Positions 1 to 64,000 of a stretch of 64,000 bases of DNA are shown one piece after another. Location: contig CM074511.1 of NCBI GenBank assembly GCA_037379345.1, positions 42,166,862-42,230,861 of the forward strand, written 5' to 3'. Each line of letters opens with the position of its first letter. Positions within the stretch are counted from its first letter, which is position 1. Source of the DNA: Perna viridis (taxonomy: Eukaryota). A program made the translations under genes and the position numbers. The notes beneath the pieces were generated by a model. The model made no database searches and was not told the DNA's origin. It worked only from the letters and a program-made list of their open reading frames with translations.

Positions 1-1987
1 TGTGCCAAAACAATCTTTCTGGATGTGCAAACTTTGATTAAAATATTCTTTCAAGTTTGTTAAATGTGTATTTTGTCATAATTCTGAATGATTTTTAATC
101 GATATTTGTTACAACAGATACAGTTTTATCACTTTAATTGTATTTGTATCATTTTGAATATATTAGTATGTTTTCACAATAATAAAAAAATGAATTCCTC
201 ACACTTTTGATAATGAAGTGTTTTCATCACGATTCTGTATATTACTGACTCAAACCTAATGTGTGGATGATAAGCCTGCAGAGGCTCCCTGCTCATGAAT
301 GGGTGTTCGAGAAATCACTGCATTACTCAAAACTCCAAAAACCAGGTGTATATATCCGAAAACCTCAATAAAATAGGTTTTTGCAGGTATAATTGCTCAC
401 TGTGTTAATTAAACATACTTGAAATAGGTTTTTCAGGAAAAAAATAGTTGTTTATGAATACTCTAACCTTTTCCAGTTACCTAACCAAAGTGTGTAATAA
501 TTAGAACGGCGTCAGTACTTAGAAATTAGTCACGTCTTTCTGACACCATATTGATTATTACCAACTTTCGATAGGTAGTTAGAAAGTGTTGTGATGTGCA
601 TAAAAACAATTATTTATTGAAAAACTAATTTAATGTATACTGTCAAACCTTGTTAAGTCAAATCCTAAGGGATGAGGCAAAAATGTTTGAGTTACATGTG
701 TCCAAGGTTGAAGTCGTCATTCACTCCTCCACATGTATAAGCCAACTTGCATTAGAACAGCCTTGCCAAAAATGTTCGTTTAAAAATCACGTCTCAGTAA
801 AAATTAATCTTTACTGTAATTTTTCAGGTCCTTTCTATATTTTTTTTTTTAATATTAAAAGAAATGAATATGACGAAAAAAAATTGGGAAATGTACATAT
901 AAGTACATGTACAATGTACATTTCTTTCTCCGCTGTTCAGTTCCCCAGTTCTACTGGCTGTTCAAGAACCTAACCCTATTCAGACAAAATATAGATTTGA
1001 TCAAATTACTGAAGTCAATTCATTAGAACCATATATATTGTATGTAGCTTTTCAAATATAAGCAAGGCTTTCTTCATTTTCTTGAAGTGGACCGTCAGTT
1101 TCATCTAAAATCTTTGATGTGTATGTTACCATCATAGGTTATGTGTATATAATATTCCAACTTTATGTGGAGGATTGATATTGTTCTGAGAGTGTACGAA
1201 TTACGAAACTTAGAATAAAAAAGGATAAAGCTGGAGCTGCTCGTGATGGTAAAATGAAATTTCAAGTACATTTGAGGTGAAACTTGGTGATTGATGTGGT
1301 TTTTTTAATGTCCTTAACTACCCAATTGGGTCTCGCATGGACATTGGTGAAACTTACATATGATGCTCGTTTTATAAGGAAAAGCCTATTCTATATCACA
1401 ATGTTTTGTAATGTTGATATTTGATAGTAAACTTTTTTTGTGATTTGTGTATACGATTTTTACAAAAAAGCTTGTTGAGTAAAAAGAAATGCATTTGAAT
1501 AATCACACTTAGGAATTTATCAGATATTTTGATAATGATAAAAAAAATGGTGGTTAATTTTATTTGTTGGAATGTTTATTGGATAATCTGGTTATGAATA
1601 GGAGATGGTTAATTTTCTTGTTGCAATGATATTTGATCATTTAATTACACGCAAAACAGATGTAAATTTTCCTTGTAAGGATTGCTGCTTTTTGTTACTT
1701 CTGGGACATTGCTTTTTTTTTTTTTGCATTGGTACATTTGTATATTTGGGAACATCAAGGAAAATTTAGATACATGTAACAGCTTTGCTGTGTTTGCTAT
1801 TATTTACACATTAGCAAAGGGGTAAGTATGCAATTAATTGTTCAAGATCATAAAGAGTTCCACAAGCAAATTTTAGCAAGTGGAAATAATTTCTACTATC
1901 GATATTGAATTTTAATATGCATTTAGTAAATATATCCCCGTAAATTGAATCGATGTATAGTTTCACGTTAATGTGATACTTTCACAG

Positions 1988-4900
1988 GTTTTCAAGGGTA
2001 TGGTGACCAAACACCGGGTGGGGGAGGAGGCGGATATATGTCCCCAGGATTTGGAACCCCTAAAGCAGGACAAGAGAAAAAGGTGTGTGAAAATACTTCT
2101 TAGTTACTTGATATACATTATGATAACAGAATGTGCAGACTCCATCATGCAACTACAGTGTATTCCTCTTAATCGCATACCCAACTTTTCAGGAGAAATT
2201 TTGCAATTAACATGAATCTATGCTATTATCAGTAATGTTGAATTCCGTATAGTGTAATGGTCTTATTCTCTTATACATCTTCCTGTTCTTTTATAAACAA
2301 CTCTAGGGCATTGATTAAACCAACATAATGTATATGTGGCTTTTTGACTGATTTTGCTATAAAAACATTATATCAAACAGGTGAATTACATGTAGCTACA
2401 CGTACAACTTTTAATTGAGTAGTTGTTAAAAATACATCGAGAAGGCCAGAAAGTGTCGATTTTTTTTTATATTTTGGAAAAAATTATGCAATAAACAGGA
2501 ATGTCTGTTTAGACCTATGCAATTAAGAGGATTTTTTACGGGGAAAAGATGGGTAATGATTTAGTTCTTGAAAATGGTGCAATAATCAGGTATGCAATTC
2601 AGTGGAATCCTCTGTATCAAAATATTTCAAAATAAAGTTCATATAGATGTCAAAGACTAAACCCCTCTTGATGAAATAAAATTACAAGCTGACTCCAGAC
2701 TACAAAACTAATAATGATGTAAGCATTAACAGGTGTTCAAACAATGAAAATTGTCCTTACAATACACCAATATATGTATATATTACAGTCAGGATATAGA
2801 GCACAGAATCTTTTACCAGCAACAGTAGCTGAGGTGTACAATGCGACACAGACAGAAGATAAATTCTTTTCTGGAGAAATTGAAATGTCACAGGTAATAC
2901 TCTTTACAATTAAAGTATTTATTTTCCCAATGCAGGGCCTCAAAGTGCATAAAATTATGATTGATTTTTATCAAACTTGTTCAGGTGGAAGTTTTACTGA
3001 CAGAAACACTTTTTTTCTTTTAAGGTTATAAGATAAGTATCATTCCAAAATAGATTTTTTGTGAGACAGTTGATTGTGAGCACTTGCTTTTATCCAAATT
3101 TTGTTTGCAACTTAATTGATGTCTATCTAGTACTTCATTAATGACAATTATTAAGTATCAAACCCTGCAAGAATCAGGCAGTGGATGAAACATGGTGTGG
3201 AAAAACCCATCACTATTTGTACCATCAGAATCAAGGAAAACAGACAAGGTTTTCAATATCATGCTGGACCATTGAGTTACTAAGTCATGGAAATGCACTG
3301 ATAATGAACATTTCAAGGGCAGATAACTCTGTCAAAGACTTCATTTTTCTAACATTATATTGAAAAATTTCTGCGCAAAGCCTGTGATGCGGAGATTAGA
3401 TAATAGTCTTTTCAAGTAGAGAAAGTATCCTTGAGTGTCAGATCGGTGGGGTTTTGATATGCATTTTTCAGATTTTTCCCATTTTGCTTGATTCTTACAA
3501 ACAGTTACACTTAAGGGGCAAAAACTTATTTTGTTTTCAGATTACCATGGTGGGATTGGTTACATCAGTTAATGAAACTCCGACCAGAATAGATTATGAA
3601 ATAGATGATATGACAGGTCCACCCATAAGTGTTAAACAGTTTGTAGATAATGATGTAAGTTTAGCCAGCACTTCACAGTTTAGTTTAGTTTCACACTTTT
3701 GGCTAGGGATGAAAAATTACGTAAATTGAAACCGGTGGTTGCTATAGTGATTAAAAATGAAGAATCTATTGTTGATAAAACATTTTCTGAAAAAAAGGGA
3801 CTTAAAAAGTATTATGCAATGTTTTATATATTTTCAATGTTGAAGGGGCTTTTTTTCAGTGACAATTTGACTTCATTGTGAAAGTGAAAGTAAGTCAGTT
3901 TTTTACCATCCTAAATTTAATAAGTGGATTACAAAGTGAAATAGCTCAAAATCCAGCCAGTGGTGCCCATATGAGGAAGGGGTTTTCAAAGGAAAAAGTT
4001 TGAATAGTTTCAGGGGATGAAATAAAAGTTGAAGATATTTTGCGGGAAATTTGATAGTTTAAAACCTGATTTTATGTTTTATGAACTTTTTTGCAAATTT
4101 TCGCATATTTTTCATGGTTTCTATGGTAACCCTATTTGCCGTGGGTAATTTTTTTCCAGAAAATTTTTACTGCATCCTGAAGGCCATGGCTTGAGCTATT
4201 TCTAGATATATAGATTTACAGATGCTTGACAATTTTTTTAAAGTGATAAATGTTAAAATGGATCAGATTACAAGACCAAAATTAGGCAGTTCTACAATAC
4301 TGGGAGTGCTGGCTTAAAGGGAGCTGCCAATACCCCTACACATTGAAAAAATTGCTTTATAACTTAGAAATTAGTGTTTTTATGCTATGCTTTGATACAA
4401 GGGTTAAAAAAATGTAACTTATGGTATGGACCCATGTTGTTGTTAGCAACACTACAGCTAATGACTATTATATAATGACAGTAGCATACAAATTGTAAAT
4501 TAAAATGTTCAAGAAAATCGAGTACTTGCGAACTATTCATTTTTCTTACATCATAATTCTGAAAAATAAAAAAAAAGTATTATAAACCAAAAACTATAGA
4601 AATGGTTTGAGTGTGTCAATTTCTTATGCAAATTTGATGAACGCCTTTGTAATATTGTCGACCAATCAATGTGTTTTATCGAAAGGTCTATCCCTGTGTT
4701 TTGAGCATTGTATGAGGTCATTGACATTTTGTTGACACGCCAACAATTATCCATCGACGTACAACGTGCCTTATTTGCATAGATAATATTAAAGAAGAGT
4801 AACAATACATGAAAGTATTTAAAATTCGACACCGTCGTTAAAAAAACATGTAACATTAAGAATATATAAGGCTATATAAAAACATATAGAAATATAAAAT

Positions 4901-7900
4901 TATGTTTTCTTAAATTTTTCATAACCGTTGACGTTAAATCATAACTCATTTTACGAGTCAGACTTTTTAATTAATATTTATTGACATGTAATTCCCGAAA
5001 ATCTTCATATATCAAGTTATTAATCAAAATGCACTTCGAAAATGAATTTCTTTTTAAGTGTCTTATTTTGAAATCTCATTATTTTTGAGAATCTTCAGAA
5101 ACTTTGTTCCAGAAACATTATTACTTTCATTTTCGAAATCCGTTGTTAGTTACTGAATATACAAATAGGTGAATGACACAAGGGCAATCATATTTTTATT
5201 TCAATAATTAAATGTTCATTGTTCTTGTAAGATCATGCTCAGTACAAGTATTTTTTCTTTTTACTAAACGTAATAATCTTGTAAAGTATTTGTGATTCTC
5301 GTATCATAGCCACCTGGAAATAAAATTAATCAATGTGTTTACAACATTAACTTTATTAGTCAAATCAGTATTATCCGTGTAATGTCACTACTTAATACAC
5401 GGGCATGTCACGCTCAAACAATATACAGGAAGTGGTCGATTAACTGCTAATTAACGAGAAGGAATTGTTTGGTAATATTTAGATTAAAGAATACAAAGAA
5501 ACCTAATTTTATGTTTTATGATTACAGAAGCGTATTGGGGACATCCAAAGTTTTATTTTTAAGTCAAAATTTCGACATTTAAAATCCCTTATAAAATATA
5601 ATATAGTGTTTCAATCCCCGATATAATCTGATAAAAAAATTAAATTCTTCTAGTATGAATTTTATGACTATCAAACTATATATAGAATAAATCAAACTCT
5701 TGGTATCTTTATTTACAATGGTGTGCGGACTTACTAGGCCTTTTTCTGTAAATCTCCAATGTATATATTTCAGTACTAAAGGGACAAAAATGAGTTTGAA
5801 AATTTCGTATTTTTGCGTTATTTTGCCTTTCACTTCTAGTTGTTGAAATAGATACATATTAAATTATCATAGTGGAGAGGATTTTTCAAATTTTAGCATA
5901 TTTAAAATTCATAACACCAGCCCACAGTCCTTTCGATTTTATTTTCGAATTTCATTAAGGTTGCACTCATTGTATATCTCGTTTATTTTTTTTTTACGGT
6001 TGTTGACAAAAAAAGCTATTTGTTACTCCTCAAACTTAGTACACATGTGCATGAAGGTCTTATCATGATTAAATCGCCTACATGAATACGTCTTCTAAGG
6101 TACATGTAACTGTCGTTTGCTAATTCACGCCGGTTAACTATCCAGTTTCAGTTCACAATACTCTAAACCACACTCTCAAATATTCCTACAATTTATTACC
6201 TGTCAATCAATGTCAATGCATCTTTACTTTAAACCACACCCTTGACATTTAATTGATTACCTGTCAATCGAAGGTCCAAGATAGAACACCTGCATCTTTA
6301 GCCACAGGAGAAATTCATAGCAACATAATGCAGTGCCATAAAAGGGGATGCAGTTGTAAATAGTTTCATCTTTCAAAGAGACTGCACATCTAATCTTAGC
6401 TGATTTTCTCTAAGAATTTTAAATATTACAAGCAAAAGAAGGGTGCACTTTTTCCATAACAAGATTTAAAAGTGACCACCAGAATGTGTGGGCAACGTGG
6501 ACAGAGACCAACCACATGTCCATGGTGGGCTGGTGGGAACATGTCCAAGGGTGGACACAAATTGCCCACCATTGCCCACACCCTCAGTGGAAAGAGGGAA
6601 TCGTCAAAATAGTCCTTCGCTGTAGTGTAAGAAGTCCCTAGCAACCAATTATGCTGATTTTTTGTAAAGTTAACAGAACAATCATTGAACTGATTCATTT
6701 GTGAATATGGCTCTTGCCATCACAAAGATTGGAATATATTTTTTAAAGCTAAATATTTGTGCAGGTTACATGTAAAATAGTTAACCGGGCAACTTTTAAG
6801 TGCACAATAAGCAAAGGTTTAATAACCTTAGACCTGGAGTGGGCTTTTTAGTATTTGGTTTTCAGTTCAATCAGATTTCTGTGATTTTTCATGCAATGAG
6901 CTTCAAATGCACTATTTTAACCTGTGTTAAAAGCTTGCAAAACCCCAGATGTAGGGTTTATAAGTACATATGGGTTGTGATTTTGTATGTTTTAAGTGGA
7001 AATTTTCATTTAAAAGATGATTATAGCAAAACAAGTGAAATACATATCTGCACTTAGGTATAAGGAAAGTTCTCCACTGATGAAGAGGAGATAGCCTAGT
7101 ATGAGAATACCTATAAAATTGTTATCAATTGTCCAATTATGATAAATTTGGTACCATTTTACTCGTAAGAAGGTAAGCTTTCAAGAAATAACTAGAAAAT
7201 TACAATATTTAATATCGCATTCTGCTTAAGCCAGTACTCTACAGTTTAGTTTAGTTTCACACTTTTGGCTAGGGATGAAAAATGACATAAATGGAAATTG
7301 GTGGTTGCTATAGTGATTAAAAATGAAGAATCTATTGTTGCAAATTTTCGCATATTTTTGCATGGTTTCTATGGTAACCCTATTTGCTGTGGGTAATTTT
7401 TTTCCAGAAAATTTTCACTGCATCCTGAAGGCCTTGGCTTTAGCTATTTCTAGATATATAGATTTACAGATACTTGACAATTTTTTAAAAGTGATAAATG
7501 TTGCTAAGCACCAGATTACAAGACTAAAATTAGGCAGTTCTACAATACTGTGGAGTACTGGCTTAAGGAGGTAGATCTAGGGTAAGCTTGTGTAAGCATT
7601 GATTTCATTCTGTTCAAGTGAAAGCTTGATAGGCTTCGATGAAATTGAATATGACACAAACATATTTCACTGATTTCAAGAGTTACGTCCCTTACTCAAG
7701 GTTTACCTCCTTAACATGTCCACCCATATGGTTATCACCTCTGCTTGAAATCCTTTTAAGTACTTCAAATTTTGCAAAGTCATGGAAACTCCATGAATAT
7801 CAATTTAAAAAGGATTAATTTGACATAAACCACAATTTAACTGCTCAACCTCTTAAAGGTTATTGTGAAGACAACGAAACAGCATGTTTCTTTGAAAACG

Positions 7901-10464
7901 GCATGAAGGGATTCTTGCATAGTTCAAATATAATAAAATCGAAAATTACATCAATCACTCTTACCTAGCCGCAAGGAATAATTTGTCATTTGTATAAATA
8001 TATACCACAATAAAGATAATTAGAATGGCAATTTGAAATTTAAAAATAAATATTAGTATATATTGTAAGCTTTACATTTTACCTGCTTCATCAACAGTAA
8101 AAGCAGGTTGTAGCACCTCTGTTCTGTCTCTTGCTGAAGGGGGTACCTTCTTTGTATAATTTGAAACTCAAATAGAAGTCAACTAATAGTGTTGAAACCT
8201 GGCACAAAGATTATATACATATCAAAGACATGCACCTTCATTTATGGACAAATTAAACAAATAATTTCAGTATTAATTTTTACCTATAGAACTTACCAAT
8301 TTGTCACATTTTTTCCTATAATGTCTGATGTTTCTTAACTTGCTCAGTGTTTATACATCTGTATACATATTAAAGATATTTGATGTTGACAAATATGTGA
8401 TTGTGATGCAGGTCCAGACATGTCATTGTTTTTTGTTTTTTTTTCTTTTGTAGGAGTCTCTGCAGGAGTCTGAGAGAACACAAGCAATGAGAGAAAACAC
8501 ATATGTTAGAGTTTGTGGGCATGTGCGATCTATTGGGGGCAAGAGAACTGTTGCTGCTTTCAAGATGGCGCCAATCATGGACATGAATGAATTAACTTAT
8601 CATACGTTAGAAGTAGTTTACAGTCATCTTATGTTCAAAAAATTATCAGTAAGTATGAAATCATGTTCTTTGTAAAAATGTTGAACAACATTAAGGAAAA
8701 ATACTTATTCTAGCACAAAAACAATTTAAGTTAAAATAATAAATTGTGACTACCTCAATCTCATCACTCGAATAATAATTATTTTCTTTTAAGTACAAAC
8801 ACTTTTTTAAACTTAAAATGTACAAAAATTTTCTTTAGTGCATTCAGCTCGTCATTAGCTAATAGATGTGGTCAATGTTTGAAAAAGGTTGTACACAAGA
8901 AACATAATAAGACACGGGATGAGACAAGAGATTTGACAATTATGTTATTTTTAAAGGGAGGTGGTGGAGGGAGTAGTTACAGTGGAGGTATGCAGACCAG
9001 TACAGATCAACAATATGATACTAATATGGGTAGTGGTATGGTCAGTGGTCTGTCATCTGTACAAAATCAGGTAGGCTATAGCAGGAAATAATTGACAGAA
9101 AACAGAAGATTTACTATTGCCAAAAATTGGCATGGTCAATTTTATCTTTTATCGCCACTCTTTGCTAAATACCTATAATAAATACTTTAAAAAAAATAGA
9201 GTTCAATGAAATGGAATCAAGTTCCCTCCACATGCTTAACAATATTCAAAGTGTCATACAACGAGCAAGTGTTTTAGCTTGTTAAATTTGATGTTGGGTT
9301 TAGTTGATGTGTACATGTCCTGGTATTTTATTGAAGGTTCATATGTTGATTAGAAGTAATAATACAGAGCAGGGAGCCAATATAGATCATGTGTGCCAAC
9401 AATTGAGAGGGGTACCAGAAAAATCTATTAGGTAGGATATGTCAAATAGTCTACTACTTCATACGTACAGTCTGCAATATGCTAAGCATAACCCTATGTA
9501 GGGCATAATGTGGGTTATGTATAATTTTCAAATGCCAATATGACTAGACAAGATGTATATCATTGTTCATCCCTCATTCTTTCAATATGACTTCTGTTTT
9601 CACTTCACACAATAACTGAAAAAAATGTTTAAACCAATTTTCACAAAACATGGGTAAACTGTTTATATCTGTTGATTGGCTACAAATGGCTGGAATATAA
9701 TTGCATTAAAAGATGTGTAGTCTATTCAACAGGCATTTCGGAGACCAGGAGTCCTGAACCATCTTCATTCAACATTTAAAAAATGAAATCACAAGTGTGG
9801 TCCTTTGAAATTTTTAATTTTAATTTCTTTTGTAAAGCTTTTAAATGGCTGTTGTCATTTTTCTACCAAAATCATATACTTATTACCTATAAGATAAGTA
9901 ATTCAGAACTAATTTTTCATTATATTGTTGTGAAATAATTAATTTTTAATTAGAAAATACATGTGACTTCAATTTATGAAGTTGTAATGTGCTTACAGTA
10001 ACATAGGGAATGGGGAGACTGGGAAGTTTACCCATGGATGGAATTGGGCATAGAGAAAAGGGGGACTGGGAAGTTTACCGCATGGGATTGGGCATAGGGA
10101 ATAGGGAGACTAGGAAGTTTACCCCATGGGATTGGGCATAGAGAATGGGGAGATTGGGAAGTTTACCCAATAGAATTGGGTTTAGGGATTAGGGAGACTG
10201 GGAAGTTTACATGATAAAGGAGCTGTACCTAGAGAACTGACACTATGTCAAGTTTTGTTGGTATTGATTTGGGTTCTTGGGAGATATTATGGTTCAAGGT
10301 TGTTAAAGCTCACAGTATAATGTGAAAGCTGACACAACCTACTTATATTGTTTTGTGTTAACAAAACTGTTTCATTTTCCAGGGATGCCGTTGAGTTTTT
10401 AAGTAGTGAAGGACATATATATTCTACAATAGATGAAGATCATTATAAGGCAACAGACAGTTAG
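1988..10464 (+). CDS. RPA2: Replication protein A 32 kDa subunit (RPA32); 7 coding exons seen, short first exon not located
   Basis: Phase-consistent GT-AG exons: 1988-2082 ([32 protein letters not shown]), 2789-2893 ([13 protein letters not shown]...IEMSQ), 3541-3654 ([26 protein letters not shown]), 8454-8648 ([13 protein letters not shown]...[13 protein letters not shown]), 8957-9070, 9337-9431, 10383-10464 ([26 protein letters not shown]). These match the RPA2 N-terminal phospho-region, OB-fold and C-terminal winged helix. Confidence 0.96.
3664..4313. mobile_element. TTAA-flanked MITE (Kolobok/piggyBac-like target), long copy in an RPA2 intron
   Basis: TIR gccagcacttcacagt / actgggagtgctggc followed by ttaa; homologous to 7230-7562. 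Confidence 0.75.
7230..7562. mobile_element. TTAA-flanked MITE, internally deleted copy of 3664-4313
   Basis: ttaa|gccagtactctacagt ... actgtggagtactggc|ttaa. Confidence 0.8.
7567..7710. mobile_element. Second TTAA-flanked MITE family (ggaggtagacctagggtaag TIR)
   Basis: ttaa|ggaggtagatctagggtaag ... cttactcaaggtttacctcc|ttaa; interior matches 26379-26591. Confidence 0.8.
10002..10212. repeat. G-rich ~44-bp minisatellite, ~4.7 copies, last RPA2 intron
   Basis: Unit catagggaatggggagactgggaagtttaccccatgggattggg. Confidence 0.9.
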
Positions 10465-10850
10465 ATCATACATTACTAGTATTGCTCTTTGTATATAGTG
10501 CTCAACTTGGCAGTACTGTGTACTGTTAAGTATAAAAGCAATGTATTTTATCATGTACTCTGTTTAAATATTGATATGAAAGAAACTTATCAATGTTCTG
10601 TATGACAGACATATATGATGATGAATGACACTAATCAGGGCTGATAGATGTCTCTTAAGGACAGAAATTTAATTTACAGGGAACTTGTGTACTCTTGGAT
10701 CAGTAGGTTATTTTTTAAATGAGGGGTTTCTCCATTAATTACTTGTCTTCTACATTATTTTAATGTTTATTAATCTTATCACGAAAGGTTGCAAAGAAGA
10801 ACTGTTATGAATGAATTATCCTTGATAGATACCTAGTAGTTCAAGAAAAG

Positions 10851-10856
10851 AATAAA
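10851..10856 (+). promoter_or_regulatory. Probable RPA2 polyadenylation signal AATAAA
   Basis: AATAAA about 390 nt after the stop codon, followed by a GT/T-rich tract (gtttattgtttgctttggg). Confidence 0.55.
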
Positions 10857-11924
10857 AACCTGTACATTCTCTGATGTTTTCATGTTTATTGTTTGCTTTG
10901 GGTCTGAGAGCATTAAGGTTTAGTTCTGACTGACTGACCCATGGTACAGCATCCGTTCTTAAATCAGGTGAAATGTGACATAGAAGCAGTGATATTGTTT
11001 TGCCTTAAATTACCTTCGAAGTAAGGCTGTTTCTCCTTATGAAAGCAGTGCTCGCATTTAACAACTAGCCCGAAGCCCTGTTAAGATCATATGGATGTGT
11101 GAAGTATGCAACCATCTGAAATGCACATACTACTTTTGAGTATTCATTAATTTTACAACCATAACATTTGGCATGCCAGAACTTTTTACCTAAACATGAA
11201 CCGTGTTCACCAGAAAAACTGGGCATGAAGGATAAGAAAAAAAATGTGAGCTCTTTATTCGTGTTTCCACACAATTTCTTGAGTAAATGTGAATTGATCT
11301 TTTCGAAATTATACAACAAGGTTCTATATCACTTAAGTCAGGCTTGGATTCATAACAGCCAAGAGGGACTAAAACAAACATTTTCTTTATTTATACCAAT
11401 AGCTTATTACACTTCTGCTGTGAAAGCTTGGGGTAGTGATCATTGGATTCATATATCTGTTTCGCCATCCACAACTTTTGTTACAGTTTTCTCTGCCACC
11501 TGGTGTTTTATATATAGGCTTGTCATATCGTAGGATTTGATTTCAGATTAAAGCAACACCAATTTTCCTTTTTGGTTAATTTATTTATATTTTGACATTA
11601 TGGTTTGATGGAGACTTTAGTGAACTTTGTACATAGACTTTCTAGTTTTGAACTCCTGTATAGCCATACTAAGTAGTTATTGCTGAATGGTCGAAAATGG
11701 AGATAATCCACTTCAGCGTTTTACATGTTGCAGGCAGAAGTTGTCTTGTTGGCCCAATGGATAACATTTGACTTAATTTTTAATAAAAAATGTACCAGTT
11801 GTGTAACGTTGTGTCACGTAAAACAGAATTCAGTATATCTAATACTGAATCAACGTACATGTATATCTGAGTATCTAACTAAGCCCGTTCATATAAGTAG
11901 CAGTCTTTATAAGAATCAGAAAAG

Positions 11925-12790
11925 AGGTGGTTCATGCATATCAAAAACCTATGGAATTTACTTTTATGTCTTATTTAGAAACAGTTACGACCACATACAA
12001 AGTCGTAGTTATTTATTTGGTTTTTGTACTTCTGAGATAAAACATTACATGACATGGACTTAGATTGTGTATGAAATTGACACTTTGTAAGACTTGCCCT
12101 TCTTGATTTGGTCTATTTTTGTCTGAAAAATACAAATCTGAATACAGAAATGACTACTATTACATGAAAACATTGCATATATAGACCGAAAAAGCATCAT
12201 TTGTTCAGTGGGTTTTCTACAGTGAATCACCTCTACCACATGCAGTGTATGACTTATATATGGACTGATACTGGTACAAATCAAGCAGTAGGTTAACTGT
12301 CAATTCGTTTTCAGTAGGTCATTTACCATGTGCCCACATTTTATAATTCTCGTGTTTTTTTTTCTGAGCATGATTCATTATTTTTCAATTTTTCCCCATT
12401 CTTACAGATTCTAGCACTTAATAGACAAACAATCAATGAAACAAAATAACATGAAATTTCAGAATTATTTAAAACTTGATCATTACCAACCATAAACGGC
12501 AAGCGCCACTCGAACTCGATGCAGCACAATAAAAAAAAAGTACACAATATACTCTGGCTCTTACCCCCCTCCCCCACATTCAAAGAATTATGCATTTTCC
12601 AGAATTCCCAGTATACATAGCCTTCCCTGCTTGACTGTGGATATCACTGAAGAGATAGGTTAATCATTTAGATAGATTTTGACATTTTGAATCTTATATC
12701 AGGTAAATGTCTACAAGTAATTGCAAACTTGTCAGATCTTTTAGCATGCCCCTTCTGCATTAGACAATCAATGAGAGCTATTTCGAGCTT
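11925..12790 (-). pseudogene. Probable relic of a fourth CABIT-SAM paralogue (3' flank plus degenerate SAM exon)
   Basis: 11925-12280 aligns by eye with the sequence just downstream of the paralogue B stop (26700-27242). 12610-12790 on the minus strand gives LIDCL...DKFAITCR and VKQGR fragments that resemble the SAM. Confidence 0.4.
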
Positions 12791-12986
12791 GACTGCTGTT
12801 CCATGCTTGCTTCTGGGTAATGATATTACCTGGTAATGAATTGAATCAAAATAGTATAGTGAACTTGACTATTTTTTCATCAATTTTCCTTACAACTGAT
12901 TATCATTTATAGGTTTTGGATTTATCAAAATACCTTATGTCGCCGATTCATGTCTGGAACTTCCCTACTGTTTCTGAACAATACAC

Positions 12987-14530
12987 AAAGAGTAATCAAG
13001 GGAACCAAGGTTATAGCAGTATTCAAAAGAATGTAATCCAGGGACAAAGACCAGACATGGAAAACAGACATACACAACAAAGAACATAAAGTAACTAAAA
13101 TCATACATACAAAGTAACAAAAGCGAATGAGCAACTCGGACTGCACTAAAAACTGGGAGCATGGACCAGGTGCACCGGTAGGGTAAGCGTCATCTGCTTT
13201 TTTCGAAACACCCGCCGAGTTGCTCATAGAAAAGTCAAGTCCGTAGTGGACTAAAGAGAAAAGGAAAACTATGACACGTTGAACAAATCAGTTTTCATGG
13301 CGCAGATGGATACACCGTAACGATCCACGAGTTCACGATGACGACCATAAAACTTATGTAGTGATGACTTCAATCTTGTAGCAACATAACCCTGTTCCAG
13401 AAGCCTATTTGTTAGAATTCTAGCGCGATACAAAAAGTCTGCGTAGTTACAGCAAGCTCTGGCATAACTTATGGGTTGTGATATGAACACTCCATACGCA
13501 GGTGCTGAAGGGATGTTGCCATAGACTAAAGGAAAGTTGACAATTCTGAATGAAAAGTCATCACGTTTGTCGTAAAGTCTGGTCAATAGTTTTCCTTTAC
13601 CGTCGATTTCTAAGTGTAGGTCAAGATATGAGGCTGACTTCACAGTGTCTGTAGTATCCTTTATCTCAAGTTCTTTGGGGTAGATGCGATGTATCAATTT
13701 CCCAAAATTAGGATTGTTTAAAGATAATACGTCATCTATATAGCGGAAACTGAGATTAAAGGACCTAGCTAAACGATCTTCTTTCTTCCGGATCAGATCA
13801 GCTATAAATTCAGCCTCATAAAAGTGAAGGAATAGGGCAGCAAGTAGAGGAGCACAATTTGTTCCCATTGAAATGCCCACCGTTTGTGGAAAAACGCGTC
13901 CACCACACTGGACAAGTATGTTGTCGATTAAAAATTCCAGCATTTTGTAAACATCTTCTGTATATTTGGAAGATGATTTGGAATTATTTCTTATAAAGTA
14001 TGAGGAATATCTACCAAGAACTATATATTTGTATTTAGGTGTACCATCTTTTTTTGAAAAACAACAATGTATAATGTTTTTAAGTCGGGATTTTAACTGA
14101 GTATGGGAAATAGAAGTAGACAGTGTTGAAAAATCATAGGTTTTAATGCTATTATATTCTGATAATAGTCTTGAACTGATTGTCTCCAAAAGATCTTTCG
14201 GTTTTTTTAGGATCCACATTGAATTAATACCACTACGGGAGCAACAAATGTGGTAGGACTGCAGACCTCTTGGACAGTTGTGATTATAGAAGTTGAAAGT
14301 TTTGAAAGAGGTTTGGTGGTACATTTTGCAGATCCGGCTATGCAACGTTGTTTGTATGGATTCTTGTGGGGTTTAGGAATCCAGTACATAGACGGTAAAT
14401 CACAATCATCGTCCTTGGTAGAGAGACCAAAAGAGGATAGCACAGACTTATGGTTTTCCACAATCTCTTTCTTTGGAGAGTGTGGTAGCAGGATAGGTCT
14501 TATCATTGCTATTATTTTCTACGTCTCCTA
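12987..14530 (-). mobile_element. Penelope-like retroelement, 5'-truncated RT pseudogene with 3' tail
   Basis: RT motifs KTYDFSTL, GISMGTNCAPLLA.LFL, FRYIDDVLSLNN, SASYLDL, LYDKRDDF, PAYGVFISQ; upstream LPSMYWIPK.HKNP. No C-terminal GIY-YIG after the RT. Confidence 0.9.
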
Positions 14531-15868
14531 AAAATATCATCCAAATGTAAATCCTTTTAAATCATTGAATACACCTTTTATAACATGTAAATATGTTTCT
14601 AGCAATTATTCATCTCAAAGATATTCTATTACATCTGCAAATAAAATAAAGATCTATCGGTAGTGTGGATGTTATGTATAATTTTGCATATAGGGAATGA
14701 AGTTCTTGCAGTAATGTGCTAAGAAGCATCAAATGTGCTAAGCATGTTCCTTTAATACAATTATCAGTCAAATCTCCATCCTGTTATCAATATTTTATGA
14801 TTAAAAAAAACAATGCAGAACAGTGATTTTAATCAAGTAAAACTGGCGGGAAAATTCAAATTGATAAAAAGTGTGTATATTTGAAATCCTTAGTATGCTG
14901 ATCAAGGAAATAATTTTCTGAAGTTGAAATTAGTTCTACTTGAGTATAATTACCGTGCAGGATAGTACTCTGTTGAAATACTTAAAATGTTATTTCAAAT
15001 TAACTTTTTGACAGGTTTAAAAAATTGGGAAGAGGGTGAAACAGAACAAAATTTGTTAAAGTGTGTGAAGTTGGATACTGTTTAAATATGAATTTCAGTC
15101 TTTACTTCAGAAATCAGTAGTACTGATTGACATTCAGTTTATACATATTAGGAAAAACAGTTTTACATTTGTTAATTATATGAGAAATGCAAATGTTTGA
15201 TTATAGTTTTATTTTACATCATGTAATCTTATATTTGTTCATCCTACAATTTTCACAAGAATAAAAAAGACCCCAGTCCTAACAATACTTTGATAATTTT
15301 CACATTTTACATTTTAATAATACTGTGTATTGATAACACCTCCTTCCTCAGAAGGAAGAAGTAATATATTTGAATTTTCGATTGACTTTCCTGAGTAGTG
15401 TCTCCTTGTGTAATATTTACAATTTCAGTATAGAACATAAAGGTTTGAGTAAACACATAACGAGAGGGTAAGTACATATATTAACTTTATATAGAATAGT
15501 CCTGTAATATTAAACCCTGTAGTAAGGAGTGTCACTGTCATATTAGGTCCCTGTCAGGGAAGAATAACTGACAAACAACATGTACATGATTAAATAATGA
15601 ATTTTTCGATAACACTTCCGACAAATTGATTTGACTCGAGTCGGAACATATAGATGACGATTTCTGATAAAGTACAAAGTGTTAATTATTCATGTCAGTT
15701 CAAAATCCTTGATTATAACTAGATACGAAGAAATCGTCAACGGATCTTGCAATGTTAGTGTTTAAATTTAAAATTAAGTTGATGATTATCAATGACTTTT
15801 AGCACCTCCCATGAATGACATTTCGCTTTTAACGAATGTTGATAATGGATGAATATCAGTTTCAGTTC

Positions 15869-18800
15869 TTAGAGTTTAGGTCTCCATCCTTTTTTCATAT
15901 TGTTAATTTTGAGTAAATCGATTAATTCAAGACAAAACGGAGGTTCTTTGAGTTTTTCGTCACTTAAAGAGGACAGAAAACATCCATCCAACCCTTTCTC
16001 TTTACATGTGCGTGCTAGATTGGCAATTTTACAATATTCCAAGCAAACAACAAGTTCATCAACTGTCATATCTTTCAGTGCTTTCTGTTCGGTTTGTAAC
16101 GAGTGAGGATCGGGGAGGGGTCTTGTAGCAGGATTAACAGTGCTCTGTTTAAGTGGCTGTTCTTCCATTTGATCTGGTAAGCGTCGCGCAGTTGGCAGTA
16201 CAGCTACTATTGGCTTTTCTGCTTTCTGCACAGGATCATACATGTTCAGCGAACTTTCGTCAAGTTGCTCGTAGATGCTGCCTTCTTCTTCTTCCTCTCC
16301 AAAAGATTCAGAATCATCTTCTCTGAATGCTTTGACTACTTGTAAAGGCTTATCTCTTGCACCCTTCTTAGATCTCTGGCGGGCAATTTGATTCGGTAAC
16401 TTTCTCACAGAATGCAATAGCTTCTGTAATATGTAAAAATTAAAATTTATTAAGTCAATAATGATATATACTTCAGCTTAATATAATGTTGATCTTCTGA
16501 AGTATTTCATAGTGCGTTTCATCAAGGAATTCAAAATAACTTTGTTTTACCTTAACAAATAATTACTAGTATAATCGGAAACTTTTTATTATGCATGTTA
16601 GATATTTACAGATTGGTCAAAGATATTACCTGGATTTTGGAACCTTTCTCTTTCTGTTCTATGGCTCCAGTGGTATGGGTTCCTGTAAAGTAGTTTATAT
16701 AACTTATGTCGGCCAAATTTCATGCCATGAAAACCTCATCTAGACAAAATGCCAAGGATACGAGCTTTGTTTGCAGCTGGGTATCTTCCTGATAGAAACT
16801 CAACTTATCAGAGAAAAAAAATCATTTATTCCAAACCATGAGATCTTGTAAAAAAACATTTTTTATAACCGATAACCAACAAATGACATTACCAGATGCA
16901 AAAGTTACGGGGGGGGGACAAAAAAGTGCCAACATGTTAATGTTATGTTATTGGCTTCAAAATTCACAAAAAAAAAACAAATTAAAAAAAAAACAAACAA
17001 ACAAAACAAAACAAAACGAAAAAAAATAAACAAAACAATAACAATAAAAACAAATAAATATGCTGATTTTAACATCTTAGTATCTTTTTGAATTTTAGAA
17101 GTTGGTCAGTATAAACAGGTGTCCGGTTTACCTAGGTTGAAAAGGCAACTTGAATTGATGCAAATGCGCTTAAATAAAGTGTCTGGTTTAGACAGGTTAA
17201 CATTGTACTTCAAGACCTCTGGTGGCTGATCCAGGGTGGTGTACCAGTGGTTTTGCTGGAAACCCGTATTTGTTGGATTTTTTTTAACTTTGTGCAAAAC
17301 TTTGGACGAATGAGCAGATAAGTGATTGTAACCCCATTTTAAGAATATTTTGATCCTCCTCTAACCTCCAGTGACTGTAACCCCATTTTAAGAATATTTT
17401 GATCCTCCTCTAACCTCCATTTGCACCCCTGTATATACTTACCTTTCAATTGTGTACTTATATAATCATATTCAGATTCCTCGGTAGATTCCACATCCTC
17501 TTGCACCGAGGTCACTGAAAATACATAAGTAGAATATGTATTTCTTCATGAATAATATATGATAAATTACTTCTATTTGACAGAACAACTAGTTTATGTT
17601 CCAATAGATTAATTATCATACTTTGACTGGAAGAAATGAATGACTATTCATGTGATGCTGAACTAGAAATTTTGACTGTTTTGCACTCAATATATTCAGT
17701 GTTTACACTGCACAAAAACGGACTGGGTTTGTAACGTCATTTCCCATTACTTAAATTATGAATTTTTCGAAAAATGAAATTAGTCTTCCTGAGATCAGAC
17801 ATTGCACATTATCAAGTTAAACAAACAAAAGCCGGAAGATATGCCAATGACGACTTGATTATCGCTCCACTAAATATAAATAATTAAGAAATAAACAGCA
17901 CAAATGTCTTTCACACTCAATAAAATTCTCTGGGAAAAAATCTACAGATAAAGAGTAACACAATTTAATATAAAACACATTGTCAATAAGAGGATATTGG
18001 TGATATCAACCTTGTATTACCCAGGTAAAGCATATAATGAAATATCTTATTTCCAATTAAAGAGCTATCTAAATTGCATTTTTTTTATCAAATTTTATCA
18101 AATACGCATGTGTGAACCAACCGTACAAGGGTGTAGTAGGGAATATCATCGGCGTTTATGCATATTTAACACCAATAGGACCAGAAAGTATACACTGTAG
18201 CCTATGTCAAGCCAAACATCCTAGGAACGTTTTTTTAGCACTAGATGTTCTAACTGGATATGAACTGTAGTTACTGCCCCTGACGTTGAGAAATTCAGAC
18301 AATAATAGCAAACGATTGTGTCGAACATATACTTCGGTTTATTTGAACGTGAAATGAAAAATAATTCATGGTGTATAATGAAAAACAAAAGCCAAGATCA
18401 TCCAAATAACCCATTTTGTCCGAACCACGGGGGCTCTGTTGTTTGTTACTGGCGTTTTCAGCTTTTTTTTTTAAAACTATAAAAGTAAATTAAAAAAAAT
18501 GTTCCAAGTTGATGGAACAATTGATGTCAATTATGACAAAGCCTACCAAATTCTGCAGTGATATTAAAATAGTTCTCTAATATTGATAAAAGATTAAATT
18601 TATGTTCTATTGGATCAAATAATTCACCAGAATTCTTATTTTCTCCAGGTAAGCGGTTCATTTCGTAAAGATCCTCTAGTTTTAGTTCGTCCCATGATGA
18701 TTGATTGATTGTTGGGGTTTAACGCCCGAGCAGCAATATTTCAGCTATATTCAGGCGATGAACATGAAAGGTATGATAAAATGAAATGAAATGATGATAA

Positions 18801-21778
18801 AATGAAAAAAGGGATGGGACAAAAGGATAATAGGGTCGAAAATTTTGATTGCCACTAGAAAAAGGGGGATAGGTAGGGTAGGGCAATTTAGCCGCCTGTG
18901 GCGGAGCCAAAAGGTTCTTACTCCTGTCGAATACTACAGCAGGGGTTCTTTAACGTGCGAGGAACGTGGCATCTTTCCCAACACGGTGCACCACTATGGT
19001 TTACGGTAAGGTTTTCCATGTTATAGCCTGACAACTCCAGCATGTAACAAGCCAGGGGTACCCATTCCACCACCAGGGGCACACATCCCAGTTGCTCTGT
19101 GGGCAGAGCGCATAGCCCCCGGCTAGGTTCCCTGAGCACTATTTAGTTGCCTTTTACGACAAGCTTAGCGCTGCTGCAGGCCTATTCTTTTGACACCCGG
19201 ACCTGCACGGGGCTTAGTTCGTCTCAAATCGATCATCTATTTGATCGATTAGGTATCTCCATGGTAATAAAGTTTAAGATCCAAAATGTTGAAAATATAA
19301 AACGAAAATGGTATTTGAAGCTAAGAAAAAAAGTTTTGATAAAACAAATTAAAATCAAACCAAAACAGTTCACAAAATAGCACTAAGTTAGTTTTGAATT
19401 AAAATTCTCTCACATGGTGCGACACTACAGAGAAATGTCTCTAAATAAGGTAAATAAGGTGTACTATTGATGTGTTTATCTTGTGTTTCTAGGTCCTTAA
19501 ATTTCTACTGTTGATAGTCGTTCATTTTCCCTTTAAACAGACGATACACTTTATAAAGAATTTCAATAGGTCTTGGTAGATCATAACAATAATATATATT
19601 TCACTTCAATCAAATGCTTAACAAAAAGAAACATTGTTATGCTGAGACCAGCGATGGATCTTTTCCCCAATGTCTTAAATTAGAATTTTCAGTCGAGATT
19701 TTTTTTTATGGAGTTCGGCGCTTTAGAATTTTAAAAGACATTGGAAAAAAGATCCATTCCTGACTTGGCATATCAATGTGTCATATTGATATACCGTTAA
19801 AGAAAGATATGAATATAAGTATCGCAATTTGACCAGATTTTAAATTTTCATTTCATTTAAATGATATTATTCAAACAGTTAGTCAACATTCGATCAATCC
19901 TATACCGCTTCCATAGCTTATACGAACGGAGCATCAGCGACGTCCTATATATGTAGAATGTAGGACTAGAACTACGAATGGCCAAAAAATATTCTGACGG
20001 AAGTGACGAAATTGGTCGACACGGAAGTAGTCGATTGCGCAAGTGCTGAGGCGCTGTTTAATACGTCGATGGATACGATTTTATATTTATTTATTTATTT
20101 AATAATAATTTGGAAATTATTGGCTGTGTAGAAATGTTTAAAGTAGCTGTCTTTGTAAGAAGCATGCAAAATCTGAAAAATGTGATACACAACAAAAATA
20201 CTACATATTTTTATTTTTGTAATCAAGTTGTCTTGTGGGTCTATATTGTGAAATGCGTATTTATTCATTCCAATCTATCTGCTCTTGGGAGATAATCAAT
20301 ATTGAAAATCCAATAGATTCTATTGTATTTGAGTTATCTCCCTTAATTTTGAAATCTATAGTGCATTCTACAGGATTTTTAACTCCTAAGAACACGGGTT
20401 ATACGAAAAAGCGAATGTTAATAATAAATATTAATATCAATAATAAAAATATGTATGCTTTTCAGCCATGAATCGCATTTTGCATGATTCTTAGCTGGAG
20501 TGCTTCTCAAGCTTTCCCAGAAGAAAGTCTCACGCATTCTCCTTATTGAATGAGACTTCGCCCATATCTACATGCCGGCGCACCGTAAACAAAGAATGAG
20601 CGCCGTCCATCATAAGCCTAAAATCATTTTAAATTTTGGGAAATATTTTGTTACTGAAAATCTGCAATATCAAGGAGGTATGATAGGTGGTCTCAATATT
20701 TGATTAACGCCTCACTCAATTTCTAGGTGGTATCGGATGTGATTAACTAGGTGTTATGGGATGTGCTTTATTTTAAATTTTATATTAAAAGATTCGATAG
20801 AAATGACGCGCACTTACAACGCCTTGGTGGTATAGGAGGTGGCTTGTCATCATCTAATTCATCATCTTCAATATTCAGGTACAACATGTTTGTAGCTTTG
20901 GGTATGGCCTCTGTTTCTAATGTATTTACAACGGTGTTGCTGTTAATTTTTTTTGAAAAATTGTTTTTGACAAACATTGCATATCCAGTGCTCGCCATAT
21001 CGATAGCTGTGAAGACTTCCAGTTCTTGAATTATTTCTCTGTTAGTCGGTAGCATTCTGAAATGTCGTCTCAGCGTTTCTCCTTCCCTTAACACTACTGA
21101 GTCTGGTTTGTGATGACAAACAATGTAGTCCTGACTAATCAATTCTACTAGCTTAACCTTGCTATCTCCAAGATGTTCTGAAAAAGGGCTTATGCCAGCC
21201 TTTTCTATGAATATCACATACTGTGGAAATTGAAAGCGGTCAACCATTTCTGTTATTGTATACATATTTTCATCATTTTCCACTGCGAATTTGTACATTT
21301 TCTTTTCAGACAGTACAACTAATTCGTTTGTATTTTTTCTCTTACACACCAACCCCTTACCTTCAATGTATCTGTCAAATTCCAAAATATCGCCGTCCTT
21401 AACAATTTTTTCGGAAATATGCTCAGTTTTTTCCGACATAAATTTCATTTTACTTAAGATATAACGTGGACATGTCGTAACAATATCTCGAACAAAACTC
21501 AGAGTTTTTTTGTCGTCATCTTCGTTCGAAATTTTCATTCGACCTTTGTGAACTAGCGGTATCAATAGCTCTTCTTTTCCAGCGAATGCTCGAACGCTCT
21601 GAATACATTGCACAAAATCCAACTTTACTAGATCACCGATAGAAAACGATTCATCTTCGTTCTCTCCAAGCCACCCTTCAGCAACTTTAACGACAATTGG
21701 TAACTTGTTGTCTCGTATGACATCCTTTAAGAAACCAGATTTACTAGACCATTGAATTGGTGCATTCTCTGCCGCCAT
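15869..21778 (-). CDS. GAREM/Themis-family CABIT-SAM adaptor, paralogue A (~546 aa)
   Basis: Exons 21778-20818 (CABIT: QWSS..L..LPIVVKV, LLIPLVHKG, GDILE, GLVCKR, YTITEMVDRFQFPQYV; ends PPPIPPRR), 17514-17443 (EESEYDYI), 16682-16630, 16423-15869 (SAM, ends KGWRPKL). Phases 1,1,0 join in frame, total 1641 nt. The GWRPK[IL] end matches the GAREM1 C-terminus as I recall it. Confidence 0.88.
17322..17419. repeat. 49-bp tandem duplication
   Basis: gtgattgtaaccccattttaagaatattttgatcctcctctaacctcca twice, one mismatch. Confidence 0.92.
18697..19213. mobile_element. SINE-like/RTE-tail composite repeat
   Basis: GC-rich island with a (ttga)n end, a ggggttctttaacgtgc core, and an RTE-like 3' end gttgccttttacgacaagc...acccggacctgcacgggg. 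Confidence 0.5.
19632..19780. repeat. Imperfect ~45-bp inverted repeat
   Basis: cattgttatgc...atggatcttttccccaatgtctt versus aagacattggaaaaaagatccat...gcatatcaatg. Confidence 0.65.
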
Positions 21779-22686
21779 TAGGGAACCGGATTCTAAAATA
21801 GGAAGCTTGTTACCTACAAAGCAAGTTTGTAGATTTTAGACTTCCTGGTTTAGTGTAATAGTATGTTATGCGCACTCACATTTGGGTGTACATTTAACCA
21901 TTTAAGAAGTAATAATTGCTGTTAGTTACGTGTCACATACATGTGCTAGTAGCATTTGTTACTGCGAATGAAACAGTTAACGTCAGGGAACAGGGTTGGT
22001 TGTTGGTCTATCCTTGATTGAATGACCATGACCTGATGAAATGTCTTCGGTAGTTGACTGGACAGTTAATAATTGACTTTCTATCACTTCATAGGTATTT
22101 TCATGTAAGTTTAATAGAAAGTTTACAAAAAATATCCACGAAATTTACTAGCTGTAATGCAAATGCAAATAAGTGGAAAACATGTTTATAAAGGGCAGCA
22201 GAATAAATGAATAATTGTCATAATTTTGTCAATATTTAAGTTTAATTTTGATTGGAATCATAAATTTTGCAATTAAACATTGTCTGTGAAAATAACAATT
22301 ATCAGCTGCCGACAATAGAAATGAACATAACTCTATGGTGACAGTTAGCATGGATAATAAATTGATTAATATAAGAATGGCCCTGACCTACGAACGACAA
22401 CGACCACCACCTGTGAGCATTTAGTGAATTCCGTTCATCCTATTAACTCATTAAAAATACTGCACGAGAAGCGAAATTACTGAACATTGCATATGGTATT
22501 TTACATCTCCGATGTTACTCCGAGATTAAAATCGCAACTTAAAAATAAAGGACTTCAGCAGTCTTACTTCTTTACCCGTTTGACATTAGCAACTTCGCGC
22601 ATGAATCTAGAAAGCAAGGAAACGTCTCGTTTCACATTGTCCATGTTTACAGTCTGGTGGAATCAGTGTTGCTGTAGCATTTTTGA

Positions 22687-22690
<4 letters not shown>

Positions 22691-22740
<50 letters not shown>
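22691..22740. repeat. (CT)25 microsatellite
   Basis: Pure CT run ~0.9 kb upstream of the paralogue A start codon. Confidence 0.97.
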
Positions 22741-22748
<8 letters not shown>

Positions 22749-23562
22749 TTTCAGCTCCCTGTTTTTTTTTTATCAATCTCTGTTTTTTTTGCTAATTAAT
22801 CTTTGTTCTCTTTAGTTTCGATTTTTGTTGTTGTTGTTGTTGTTGTAAATCATACATATATCGCCAAAGTGATCTCGGAGAAAATGTAAGTTTTTTTAAC
22901 CGAAACAAAATTTTGATATAAATGTATAAATTTTTCAAAATGGTATTGCTCACCAAGTTTTGATACAATTCTCAAGTTTTGTTTGAACCGTGTATATTCG
23001 ACCCCTGATTGTATTTCTGTATTTAAAAACAAATCAATTTTTGGTATAACACCACATCAATCCACCCTTTGACATCGCTACTCAAAACTTGGTTGAAGGA
23101 ATTGTAGTGACCGATAATTTCTATTGCCGGTTATTGCTAAGGTTTCATTACTTTAAATTATATTCAGAGCTAGCTTTCAGTAACTGAGAGCATTCTTTAA
23201 GTGGATATCTTTCCTTGTCTATATGTTGTATATTTAGGTATTTCATAGAAGGAATTGAGTGTATTATTAAGTGAATTTTGTAATATGCTTATTCATTGTT
23301 ATGTTAAATTCTACCTTAGATTAAAGGGGAATGATTAATGACTTATAAAACTGAACATATTGCAAGCGTTTGTCTACAGTCTGAAGATGGTTTTGTGTAT
23401 TTTACATTACTTCATACTGTGTGAGAAATTGTCATCTTATATTTAGCATTGATTCATTGATAGTATAGAGCATTTACCTCTGTTGAAGATCATAAGATAA
23501 CCTCTGAAAGTATTTACCGTTTTAGATTTAGTTATGTTTTCTCTATATCCGTTCTTTTTCCA

Positions 23563-23762
23563 TCGTGGTAACATACTCGCCTCGAGTGTGGGAGGTCGTT
23601 GGTCAGCCAGACTTTCATATTGGTGGTCCCTGCTTTTCCAACAAGCATGTGGTATTTAATGGGAAAGAGTGACAGAGTGAAGGCTGGTTGGATCGCAGTG
23701 AGAATAATTGGGTGACATGCCTACCTGTGAGCTGTTGTTTTTGTGAGCTAGCATATTTAATG
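23563..23762 (+). mobile_element. Degenerate tRNA-derived SINE
   Basis: tRNA-like head (gtggtaacatactcgcctcgagtgtgggaggtcg) and core ggctggttgg...gtgacatgcctacctgtg...tgagctagca. A related reversed copy lies at ~59235-59550. Confidence 0.5.
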
Positions 23763-25479
23763 ACCGAACCTACAATTAACCATTGCTAATGTGAAAACGA
23801 TTTTTTTCTACATTAGATAAACTTGATGGTTTCCATGTTAGTTTGTCTAAACGGGATTTCGTGTCATATCTTTAAATAGCAAACTTACTATGTAATTCTG
23901 ATCTTATGTCCCTTTGAAATAGCGTTTTTATGTATAAACTTTTTTGTATTCATAAAGGTTCAAGGATAGTAGATTTAAATCAATTGTAAAACACAAAGAC
24001 CAACCCTCTTGTACTGAATGTTTGAATATAATTATTACATAATCTAGGCACATGTATTTTTAATCGTAGGTATGCTTTTGTTTTTCAAAGATTATTTGCT
24101 CTTACAAATTGAATAATAATTATCAGGCCGTAAAATATTAGTTGATTATTTCGATTTTGGCGTATTATTTGAACTTTTTTTTTATTTTGATGTTTTTCTT
24201 CTCTTTGACACTTAATTACGTAAATGAATGGGAACAATATAACGTTTGGTTTAAAATTTAATTCATACTGCATATTCAGAAAAATATTCTACTGTGATCA
24301 TAATTGGGTCAGGGGTCATAACAAAAGAAAATGCATGAGCGCCTATAGCTCTTACAGATGAGATCTATTTTACTTGTCGAAATTAGAATGTGTAAGATTT
24401 TATTTCTTTCCTAAAATGGGGTAGGATCATTGTTATTAACCAACTACGCTGTATTGATAATACATAACACTCCATTGTGTAGTCATTAGTAAGTTTACCT
24501 GTCAAAACAGTGGCGGATCCGGGGGAAGTGGGGGGGGGGGCAAGAAATTATTTTGATCTTGGACTTGAAATAATATTGCAATAAATCAAGCAAAAAACTT
24601 ATACTATTGAATGTACTTAAAGATTTCCAAGGAAATGAGGTTTGTCTCTTTGTAATTTCAACGCCCTCACATGATGGTTGTGCGATTATAACTATGGTGT
24701 GAAAATAATGCCGCGAGTCATAGGACCCAATTCCCTTGACCTGCTTTCTCGTAGTTCCTTCGACACAACATGTCAAAGGAACCACACTACAGCTACAAGT
24801 ATCATCTTTGTGTAGTTTGTCAATCCAGTAAGAGATGGAATCTTACTGAAGATATCTTGTTTTATCTGTTAGATAGAAACTTCAGAGTGTTAATCAAATT
24901 GTGATGACGACCTTAAAACTTCTGTAGTGATATTAACAAAGGCTGAACGTATGCCTAATTTAGAAGCTTATTATATCCGTCCTCTACATAGGACTCGGAT
25001 TAGATCTTTTCAGAATCAGTGTGGTCTTACAAAAAAAATTAGCCTTAAGTATCTAGAAAGTATGCCATACTGGTACACATGAAACAAAATTCTACTGGAT
25101 AGCTGAAAAAAACTAAGATCACCTTGTAATTGTCAATTTCTATTAACGACATTTTGGTTGTTGAATGAAACCTCTTTCTTCAGTTTTTCCTAATATCATG
25201 CTCATTAAATGTTATTTTGATTTTACAAATCCAACACAATTGCAACGTAGTCTCATTTTTATCATATTTATCTAAAGTATAAAAAACCGATATTAATCAA
25301 AATCTTCGGTCAAAATATTTCATATTTGGCTCGTCAACGAACCCTTTGCTATATTCCTTTCAAGATATATATTTTTTATAAAACAAATACGTGAAACCCC
25401 AGCAAAGATATATTACTTAATTGTAGGTAAAGTATTGAAATATATCATAAAAAACGATGAGTTTTAATTTAATGATGAA

Positions 25480-26200
25480 TCAATTATAGGTACAGTTCTA
25501 CAACATCTTTATCAAGTACCAATCCATATAACCTCTGTGATTGTCAATTGTCTCCGTTGTATATGGATTGGTACTTGATAAAGACATTGTAAAACTGTAT
25601 CTATAATTGATATATCACAATACTTCTATGAAATAAATCAATTATAGGTACAGTTATGGCAAGCCAAAGTGGACAAAAATGAGCATTTTATAATATTAAA
25701 CAATGATTTTTTTAATATTACAAATTCATTTTCTAATATTACGAATTATATTTCTTATATCACAAGACACTTTTTTGATATTAAAAATTCAATTGTTTTT
25801 CTAATATTAAAAACTATTTTTGAATATTTAGAAATTGATTTTCTAATATTAGAAAATGGATTTGTCGTATTCAGTGACGATTTTTTAATATTACAAAATC
25901 ATTTTGTAATTTTAAAAAATGTGACTGATTTTGTAATATTACAAATTCAATTTGTAATATTACAAAATGTGTGATATTTTATGATATTACTAAATCAGGA
26001 ATTTGTAATATTAGAAAATGAATTTTTAATATTACAGTTTTCTAATATTAAAAAAATGATTTTGTAATATTAAAAATTCATTTTCTAATATTACAAAATA
26101 TTGATTTTTGTCCACTTTGGCTTGCCATATACAGTTTTACAATATCTCTATCAAGTACCAATCCATATACAACTGAGACAATTGACAATCACAGAGGTTA
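25480..26200. repeat. Foldback/palindromic element hosting the MITE
   Basis: Arms taacctctgtgattgtcaattgtc...ctataattga (25530-25610) and tcaattataggtacagt|tttac...cacagaggtta (25639-26200, split by the MITE), plus a partial third arm at 25480-25530. Confidence 0.75.
25655..26129. mobile_element. Non-autonomous IS3EU-type MITE (475 bp)
   Basis: Perfect 26-bp TIR tatggcaagccaaagtggacaaaaat; 6-bp TSD TACAGT (25649-25654, 26130-26135); interior is ~21-bp tandem units (aatattacaaattcattttct). Confidence 0.9.
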
Positions 26201-26378
26201 TTCATGCTGCAGAAACACCCAACTAATAAAGACATTATTTCAATATACGTACATGTAACTATATTATTTTCTGCATACAGAGATCTGTGTTCTGGAGGGA
26301 AACCTGATTTTCATGTACAATCTATAATCTTTATGTGGGAAAAAAGAAACAACCGATTGAAAAACTAGGACTAGTTAA

Positions 26379-26591
26379 GGAGGGAGACCTAGGGTAAGGG
26401 AAACAACTCTTACAAATTATTGGAACGTTTGTATTCAGCTTCTGACATCTGAATCTCGTGTAAGCATCACATTAACTCGAACTGACTTCATTCTGTTTCA
26501 AAGGAAAGCTTGAAAAGCTTAGGTGAAATTGAATATGATACAAACATATCATTGATTTCAAGAGTTATCCCCTTACCCTAGGTCTACCTTC
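26379..26591. mobile_element. TTAA-flanked MITE, same family as 7567-7710
   Basis: ttaa|ggagggagacctagggtaagggaaacaactctt ... aagagttatccccttaccctaggtctaccttc|ttaa. Orphan ends of this family at ~37130 and ~60915-60957. Confidence 0.8.
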
Positions 26592-26793
26592 TTAAGTGGT
26601 TTGTACCTGTTTCTACATAAGAAAAAAAAGTGAATTTGATGAGTTTTGAGTTTTGCCATGTATGATATTTATGAAGACTGCTGCATTAAAAACCACACAG
26701 GAGGTGATTCATGCATGTCAAAACCCACCGAATCAATTTTATTTCTTATTCAGAATCAGTTACAGACCACAGTCCTAGTTTTTCATTCGGGTG

Positions 26794-26970
26794 CAGGGGC
26801 GGATCCAGGATTTGAGTTTAGGGGGGGGCGTTAATTGAATTAAATGCCATGCAAAGCAAGGCAAAAAAATAAAAAAAATATTGTTGGGTGAAACTTCTTG
26901 TAAAAATTGTGTTTCTTACCGATTTAGAGGGGGCGTACGCCCGGCACGCCAGCCCTTGAATCCGTGCCTG
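26794..26970. mobile_element. hAT-like MITE (CAG...CTG ends) with 5-bp TSD GGGTG
   Basis: gggtg|caggggcggatcca ... tgaatccgtgcctg|gggtg. Related ends at ~24508 and 50797-51350. Confidence 0.65.
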
Positions 26971-27371
26971 GGGTGTTGCGCTCTTGAGATAAAATGTACA
27001 TAGATTGTACATGAAATTAGCACTTTGCAAGAGTACTCTTGATTTTGTTAGATTTGTTTAATTTTAGTTCGAGATAAATGCATGGTTTTCTCAAAAGGAC
27101 AGATCTATATATGGAAAAAACAACTGTTACGTAAAAATATAGCATATGAAGATTGACAAACCATTTTTTCTTCGGTGGGTTTCTCTACGCCATGAATCAC
27201 TTTCAACTTGGCACTTTCTGAATTTTATATGGACTGGTACCTAAATTTTCAAAACAGTATTTCAACAAGTGATTAACAAAAGTTTTCTTAGATTAAAGTC
27301 AAGAATATCACATACAAGTAAGACCTTCTTTAATGTCTAACAATTGCTATTTCATACCACTGAAGACTTTA

Positions 27372-30300
27372 TTATTCAATTCGTGGACGCCACCCTTCCT
27401 TCATCTTATTGAATTTTGCAATTTCAATCAGATTTAAGCTGAAAGGTTCTTTACTAAGATCATCCTCGTCTATGTCAGCAATGAACTCTCCATCCATTTT
27501 ATGTTCGTCACACAAGTCGGCGAGTTTTGTCAAAGCACATTGATGAAGGCAACTGACAAGTTCCTTGACAGACATTTGAGATATATGCGGCTCTCGTTGT
27601 GAGTGCGAGCTGCGTGTACTGGGTCGAATCTTACCTATCGGTCGGATTTGCGTATTTATCGGTGGGTATGGCAACATTTTTGAGAAATCTGGGATATCAT
27701 AAACATCTGAACTATCATTTTCGCAATCTTCTTGATTAAATGCCATGTTTTTCTCTTCTCCTGGCGATGACATAAGGGACATTGTATATGATAGGCGACT
27801 AAAAGTTTTAGCATTGTAGATCCTTGAACTGTTATCTTTTGATTGGTAATCGAATATTTGTTCTTTCGGTGATCTTAAAGTAGGTGATGTTAGCGGTTTT
27901 GTCTTGTAATCGGAACAAACAGCATTCGGAGATAATGGCTGTTTAGATCTTGGAGGAACACATATTGGTGCAGTACCACATTTCTTCTTTTCGAAGTCTG
28001 TTTGATATAAAATATGACTAAAATATACCTAGACAATGTACTAGTTAATGGTAAAACATTATTTTTAAATGTTACTTATTGAGCGCTGATACTTCTTGTG
28101 ATCAACAGTAAATAGTTGCATCATTTTCGAAAAGTAAAAATGAATAACTGTACAGCAGGAATGATTTTTACGCATGTCATTGGTGACAGCGTTAACAGCG
28201 AAATGAAAAAGAAAATATTTCAAAATATAACTAAATAGTGAATAAATAAAATATATAAATATAACGTTTATTGTTTGATTTGCCCTTACACCAAATATTC
28301 CGAAACATTAAGGGATACCACGTGTATTTCAAGTCATACAACAAACTTACATTCGATAGGTTCATATTCATGATCTAACTCCTCACTGATACTATTTTTA
28401 GATCTGGGAGGACATTGAGGTGGTTTGTCGTCTTCCGAAAGTCCTGGCAAACAATTAGAAAATATATATATTTTTAGGTATTTTCCTTTTATCATTTTAT
28501 GTGATAGGTTACCATAAAGATACAAGATAAGCATCTTAAACTTCTGAAAAAAATGAATCAACTCAAAATCTCTGATTACTAGAACAAGTTAATATTATTA
28601 AAACTTTTAGATATACACGATATGCTGAATCATAATAAATTTATTTATGGGAGAGTTATCAAGCGAATCAATATTCTAGCGGAAATCCAAAAAATGCAAT
28701 CCAGGGACAAAGATCAGACAGGGAAAACAAACACACAAAAAAAAAACCAAAAAAAAAAAAAAAACCGAAACAATACGTACAAAGATACAGAAGTAAATGA
28801 GCCTCGAACTCCACTAAAAATATTGGAGCATGGTCCAGATGCAACGAAGGGTAAGCGTCATATATTTGCATATTGCATATAGAGCAAACATTTTTTAGAC
28901 CAAAATAGAGGAAATGAGTGATTAGAAAATACTAGGAGTATTGATGACATTGGTAGTTTCAAGAAAACTCATGATCAAATGCTTGTTTCTTTTTCCTAAA
29001 AAAAAACAAAAACAAAAACAAAACAAAAAATACAAAAAACATTTAATTTTATTTCCATTTGAAATTCATGTTTTAAAACTTGTATATTGATTTCAAAAGT
29101 ATTACCAAGGCTGTGGCAATGACAGTCTAATTAAAATAAGACCTTGCGTTATTTTTGTTCGCACAAATAGAAATCAGAGGGGCAAACTTGAATTATACTG
29201 TAGCGTGAAGAAATCTTAAGTCCATATAATGCACTTAAATAAAGTGTACCTAGTTCAGCATTCCGTTCTCTTGAGAGTTGAAAAATGTATTCGAGAAATG
29301 TACTTAATAGGTCTAGGTTATGCTTAAAAATGATCGAAAGTAACCTTGAACATCTAAATAGAGGAAATCATAAGGCCTAAAATTGGCTCGTATGACAGAA
29401 AAAAACAAAAACAAAATAAACCAGATCAATTGATTTTTGAAGTTCCCATTAAACGCCGGATGAACAAAAGAACGGAAACAGGAAGATATTGTTTTTTAAA
29501 TTTATTATTAATCATCCTTTTGAATTCAAATATGAGTATATATGTATGGTTTCCCCATGAATTCATTAAAATTGTTATAATTATTTACTCATGTAATTCC
29601 GAGGCACTTCGGCTGAAATGCCAGTGTGTCCACTACCTTGACCCTTGGCAAAATAGTTCCTCATTACCACAACTTTACCTTTAGTTAATACAATTATGCA
29701 TAACTTTTACCTTAATTTAATTATTTATTACCACGACTTACTTTCTCTTGACTAAAATTCACTATTTACGTGACTTTACTTTGGTATAATACTAAACCTT
29801 ACTGTGACCTGTATGTAAATAAAGGCTCAGTCATTTGTATAGGAAATAAGGTGAGGACTTCAAAAAACACTGAGTAACATTGAGTTATTTCTGATTGTAT
29901 TTGAATTCATATATAATGATAATAGATATGGTGAATACGTCAAAGAGACAACAACCCCAACAGGCTTAGAGGCCACCCATGGGTATCAGTGAAAGACGAG
30001 GAAATTCTAACACCACAGGGCAGCTGACCTCAAAACAACAATATATACAGGTACATCGAAATAGTTGCCCCTCTATGCTCCTGCAAAATAAAAGTAAATT
30101 GAAATTGAAAACGAAACAAGACAAAGAGGTAAGAAATTCCTGACTCGGGACAGACGCATAAAAATGCGGTCGGATTCAAGTACTTTTGACGTGATCAAAA
30201 CTCTACCCTTTTATATCTGGCCACTGTGAAAAAAATATAGTCTCTCTTATGACACTGCTTTTGATAGTAATAGTAGTCAGTGGTGATGTTATCCGTGGGT

Positions 30301-33300
30301 TGGTTAAATACAGTGTTCTAGAAAAGCAGAGGACGCTTACCCTGCCGGTGCACCTGGTCCATGCTCCCAGTTTTCAGTGGAGTCCGAGTTGCTCATTTAC
30401 TTTTGTTGACTTGTACGTATTATTTTTGTTATTTTAAGCTTTTCGTTATGTGTGTCTTTTTGCCTGTCTCGTCTTTGTCCTTGGATTGCATTATTTTGAT
30501 TTCCGCTAGAATCTTGGTTCCCTTGATTGCTCTTTGATTTCCGCTAGAATCTTAGTTCCTTTGATTACTCTTTCGTTCGTTCTTGTTAATTAAGGAAGGA
30601 GATGAATTTTATAAAATAGGAATTTTATTATTTTTAATTCGCTGCAGAAAATCAGTGATTGTTTCACATAAACAAATACTTTAAACATTATTTCCTGCTC
30701 ACAATCTTGCTTCAACATCCTCATTAGTAGCAAGGGATAACTTTGTATACACGATAGCACATTTGTTGTAATGTTTTGTGTATGCTTTAAAATGTATGCC
30801 TATCGGAAAACTTTGCGTTAATGTCACATCTTAGAGTTGTTGAAATGTCACATTTCAGAGTCGCGGTAAAATCATCATTAATATCATTATCTTACATTAA
30901 GATATTCATCCAGTTTTGCTCCTTCTATGTGTATTGCATAGTAGAATAGCTGATTTGCCAGTTTTTGGTTATTAGTCATAATCAACGATTTTTTGTTGTT
31001 GTTGAAGCGGTCAAAGGGAAGTAACTCTGTAGTTGGACAAACATTTTTGGACAATTAAAAGCATTGTAGTAATGTTTAGTTTCTTTTCTCACTTTCTTTC
31101 TAGAACATACACATAATTAAGAATAATGAATACGCTGATTTTTCTTCCATGTTTTAATAATTTACCATTACTTATGTGTCCCATATTTTCATTGTAAACC
31201 GTGTGGCACCATATTGTTGAATTATATATACGACATCTCAGTTCTCTCTGGTAAAGTCTTGTTACCACTGGGCACCATACTTATAGTAGTAGTTATTTTA
31301 CAAGTTGCAAGTAAAGTGCAGTGACGTAGAATTTGCTTTGGAAAGTTTGATTGAAAAATATTACAAATAATCTAAATTTGTTTATTAGCATATTAAATTT
31401 TCATATATTTTTTTATAACAAATTATTTGATTTCTTGGGAAATATCGAGATTTCAGTGCTCTTCTAGAACGGAAGGCTGGTGACACGAATTTCCGTGACG
31501 GCCCAATAAAGGAAAGGATTCTGGCACAATTTACCTGTGTCAGTGTTTCGTACAAGATTTTTCAATAGATATTTCATTCGTTTATACTTGTATTTGAGTA
31601 CACTGACAAGCATTTAATTATACTTTAATACATGTAACATTTAACTTCACAAATATCTGCCACAGGTTCATCACATGAGAATAAAAACCATTTCTGACTG
31701 TTTACTATACTGTGAAAGTACTTTCATTCGTGTATACCAATTTTAGTGGTTAAGGGAAGAAACACTAGTTCGTGTATTCTTGATATCGTGGCTTTGAAGT
31801 TTTCAGTATACACATCAATTGGATCCTCCTTTTCATTAAGAACCATATTCGTGGTTTTGCCTACAAACGAAAACAACAAAAAATGGTACCCCACGTACAA
31901 TAGTACTCTCACAGTAACTTTCATATATAATTCGCATACAACTTGCGCAATGTATTTTTATCGTTTTAATCGTTTGATGTACTATGAAATATACTGTCAA
32001 CACCAGACTCGCCCCCTATCAATATGGTACCATAGTTCTCGTGTGATACACTTTTGAATTCAGGAAAATATCGCATTTTGTTGAAGTTATTTAAAAATTA
32101 TTGTTGCTTAGTTATTGTTAATTTATATCTGCATACCCTTGGACGACTTTGGAACGAAGTTTAAATACAATAAGTTATTATACTTATTTAAATCAATTAA
32201 GGCAAGACTCTAATAGAGCAACACAATAGACCGAAAGGCGTTACAGGATCACAAATAGAAATACTGCTAGTAAAACCTTAACCGCTCCAATTTAGCGGCC
32301 GTTGGTTTTGGTGTTACGCATAAGGTTACTCTAAGATAGAGGAGTAGTGTAGGGAGTTCAGAAACACTACACGGAGGAGCCTACTACAATATTTTCTCTT
32401 ATACTATTTTGCTAAAGCTGATTAAACAATTGTCCCAAATGCTGAAAAAAGTTACCAATGGATAACTTTCTAAAAACAATATTTTTTTTTAGAAATCTAA
32501 AAAAATAACGATTAAACTTTCTTGACTCTTGTAATAAAAATGAAATCAATGAAACCAGTTTTTCCTACTCTTATAATTGCTATACTCAGATTGGTTTTAT
32601 AAAACACAAAATGATGACTAATAACCACAAATTGGTTATTACATACCTCCGAGATCATGAAAATTTCTTACCGCTAATTGAAGGCACACAACATGCCTTT
32701 TGCTGTTTTTCAGTTTGGTAGATTCGTTGTCTCTTTGACACATTCTCCATTTCTTCCCAATGTCGATCTTTGACAGAGATTTCAATACGTGTTATGAATA
32801 ATCAAAATTACTTACTCCTTGGTGGCCGAGGTGGTATTTTAGGAGGGTCCTCAGAGGGCGTCATCTCATTGTCGTCATCTATTTCTATCTTTTTAATTTT
32901 GTGAAAACTTCTTGGTTTTCTCGACAGCTCTAAGTACAAACTGCCTTCTACAATATCCATGGTGGGAGTTTTCTGAGAAAAATTTCGGACAGCCAATAGT
33001 TCATATTCCTTTTGGTCAGAATTAATAGGGACATGTACTTCGATATCATTGACGTCTTTTCTGCCAAGAGGTAATAGTACAATACCTCTTTCAACATACT
33101 TTTCAGTTTCAATTCGCATTTTTTCCAAGGCTTGATCATGCTGTTGCGTGTGGTGGCCTACCACTACATCTTCTGTGAATACTCTTGTCAATTTTACGCA
33201 CCCAGAAAAAGCTTGAATATTGTCTATAGCACCTTCTAAATCTGTTGTAAGAACCTTTTCAAACTCATCCTCTACGAATCCTACACATTGTGGTAAAGGT

Positions 33301-33875
33301 AGGCTATCTACAATTTCTTTTAAAGTGTAATGTGTCCCATCTGGCAGTGGAACAAATCGACCTGTTACATCCTTACTTATGATAATACTGCCACCTTCAT
33401 ACTTAGCGACTAACCCTTGAGTGGGCAGATACTTTAAAAGTTTTAAACGTTTCCCCACTTTGACTTGTATTGTTTTATCACGGCTCGATTTTGCAACAAA
33501 TTCAGATTCAACTCGTACGTACCGAGGAAAATCTCTAAGAAGTTCTGGCACCGAGCAATATGGTCTTGAATTTGGTCTAATAATCAACACTTTACCTTGA
33601 TATCCAAGTGGTATTATTATTTCGTTTGGTTGCGTGTATCCGGTCCAATCTTCATGAACAGAGGTGTTCAATGAAGAAATTACTATCGCATTGACTTTCT
33701 GAACACTTTTCACACATTCCAACACGAGAAAATCACCTGCTGAAATAGATTCGGATTCGGTGTTACCTAAGTATCCTTCAGACAACTGAACTTTAACAGG
33801 TAAAGGTCCCTTAGCAACTTCACTCAAGGTCTTGGTTTCTCTTGACCCATCAGTATTTCGGTCCTTAAAAGCCAT
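27372..33875 (-). CDS. GAREM/Themis-family CABIT-SAM adaptor, paralogue B (~592-633 aa)
   Basis: Exons 33875-32816 (CABIT: LPVKVQL, IIIPLGYQGKV, SVPELLRDFPRYV, YTLKEIVDSLPLPQCV; ends PPKIPPRPPR), optional 31860-31738, 28443-28351 (KPPQCPPR...HEYEPIE), 27997-27372 (SAM, ends EGWRPRIE). All junctions are phase 1 and in frame. Confidence 0.88.
28655..28862 (-). mobile_element. Degraded Penelope-like 3' tail
   Basis: atccagggacaaagatcagaca...ggagcatggtccagatgc...gggtaagcgtc matches the tail at 13030-13195. Confidence 0.7.
30315..30575 (+). mobile_element. Solo Penelope-like 3' tail with 38-bp terminal tandem duplication
   Basis: gcttaccctgccggtgcacctggtccatgctcccag...gagttgctcatt; tttgatttccgctagaatcttggttcccttgatt repeated twice. 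Confidence 0.8.
31738..31860 (-). CDS. Candidate 123-nt symmetric internal exon of paralogue B
   Basis: Strong acceptor (ttgttttcgtttgtag), open frame KTTNMVLNEKEDPIDVYTENF...TTKI, phase 1-1, weak donor gtatac. Confidence 0.45.
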
Positions 33876-36800
33876 TTTCCTCGCGTTATTTAAAATAATG
33901 TTTTCATACACGAGTAAAGCTATGTTTCAGGAAGTATTTCAGACACTTCAGGAACATACTAGTCGAAGTAACATCCTTTAAAAATAGATTTGCATTTTAC
34001 ATTATATAAATAATTCATCTGAAAGAAAAAAAAGTTGACATGGCGAAAAGTGTAATGTGCAGTACAAGATAATAAAAATTCACTATCGTTCTAGAGAATT
34101 CAAAATTTTGATATGAATTTAGTGTCAGGTTCTTTTTAGTGATGGGCCATGGAAAGCACTTCCAAACAACTATTTGATGAACTTAAGTCAGATGAGGATC
34201 ACCTGTATTAAGTGCCACGTGGTCCCCCCCACTACGTAGGGATGACATTCTAATCGACAGGGCTTATATCATCAACACATAGTTCAATGCCTAGCCCATT
34301 ATATCAGGTCTATTCTACATTTGCACTGATACATTTTGATTAATATAAATGACTGTCTTCACCTTGAATTTTCTTGTTTTTGACACTTTTTGTTTTTCTA
34401 TTATTGCCATCTGTCTCAGCAAATGACAATATAATGATGCATTCTTCTTCCGCTTTAGCGCTCATTTAAGGAAAATGCAAAGTCCAAAGTTATTTGTAAT
34501 GTGAATTTTACAGACTAAAAACTAGTTTTTATCTTTAAATACGTCTGACGGTTGATAGTTTGTGGCCAAGCTTTTACTTAAATAAAAAAAAATGTTCAAG
34601 TATGATTTGTATGAAACCAACCCTATAAAATGCCATAAGGATCTATAATGCATGAACGCAGCTCATCGAGATGCTTGCTAATTCACCCAAAATGAGCAAT
34701 AGTTTGTCAAGAAAAAAGTTGAATATAGTAAAAATATCATCCTCTTAGTATTTGTTGCTTGGCTTAGAATTATTTTTTCTCAGCCTATATGCAGAAGTCC
34801 TTCTTTTTACTATAGATGAAAATAGACATTTGTTATGTCACAATATGGAGAAAGGTATTTTTATCCCAGTTTCCATTTGCATTTGTTTGGAATTTTTCTG
34901 AATCTTGCACATATTATTTAAAGATAGAAAAGTAATATAACCTTACGACAGACATGCGCCTGTCCACAGTCCGATGTTGGCCATTAATGGGTCTTTCTAT
35001 CGTAAGTTCATTTGGAAGAAGTGTCATCCTTTAGTTAGCGAGGATGTTGCGCTGTAAATTAAACGTAAATTTTGTTGTGATAATAGAAGATAGTATTGTG
35101 TCGTCATGACTTATGATCTATTTTACGCGTAGGATTTTTTTGTGAAATTGACTGCTGGATCACATGTTTGTCCTCATTTTAGCCTACACTTCGTTGAATT
35201 ATTTTCATATATCACGGTTTTTATACCATAAGGCACTAGAAAGTGTGGTTTATGAACGGTCTAATTCAATTAGCACTTCAATTGAAGAGCTAAAATGAAT
35301 CTCTTATATAAAAACTTTAAAAAAAAAGAAAAAAAAGAAAATAAGAAACGTCTGGCATTTTCGATTGGCACCGATTTATTACATATACATGATTCTATTT
35401 TAATTTGTAAAAAGATCTTTTTATGAGATGTTTCTGCAATTATTGATATTTAAAAAAAATAAATCACGGTAATTCCATTTTGTCATTTTTTCCATATGTT
35501 GACCATTTATGTCGCATTGTTTTACCCAGAGCGGTAGTGAGGGCTTAAATTATGACATAGATGGCCAGCCAGCCCTTGGTAAAACCATGATAAAATGGAG
35601 ATGGCGTGATTTATTTCGATTCTTATGTGATTAGTTTCTTCATATTTTTTAATAGACGCAGTCTATGTATTGCACGAAATGTTGATCATGTGTTTATCAC
35701 TTTTTTACCATGGCTGTCGTCTAAAAAGCTTTGAAGAACGTCGTAGTAGAATGTATGATTGAACAATTATTTTTTTACTGCAATCGTCATTCCGAAGTAG
35801 TAATTTAATATTAACATTTGTCAAGTTACAAGGGCCAAGTCCGTATGATGTGAACGTCCTATAGTCTGTCCTTTCGTGCGTGCTTCCATCCGTCGGTAAC
35901 AAAGCGAGTGCGGGCTGTAACTTTGTTGTCTTTTGGTAAAGGCATTTCCTATTTGGCATGTGGGTAGATCAGCGCAAAACGATATGTCACGTACCGGGGT
36001 TGGTGGTCTTTGACGTTGATCTATGACCTCAGTTTCAAATTGATTTAGTCGCGCGGGAAAAAACATTGTAATAAATTGTAAAGTCCATTGTCAACTTTGC
36101 TTTGTCAGTGACGTTGGCATGGGTGGAAATAGCTCTTATTAGATCGAATACAATAACATCAATCAGTCTATGTCGTTAATAATCTACAAAACTGTTTTAT
36201 GTCTCGGTTGTAATGGGTTTTGCGTAATAGATGAAATGTGATTTTGAAAAGCCGATGCACTGGACTTATACTACAGCGAAGCCCACAGAAATTGTATCCA
36301 TCGTGAATCAATATAAATATGGTAACAATGCTCCAAAAAAGTCTGTTCTATTTTTATGCACCCTATAATATGTACATTTCTTTGGAATCAGTAAATTTTA
36401 CATTTTTTTAAAGTTGCACTATTATTTCATATTATATTAAATAATTATAAAATTATTTTCAAAATGTCTGCAAATAAAAAAAAAAAGTTTTTTAGTTTTT
36501 GTTCCGTGTCCTCTGGGTTATGATATTATTTGTACCCGTGTTCGATATGTAAACGGAAATCAAATCACGATCATAGTAAAAATAGAAATACCGACGAAAA
36601 TTGTGAAACTTAAGTTGATGTCACATATTTGGCAGGTTTTAGGGATCTACAGTAATGTGCTTTTTGTTTAAATATAAAAAAAACGAAGTTCTGAGGCTTC
36701 TTGTTGCGCAACTAGCAAAGTTTTGAAGTATTCACAAGGATTGAACATAGACTCAACGTATACCTTAATGACCCGAATGTTATGTAACAAGTCTTTGTAT

Positions 36801-37920
36801 AAGATGAGGTATCACGTGGGCGTATTCAACTTAGATATTTTTTTTATGCTTTGTCATGTTTGTTTAAAATTTGTTAGTTTGAAACAATACACACATTGTT
36901 ACCATGCTCCGATCGAATGAATCGATACTGTTTGTTTTTTAAAGCACTATATAAAGTACATATGCTATATATCTTTGCAGGCTGTGTTGTTATTTCATCG
37001 AATGATATCTATTTTATACAATTTATAGGGCTCAACCATTTTCATATCCAATAAATTTATCTTCATGCGAACACACATTCCTTACAATGTTTGTTTGTTT
37101 GTTTTTTTTTCACAAATGCATTTTTAATGAGATAGACCTAGGGTAAGCGACACAAAAAATTAACCGCTCCATTAAGTATTAATGTTTTGCAATGAAAAAC
37201 ATATTTTCCATTACGTTGAATTGTTTTAATGCTGATATTTTAATGTTAATTTTCTTTAGATATGTATATTCAGAAATGATACCGTTTGATAGCCCGTCCC
37301 AGACTACTTTGAATTGATGGAAAGTGTGCAGTAACTCAAATAGGCTTGTTAAAAGTATATATATTATTGTACAAGTTCATAGAAGAACATACATCATAAC
37401 ATAATAAACTCCACTACACTTAACAACCACACATCACAAATAAACGAAAAATTAAAACATATAAATGGAATAAAAATTTAATTGAAAGCTGATATTTCGT
37501 ATGACTCTTTTTACTTGATGGTATGAGTTTTTTTTTTTCGTTCAAACAAGCAACTATTCATGGAGAAAAAAATTCAAAATTTTACCATTTCGTACATTTT
37601 ATAATTTTTACTTCTAATAGCGAAGTGATATTTTCATTAGGGGTCATGTCCTTAAACAGACCAATATGCCATTTGTAAGTACTAACATCGAGAAACTAAT
37701 AATCATGATATATGTTTAGCAACAGTTCTTCGGGGAATTAATTCAGAGTCCTCATTTCTTATCTGCATTTATCGAAGTTTGGAAAGTCGATAACATACGT
37801 ATTTGTGTTCTAAACCACGTAACCTGTGTGTAAGTTTTACAATTTAAAAAATAAATAGATTTCCATTCGGATTATACCTTACTACGGAAGCCGGTTAGGG
37901 TCATTTGAAAAAAAAATAAA

Positions 37921-38447
37921 TATGTCGAAATTACGACATACTATGTCGAAATAACGACATAGCTAAGTCGAAATCACGACATAGCTAAGCCGAAATTACA
38001 ACATAATATTTTGATATTACGAATTAATCGCGCGCAGGACTGTCGCGGGATTTCCGGAAAACGAAGCGATGGCGACCGGTGGAAAGAAGAAAGGTATGTA
38101 AATGATATTTCGATATTTTTACACGTTATTATGCCATTGCAGAATATTCATGTATGTATTATAATGACTATAGCATATCTCTAGATGATACTACTTATAT
38201 CTTTATGTTATAAAATGTAGACTAGCTCTTAACCATACAGAGCATTTTTTATCCCCCAGTCGTTCTCCGAAAAACTACATTTCATGAAATTAGTCTGTCG
38301 CATGCGTTTATTTTCAACAAATTACATAACACATTGCTTTAAATGAGTTTTATTTGGAAGAAGCGTTTAGTTATTGATAAAACCGTGCATAGTTGTGGAG
38401 ATATAATGTATTTGTGTAAGTATGGAACTTTCATATACTCTTAAACC
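37921..38447. repeat. Left inverted arm of the IS3EU element (inverted copy of ~53221-53810)
   Basis: Continuous near-identical reverse complement, e.g. ggcgaccggtggaaagaagaaaggtatgtaaatg versus catttacatacctttcttctttccaccggtcgcc. Confidence 0.93.
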
Positions 38448-38482
38448 TATGGAAGCCGATTAAGGCCACTTAAAAAATATAT

Positions 38483-38775
38483 CATGTCGCAATTACGACA
38501 TCCTATGTCGGTATTACGATATAGGTATGTCGAAATTATGATATAGGTATGTCGAAATTACGATATAGTTATGTCGAAATAACGATTTAACCATGTATGC
38601 CGAAATTACGATATAGTTATGTTGAAATTAGACTTACATTGTCGAAATTACGACAAAGTATGTCGAAATTACGATATAGTTATGTTGAAAGTAGACTTAC
38701 ATTGTCGAAATTACGACATCGTATGTCGAAATTGCAATACAGCTATGTCAAATTTACGATATGACCGTGTCGTAA
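38483..38775. repeat. Subterminal ~21-bp tandem repeat (tatgtcgaaattacgatatag) after an internal TATGGAAGCC terminus
   Basis: About a dozen degenerate units; the same unit occurs at 37921-38005 and inverted at 53660-53810. Confidence 0.9.
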
Positions 38776-39253
38776 ATTCAACAGAAAGTTACAGCAATGA
38801 TGTCATACCCGCTTTGACTTCCGCCACCTCGATAATAGCCGACGGTAAGTCCCAATATTTGATATTAAAAGTTTTATTGCAAAGCGATAAACTTAGAGAA
38901 CGTTTAATAAGAAGCATGATTATTCACCAAGAGAAGAGCAAGACTGATGCTACATATTTAATCGCAAAATACCAACTCACAACTAAACAAATGGCACATT
39001 GGTGGGATGATTCTAAAAATGACTTTTATACATACACATTATTAGAAAAAAATATCAAGATGTGGTTAGGATAATTGCGTGGGATATAGAAAAAATCAAT
39101 AAGTAGTATCCAACTATGTAACCACAGAAGTATAAAATCATTTCGTTGAATTTCAGAAATGTAATGTACAGAAGTAGAGTTTTTTTATTCTGCAATTGTG
39201 CGATGAACATTTTGTAATTCTGATTTATTGTCGCTTTTTATTTCTTTGTATAG

Positions 39254-40882
39254 CTATGGACAGGAAACAGATATGCAAGTTTTATTTTAGATTGGTTTTG
39301 AATATAAAACCATTTTAAGATTGCTTTTAGAAGTTCATGAAATCTTTGTTAGTATGAGAACACTAAAAAGAATTCTAAAGAGGGCAACTTTAAATCGTAG
39401 AAAATCAAACACTGATGTTTTGCAAGCAGCACTTTTCATCCAGGATAAAATTCAATCATTAGGAGGACACCAAGGTTATCGATGGATGCATCTTCAACGT
39501 ATTCAGAGTGGCATTGACATATCTAGAGATACCGTGCAATTGATGATGCAGATAATTGATCCTACTGAAATTGAAGCTTGGCTAAGAAGACGGCAATATT
39601 TTGCGAGGGGACCCGACTTTCTCTGGCATCTCGATTCTTACGACAAAATAAAAAGATATGGACTGTGCATTAACGGCTGTATCGATGGGTTCTCCAGGCA
39701 GGTTACACGCTTATACAACCAGCAGCAAACCACGAGTAGTTGCAGGCTACTATATGAAAGCAGTTGATTCCAGAAAAGGGTGCCCAAACCATGTGCGAGG
39801 CGACCGAGGCACAGAAAACAGACATGTAGCTGAAATGCAAAATTTTTTGAGAGAGGAAAAATCATTCATTTATGGCAAAAGTACGGCAAATCAAAGAATA
39901 GAAATGTTCTGGAATATTTTGAGAAGACAATGTTGCTAGATTTGGATTGATAAATTAGGAGCCTTAGCAGATGAGGGTCTTTTTGACTTTGGAATTCTAG
40001 ACAGAAATATATTACAATTTTGCTGATAGTCCTCTCTTCAGATGAGCTAACTTTCAAACTTCCTTTTTAGTTTGGCAACAGGTAACTAGCAAAGCATATG
40101 AGTAACGAATATTTCTTGTTTTGTACAAAATTAATATGTTTATTTCGTCGTATTTTGCAAGCGAAATGTTCATGATTAAACAGGAAAATGGACACTTATT
40201 TTCGCCGCCAAAGCAAATACGTAAAAGTTAATGTTCAGAATAGGATTAGAATAAGTATAGGTCTAGGGGTTGGGATTAATATAAGAGTAGGTAAGAGTTA
40301 GGGTTAATGGTCAAAGTGCAAGCTTCTTTCGGTATTTGATAAGGAACTAAATGATAATAGATTCAATGTGACTCGTCCAATAATAGTATGTGATACCATT
40401 TGCAAGGTTGAATAGGGTTTTTTGTTACTTTTGCCTTTTATTTGTCTTTAACTTAGCCATTTAATATTGACAGTTCGAAGTAAAGTTAGAACATCATTTT
40501 GGACAGTAGATGTACATTCATATGTGTATTTAATAGATGTTAATTTAACATTACAGGCAGATTTGGACAATACATGACCACATGGAACACACATCGTATT
40601 CGCCCTACCAAAAACCAATATTGTCCTCACGGACGTCCAATGGTCATGTACATGCTTCCTGCCTCCTGTTCGACTCGATGGTATCTATTTGAAGTTGAAC
40701 AAGTTAAAATAGATGTCTGTAAAACCGAATGCATTTTTCGCAAATAGAGATTTTGTGATGAAGTTATCTTAGAGCTCTGCCTTATTTACATGAAAGAGAA
40801 CAACTGGACTTTGCCAGCAACAATCGACGAAGCCTTACTTCTGTACTCAAACCTTAGGAATTGCTTTCTACATGACTTGTAA
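39254..40882 (+). pseudogene. DDE integrase-core transposase (IS3EU type), frameshifted
   Basis: Motifs SMRTLKRILK, GYRWMH, RRRQYFARGPDFLWHLDSYDKIK..G.CINGCIDGFSR, RGDRGTEN, GKSTANQRIEMFW; second exon from 40557 with WNTHRIRP...PHGRP..MY.LP and stop at 40880-40882. Several frameshifts and stops. Confidence 0.88.
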
Positions 40883-41229
40883 TCAATGCAATTATAAGAT
40901 TATTTGATGATCTGGTATATATGCCGTTTTGTTCTCATCTTAGGTCAAATTGCTTCCTTTTATTCTCGATGCATAGTGCAACGAAAATAGGATGCCAAAA
41001 GTTAGCTTCTGTCCGTCTGTCCGTCATTCACACTTTCTTCGTAACACATGGTTTTAGAGACCTTGTTCAAATTAATTTTGCGCGATTGTTAGTAGTACTA
41101 GATTTGTTCGCAGCTTCTATTTAATTGTGGGGGTTATAACAGGACTTTACTCTTCGTTACAAAATCATTTAATCTGATTTCCTTGGCATTTTAAATTTTA
41201 TGAAAAGCAAAAGATGTCAAATAAAGCTA

Positions 41230-42240
41230 GATTTGTTGAATTTATACGACCGGAGAAAAAACGATCGGTCCTATTATGCAATGAGGATGTCGTCGTCGTC
41301 GTCGTAGTTGGTTTTTTCCATGCGATGACTTTATATGTAGTGAACTAAATGAAATTTTGATATATTGTTTATTGCTTCTAGCGGCAGCTGTCTATTTTAT
41401 GGGTCACTGGCCTCTACCGTTCTACATTTGCAAAAAGGGGGACAAAAGGGGTAAATTAGGTCTTTATTTAAAATGATGTAGAAGGTTTAATTTGTATTCA
41501 ATTTTAACGATTCTTTTTTTAATTCGTTTCTTATAAAATTCTGTGTTGTGAGTTTTGACAAATTTAAAATACCGTTTGACATTTTAGTCTACAGGAGGCC
41601 TGAATGGGGCCACACCCTAAAAATCACTTTCTTCATTTTCGGTCATTTTTAGGGAATTCTGCACAAAATGGCCGTTTGGATTTTGATCCGTTAAAATCAT
41701 GTCCCCGTTACTAAAAATAAACATATGGGTCAGAGAGTAGTTGTTTTGCATGTATCTCAAAAACCGTTAAGTTCAATCAACCTCTGACGGAGTGAAAGTG
41801 TTCAACATGAGATCTAGCTGCGGTCTGATTGTAGTGAAAATATGTTGACCCATGTTGGAATTGTCTTTTTTGGACGTTTTTCTTTGCTGTTTTTTTATGT
41901 TATTACTTTCAAAAATCTTCTCCTCAGAAACAACTTCCAAGACTTCAATGAAAGTATGTTTGATTGTTTCCTAGGGTATCTTGCACAAAATGACAGTTTG
42001 GATTTTTGATTTGTGAAAATACATGGCCCCTGTTACTTAAAATAGCACATAGGGGTCAAAATACATATTTTTTTGCAAATAACCCAAAAACAGTTGAATT
42101 ATGCAAAATTCTGATGGAGGGTAATATTGTTCACCTTCAGAACACGGGCCAAACATGGCCGTCGTAACTAAGAACTGAACATAGGGGTCAAAATCCTTTT
42201 TTTGACATTTTTTCTTCGTGCAACTGTAGAAGAATAATAA
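41230..42240. mobile_element. Helentron-associated (HINE-like) repeat nested in the IS3EU element
   Basis: (gtc)n microsatellite, aaaatcttctcctcagaaac, repeated catggcc...ttactaa...cataggggtcaaa subunits. Confidence 0.45.
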
Positions 42241-42295
42241 AGATGAAAGCTACTGAAAAGATAAACATTATATTCTGAGTTAACTGGCAGTATTG

Positions 42296-44100
42296 AAAGA
42301 GTAATCAAAAGAACCAAGGTTATAGCGGTAATCAACAGAATGTAATCCAGAGACAAATACCAGACATGGAAAACAGATACACACAACAAAGAACACAAAG
42401 TAACTAAAATCATACATACAAAGTAACAAAAGCAAATGAGCAACTCGCAGGTGCTGTAGGGATGTTGCCACAGATGAAAGGAAAGTTGACAATTCTGAAT
42501 GAAAAGTCATCAGGTATGTTGTAAAGTTTGGTCAACAGTTTTCCTTTACCATCGACTTCCAAGTGTAGGTCAAGATATGAGGCTGACCTCACAGTGTCTG
42601 TAGTATCCTTTATCTCAAGTTCTATGGGGTAGATGCGATGTATCAAATCCCCGAAATTAGGATTGTTTAAAGATAATACGTCATCTATATATCGGAAACT
42701 GAGATTAAAGGATTTAGCTAAACGATATTCTTTCTTTCGGATCGGATCAGCCATAAAGTCAGTCACATAAGAGTAAAGAAATAGGTCAGCAAGTAGAGAA
42801 GCATAATTTGTTCCCATTGGAATGCCGACCGTTGGTTGAAAAACACGTCCACAACACTGGACAAATATGTTGTCGATTAAAAATTACAGCATTTTGTGAA
42901 TATCTTCCTCTGCATATTTGGAAGATGATTTGGAATTATTTTTCACAAAGTATGAGGAATCTCAACCAAGAACCATATATTTGTATCGAGGTGTACCATT
43001 TTTTTTTGGAAAAACATCGATGTATAATGTTTTAAGTCGGGATTTTAACTTGGTATGGGAAATAGAAGTATACAGTGTTGAAAAATCATAGGTTTTAAAG
43101 CTATTATATTCCGATAATAGTCTTGAACTGATTGTCTCTAAAAGATCTTTCGATTTTTTTTCAGGATCCACATTGAATTGATAGCACTACGGGAGTAACA
43201 AGTGTTTTTGTAGGACTGCAGACCCTCTTTGACAGCTGCAGAGTATAGAAGTTAAAAGTTTTGAAAGAGGTTTGGCGGTACATTTTGCAGATCCAGATAT
43301 GTAACCTTGTTTGTATGGATTTTTGTGGAGTTAAGGAATCCAGTACATAGACGGTAAATCACAATCATCGACCTTGGTAGATGACCAAAAGAGGACAGCA
43401 GATTTATGGTTTTCCACAATTTCTTCTTTGGAGAGTGTGGTAGCAGTATAGGTATTATCACTGCTATTATTGTCTACGTCTTCCTCTCCTCTGATAATAA
43501 ACATTGAATGTAAAACGTTTTGCAGACATAAACAATGCTGTTTTGGGCTTTATCTGCTGGTACGACAACATATTTGTCATGTATAGTAGACAACGTTTTT
43601 GCTACATTGGGGTCTCTAAAAACTGATGTAGCATTGACACTCATTGGCCTACTTAAAACTTTCATTCGTTTCAAAATTAAAGATTTAGACCTCACGGCCT
43701 TTAATCACTCTGACAGAGTTCTAATCAATATCTTCACGTTCTCGTTTTATCCATTTTCTTGTGTAGTCCTCCACGGCATCCATAAAAACTTTAAAGTTAT
43801 AATTCCAATTTATGGAGCGTGGTTCACGGTACTTGGGACCTTTAGAAAGGATATTACGCAGAGATTCGTTTTCGATGATGGCTATATCTCCCGGAACGAC
43901 GTGACCCAAAGGACCATATTTCAATGAAGAGTTTTTGCAAGAATAGTCAGGTGTTTTACCCTTGAAGTCCTCAATCTCGAGGTTCAGCAATAGCCTTTTA
44001 TAATTGAAATCACTTCAAAAAGGCGTCAAAAATGCGGTGGTGTCAAAGTACTCTGGCGAGAACACAACCCTCTCACTGTAAAATCTAATCACTGGAAAAA
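42296..44100 (-). mobile_element. Second Penelope-like copy of the same family, nested in the IS3EU element, internally deleted
   Basis: GHVV.GD, LSKGPKYREP, VVVPADKAQN, TYDFSTLYT, GTN.A.LLADLFL, FRYIDD. The RT is joined directly to the 3' tail at ~42447. Confidence 0.9.
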
Positions 44101-44339
44101 TCTTACACTAATAAACGAACTTAAATCAGTTAAAAAACGCCAGAATCCCTTGTTAAAACAGTTTCAACTGTTTATACGTGATACAAGAAAAGGACTACTA
44201 GCAATTAAATGACATGCCAGCTCCAGACCAGTTTAAACCCCCCCCCCCCCCAAAAAAAAAAAAACCCTCACCGTACGTAATATCAATCCCAATTCTTCCA
44301 ATGCGGGTGTTGAATCACGGTACATCTTCAATCCATACA

Positions 44340-44497
44340 TAGGAGCTCATTTACTGATGTTACTTTGTATGTATTATTTTTGTCACATCATGTTCTTTGT
44401 TGTGTTTCTCTGTTTTCCATTCCTGGTCTTTGTCTTTGGATTACATTCTTTTGATTTCCGCTAGAATCTTGGTTGCCTTGCAATTGATTACTCTTTT
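44340..44497 (+). mobile_element. Penelope-like 3' tail fragment inverted to the copy at 42296-44100
   Basis: gctcatttac...tgttctttgttgtgt...ggattacattcttttgatttccgctagaatcttggtt. Confidence 0.7.
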
Positions 44498-46316
44498 TTG
44501 AAATTTAAAACTCTGTTAGAAATACGAGCAAATCTAACCAATTGTGATATGTAAACACCATATAATATATAACAGGATGGTTAGAAGTGGACGTCACCAT
44601 CTTAAAACGGTAGTTGACAAAAGATGGTACAGAAAATAAACAGTAAACACAGAAGTATGCCTTGCCTGTTACACATGTTCAGTGGGCTATGACTGTGGTC
44701 ATATACATATAAAAACCATAAATGTATAACAACATAATCATAATGCACCCTTATTATCATTGTCCTAGAAGGACTAACAGATAATGTAAATTCGGACAGA
44801 CAGACAGACAGACAGAAGGACTGACGAACAAAACTGGCATACCCCGAACTGCAGTTTAGGGGTATAAAAACTGTTTTCTACACCTTTAGGCCTCATTGGA
44901 ATGGGAAATGCCTTTAAATGCACTTTTAAACTCAAAACTATTTTCAATTGCTGGGGTCGCCCATGACTCATTGGGTAAAGTGAGGTAAATGTAAGTGCAA
45001 AGTTGTTACATGTCAGACAAATATAAAGAAAAGGTGAATGCATTATACAACCAAAATTGTTTTGAGTACAATAAAAATAACATTTAAATGCAACAATGTC
45101 TTTATTGATAATCGGGTGTTCTTGGCAGATAAAATTAAACAAGATGTCGAACCCTACATCATGCTAAGAATACCCCCCCAATTCACAGTTTCAGTCAAAG
45201 CCGGGAAATGAACACAGTACAAATTATCATGAGAAAGCAATATATCATATATTTAAGTATTCCCTGCAATAGCAGTTGATTAGTCAGTTTCAAAAATTTA
45301 CTTTATGCAGATATAAAAAACTACAAAATAGATTGGTAAAATGGAGGTAGATTAGCAACAAACCTGAAAAAAAGGGAGACATGGTACAAGTCAACATGAG
45401 AAAGTAATATACCAAATAACTAAGCATTCTCTCCTGTAGAAGCTGAGAAATCTGTTAGAAAAAAGTGTAACGAACGGACAGACTGACAGACAGACTGACA
45501 AGGTTATTGCAGTATATATTAAAAACAAAATCATGAAGCATGTTCCATATCTATTAGCTGGAATGTCACATCTTGGTCTACAGATACATACATGTATGTA
45601 CCTCATTTGCCATTTAGATTCAGCTACTGGACTCAATATAAAATTTATACATGTTAACAAGATTAATATTAAACAATGTCTTTATTGCAAATCAAATGAA
45701 CAACCTGATGTATAATTATGTATTGACGGAAGTCTTATCTGGTCTGCCGATACTTCATTGCTATTTAGCTTCAGCTTTAAGAGTCAATATAAAATTCATA
45801 CATGTTTACAAGTACAAAACTGACATTATTGCAACAATGTCTTCATTGCAAATCAAATGTATTTTTTATCCATACATGAAGTAAAATAAAACAACAAATA
45901 AATAAAAGTGAAATTAGAGTTCATACTAAAGAAATCAAACATTCAACAAGATCACAAGGTCTTTTCAAACATCTCATTTGCTATTTAGCTTAAACCCGAA
46001 GTAGTGTAGGTTTATTTAAATCTATGAAAATCATCAATTCTGATGTTAAAGAAGAATAATTCTTATATGGAGATCATATTTGTAGATAATGTTGAGCTGA
46101 GTTTAATTTTGTCATGTAAAGTTTTCTCAACCACTTGGATTTTAGTGATAAAGGAAACACTGTAAAAAATTATCAATTACGATATTAAAATGGAAATATA
46201 CTCATGATACTAGTTAGCTTAGAAAAGACTTGTATAAAAATACAGCAATATCTTCATTGCTAATAACATGTATTCTCACTTAACAACATGATGATGAACA
46301 CTAAGTGATGATATGT

Positions 46317-49300
46317 TTACACAATGTCCATCACCCAAAAGTTCTCGCTTAGGATGTTGTCAAATTCTGAACGGAAATTCATAAAGTTTTCATATATTTT
46401 GGATAACTTTAGTATACATCCACATGTGTGAGCAATTGGCCTCCTTTGTAGACCCTGCATAACTGCAAATTCCACTTTAATACACCTACTTATTAATAGA
46501 TCTGATCCAGCACAAAACCTTATGAATATTTTCAATGTTCCATCATCTAAGTTCTTCACATATTTCTTCAGGTTATTAGATACTTCTGATGACTGTACAT
46601 CCATTGGATCTGGAAACTGAAGGATCTGCACTACATTTTTATTGGTTGGTTCTAACTGTCCATAAATATCACTTAGATCAATTGATTTTAATCTTATGTT
46701 GTTATTAGCAAAAACATCCTTCCAACAATCTATCACAAACCTTGGTGATTGTAATATCTGTTTGTGGGATATTTCTTTAAAAAAAAACTTTAAAAATGTC
46801 ATTTTTTGGAATTTTCTTGCACTCATGACTGTCCAATGCCTCAATCAAATCATCCATGTCTATTTCTGAAAAGTTTGAACATGCTTTAACAAAAATTTCT
46901 TTGTCTGGTACAGATACAAAATTATAAAAGTCATTCATAAGCTCTTCCATCTGAAAAGTTTCATGACCCAAAAGACATTGTGAAAGAAATGTTTTTGATA
47001 TCTGAATAGGCCAGTATCCAGTTTTTCCGAACCCATATACCAATATACGTGCAACTGATTTCCATTCTTCTTCACCAAAGTCGTGGCGTAATGTTGGAAC
47101 TTTAACTGTTCTCCCAAGAGTACAGTTCTCGTAAAACAACTGCCAAAACTCACTTAATAAGTCTCTTAATACACCACCTGAATCTTCTGCCTTTTCAGTT
47201 TCTCCATTTGGCAGAACCCTTGTAATTGATAGAGGATTGTAACATATTGCTGGATCTTTGAAATATCCAATCATCTCTATCAAGGACATTGATCCACGAT
47301 GAATTTGAATACTAGGAAAAGGGGTTGCTGCTTCATATGGCAAAGTACTGTCATTGTCATTTACAAATCCTTCATTTTCAAGGGCACCATCCAAATTAAA
47401 AACTATCTCAGGACCTACTTCTATGACAGATTCTCTATTTTCTATTTCAGAATCAAAAATATATTCCGGTAAAGTTGGTGGAACATTAATTTCATAGAGT
47501 ATACAATTTGCAGTTTCACTTGTTCCACTGCATGAAATATTAGGATCTGGTAAAGAGTCATCATCTGATAAATCTACTCTCTTTGATTGACCTTTATACA
47601 CTGATTTCTCTTTGTTAAAACCTTTCGGCAGTTTTGATGTTGTGGCCAAATAAAATCTCAGAATATTAACACCAGTTTTTCATACCATTCTTCAATGGTG
47701 TCATCACCTTCTATTACATCCTCTGAAAAGTCACAAAGTTGGAATTCAAACTGGTCAGAAGATCCTAGTTTGCTTTTCCCTTCAGGGAAAAAATGGCTTT
47801 AGCTTTTTCAACTATTTCTTTCTTTTTAAAGCATTTGGGAAGGTCAAACTTTCTTGTGCTGCCACCATTTTTCTTTTTTACTTGCTTGAAAGTTGAAAGT
47901 TTCTGTTTCCAAAGAGATGGGACCTTTTAATAGGCTCTTCTTCCTCTTCTGAATCACTCTTGTTTTTCTGTATGTTGAGTTTCCATCTCAAAGCTTTTAT
48001 TAAAGAAGATTTCTTTTCTTGTGCTGACCCCTTCAGCCCTCTCTTACAGAATTCTTTCAAAAGAAATCTGTCTCCAGCTAAAGGAATAAACTCCTTCAAA
48101 GAACCATCAGGAATAGTTTGAAGTATACGCTGATCAATCTACAAGAAAACAACATTTATTTTTATCATTTTCAGCTAATAAATTCATAACATGAACTTGA
48201 CAGCATCAAATTCACGATAAGTATATGTTAGCCCGGGATTTTGTGTATAAAAAAGAAATAGATCAGTTCAAAGCAACAGCCAATCTACTTGCTCATTACT
48301 GACATAGTACAGAAAGAATTATATCATGGGCCTACTAACAAACGATAACCCCTGCATGCCTCATGCAACAAACGGTTGTTGCTTTGTTCAAATTGAACAT
48401 TATTTTCCAAGGAGGAGTTGTGCTTATGAGGCCATTCTTTAATTTTGAATATCTAAAATGTCAGAGTTGAATTATCTCCCCTAAATGATATCAGAGAATA
48501 ATTATTGTCCTTCATGCACATCAGCATATGATGTCCTTCCTTTGTATTAAGTTTCATCAAATTTCATGCAGTGGTTAAAGAGGAGTTGCGCTTACAAGAA
48601 ATGTGGACAGACAGACAGATAGACAGGGCAATATCTATATATCCCCCCATAAAGACTGAAAAGTCGAACTACATGTACATCTCCCTTCAATGACCTTCGA
48701 GCTCAATTATTTTTCTTCATGCACATCTCCATATGGTGTCCTTCGTTTGTGTATAGTTTAATAAAATCTGTGCAGTGATTTTAGAGAAGTTGTGCTAACA
48801 AGAAATGTGGAGAGACAGATGGACATATAGGGTGATGTATATATACCCCATAAGTTTGCTGGGGTACAAAGAGACATACCGTGACTGTTCACTGTGGAAT
48901 TGGGAACAAAAGATTGAGTGGATACTAATAAAGTGTCATTTTCTGCATTCAGAATGGAAGACCATTTATGTTTTTTAGCATTATGCAAAAGAAAGTTTGA
49001 ATGTATCTTTTGAAATGTGAGTGTTTCAAAATTAGTTGTGATTACCACTGCCTCAGGAAAAAGGGTTGTCAGAAGGGCATTTTACCTCTGGGATCAACTT
49101 GTCCTTAACATACTAGACTAGACATATTGTGAGCCCGTAAGTGATATGTGAGAATAATTATTTAAAGTTTCATCAAAATCCATGAAGGGGTTTTCAGAAG
49201 GAACTGCCATTATGGCAATCTTTTCAATGGACAGACAGGGTGATTCCTATATACCCCCAAAATTTGTTTGCTGGGAGTAAAACTATTCATGGGAAACCAT

Positions 49301-52300
49301 ATATTCATCTATTTCTAGCACATTGCCCCTGCCAATAATGTTTATAACAATTTGAAGCTTCATAAAATTTAAGAAAACAAGGGTAAAAACCATGAATATA
49401 TGCATTATTTTAATTCTGAAGTGGATGTAATTTTTTGGTAGATAAACCATGCTTTTCATATAGCTTATGATATGATAGTGGGAGCAAGTAATTACTGGTG
49501 GTGGGCATAGTGGGAGAAAAGTGCAGAATTTTGAGAAGAGGGGCAGGAGAGGGAGAAAAGGAGTAGAGGGAGAAGGGTGAAAGGGCCCAACTGTTCACCC
49601 CCTCATTACTATGGTACTTCATTTGCAGTTACCAACTTATTATCATTCAAGACTTTAATTTGGCCATCAGTATAGCCTCTTGACTTTAAGAAGGAAATAA
49701 TTTCTTTCTCCATATCCATATCTGGACTCCCTGTTAATGTAAAGAAACAAATAAATTTTTGTACTCAATAATATAAAAAACAAGAGGCTCACAAAAGCCT
49801 GAATTGCTTATGGCAAACAATGCCCTATAAACTAAGCAACGAAGCAAGGCTTAAGCCATTTACAAAATTTTCATAATCCTCATTTAACTTAGAATACCAT
49901 GTTGCCGGTGTAAACCAAATATTGTTGAAATCCAAACAAGCGTAAAAATTTGCCTGAAAAATTGCAATTTTTTTTTATTAAAATGGTCATCCAGAACATA
50001 TTTGTTGTCATCACCATTCAATTCCTGATACAATGTTTCCTCTGAAAACCAAAGATTGTTAAAATTAGCAAATGTAAATATCGGGGAGGAGGAGGGGGGT
50101 GGCTAATGTTACCACAATACAACTTAGAGTATCATATTTTACCTTTACAATAGCTTTTCGGTCATTATTCTGCATTTTCTGAACGCGATGTTTATATTTG
50201 GACTCACCCATTCTTATTCGAGAAGCAACTTTTCCCATAGCAAAAAAAAAAATATTCATTTCATAGAATTTAGCAATCATAATGTCTTTATATGATGTCT
50301 AAAAAATCCAAAGAATAAAATTTTATTAATTTGTGCCATTTCTATTTTTTTTTAAGAAAGAAACTCATTTATTTTGCGAAAATAAGTAATAGGGTTCTCT
50401 CTTGTGATTTTGAACTTAATGATATTCTAGACAAAAAAAAAATAAAGACAGTTATGATTCTTTATCAAAAACATTTGGGTGGAGTGGAGCATTTTATGAA
50501 TAAAGCGGCTTTCAATTTGTGATGTGGCGATGCTTATAGACCTGCATTCTAAATATCATAGACCTATCATACTATCATATACGTTGTTCATGTTCAACTG
50601 ATGTAAGCACATAAACATTAAATTTTAAAAGTCGATTGATCGTGACTGTGGGGGATTTATGCATTATGCGGCTTTGAATTTGTGATCAAGTGATGCTAAT
50701 GCAACTATATACCAAGTATCATTGACCTAGCATAAGGGGTTCATGTTTAAATGAACTTATATCAGGCACTTGATTCTACGATTTTTTTTCCACAAGCGGT
50801 GGCGGATCCAGAGGGGGGGCCAATGTTTGGCCCTGTTTAGGTTACAGACCACCAATTCAACCAATGAGCATTTGGAACGTACGCAAAAATAGTCCTACGC
50901 AGAAATTACTCCTGTTCCTCATAGTGCTGTGAAAAAAGTTCTCATCTCATCTGAAAAATTTAAACAGTTTCTGAAAGGAAAAACATTTCTGTACATTTTA
51001 TAGGTGCATTTTGCTTCTTGTGATGTGAAGCCTAATCTCCATAATGATTTCTAAATATACCGCTATCTTGTGAAAACACTGGGATTTCCCATGCTATTTA
51101 TAGATACTTCACTTCCGGTGACCAGTACTGCACTGCAAGTCTGCTAACCCCACATGCCATTCTGAGGATTGTGAGCTGACATATGTAGAATCATGCTGAT
51201 ATATAGTCCTCTGCAGGTTAAAGTTAAGGTAAATTCCAGAGAAGCCATTGAATATTGTGAAATTAGCATAGAAGCCTATCGGAAGTGGAATTAGTGGTTT
51301 CTAGCTTGTTTAGTGGGCCCTTCCTATGAAAATTTCTGGATCCGTCACTGATTAGTACTTATATATAAAGTAATATAAGTACTAATGGGAAAAAACGCCA
51401 GGATGTGAAATAAAGAGAAAACCTACGACAAAAATACATTTCATTTTGTTGGTCTTGTCGATATGTACCATATTTACAAGGGGTTAATAGTGACAAGGAA
51501 AAGAAACGCCCAATAAAATTGAATGTGGTTCACTATCCCCAAGTTGTGGACATTTAGCCGTGTTTTACGTCCCAAAGTTTCAATTCAATAATTACCCCAC
51601 AAATCATTAAGTAAATATGACCTATTTTAATGAAATAAAGCTTGTTAAACTCTTAACTGTTTCGTACATAAGATGTTCTAATTTGGAATCATAACTTAAC
51701 TCTTTTGTAGTTTTCGAACTATTCCGGTTTAAATCATTTATTCAGTAAATCTTACAAGGCCTCCTCTCAAAATGGGATACATGATATGGTCACCCCCTTC
51801 CAATATTTTATAAAAATAGAAGTTGTGTCTATGAAGCACGTGGAGCCAAGCATGCCTCCGATCGTTTTAACCAAGTCGCTCAAGCAGAAAATGTAGGTCA
51901 AGGTGACCTAATTCATAATAATCCTGTTGTACTACGAGTAACCGAGATTTATCTACTGATCAAGTATGGAGGCCAGAATATATATTTCCAAATTTCCCGG
52001 GCCATAATGATTTTTTTTTATTAAAAAGGTACGCCGAGTGTAGCATGATACCACAGATAATATTGGGGGACCTTTATGAACAGTAATTTGCCTTGGACAC
52101 ATGAAGAGAATTGTGGATTGTCTACGCATCTTTGTCACATGTAGTACATACTGCATTCTTTAAAAAAAAACATTGCATGATTTTTTTCCCAAATCAGACA
52201 AAGAATCAAAAATTAAACTTTTGGTCATACATGTTGCCCAACTCTGGCCTCTATAAGTTGGCATTACAACGGTTTAAGATACATCAAATCCGTTGCCATA

Positions 52301-53598
52301 TTACTAAAAGCCGTGGATTAAAGCTACATTTAGAGAAGAAATCATTAAATTCCAATGAAAAATTAAAATTCGGCCCCTTTGACCCGTAATTACTCGGAAA
52401 TCATAAGAGCTATCAAAAATCTAATTAAAAACCAAGGCAGAGATTTTATTGAGGAACATAATGTTTTTTTTCAAATTCAAACCAGAAATAAAAAAAAAAT
52501 ATGTATATTACATTCCTCAGACTTACATGGTTATTCTGTTATTATTCCGAGACCTATATTGACCAATCAGTAAAGATGAAGCATAAAATCAATCTTTATA
52601 TTCAATCTTTGTTTATGCAAACACGAACCGAAATTGGCAAACCGTGCTCTTCTAGTTCACAATATTTTCTAAGTATTGCAGATTTATGCAACCAATGCTG
52701 AAAATTCTGTCAAACGAGGATTTTTACTTAGTAACAATGTCGTCAATGGTAAATGCGAAGGAAAACGCACGACAAGCGCAATAATACCTCTGTATAGTAA
52801 AGCCTAAAATATGTATCATCTAACATAACATAACTTAACAAAACCTATCAGAACGTATCAACTTCGTACTCAAATGCATTCACACCTTTCGACTACTGTT
52901 TTATTAGGCATTAATACGCTTTTAGTACGCATTGATACATTGGCGATACCCTTTTCTAAGTTTTAGTGCGTTTAAATTTTCGTACCGTTTGTTTTGTGCA
53001 GACCAATACAAACCGGACTGGTCACGTATCAATCTACGTGTAGCTACGTATGTAGCCGTTTTAAGTACGCGTTGATTCCATTTGATATATATATTACCGT
53101 TTCACTATGTTTATATGAAAACGTAGTTAAACGGGATAGCCAAAACGTGACAGTGTGAGCTTTAATCTAGTACAGGTCTTTAAATCACACACCTATTGTC
53201 GGTGACATTGATTTTTGAGGGTTTTTAGGGTATATGAAAGGTCCATACTTACCCAAATACATTATATCTCCACATCTATGCAGTTTTTATCAACAACTAA
53301 ACGCCTCTTCCATATAAAACTCATTTAAAGCAATGAGTTATGTAATTTGTTGGAAATAAACGCATGCGACAGACTAATTTCATGAAATGTAGTTTTTCGG
53401 AGAACAACTGGGGGATAAAAAATGCTCTGTATGGTTACGAACTAGTCTATATTTTATAACATAAAGATATAAGTAGTATCATCTAGAGATATGCTATAGT
53501 CATTATGATACATACATGAATATTCTGCACTGGCATAATAACGCGTAAAAATATCGAAATATCATTTACATACCTTTCTTCTTTCCACCGGTCGCCAT
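46317..53598 (-). pseudogene. Transposon-borne SAM-like/ubiquitin-like/HECT E3 ligase (G2E3-like HECT), frameshifted
   Basis: Exon 1 53598-53574 (MATGGKKK), exon 2 49730-49633 (EIISFLKSRGYTDGQIKVL), exon 3 48138-46317 (IDQRILQTIPDGSLKEFIPLAGDR; GG.TRK...FFPEGKS...LRFYLAT; HECT: E.AEDSGGVLRDLLSEFW, FIRFCAGSD, RRPIAHTCGCILKL). Broken across several frames. Confidence 0.85.
48340..49280. mobile_element. Helentron-associated (HINE-like) repeats in an intron of the E3 gene
   Basis: Repeated ggagttgcgcttacaagaaatgtggacagacagac...ctatatacccccc...tttgctgggg units with (gaca)n. Confidence 0.5.
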
Positions 53599-55002
53599 TG
53601 CTTAGTTTTCCGGAAATCTCGCGACAGTCCTGCGCGTGATTAATTCGTAATATCAAAATATTATGTAATAATTTCGACTTAGCTATGTCGTAATTTCGAC
53701 TTAACTATATCGTAATTTCGACATAGTATGTCATAATTTCGACTTAGCTATATCGTAATTTCGACTTAGCTATGTCGTTATTTCGACATATTATGTCGTA
53801 ATTTCGACACATTCCGTACCTTACGGCCTTTTAACTGATAGTAGATCTGTTGATGTACTAACGAATCCAAACAGAAGTATGTGTGTATTACGTAAATATA
53901 TGTCTTCTTGTTATTCATAATTATGGTATTTGCTTAAACTACTTCCTGATTGGACTATTCAAACAGATATCTCAAGTGTAATCGTAGTGAAGTAAAACCT
54001 TTAATGACATACAAGTTGTCAAGATTTTTAAAAATCTAAACACGGTGCATGTTGAATTTGTTAGCTGATTAATCATTTACTTAAAAAATCTCAGTGAGAA
54101 TTGAAACACCAAGCTTCAGACACTGTGATTAAAGGTGCAGTACGAGTTCGAGTCCCGCGGAGGAAACGACAAAATATTTGTTGCAAATATAACAGTTCTA
54201 ACATGCTTACATTTTCTTCCCTGTATCAATTTGACCCGATGGAGCAGTGTAGTGAATAGAGTCGTCACAGTCTGAGACATTTTTTTCGTATATTGTGACT
54301 ATCAATAAATGTGTATCAGCATTTTTCATTTTTTAAAAATAAGCTGGCTTGTTTGATCTATAAATGTTTATTTTTTTTGCCTTGTGATATTGACACATCA
54401 TGTTTATATAAAAATAGCAATAATGAATACTTTAAATATTTATTAACATAACAAATAAAAAAAACGTAATATTTATAAAGAAAACAGTAAATAATCTATT
54501 GGTTACAGTAAAATATGCGACAGTGATCTATGACAATAAATGCAGAATAAAGTCGACACTATCGACACTACGTAAGAATTCTAAAAAAAAACGTGTGTAA
54601 CCCTCAATACCTATTGTGGTAATGACTTGTTTGATAGAATGACATCTACAAAGGCAAATGAATGCCTAAAGTACTTGATAATACTACAATAAAACCACTG
54701 TAAAACAATCACAAAAAAAAACCTAATGTAATTTTAAGAAAATATTTCGAACAATAACTATGCCAAACCAGAATCAAATGCAATGCTTATTGAAGAAATA
54801 GATTTGTGCATACTAAATTCGATAGAGACAAACAGTGCTATATATATTGGTCAATTTGGATAAGTAGCAGTATTAAAAAATCAACTTTGTGTGTAAAAAG
54901 AAAACTATATCTTAAATATATTATATCATAATCACATTTAACAATCAACAGAAAACAAAATTGAATTAAAACAAAAGCCATGATAATTCAGCATTTATCC
55001 TT

Positions 55003-55165
55003 AGGACGCTTACCCTACCGGTGCACCTGGTCCGAGTTGCTCATTTGCTTTTGTTACTTCGTATGTATGATTTTAGTTACTTTATGTTCTGTGCCTGTTT
55101 TCCATGTCTGGTCTTTGTCCCTGAATTACATTCTTTTGGTTACCGCTATAACCTTTGTTCCCATA
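55003..55165 (+). mobile_element. Solo Penelope-like 3' tail
   Basis: ggacgcttaccctaccggtgcacctggtccgagttgctcatttgcttttgttacttc. Confidence 0.8.
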
Positions 55166-55560
55166 TATTAGATTTCACTCGGGAAAGTTTGATAAATGAA
55201 AGAAAAAGTATCTTTAGCTAAATTGCCATTAAAGAGGGAGGGGGATGACAAAAGCACCTTAATAAAACTTTATAGATAATACTATGAAAAATGTAATGGG
55301 TGACAAACTCTACTGATAAATAAAAAGGATTAGAAGTGAATTTCACAAATAAATAAAACGAACGGATAACATCACAAAACCTAAAACAAAATGAGAACTT
55401 TTCAAAATTACATTTATATAAAATATTGCCGTAAAAGCTTAATTCTGTTAATGTCGTTAGTATTGTGTGTCGGGGTTGACAACGGAATGACTATGGTGAT
55501 GCTGTTGACAGTTTAAAAGATATTCCTCAACTATTGTGAGTAATAAATTAAAAAAAACAA

Positions 55561-58500
55561 TTATTCGATTCTCGGGCGCCACCCCGTCTTCATCTTTTTC
55601 AGTTTTGCAATCTCGATCAAGTTGAGATTAAACGGTTCTTTGTTCAGATCGCCTTCGTCTAAATCTGCTATGAATTGTCCATCCATTTTATGTTCATTAC
55701 ACAAGACTGCGAGTTTTGATAGAGCACATTGCTGAAGACAACTAACTAGTTCTTTAACTGACATCTGAGATAACCGCGACTCCTGTGTCGAAGGAATAGG
55801 ACGGGTACTTGGCTGCACTTTACCAACGGGCCGGTCTTGTTTGCCTTCCGGGATTTGGGGCAACATTTTTGACACATCGGGATAATCATAATCTTCCATA
55901 TCGTCTTCACCTTCTTCGCTTATGATTGGATTGGTTTTCACAACAATCTTTGGTGCTGACGGCATTGCTTTTGCGTTTGCCTTTGGTTTCTGCTTAGGAC
56001 GAGGCGGATGGTTAACAGTTTTATTTTTTGTGTCACAATAAGGGTTACCTATTGGCGAATCATACGCTGTTCGATCTGGTGGTAGTCTAGCTGTTGGAGA
56101 TGGTGGAGGTTTAAACTTTTCTTTTGGTTCTGAAGTACTAGGAGATAATGGAGGATTAAATCTTGTGGGAATAGACGGTGGGGCCAGTTGATCTACCGGT
56201 GACTTTGAAACAGGAGAAACAGGAAGTGGTTGCGAGACTGCCAAAGGCATTTGTGGTTCAGTTTTATTTGTTGGTGTCTTCGACTTGAACTTTGATACCA
56301 GTTCCGAATGTACTCGCTTCAATTTCTTGTAAAAAGGCTGAAAGAACGATAAATATTTATTTCATATCGAACTTTAGACATTTAAGAACTTAACGTTTAA
56401 TTCCCATTATACCACTGTAAGAAGTTTCTATATACATGTAATACAATTAAATGGAATCACCATTTACTGATGGACCTCTTTGGGTAGTTACCTGTTTATC
56501 ATTTTAATTGACATAGAAATTCAAATCCCCTTGCCAATTTTCAGTCTAAAGAGGTTCACTAGGTAAGGGTTCTTTAATGAAGGTAAGACCAAGTTGAGTA
56601 TATTACTCGCTGTAAAACAGAGGACGCATTACCTCTAATCGTATCATAAATGATTATGTTGACCCAACCGGTGCATCTGTTCCGTGTTCAAAGTTTTTCT
56701 TGGAGCCTAAGTTGCTCATTTACTTTTGTTGCTTTGTGCCAAATATTTTGATTATTGTATGTTCTTTGGTGTATGTGTCTATTTTCCCTGTCTGGTCTTT
56801 GTCCCAGGATTACATTTTAATATTTCCGCTAGAATCGTGGTCCTCTTCATTACTCTTTGACAAGAATTACACACACAATGCATTGTACACACAAAATACA
56901 TACCACTGGTACTACAATCTTTTGTGCTTTCTGTGGCAAAGCAATATAATCATCATGGATGTTGTCTGGAATAAGAAACATATATAAATATCGAACGACA
57001 TACCAGAACATATATTTAAAGTAAATGGTACTCGATGGGTTTTTATTATTATTATTTACAGGAATTTTGAGTTGCATAATGTTTGTCATCTTTAATTTTC
57101 CTTCAATTCAATTCAAAATGTTTATCTTTGTTTATAAATGAAATTCTGGGTTTGAATTCATAGGATAAATTTGGTTGTTTTAACACATTAGTAAAACTGA
57201 AACTTTTACAGGATCAAAACTATTGTATTCGCAAGCTGTTGGAGAATCAGAACTTTATTTACTTAATTCATAAATAAACCTTAAATTATTCTAATTTACC
57301 CGGGACTTCATAGATAAGCAACGGTCCATCAAACGTTTCTTTGGCATCACTTGTCTTTGTTTCTTCCACTTTTAAACGAAATTTTAAATATTAACTTATG
57401 CAAGAAAAAAAAAGAGGTGAAATAAAATGATCAAGATGACATACTTTATAAAATGTTTACAATAAATAGAAGTTAAGTTATTTTTCTTTCTAAATTATCA
57501 GATACATCTTAAATATTATTAATTATATGATATCACATGCAATTACTGATTATTTTTAATCATGCGAATATGTTTCCCTGTGGATATTTCAAGAAAAGAC
57601 ATGAATTATCAAAACGTTCAAAAAGTTTAGCTTCAATAGTTTTGTAAACTTAGGGACTTATAGGTGTGGTAGAGTCAACGTCTATGTAAGACCAATGTAA
57701 ATAGCAGTATTAAATAAAACCACACAAAAAAAAAAAAAAAAAAAAGTGAGTGTAAAAAGAGTGATCAAGGGAATCAATGAACAACAATGACAAATGTATC
57801 AGTGTGTATCAATGTGTATGCTGATAGTTAGTTTGGCAACGGCAAAATAGAACTAATAATAAATAGTACCATTAATATTATAAAAAAAGAATGATTTAAA
57901 TGACATAAGCTACCGTGAACTTAACAAAAATTAGAAAATTTAAAGGTTGTTGACATTGTAAAGAGTGAAAATGTATGAAATTATGAAATACATGTAATAT
58001 GATAAAAGCATGACAACAGAAAATAAAAGATGGTGGTTACATTAGTAGAATTTTTATCAGATTTGATATAAGTGAAATTTTGACGAGTGAAGCGAAGTGT
58101 ATCATGACCACGGCAACTTAAAGCATACTTGTAGTAACTGCAAGTGATTGCAATCGCCATGAGCGCGGTTCATTATTAGCAGACAAAGAGCGAGAAGCAT
58201 ATTGCAGTTGTTTTTATTTTGGTAAAGTATAATATCAAAAACAAAGGAGGCGAAATTATCACTTAAAACAGGAGTGACAAGGAATTTAAAAAAAGGAAAA
58301 ATAAAACAACAACAAATAGTAAAATGGAGAAAAAAAAGAATTTCACCCGTGACAGTCTAATTTGCATTGATCATTTTCACTACAATTGAATGCATATCAG
58401 ATTCCGACTTATCCTTTGACTTATAAAAACTAAAATAAATAAATTTAGTGATTTATTTCCCTTGTAATTATTTGATGATAACTTCATACTTTGTTTTTGA

Positions 58501-59721
58501 GCAGGCGTTACGGGATGTGGTTTCACAGCTGCATTTTGGTAGTGTTTCTTCCTATTCTTGACATGCTTTTTAGGCTCCATCGGTTTTGCTAAAAAGATAG
58601 CAACCCCAGAGGGTTTGTTAGATAACTTTGGTCATGATTTGTTATCCTAAACATGTTTTTACCCTTTTGTATTAATCATGGATAGTCGGTATACGTGCAG
58701 CATGCTTACCATACACTTCCGCGAAGAAAATTATTTTGTTCTACCGAAGCCCTACACAGCGGTAGTGTGTACTGAGCATTCTAATGGACTTAAATGCAAA
58801 TAATCTATAAATGATATAACTGTATATTTACTTAACTGTTATATTACCAATATATCATTTTTGACTACAAGTGATTAAATGTTGGACTGATACCAAGCAA
58901 GAATTCAAACAGACTACACCTGTCCTTTACTTTAAATAGTAGAACATCAACTAACTACACTTCAATTATGCCTGGCTCTAAAAGGGCAAACAACATCCAA
59001 GAAAATAAACAAATATTAGATAAGAATGATGACCGATGATACTATATAGAGTGTTCTGAAGTAAATGAATAAAAAAAAATGCCGACCGCCAAAATTCAAA
59101 TATATTCTTGATATTTAAACCCAAAATTACACATAATTAGCACACGTACTATTGATAATTTCCTTAGTGTCTTCATTTTAACAGATCAACTGATCTGTAC
59201 ATAAACAAATGATTTTTTCAATAACACTTGAAGTTTGACTGGTTGATTGTGTGTAGTTTAATGCAATATGTTGTATATTTCATGGATTTCAGGATGAGAA
59301 CTTCTGCCCAGTCTAATAGACCCCGTTTTGTACTAGTCCGACACGCTTGTTTAGATCTTTGGATCTTTATTGTGCTATATAACAGAAGCAACGGCCAGCA
59401 GTTAGGCATATTACCCTACCAAGCATGTACTTAGAGCTAGTAAGTGGTCACTGTTTTAACTAAACATCGCGTGCATGGCGGAAAGCATTGGCTACCAATT
59501 CTAAAGTCTTTTGTCTGACTCGGCCATGATCAAACCCATGACCTCGAGATAAGCAGTTTACCATAGCTCACATTCCATCAGTTTGAAGAAGGTGTATGAA
59601 AATAACCAATGGTTAAAAAAATACTGACGTTCATCAACAGGTTCATAGTCCTCATCTGCTTCACTAATAGTAACTACAGGTCTGTGTGGACGTTTTGGAC
59701 GTTCTGGTGGCTTTTCATCTT
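55561..59721 (-). CDS. CABIT-SAM family paralogue C, 3' part (CABIT exon presumably beyond 64000)
   Basis: Exons 59721-59629 (93 nt, same size and phase as the paralogue B exon; KPPERPKRP...DEDYEPV), 58588-~58490 (KHYQN), 57368-57300 (frame uncertain), 56337-55561 (Pro-rich, EDYDYPD, SAM ending TGWRPRIE). The SAM differs from paralogue B at 12 of 69 positions. Confidence 0.82.
56618..56858 (+). mobile_element. Degraded Penelope-like 3' tail in the last intron of paralogue C
   Basis: ccggtgcatctg...agttgctcatttacttttgttgc...gtctttgtcccaggattacatt. Confidence 0.7.
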
Positions 59722-60704
59722 CTAGAACAACAACCAAAACACACTGTAAACACCACACATGGTACAATTAACAACACAAAGCAGATATAATTTGAAAAAA
59801 AATAACACACATCACAGCAACCAGGGTATGTAACAAAAACACAAACTGGCCAGCAATAAGAAAAAAAACATGGATATCGTTCGATTTCCTTATTAAACTC
59901 CGTTTCAATTTAAAGTCATAATCCTTAAAAAGTTCAGATACTACCAATGGTAGAGGTGATTCTTGGTCCTACCCCCCACCCCCCCCCACCCCCACCCCCA
60001 CAGAACCCGTTTGTTCATCTCCCATAATCATCCAAATAAAGAATGATAACTCTGGCAAAGTAGCAATTTTATGTACAATATATATACAAAATTTTATCTC
60101 ATCAGAATGTCGAACTAAGACTGGTTATGTGGTCTGTAGATCTAAGTATCTCAGTCGGAAATGAAAGTGAATTTTGTTGGATTTTGAGATGCATGAAACA
60201 CCCCGTCTGATATAAATAAAGACTGCTATTTAGAAAGAAATGTGGTATAATATTTATACAATACTTATACAATATATGTCTTTTGCACATATAATTGTAC
60301 ATATAGTAAACATAAAGATAAACCGTATTGCATAAGATAATTTATGTGAACTTGGCAAACTTATTTCGTTTTATAATCGAACAAAAACGAAAGATAAAGA
60401 TTTGGTCAGGAAAAAAAATTGTGGTACTTCTAAATTCACTATTACATAATATTCTTAGTGCAAATTATTCTGTTGCCTTATGTTTCGAACATTCACTTGT
60501 TAACAGGATAAATAAGGAAAAAAGTAATCTCGACAGAAATTTGCTGGTCATTACTGATAAATATAGAAATATTTCAATGCATAATGTAATTCTTCAATAT
60601 TTACTTGAACAAAACAAAAAAATCCATTTGTTGTAGTCGACAAAATACATCATTTAGTTCAAATATTAAATCAAACAAATTCTAATAATAACTTCTTATA
60701 AGGT

Positions 60705-60900
60705 TGAGAAATAAATCACGGAAACTCCATTTTATCATTGTTTTACCACGGGCGGGCTATTTATGTCGCATTGTTTCAACATAAATGCCCAGACCGTAGT
60801 AAAACAATGATAAACATGAGTTTCCGTGATTTATTTCGATTCTATTATGAATAGTTTCTTCATATTTAAAATACACGCAGCCCATGTGATTCACGAAATA
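60705..60900. repeat. Palindromic dispersed repeat (Crypton-like end); second copy at 35458-35680
   Basis: aaataaatcacgg...ccattttatc...gataa...cgtgatttattt hairpin followed by the shared tail tagtttcttcatatt...acgcag...cacgaaat. Confidence 0.65.
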
Positions 60901-61489
60901 TCACTGCATATTACTGATTTGAAGAGTTATGTACCTTACCCTAGGTCTACCTCTTTAGCAAATACAAACAAACCGGTTATATTGACACCCTAAACTCAGC
61001 AATGATCTGTTTTAAAATACTACTATCAAACATCTCAAACATCTCTTTGATATGAATTCTATTTAAAATTAACTGTTATATGAAGGCCACCTGTATTTCG
61101 TTCTCCGTTGGAAGGTCGGTTGACAGGTTTGACCGTAGTGAAAGATAATTTGAGTAAGTTAGTATAGTTTAACTAAACATGACAAATATTGAATAAGGTG
61201 ACCAAAGGGAGAAACGAAGGGGGGTATACTATAATTTAAATGCGTCTTTGCACTCTTTTTATTTTGTATATAATATTATTCACTATATAGTATGGATTAT
61301 GCTCCAACCTTTTGAGGACACCTTTTTTTCTCTTGAAACACCAGTACCTTTAAAGTAGAAAACAAAGAATTAAATGAATTTATAGAATTACTAACTCAAA
61401 GAGTAAAATATAAACCCTGAGTAAAACTATTTCGCATGTTCTTTGTGTATGTGGCTTGAAGAAGCGTGGTTGATTATTATTCTTTTTGA

Positions 61490-62155
61490 AAGAGTAATCA
61501 AGGGAACCAAGGTTATAGCGGTAATCAAAAGAATGTAATCCAGGAACAAAGACCAGACATGGAAAACAGACATACACAACAAAGAACATAAAGTAACTAA
61601 AATCATACACACAAAGTAACAAAAGTAAATGAGCCACTCGGACTCCACTAAAAACTGGGAGCATGGACCAGGTGCACCGGTAGGGTAAGCGTCCTCTGCT
61701 TTTCTAGAAAAACCCACCGAGTTGCTCATAAAAAGTCAAGTCCGGGGTAGACAAACGAGGAAAGGAAAACCATGACCCGTTGAATACATCAGTTTCCATG
61801 GTGTTGATGGATACACCAACAAAATGTGTTGATGAAAAACAAGATCAAGTCATGGTTTATTACTTTCTGTTTTAACTGATGAATTGAATTCGTCTATCCC
61901 GGACTTGATCTTTTTATGAGCAATTCGGCGGTGTGTCTAGAAAAGCATAGGACGTTTACCCTACCGGTCCACCTGGACTATGTTCCCAATTTTTACTGGA
62001 GCCCGAGTTGGTCATTTAATTTTGTTACTTTGTATGTATTATTTTAATTTCTTTTTGTTATTTGTTGTGTATGTCTGTTTTCCATGTCTGGGTTTGTCTC
62101 TTGATTACATTCTCTTGATTTCCACTAGAATTTTGGTTCCCTTAATTACTCTTTC
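61490..62155. mobile_element. Inverted pair of Penelope-like 3' tails
   Basis: Minus copy 61490-61820 (includes the last RT codons GVSINTMETDVFN) and plus copy ~61892-62155; both match 12987-13260. Confidence 0.85.
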
Positions 62156-64000
62156 AATATTTTAAAACAATAACAGTAGAATAAAATTACAACATCTGCA
62201 CAAAACAAGACAAGATAGAGACATAGTGATTTGCACCTAGTATTCTATATGAGAGATGGTTTCACAAATCATCACGAATTGGGTTAAACAAGAAAATTAA
62301 AAGTTTTGAAAAGACAGTCTTAAAGAACTAGATTAAGTCAACAGAAGAAAAGTGTTACTATTATTGTAATGAAATTCTTAGATATCAGAAAGTTGGAATC
62401 TTTTCTTATTCATTATTTATTTCAACTGCTATAATATACCATATCAATATGTACATTTTATGGAGGGCAATAACCATGAAACGGTTGAAATGTGTTGTAA
62501 TAAACTGATTACTCATGTACATATGTATGTATTTAGCTGAAAACATAAATTGATTTCAAATACTCGTGTATAAGATAATCTTTTCAGACAAGAACACTTT
62601 GTAATCAGTTTATCACAAATATTAAGATAAAATATAAATAGAGTTGACTTTACAGGACAGACCAGTGTTTTGCTTATTTTATTTAAAACACATTTATGAT
62701 AATGTAGTAACAAATTGGGGAGAGAAAAGGACTGGGCAAAATATTACTTTATGAATAGACAAATTTTAACTGTTCATTTTTGTTGGTAGAGTATTTTTGT
62801 TAAGGCACTTAATGGCCAGAGGTTTAGTAAACTTGTCGTTGTAGATATTTTATCTTGCCTCGACGTAGCAACGAACAAATCTGCTAAACTGAAAACGTTC
62901 TTGGTCTGTGGACGTTGACAGCTGGTGTTAATGAAATTTGAACTTCAACCTTTATTTTTGGAACTGGGGAATATGTGAAACTTTTCATGCATTCTATTTT
63001 GATAATACTTTCAAACAAATTTGAAAAAAAAACAACTAAAAACAGGAAAAATATAGGGAGCTTGCATGTTATATCAATCTGATTAAATATTGTGAAAATA
63101 AGCACACAATAACCATTGTAATTAAAAAGAAACCAGGAAATATAAATTTTAATAATTGCCTTTTGATTTTGGTTTCCCATGGTACAACGGATGAAATAAA
63201 ACAACAACAAATCTGAAAGGATACTGATACAGGAAAACATTATTTGTTTTATACATGCCCTTAGTAATCTAAATTTCCCTAATTTCATGTATTTCATTGA
63301 AAATGAATGTTGGATAAAACGTGGGGATTGTAAATGAAATCCACGGATAAAGGTGGAAAATTCTTGAAAAGAAGCAGAATAAACACGTAGAAAGCTGATA
63401 TAAAATCGGCTACTCATATAATGCATTATATTAGATTCTATTTCAGTACGATAAGCTTCCGCTCAATTACTAGAAACACCCACCGAGTCTCTGTTTAGAT
63501 TCTTGGACAGTGCGATAGATGACAAATATGTCACAATTATACAAATCTGTCCTCGATGTTGATTATATGAAACTTTACACATTATCTTGGTCATATTTAT
63601 ACTTAGGCAAACTTTTTAATTTGATGATATCTTCATAGCTAACGTCATATGAAATTTTGCCTTATTCAAGTCATCGTGGGGCTAAGTAATGAGTTTTCCT
63701 ACTTTTAAAATACATGTATATGGGTATATGCAATTTTAATCGATGTGATTATGAAAAATTCCTCCATATTAAATAAAAACATAGATGATAGAGAAAATGG
63801 TCAATGAGCATTTGAAAGCATTTTGCAGATTATTTTAAAATATCTGAAATCTGTAAACACTGTAATTCTTCTTTAAAAAAACCCCAATAATATTGGTTTC
63901 CAGTATCAATACTGTCATCATTACTCTATTTCAATTCATATAAATAACAGAACCATTGGAACAGTATATATCATTGTGAGCATACTTTCTCATGACAAAT

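What the first reader, a model, noticed from the sequence alone, without database searches (positions are those of the whole stretch)
15869..59721. Tandem array of diversified GAREM/Themis-like CABIT-SAM adaptors: candidate invertebrate phosphotyrosine (immune) signalling family
Seen: three same-strand genes with a shared plan (one large CABIT exon in A and B, small linker exons, terminal SAM exon ending GWRP[KR][LI]). The CABIT domains of A and B are very divergent, the linkers vary freely, and the SAM domains of B and C are about 83% identical. Known: vertebrate GAREM1/2 and Themis are low-copy Grb2/SHP-phosphatase adaptors, and Themis acts in T-cell selection. Inference: a birth-and-death cluster of these adaptors in an animal without lymphocytes may be a lineage-specific signalling module, with SAM-mediated hetero-oligomers combining different CABIT and tyrosine-motif sets. 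I know of no description of such a cluster but cannot exclude one.
Basis: partly seen in the sequence, partly recalled or inferred. Interest (0 to 1): 0.85.

Follow-up and report, generated by a model that had tools for sequence, protein, structure and literature searches.

The report
Tandem GAREM-like CABIT-SAM adaptor genes
Three neighbouring genes in a bivalve-like mollusc genome encode signalling adaptor proteins built like vertebrate GAREM; they are real, and one is shown to be spliced and transcribed, but they belong to a widespread uncharacterised animal family and nothing links them to immunity.

Summary
Three minus-strand genes sit in tandem.

- **Gene A (15869-21778):** 546 aa. RNA-derived contigs from four studies join its CABIT exon, two small exons and its terminal exon through GT..AG introns.
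- **Gene B (27372-33875):** 592 aa, predicted in silico only.
- **Gene C (55561 to about 67570):** 646 aa, predicted in silico only. Its CABIT exon lies about 2.5 kb beyond the window.

**Domains.** Pfam CABIT scores are above cut-off in all three. The C-terminal domain is a SAM: a family profile matches the human LOC64762 SAM structure 2dkz (GAREM1, from my memory) at E 4e-16, and a five-helix AlphaFold model finds only SAM domains. Each CABIT exon ends in phase 1 just after a Sos1-like PxxPxR motif. Acidic tyrosine motifs follow.

**History.** B and C are a lineage-specific duplicate pair under purifying selection (dN/dS about 0.2, dS saturated), and B evolves faster. A is an older paralogue whose nearest relative is a Mytilus gene.

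**How common.** CABIT-SAM proteins ending in GWRP occur across molluscs, cnidarians, echinoderms and amphioxus, all annotated "uncharacterized". A separate locus at 59.5 Mb carries a SAM exon far closer to the human one, so A-C are paralogues of GAREM, not its orthologue.

**Not supported.** The immune role and SAM hetero-oligomers have no evidence. This is a new member of a known kind, of modest interest.

The parts
20818..21778 (-). Gene A, coding part of the CABIT exon (ATG at 21778, donor after 20818, phase 1)
   Evidence: Pfam CABIT E 5.5e-12. RNA-derived contigs of 4 runs cover 21790-20818 and splice to 17514. The CABIT signature Cys is present, in the motif GLVCK.
20819..20842 (-). Gene A proline-rich motif PPPIPPRR (PxxPxR class) at the end of the CABIT exon
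   Evidence: Read from the translation. It resembles the Sos1 peptide VPPPVPPRRR, which binds the Grb2 N-terminal SH3 domain (PMC13381594). Binding was not tested.
17443..17514 (-). Gene A exon 2 (72 nt), an acidic exon holding the tyrosine motif SEYDYI
   Evidence: Spliced in contigs of all 4 runs, with GT..AG introns on the minus strand. Homologous exons were found in B and C.
16630..16682 (-). Gene A exon 3 (53 nt)
   Evidence: Joints 16681/17442 (cut +1) and 16423/16630 appear in all 4 runs. The reading frame is kept.
15869..16423 (-). Gene A terminal exon, coding part: linker with SIYEQL and MYDPV, the SAM domain (about 15872-16072), and the tail GWRPKL plus a TAA stop. The 3' UTR runs on for about 600 nt below 15800.
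   Evidence: Contigs cover 16423-15800 and run on beyond. SAM identity comes from the family profile against 2dkz at E 4.4e-16. The spliced ORF is 546 aa.
32816..33875 (-). Gene B, coding part of the CABIT exon (ATG at 33875, GTAAGT donor after 32816, phase 1). It ends in PPKIPPRPPR (32817-32846).
   Evidence: Pfam CABIT E 9e-15. Donor phase is the same as in A and C. The AlphaFold model has pLDDT 80, is mostly beta, and residues 103-178 are SH3-like at Z 5-7. Ala replaces the signature Cys at 33405-33407.
28351..28443 (-). Gene B exon 2 (93 nt, predicted), an acidic exon with the tyrosine motif HEYEPI
   Evidence: Found by open frame, a CAG acceptor, a GTAAGT donor and the motif shared with A and C. 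It completes an intact 592-aa ORF. No RNA evidence was obtained.
27372..27997 (-). Gene B terminal exon (predicted start 27997): linker with VYDIP, the SAM domain (about 27375-27575), and the tail GWRPRIE plus stop
   Evidence: The acceptor CAAACAG is in phase 1, which matches exon 2. The AlphaFold model of the last 83 aa has pLDDT 86.9 and five helices. All top Foldseek hits are SAM domains, including 2dkz at TM 0.65.
59639..59721 (-). Gene C exon 2 (predicted, 83 nt, weak donor GTTGAT), an acidic exon with the tyrosine motif EDYEPV. C's CABIT exon lies upstream, outside the window, at L010:2491-3570(-), which is window-equivalent 66491-67570.
   Evidence: This is the only donor and acceptor pair that gives an intact 646-aa ORF. 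The C CABIT exon scores 65.6 bits in Pfam and is 62% identical to B's. No RNA evidence was obtained.
55561..56337 (-). Gene C terminal exon (predicted start 56337 or 56325): a long Pro/Lys-rich linker, DYDYP, the SAM domain (about 55564-55764), and the tail GWRPRIE plus stop
   Evidence: The open frame and phase-0 CAG acceptor are. The SAM core is 82% identical to B's, with dN 0.09.

Best explanation
The locus holds three tandem, same-strand paralogous genes. They encode cytoplasmic adaptor proteins with the GAREM architecture. Each has one N-terminal CABIT domain of about 320-360 aa, encoded by a single exon. A PxxPxR proline-rich motif follows at the exon end, then a disordered acidic and proline-rich linker with conserved tyrosine motifs, then a C-terminal SAM domain ending in a GWRP tail.

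Shown: domain identities, gene order, splicing and transcription of gene A, purifying selection on B and C, and the duplication order (A split off first, B and C later).

Inferred by analogy with GAREM and Themis: the proteins act as phosphotyrosine-signalling scaffolds. The proline-rich motif would recruit the SH3 domains of a Grb2/Drk-type adaptor. The tyrosine motifs, once phosphorylated, would recruit SH2 proteins such as an SHP-type phosphatase. Those of A fit the ITIM-like S-x-Y-x-x-[IL] pattern, as does GAREM1 Y453. The CABIT and SAM domains would supply further protein contacts or self-association.

A-C belong to a divergent invertebrate branch of the CABIT-SAM family. They are not the orthologue of vertebrate GAREM, which this genome appears to keep at another locus.
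For: - CABIT: Pfam hits are above cut-off for A, B and C. A 54-sequence family profile matches THEMIS structures at E about 1e-20. The B model is mostly beta with an SH3-like subdomain, as published for CABIT (bioRxiv 10.1101/2024.10.01.616165).
- SAM: the same profile matches 2dkz at E 4.4e-16 and SARM1/TIR-1 SAM domains at about 1e-5. SAM_1 or SAM_2 is found in 12-14 of 54 family members. The model is a five-helix bundle at pLDDT 86.9, and its Foldseek hits are all SAM domains.
- Transcription: one contig of about 2.3 kb in each of 4 runs from 4 studies joins A's four coding exons through GT..AG introns, giving an in-frame 546-aa ORF.
- Shared gene plan: the CABIT-exon donor is in phase 1 directly after the PxxPxR motif in all three genes, and all three have a homologous acidic-tyrosine exon 2.
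- Selection: B versus C gives dN/dS 0.20 for CABIT and dN 0.09 for the SAM core.
- GAREM's reported features: CABIT, a proline-rich Grb2-binding region, the Y453 LPYEEL ITIM-like site, and SAM (PMC8086153). Grb2 SH3N prefers PxxPxR (PMC13381594).
Against: - No binding, phosphorylation or localisation data exist for any member of this branch.
- B and C lack the CABIT signature cysteine. The published structure suggests that residue is only a buried core residue.
- B and C lack a clear YxN (Grb2 SH2) or ITIM-like motif. Their tyrosines are YEP[IV] and YD[IY]P.
- The B and C gene models have no RNA support.
- C's exon 2 donor is weak.
- The runs laid on gene A are only guessed to be RNA. The guess rests on the intron-less contigs.
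Confidence: 0.72

Rival explanations
1. The array is a lineage-specific immune signalling module. The paralogues would form SAM-mediated hetero-oligomers that combine different CABIT and tyrosine-motif sets, working downstream of haemocyte receptors.
For: - Themis-family CABIT proteins do tune immune-receptor signalling in vertebrates (PMC13381594).
- The family is diversified in molluscs. A 59-row clade of 50%-identity representatives holds every mollusc-named row and no row named from another phylum, and the Atlas clusters are mostly Mollusca.
- B and C are lineage-specific duplicates.
- Tyrosine motifs differ between paralogues.
- Many SAM domains oligomerise (established knowledge).
Against: - No expression or infection data could be obtained.
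- GAREM, the architecture actually shared, is a growth-factor and neuronal adaptor, not an immune one.
- dN/dS of about 0.2 shows conservation rather than an arms-race signature.
- The SAM-SAM complex job gave no answer, which is evidence neither for nor against.
- The same architecture is present in cnidarians and deuterostomes.
Confidence: 0.1
2. One or both of the younger copies, especially the fast-evolving B, is a decaying or functionally released duplicate that no longer works as an adaptor.
For: - B's branch is about five times longer than C's since their split (0.56 against 0.11).
- B is only 51-54% identical to the nearest relatives, against 65-70% for C.
- B and C lack the CABIT cysteine.
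- No spliced B or C product was met in the protein collections.
- C's exon 2 donor is weak.
Against: - Both have intact ORFs across all predicted exons, and B has canonical splice sites.
- dN/dS is 0.2 over CABIT and the SAM core is highly conserved.
- The Cys-to-Ala change is shared with eight relatives (P0003-P0010) from other samples, of unknown species. It is therefore old and tolerated.
Confidence: 0.1
3. The genes are simply this species' GAREM orthologues, recently triplicated.
For: They have the same domain order as GAREM and the same GWRP-type tail as other CABIT-SAM proteins.
Against: - A SAM exon at G000:C1:59527365-59527592 matches the human 2dkz SAM at E 2.5e-16 as a single sequence. 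A three-sequence profile of A-C reaches only E 0.059.
- A and B/C fall within a clade of pteriomorph bivalve sequences, inside a larger clade that holds every mollusc-named sequence. The amphioxus and echinoderm members lie outside it.
- A and B are only 25-30% identical.
Confidence: 0.04

Closest known systems
Vertebrate GAREM1/GAREM2 (FAM59A/B), Grb2-associated regulators of Erk/MAPK
   Same: One N-terminal CABIT domain of about 340 aa, a proline-rich SH3-binding region, tyrosine motifs in a disordered middle, and a C-terminal SAM (PMC8086153; bioRxiv 2024.10.01.616165). The family SAM profile matches the human LOC64762 SAM structure 2dkz at E 4.4e-16. That LOC64762 is GAREM1 rests on my own knowledge.
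   Different: - A-C are paralogues. A different locus at 59.5 Mb carries a SAM exon much closer to the human one.
- They are shorter, at 546-646 aa against about 875 aa.
- B and C lack the CABIT cysteine.
- Only A has ITIM-like motifs and a YxN motif.
- There are three tandem copies plus a fourth at 52.79 Mb, against two dispersed genes in mammals.
- No functional data exist.
Themis/Themis2 (tandem-CABIT regulators of antigen-receptor signalling)
   Same: They share the CABIT domain (the profile matches THEMIS chains 9iaz, 9uou and 9i3p at E about 1e-20). A proline-rich sequence follows directly after CABIT, and in Themis that sequence binds a Grb2 SH3 domain.
   Different: - Themis has two CABIT domains and no SAM.
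- Its proline-rich sequence is of the PxRPxK type, for Grb2 SH3C. Here the motif is PxxPxR, as in Sos1, for SH3N.
- Themis is restricted to lymphoid cells of vertebrates.
Uncharacterised invertebrate CABIT-SAM proteins in public annotation. Examples: Mytilus trossulus XP_063403177, Pinctada imbricata KAK3090436, Crassostrea virginica XP_022315692, Argopecten irradians XP_069127084-90, Dendronephthya, Acropora, Patiria, Branchiostoma.
   Same: Same architecture and GW[RK]P-type tail. A groups with the Mytilus protein at 99% SH-aLRT. Argopecten appears to have two adjacent family genes, judged from consecutive accessions on one contig (an inference).
   Different: None of these has been studied. 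The three-gene array with a 16-kb mobile-element insertion between B and C is specific to this genome as far as could be seen. Synteny in other species was not tested.

Membership tests
GAREM-like CABIT-SAM adaptor family | Single N-terminal CABIT domain | tested here: met
   Pfam PF12736 scores: A 46 bits, B 55 bits, C 65.6 bits, against a cut-off of 24. The family profile matches THEMIS chains at E about 1e-20. There is one CABIT exon per gene.
GAREM-like CABIT-SAM adaptor family | C-terminal SAM domain | tested here: met
   The single sequences are only borderline (E 0.13). The family profile matches 2dkz at E 4.4e-16. The AlphaFold five-helix model has pLDDT 86.9. All top Foldseek hits are SAM domains.
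GAREM-like CABIT-SAM adaptor family | Proline-rich SH3 (Grb2)-binding region after CABIT | tested here: inconclusive
   The motifs PPPIPPRR, PPKIPPRPPR and PPPVPPRPPR sit at the end of each CABIT exon. They fit the PxxPxR preference of Grb2 SH3N. Binding itself cannot be tested with these tools.
GAREM-like CABIT-SAM adaptor family | Phosphorylatable tyrosines that recruit Grb2 SH2 (YxN) and Shp2 (ITIM-like) | tested here: inconclusive
   A has YLNI, SEYDYI and SIYEQL. B and C have HEYEPI or EDYEPV and VYDIP or DYDYP. Only A fits the consensus patterns. Phosphorylation cannot be tested here.
GAREM-like CABIT-SAM adaptor family | Orthology to vertebrate GAREM1/2 | tested here: not met
   Another locus (C1:59.527 Mb) has a SAM exon matching human 2dkz at E 2.5e-16 as a single sequence. 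A three-sequence A-C profile reaches only E 0.059. A-C lie within the clade that holds all mollusc-named sequences.
Themis family | Two tandem CABIT domains, no SAM | tested here: not met
   Each gene has one CABIT exon and a SAM exon.
CABIT domain (Pfam PF12736) | Signature conserved cysteine in the SH3-like subdomain | tested here: not met
   Met in A (GLVCK). Not met in B, C and their nearest relatives, which have GL[VI]AK. Of 31 aligned family members, 25 have the Cys. The published structure places this Cys in a hydrophobic core.

The most novel reading that the evidence does not exclude
Molluscs kept a true GAREM and, beside it, diversified a separate CABIT-SAM branch by repeated local duplication: this array, a fourth gene at 52.79 Mb, and adjacent pairs in scallop. 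The paralogues would carry different tyrosine and SH3-binding codes and could assemble through their SAM domains into mixed scaffolds. That would be a combinatorial SHP/Grb2 adaptor system serving lineage-specific, possibly immune or non-self, receptor signalling in animals without lymphocytes.
Probability: 0.1. Interest if true: 0.6.

Novelty: new member of a known kind. Interest (0 to 1): 0.3.

Why it matters
CABIT proteins are studied almost only through Themis and GAREM in mammals, and how the CABIT domain works is still debated. This locus shows three things:

- The GAREM architecture (CABIT, PxxPxR, tyrosine motifs, SAM with a GWRP tail) is ancient and widespread in invertebrates.
- It has a distinct, uncharacterised branch that duplicates locally in bivalves.
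- Natural variants exist that lack the name-giving cysteine yet stay under purifying selection.

That gives comparative material for finding out which CABIT and SAM features matter. As a genome feature, however, it is an ordinary tandem gene family. Any immune meaning is speculation until expression and binding are measured.

Tried and rejected
- **Single-sequence SAM detection.** Pfam on the 83-aa tails gave only SAM_1 at E 0.13 for B. phmmer against PDB gave only the SMSr SAM at E 0.14. A family profile was needed.
- **Two mis-framed references** were rejected by the tools and corrected.
- **Linker exons by homology.** Neither blastn nor short-peptide comparison of the B and C introns found them. 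The only hits were shared repeats. A motif-plus-splice-site scan then found exon 2 in each gene. No exon-3 equivalent exists in B.
- **The search for homologous proteins** with the B terminal exon found only the window's own products and one relative. With the 31-row full-length alignment it returned only Mytilus proteins, because the search is word-limited. No vertebrate GAREM sequence could be brought in for the tree.
- **The look-up of encoding contigs** for P0001 returned unspliced genomic contigs of gene B. For P0004 it returned a 21-kb stretch from a relative with one CABIT gene, too short to test synteny.
- **Complex prediction** of B-SAM with C-SAM: no answer, score 0.00. This is evidence neither for nor against binding.
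- **Fold searches with the B CABIT model.** Foldseek against PDB gave no meaningful match. VIA-align wide found only SH3-like folds for residues 103-178. No Themis chain was among the rows shown from either fold library.
- **CABIT exon for the 59.5-Mb GAREM-type SAM exon.** tblastn found none within 21 kb upstream.
- **Literature.** No paper in the library holds both CABIT and Crassostrea. The one paper that holds both CABIT and 'mollusc' is unrelated, a review on leprosy diagnosis. No bivalve paper listed mentions GAREM. The Johnson 2009 family paper is not held. LOC64762 could not be tied to GAREM1 from the library.
- **Joined models.** The joined spliced models of A, B and C were never sent to a search, fold or look-up tool. 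They were assembled only inside scripts to check reading frames. All searches used single exons by reference.
Full report
**Where and what**

The window is G000:C1:42166862-42230861 of a 723-Mb, 46-contig genome with about 33% G+C. All named relatives of these genes are molluscs, and the nearest are pteriomorph bivalves. Run identities are coded, so I do not name the species. The three genes lie on the minus strand.

**Checking the observation**

- The large ORFs at 20780-21778 (A) and 32808-33911 (B) hit Pfam CABIT at E 5.5e-12 and 9e-15, above the curated cut-off.
- The ORFs at 15869-16417, 27372-27782 and 55561-56322 share a C-terminal block of about 70 aa ending GWRPKL or GWRPRIE.
- The A and B CABIT exons are 25-30% identical.
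- The B and C SAM cores are 82% identical over 67 aa.
- A six-frame search of the whole genome found the third CABIT exon just outside the window, at C1:42233349-42234431(-), which is L010:2482-3675. It is 62% identical to B's.
- Gene C therefore runs from 55561 to about 67570 in window-equivalent coordinates.

**Is the C-terminal domain a SAM?**

The three sequences alone are only borderline. I collected full-length relatives with a profile of the three CABIT exons. That search found 268 representatives at E <= 1e-3. Many are 520-850 aa, with an N-terminal CABIT and a C-terminus ending GW[RK]P or NWVP. I aligned 51 of them with the three tails (A4).

- The profile matches THEMIS chains at about 1e-20 through its CABIT part.
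- Through positions 537-604 it matches 2dkz, 'SAM_PNT domain of hypothetical protein LOC64762', at E 4.4e-16. It then matches SARM1/TIR-1, SAMHD1, BICC1 and Shank SAM domains.
- From my own knowledge, LOC64762 is human GAREM1 (FAM59A). I could not confirm this from the library.
- Pfam finds SAM_1 or SAM_2 in 12-14 of the 54 members and CABIT in 50.
- AlphaFold2 on B's last 83 aa gives a five-helix bundle at pLDDT 86.9. All its best Foldseek matches are SAM domains: Scm, BAR, 2dkz at TM 0.65, PHC3 and SARM1.
- The B CABIT exon folds into a mostly beta structure at pLDDT 80. Residues 103-178 are SH3-like at Z 5-7. This fits the published CABIT2 structure, which has an inserted SH3-like subdomain.

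**Are the exons joined?**

- Runs holding about 30% of the sampled words of 15800-21790 come from at least six studies.
- In four of these runs, from four studies, a single contig of about 2.3 kb covers 21790-20818, 17514-17442, 16681-16630 and 16423-15800.
- The three skipped stretches all end CT..AC on the plus strand, which is GT..AG on the minus strand.
- The spliced ORF is in frame and 546 aa long.
- The runs are only guessed to be RNA. Intron-less contigs with canonical splice ends are hard to explain otherwise.

For B and C the reads tool was exhausted, so I modelled them.

- All three CABIT exons have a donor in phase 1 directly after the proline-rich motif.
- Each gene has a homologous small acidic exon with a tyrosine motif: SEYDYI in A, HEYEPI in B, EDYEPV in C.
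- B closes to an intact 592-aa ORF with GTAAGT donors and CAG acceptors: 33875-32816, 28443-28351 and 27997-27372.
- C closes to 646 aa only with the weak donor at 59639 and the acceptor at 56337.
- These joined models were used only to check frames inside scripts. No search, fold or look-up was run on a joined sequence.

**History**

A quick maximum-likelihood tree of 82 CABIT regions gives the following.

- B and C group together (99). Their sister group is eight unnamed relatives, P0003-P0010 (100 for the joint clade).
- A groups with Mytilus trossulus XP_063403177 (99).
- All of these lie within a pteriomorph bivalve clade (96), alongside Pinctada, Crassostrea and scallop proteins.
- Heteroconch and palaeoheterodont bivalves (Dreissena, Mactra, Sinanodonta) form their own clade, as do gastropods (Haliotis, Patella).
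- Cnidarian, echinoderm and amphioxus CABIT-SAM proteins lie outside.

The A versus B/C split is therefore old, and the B/C duplication is specific to this lineage. It is still not recent: dS is about 1.3, which is saturated. dN/dS is 0.20 over CABIT, and dN is 0.09 in the SAM core. B evolves about five times faster than C.

The CABIT signature cysteine is kept in A and in 25 of 31 family members. It is Ala in B, in C and in their nearest relatives.

**The rest of the genome**

- A fourth CABIT-plus-SAM gene lies at C1:52.7938-52.7956 Mb.
- Five further CABIT exons, at 51.70, 62.25 and 69.83 Mb, form a separate deep clade. A sixth, at 69.76 Mb (L006), sits on a very long branch and is not placed with them.
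- A large exon at C1:59.527 Mb ends in a SAM that matches human 2dkz at E 2.5e-16 as a single sequence. This is far closer than A-C, so it is probably the true GAREM orthologue. Its CABIT exon was not found within 21 kb upstream.
- A-C are therefore GAREM-like paralogues, not GAREM itself.

**How it most likely works**

By analogy only. GAREM is tyrosine-phosphorylated after EGF stimulation. It binds Grb2 through a proline-rich region and has an ITIM-like Shp-binding site, LPYEEL (PMC8086153). In Themis, CABIT plus a proline-rich sequence clasp a Grb2 SH3 domain. Grb2 SH3N prefers PxxPxR, as in the Sos1 peptide VPPPVPPRRR (PMC13381594).

The motifs here (PPPIPPRR, PPKIPPRPPR, PPPVPPRPPR) are of that class, and they sit exactly at the CABIT boundary. 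A's SEYDYI and SIYEQL fit S-x-Y-x-x-[IL]. B and C carry YEP[IV] and YD[IY]P instead.

I therefore read the proteins as Grb2/SH2-recruiting scaffolds with paralogue-specific tyrosine codes. I give about 0.9 to the architecture and about 0.5 to the binding mechanism.

The immune role and SAM hetero-oligomers remain untested. The one complex prediction gave no answer.

**Novelty**

- I found no paper in the held library describing invertebrate CABIT-SAM genes or such a cluster.
- The proteins are nonetheless widely present in public annotations as 'uncharacterized' or 'CABIT domain-containing'. They also form ESM-Atlas clusters, mostly from Mollusca and Cnidaria.
- Argopecten seems to have two adjacent family genes as well.
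- This is a new member of a known kind. It is real, tidy and modestly interesting.

**Surroundings**

- A stretch of about 16 kb, 37883-53818, was noted by another reader as a mobile element (s1-771670). It separates B from C and carries integrase-core and weak HECT hits.
- An RPA2-like exon lies upstream at 3454-3729 (+). That reading is mine, from memory.

Noticed in passing
L018:1351-1710 (+), which is G000:C1:42155159-42155518, about 11.3 kb left of the window start: A 119-aa ORF that starts with Met and encodes a SAM-like domain of the same type (profile E 1e-8; 24% identical to A's terminal exon). It has an HIYDEM tyrosine motif but no GWRP tail, and no CABIT exon was detected nearby. 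It could be a SAM-only relative or a truncated inverted relic of the array.
   Followed up: partly
G000:C1:59527365-59527592 (+), in L027: Terminal part of an open frame of at least 575 aa (738 aa by the genome search). Its SAM matches the human LOC64762 (GAREM1) SAM structure 2dkz at E 2.5e-16 and ends GWRPKKK, so it is probably the genome's true GAREM orthologue. No CABIT exon was found within 21 kb upstream.
   Followed up: partly
G000:C1:52793796-52795615 (-), in L026 and L031: A fourth compact CABIT-plus-SAM gene of the same family (SAM exon 96 bits, tail GWKPK) on the same chromosome, 10.5 Mb away. It sits on a long branch in the tree.
   Followed up: partly
G000:C14, at 27.6-28.9 Mb, 13.76 Mb, 14.25-14.27 Mb and 1.13 Mb (L028, L029, L032-L035, L037, L038, L042, L043): At least ten exons with a GAREM-type SAM (family profile positions about 450-610, E 1e-7 to 1e-16) but no CABIT match nearby. 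Several are clustered, and two are identical copies 9.5 kb apart. The gene family they belong to is unknown.
   Followed up: no
G000:C1 at 51.697 Mb (L001), 62.25 Mb (L007, L008, L040, L041) and 69.76-69.84 Mb (L004, L006, L009): Six further CABIT exons, all on the same chromosome as the array. Five of them (L001, L004, L007, L008, L009) form a separate deep clade; L006 does not fall in it and sits on a very long branch. The copies at 62.25 and 69.8 Mb are themselves local clusters. No SAM was detected beside them.
   Followed up: no
window 13269-14345 (-), window 42410-42817 (-), L010:5535-6134 (+): A repeated ORF with a reverse-transcriptase-like motif (F-R-Y-I-D-D-V-L), present in at least three copies around the array. 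It gives no Pfam hit at E <= 0.01. A small ORF (MSNS[AV]G[VF]S[RK]KA...) sits beside two of the three copies (12925-13227; L010:6175-6459), and a third copy of that small ORF lies at 61427-61729, away from any of them.
   Followed up: no
window 18600-19400 and 20000-20600 (inside gene A's large intron): Summed contig depth in the RNA-like runs reaches 10^3-10^4 here, against about 30-125 on A's exons. There are many loose ends and odd joints. These are highly expressed or highly repeated elements.
   Followed up: no
window 15870: T>C on the plus strand in three of four runs changes gene A's stop codon from TAA to TGA, which is still a stop. Further differences at 16144, 20902, 20945 and 21424 are shared by the same three runs, so this is allelic variation.
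   Followed up: no
window 37883-53818: The stretch between B and C was noted by another reader as a DNA transposon. The ORF at 39321-39767 hits the integrase core domain rva_4 (E 5e-10), and the ORF at 46317-46844 weakly hits HECT (E 0.0014, below cut-off).
   Followed up: partly
window 3454-3729 (+): An ORF with an RPA2/RPA32-like OB-fold stretch (the motif [10 protein letters not shown]). The identification is from memory only.
   Followed up: no

What the first reader, a model, noticed from the sequence alone, without database searches (positions are those of the whole stretch)
37883..53818. DNA transposon carrying its own SAM-like/Ubl-like/HECT ubiquitin ligase
Seen: the TSD-bounded unit contains exactly two convergent genes, a DDE transposase and a three-exon gene whose first exon lies in the terminal arm. 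That gene encodes a SAM-like N-terminus (FLKSRG..Q...IDQRILQTIPDGSLKEFIPLAGDR), a putative Ubl segment and a HECT domain retaining the catalytic AHTC Cys. Inference: the ligase is an integral transposon gene, possibly degrading host silencing factors or regulating the transposase. Many annotated G2E3-like genes may be such cargo. IS3EU is known to encode a second protein; I know of no functional characterisation of it.
Basis: partly seen in the sequence, partly recalled or inferred. Interest (0 to 1): 0.8.

Follow-up and report, generated by a model that had tools for sequence, protein, structure and literature searches.

The report
IS3EU transposon with own HECT ligase
This is a decayed 15.9-kb copy of an IS3EU-type DNA transposon whose family, in molluscs, fishes, a frog, an acorn worm and a beetle, carries a SAM-like/ubiquitin-like/HECT ubiquitin-ligase gene next to its transposase; no paper I could search describes such a ligase gene in a transposon.

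Summary
Window 37883-53818 is bounded by a perfect 6-bp duplication (CCTTAC), TACGG...CCGTA termini and ~560-bp inverted arms. It holds two convergent genes: an rva_4/IS3EU DDE transposase (+) and a HECT-type gene (-).

RNA contigs from three studies splice a first exon inside the right terminal arm to the body of the HECT gene.

Both genes are pseudogenes in this copy, and the other ~6 genomic copies are broken as well. Differences between copies are spread evenly over codon positions, which indicates neutral decay.

The core inference, that the ligase is an integral element gene, is strongly supported. The same convergent HECT/transposase pair occurs in three more diverged families of this genome and in grouper, Xenopus (two chromosomes), Ptychodera, a weevil, eastern oyster and an unnamed ENA contig. 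In three of these species, TIRs and perfect 6-bp TSDs enclose both genes.

AlphaFold and Foldseek confirm a bilobal HECT fold and a ubiquitin-like domain. The catalytic Cys is invariant in 54 homologues. The SAM fold is only a lead.

Function is untested, whether counter-silencing or transposase control. I saw no homologue named G2E3-like.

The element is a new member of a known superfamily. What is new is the identity of its second gene.

The parts
37877..37882 (.). left target-site duplication CCTTAC
37883..38447 (+). outer left terminal arm. It is an inverted copy of the right end, starts TACGGAAGCC, has 22-bp repeats at 37924-38005, and carries a copy of the mini-exon (ATG 38069, last base 38093, donor GT 38094-38095).
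38449..38790 (+). second, inner terminus-like sequence (TATGGAAGCCGATTAAGG; TACGG in other copies) followed by a 22-bp repeat array at 38484-38762. It is probably the ancestral left end.
39256..40040 (+). transposase exon A (rva_4/IS3EU DDE core; WHLD, DRGTEN and NQRIE motifs kept). It is a pseudogene, with frameshifts near 39296 and 39703 and a stop near 39937.
40550..40678 (+). transposase C-terminal exon B; the position of the intron before it is conserved in other species
42168..44474 (-). nested RT-like remnant (YIDD-type motif; no Pfam hit) flanked by 130-nt inverted repeats at 42312-42441 and 44345-44474. All family copies share it, so it was already present in their common source.
45077..46316 (-). 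3' untranslated part of the HECT transcript. Its approximate end is inferred from the length of a 3267-nt RNA contig.
   Evidence: table 8
46317..48138 (-). HECT gene exon 3: second half of the SAM-like domain, the Ubl, a disordered linker and the HECT domain. The Cys codon is 46424-46422 and the stop is 46319-46317. Frame changes near 47897, 47795, 47678 and 46785 break it.
49633..49730 (-). HECT gene exon 2 (98 nt; internal ATG 49719; first half of the SAM-like domain). Its donor reads GTAACT here and GTAAGT in four other copies.
50841..51306 (.). insertion specific to this copy, of a very high-copy repeat transcribed on both strands, inside intron 1
53574..53778 (-). HECT gene exon 1 inside the right terminal arm (ATG 53598-53596; splice donor after 53574). 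The 5' limit is approximate and taken from contig length.
53223..53818 (-). right terminal arm, with 22-bp repeats at 53662-53808 and terminus ...TTCCGTA. About 30 nt next to the terminus are missing compared with other copies.
53819..53824 (.). right target-site duplication CCTTAC

Best explanation
Shown: this is an old, dead copy of a ~15-kb IS3EU/GingerRoot-superfamily cut-and-paste DNA transposon. Its family plan is long terminal arms with 22-bp subterminal repeats and two convergent genes, an rva_4 DDE transposase and a ~650-aa protein. That protein is built of a SAM-like helical domain, a ubiquitin-like beta-grasp domain, a disordered linker and a bilobal HECT domain with an invariant catalytic cysteine 34 residues from the C-terminus. 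The HECT gene is transcribed from within the terminal arm, where its first exon lies, and is spliced with GT-AG introns. This broken copy is still transcribed, mostly skipping exon 2, whose donor carries a +5 G-to-C change. The gene pair is conserved inside TIR/TSD-bounded elements across animal phyla, so the ligase-like gene is a core element gene and not a chance passenger. Inferred: the protein is a working HECT E3 that forms a ubiquitin thioester on the conserved Cys. Its SAM-like and Ubl modules would bring it to partners or chromatin. During transposition it would modify host proteins (silencing, chromatin or repair factors) or the transposase complex to the element's benefit. I favour host-factor targeting (about 0.4) over transposase control (about 0.25).
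For: Termini, TSD and arms. Transposase family. HECT fold on a 44%-identical intact homologue: AlphaFold pLDDT 80.8; Foldseek hits HUWE1, UBR5, E6AP and NEDD4 at E about 1e-11 over 370-400 columns. Cys invariant in 54 sequences; 53 of 54 pass Pfam HECT. Ubl fold: Foldseek E 2e-4; VIA Z 9.0, rmsd 2.3 over 80 residues, with all top 50 hits ubiquitin-like. RNA: joints 53574>48138 in three runs and 53574>49730 in one; the strand of the raw reads fits a minus-strand RNA. Donor change at exon 2. Co-occurrence within the genome. Co-occurrence in other species. TIRs and perfect 6-bp TSDs around both genes in grouper (AGTAAA), eastern oyster (TGATCC) and weevil (GGTTCC). Published IS3EU traits (TA..TA termini, 6-bp TSD, TAYGG ends, two proteins): PMC10045372, PMC12730594, PMC10853768.
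Against: No activity data exist. Pfam and the PDB sequence profile detect only the C-lobe. No intact copy was found in this genome. Variation among copies is flat over codon positions, so there is no sign of selection within the family. The test of congruence between HECT and transposase distances was inconclusive. One Mytilus edulis locus has no transposase within 10 kb. Many more transposase matches than HECT matches were found in this genome (132 against 21), so most of them had no HECT match near them.
Confidence: 0.8

Rival explanations
1. The HECT-like protein is an integral element gene but is not a ligase. It would act as a scaffold or a ubiquitin/E2-binding adaptor, for example tethering the transposition complex to chromatin through its SAM-like and Ubl modules.
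For: Sequence profiles detect only the C-lobe. The domain is somewhat short, about 330 aa. From my own knowledge, the HECT domain of G2E3 was reported not to act as a classical E3.
Against: The Cys and the surrounding motif are invariant in 54 sequences from several phyla. The predicted fold has both lobes. A fish G2E3-like HECT protein is an active K48 ligase (PMC13623101), though its relation to this family was not tested.
Confidence: 0.18
2. The ligase mainly acts on the element's own transposase or its post-cleavage complex (turnover, disassembly, dosage control), not on host defence factors.
For: The two genes are strictly linked and convergent in every element examined.
Against: There is no direct evidence. 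The complex prediction gave no verdict, which counts neither way.
Confidence: 0.25
3. The HECT gene is a captured host gene, a dispensable passenger of some lineages only, like gene fragments in Pack-type elements.
For: Far more transposase-like matches than HECT matches in this genome. Fungal IS3EU elements carry other second genes, such as alpha-kinase and TET/JBP (PMC12730594).
Against: Gene order, orientation and full-length ORFs are the same in molluscs, fishes, frog, acorn worm and beetle at only 30-48% protein identity. Each such pair examined lies inside TIRs, and three have TSDs. Two identical intact copies lie on two Xenopus chromosomes.
Confidence: 0.1
4. The unit is not a transposon but a duplicated host locus that happens to have inverted repeats.
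For: None beyond the low copy number (about 7).
Against: Copies on six chromosomes, with flanks that differ at every end examined. The flanks in this window are unique. A 6-bp TSD here and in three other species.
Confidence: 0.02

Closest known systems
[quoted passage not shown]
   Same: DDE transposase of the rva_4/IS3-like type, 6-bp TSD, TA..TA (TAYGG..CCRTA) termini, TIRs, and two encoded proteins. The taxa where IS3EU was first reported (zebrafish, beetle, acorn worm; PMC11934779) overlap those where I find the HECT pair.
   Different: No paper I could search names the second protein of animal IS3EU as a HECT-type ligase or describes a first exon in the terminal arm. Repbase itself could not be consulted.
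Fungal IS3EU elements with alpha-kinase and TET/JBP genes (PMC12730594) and the Styx element (PMC10853768)
   Same: Same superfamily. They also have a second gene in the orientation opposite to the transposase. Accessory enzymes are proposed to help the element escape silencing.
   Different: The accessory genes differ (alpha-kinase, TET/JBP dioxygenase, GATA/CCHC/DUF3577). There is no HECT gene.
Cellular HECT E3 ligases (HUWE1, UBR5, E6AP, NEDD4 family)
   Same: Predicted bilobal HECT fold, with the catalytic Cys about 35 residues from the C-terminus.
   Different: 12-17% identity. The N-lobe is invisible to sequence profiles. The N-terminal modules (SAM-like plus Ubl) are not those of any HECT subfamily I know. 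The gene is carried by a mobile element.
G2E3 and fish NHRE3 (PMC13623101)
   Same: Divergent HECT domains at the C-terminus; NHRE3 is an active K48 ligase.
   Different: G2E3 has PHD/RING fingers and NHRE3 has an NHR domain, and both are multi-exon host genes. This family has SAM-like and Ubl modules. A specific relationship was not tested.
Polycomb PRC1 modules: RAWUL/ULD of RING1B and PCGF, and SAM of PHC/SCM
   Same: The best structural matches of the Ubl domain are RAWUL/ULD domains. A SAM-like domain sits beside it.
   Different: This is fold-level resemblance only, 7-20% identity. Other Ubl folds score within one Z unit.

Membership tests
IS3EU/GingerRoot DNA transposons | DDE transposase of the IS3/IS481-like integrase type | tested here: met
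   Pfam rva_4 on window ORFs. 236 homologues all carry PF24764. D, D and E motif columns are invariant or nearly so.
IS3EU/GingerRoot DNA transposons | 6-bp target-site duplication | tested here: met
   CCTTAC on both sides. Related elements: AGTAAA, TGATCC, GGTTCC. The C8 copy is imperfect, ATTTAG against ATTAG.
IS3EU/GingerRoot DNA transposons | TA..TA termini (TAYGG..CCRTA) with TIRs | tested here: met
   TACGG...CCGTA; arms 94% complementary.
IS3EU/GingerRoot DNA transposons | transposase groups with Repbase IS3EU entries in a tree | not testable with these tools
HECT E3 ligases | bilobal HECT fold | tested here: met
   Tested on homologue P0004, 44% identical to the family's C2 copy. pLDDT above 90 over residues 344-670. 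Foldseek E about 1e-11 to HECT domains over 370-400 columns.
HECT E3 ligases | catalytic Cys about 35 residues from the C-terminus | tested here: met
   Invariant C640 of 674 in 54 sequences. Present in the window at 46424-46422.
HECT E3 ligases | Pfam PF00632 above the gathering score | tested here: inconclusive
   The window ORF scores 18.8 bits, below 23.9. The C4 copy scores 25.5 and 53 of 54 homologues pass, always on the C-lobe part only.
HECT E3 ligases | E2 binding and ubiquitin thioester formation | not testable with these tools
   This needs biochemistry.
G2E3 orthologues | N-terminal PHD/RING-like fingers | tested here: not met
   No PHD or RING family in 54 members. The N-terminus is SAM-like plus Ubl.
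Ubiquitin-like (beta-grasp) domains | beta-grasp fold | tested here: met
   Model residues 110-216 have pLDDT about 97. VIA Z 9.0 to polycomb ULD, and all top 50 hits are Ubl folds.
SAM domains | five-helix SAM fold or a profile match | tested here: inconclusive
   Five helices are predicted. The PDB profile hit to the ANKS4B SAM has E 0.74. There is no Pfam SAM hit. Atlas leads point to SAM families at 0.77-0.81 and TM 0.54-0.62.

The most novel reading that the evidence does not exclude
A lineage of IS3EU transposons found across animal phyla encodes a catalytically active SAM-Ubl-HECT ubiquitin ligase that the element needs in order to move. The ligase is expressed from a promoter and first exon built into the terminal inverted repeat. 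It would be the first transposon-borne HECT E3, possibly marking host silencing or chromatin factors for destruction. The same mini-exon in the other arm may also head the transposase mRNA.
Probability: 0.35. Interest if true: 0.8.

Novelty: new member of a known kind. Interest (0 to 1): 0.58.

Why it matters
Accessory enzymes of DNA transposons (proteases, kinases, TET dioxygenases) show how mobile DNA manipulates its host. A conserved HECT ligase would add the ubiquitin system to that list. It would also give a concrete, testable candidate for counter-silencing in animals.

There is a practical point too. Hundreds of 'uncharacterized protein LOC...' and 'HECT domain-containing protein' models in fish, frog, mollusc and beetle annotations, and at least one in a bacterial MAG, are transposon genes and should be masked or relabelled.

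Naturally intact copies exist, for example two identical loci in Xenopus tropicalis. Assays therefore need no reconstructed sequence.

Tried and rejected
- **Paralogous empty site.** Both flanks are unique in the genome apart from a 70-bp high-copy repeat 320 bp to the right, so no empty site could be found. Reads could not span both ends because of the 6-kb limit.
- **Tree and distance congruence of HECT and transposase.** Nine pairs are almost equidistant. The Mantel test gave r -0.11, p 0.66, or r 0.39, p 0.07 without the degraded C10 pair. This is inconclusive.
- **Selection within the family.** Variable sites are flat over codon positions, which fits neutral decay.
- **Complex prediction of HECT protein with transposase** (P0025 with P0144, from one contig). 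The tool gave no verdict, which is not evidence either way.
- **SAM fold.** A single-sequence search of the PDB gave only spurious hits. The Atlas search on the Ubl region was uninformative.
- **Does the transposase mRNA use the arm's mini-exon?** The only near-identical database contig (L051) is colinear with the genome, so this gave no answer.
- **G2E3 naming.** I found no such name among the homologues of the family or of the stand-alone HECT ORF on C5.
- **RT-like block.** It has no Pfam hit.
- Searches were made exon by exon or ORF piece by ORF piece, by reference, and that joined step is left out. I built no consensus of the element.
Full report
**What is there**

The window comes from a 723-Mb, AT-rich animal genome. 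The closest named relatives of the proteins are from mussels.

- **Boundaries.** The element runs from 37883 to 53818. It starts TACGGAA and ends TTCCGTA. It is flanked by CCTTAC at 37877-37882 and 53819-53824.
- **Arms.** The two terminal arms are 94% complementary over 467 nt plus a further 60 nt. They carry arrays of a 22-bp subterminal repeat.
- **Superfamily traits.** A 6-bp TSD, TA..TA termini of the TAYGG type and an IS3-like DDE transposase are the published traits of the IS3EU/GingerRoot superfamily (PMC10045372, PMC12730594).

**The two genes in this copy**

*Transposase, plus strand.*
- It starts at the ATG at 39256. Homologues start the same way.
- It matches Pfam rva_4 and has a conserved C-terminal exon at 40550-40678.
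- Two or more frameshifts and a stop break it.

*HECT gene, minus strand.*
- Exon 1 lies in the right arm, with ATG at 53598-53596 and its last base at 53574.
- Exon 2 is 49730-49633. Exon 3 runs from 48138 to the stop at 46317.
- The splice sites are GT-AG and the frame runs through the three exons.
- Exon 3 is split into five frame pieces and lacks about 19 residues of the Ubl domain.

**RNA evidence**

- Twenty runs from eight studies hold the HECT exon. Most are probably RNA, judging from the small size of their contig sets.
- Contigs from three runs of three studies join 53574 directly to 48138, with 0-2 mismatches to this copy. One contig joins 53574 to 49730.
- A 3267-nt contig runs from about 45077 to 48138 and then from 53574 to about 53778. 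The transcript therefore starts within the last ~250 bases of the element and has a ~1.2-kb 3' untranslated part.
- Raw stranded reads lie in the direction expected for a minus-strand RNA.
- The exon-2-skipping form puts a stop right after the mini-exon.
- This copy alone has GTAACT instead of GTAAGT at the exon 2 donor. That is a plausible cause of the skipping, but this is an inference.
- The exon 2-to-exon 3 joint was not seen in RNA. It rests on splice signals and on the continuity of a Mytilus coruscus homologue.

**Family and age**

- About seven copies on six chromosomes share the whole 15-kb layout at 90-95% identity.
- The shared layout includes an RT-like remnant between the genes at about 42.2-44.5 kb, flanked by 130-nt inverted repeats. 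It was therefore already present in the source element.
- Every copy has stops or frameshifts in both genes.
- Variable sites are equally frequent at the three codon positions and about as frequent as in non-coding parts. This fits one burst of transposition followed by neutral decay.
- Only the window copy and the C8 copy keep both ends. C8 has an imperfect TSD.

**Is the ligase gene integral?**

Within this genome:
- Every family copy that retains both regions has the HECT C-terminus and the transposase 6-7 kb apart and convergent.
- Three much more diverged pairs (31-45% identity) show the same arrangement: C10:25.73 Mb, C3:9.15 Mb and C3:7.37-7.39 Mb.

Outside this genome:
- The HECT piece finds 170 proteins of about 600-730 aa. 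They come from mussels, oysters, many teleosts, gar, Xenopus, Ptychodera and beetles. Most are called 'uncharacterized protein'.
- I fetched seven loci from six named species and one unnamed ENA contig. The transposase lies convergent, 2-7 kb downstream, in seven of these eight loci: grouper, Xenopus tropicalis (two chromosomes, identical protein), Ptychodera flava, a weevil, Crassostrea virginica and the ENA contig.
- One Mytilus edulis locus has no transposase within 10 kb.
- In four of these species, long inverted arms enclose both genes.
- In grouper, oyster and weevil the ends are TACGA/TACGG with perfect 6-bp duplications AGTAAA, TGATCC and GGTTCC.
- A distance-congruence test was inconclusive because the sampled lineages are nearly equidistant.

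I conclude that the pair is the standard gene set of a widespread animal IS3EU lineage.

**What the protein is**

All structure work was done on an intact homologue, P0004, 44% identical to the family's C2 copy. It was folded with an alignment of 54 sequences. AlphaFold gave four parts:

| Residues | Prediction | Confidence |
|---|---|---|
| 1-70 | helical domain | high |
| 110-216 | beta-rich domain | high |
| 221-334 | disordered linker | low |
| 344-670 | HECT-like domain | high |

- **HECT domain.** Foldseek matches the last part to HECT domains (HUWE1, UBR5, E6AP, NEDD4) at E about 1e-11 over 370-400 columns, which covers both lobes. Sequence methods see only the C-lobe. The cysteine of AHTC is invariant and lies 34 residues from the C-terminus.
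- **Ubl domain.** The N-terminal part was folded alone. Residues 110-216 are a ubiquitin-like beta-grasp. The best matches are polycomb RAWUL/ULD domains (Z 9.0, rmsd 2.3 over 80 residues), and all top 50 hits are Ubl folds.
- **SAM-like domain.** This reading of residues 1-70 rests on five predicted helices, a weak PDB profile hit (E 0.74) and Atlas leads. I call it inconclusive.
- **Not a G2E3 orthologue.** There are no PHD fingers.

**How it probably works**

Shown: the architecture, the transcription from the arm, the conservation, and the fold.

Inferred: the protein is an active HECT E3 that the element carries for its own benefit. I favour action on host factors (silencing, chromatin or repair proteins). 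This is by analogy with fungal transposons that carry TET/JBP dioxygenases (PMC12730594). Control of the transposase itself is the main alternative, and a non-catalytic adaptor role cannot be excluded. A complex prediction for the ligase and transposase of one element gave no verdict.

**Novelty**

- IS3EU elements are known, and they are said to encode two proteins (PMC10853768).
- IS3EU families were first reported from zebrafish, beetle and acorn worm (PMC11934779), the kinds of animals where I see this pair. The deposited families probably already contain this gene.
- In 8.4 million searchable papers I found none linking IS3EU, or any DNA transposon, with a HECT gene. One recent paper says the structure and function of IS3EU remain largely unexplored (PMC11934779).
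- I therefore file the element as a new member of a known kind. The annotation of its second gene and the exon in the arm are the new points.

**Limits**

- Repbase and Dfam were not available.

Noticed in passing
window 38449-38790: There is a second, inner terminus-like sequence just inside the outer left arm. It reads TACGGAAGCCGATTAAGG in copies C4 and C2, and TATGG in the window and in C8. It has its own 22-bp repeat array. The outer 565 bp looks like an inverted duplicate of the right end added to an older left end. This feature is shared by the family.
   Followed up: partly
window 38069-38095 and 39253-39258: The left arm carries the same mini-exon and GT donor as the right arm. Splicing it to the acceptor just before the transposase ATG (tatag|CT ATG) would keep the frame, so both genes might share an arm-borne first exon. 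An alternative donor, GTAAGT near 38846, also exists. No RNA evidence was obtained.
   Followed up: partly
window 49628: The exon 2 donor is GTAACT in this copy and GTAAGT in C4, C2, C9a and C9b. Transcripts matching this copy skip exon 2.
   Followed up: yes
window 50841-51306: This copy-specific insert belongs to a very abundant repeat. It has RNA depth in the hundreds to tens of thousands on both strands, and 97% identical copies elsewhere, for example on C10.
   Followed up: no
window 42168-44474: An RT-like remnant (YIDD-type motif, no Pfam hit) with 130-nt inverted repeats lies between the two genes in all copies. Its arms also occur alone on C10 and C3.
   Followed up: partly
L011 (G000:C5:40497979-40501329), ORF 1486-2577 minus strand: This is a stand-alone 363-aa ORF that is a complete HECT domain, 28% identical to the transposon family (hhalign E 4.5e-42). 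It has a similar second copy on C5 and multi-member clusters in mussel data. No transposase match lies nearby. It may be a host gene family or another mobile family.
   Followed up: partly
G000:C9:26.60-26.62 Mb (L031-L033): Two copies of the family lie head to head, with their transposase sides adjacent. Both are truncated there.
   Followed up: no
protein P0013: A member of this animal transposon family is deposited as a protein of a 'Candidatus Thiodiazotropha' MAG. This is probably host (bivalve) DNA binned with the symbiont.
   Followed up: no
window 20780-21778 and 32808-33911, minus strand: Two CABIT-domain ORFs (Pfam E 5.5e-12 and 9e-15) lie upstream of the element.
   Followed up: partly
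window 54137-54204: A ~70-bp unit present at 60 or more places in the genome at about 90% identity, often in local clusters.
   Followed up: no
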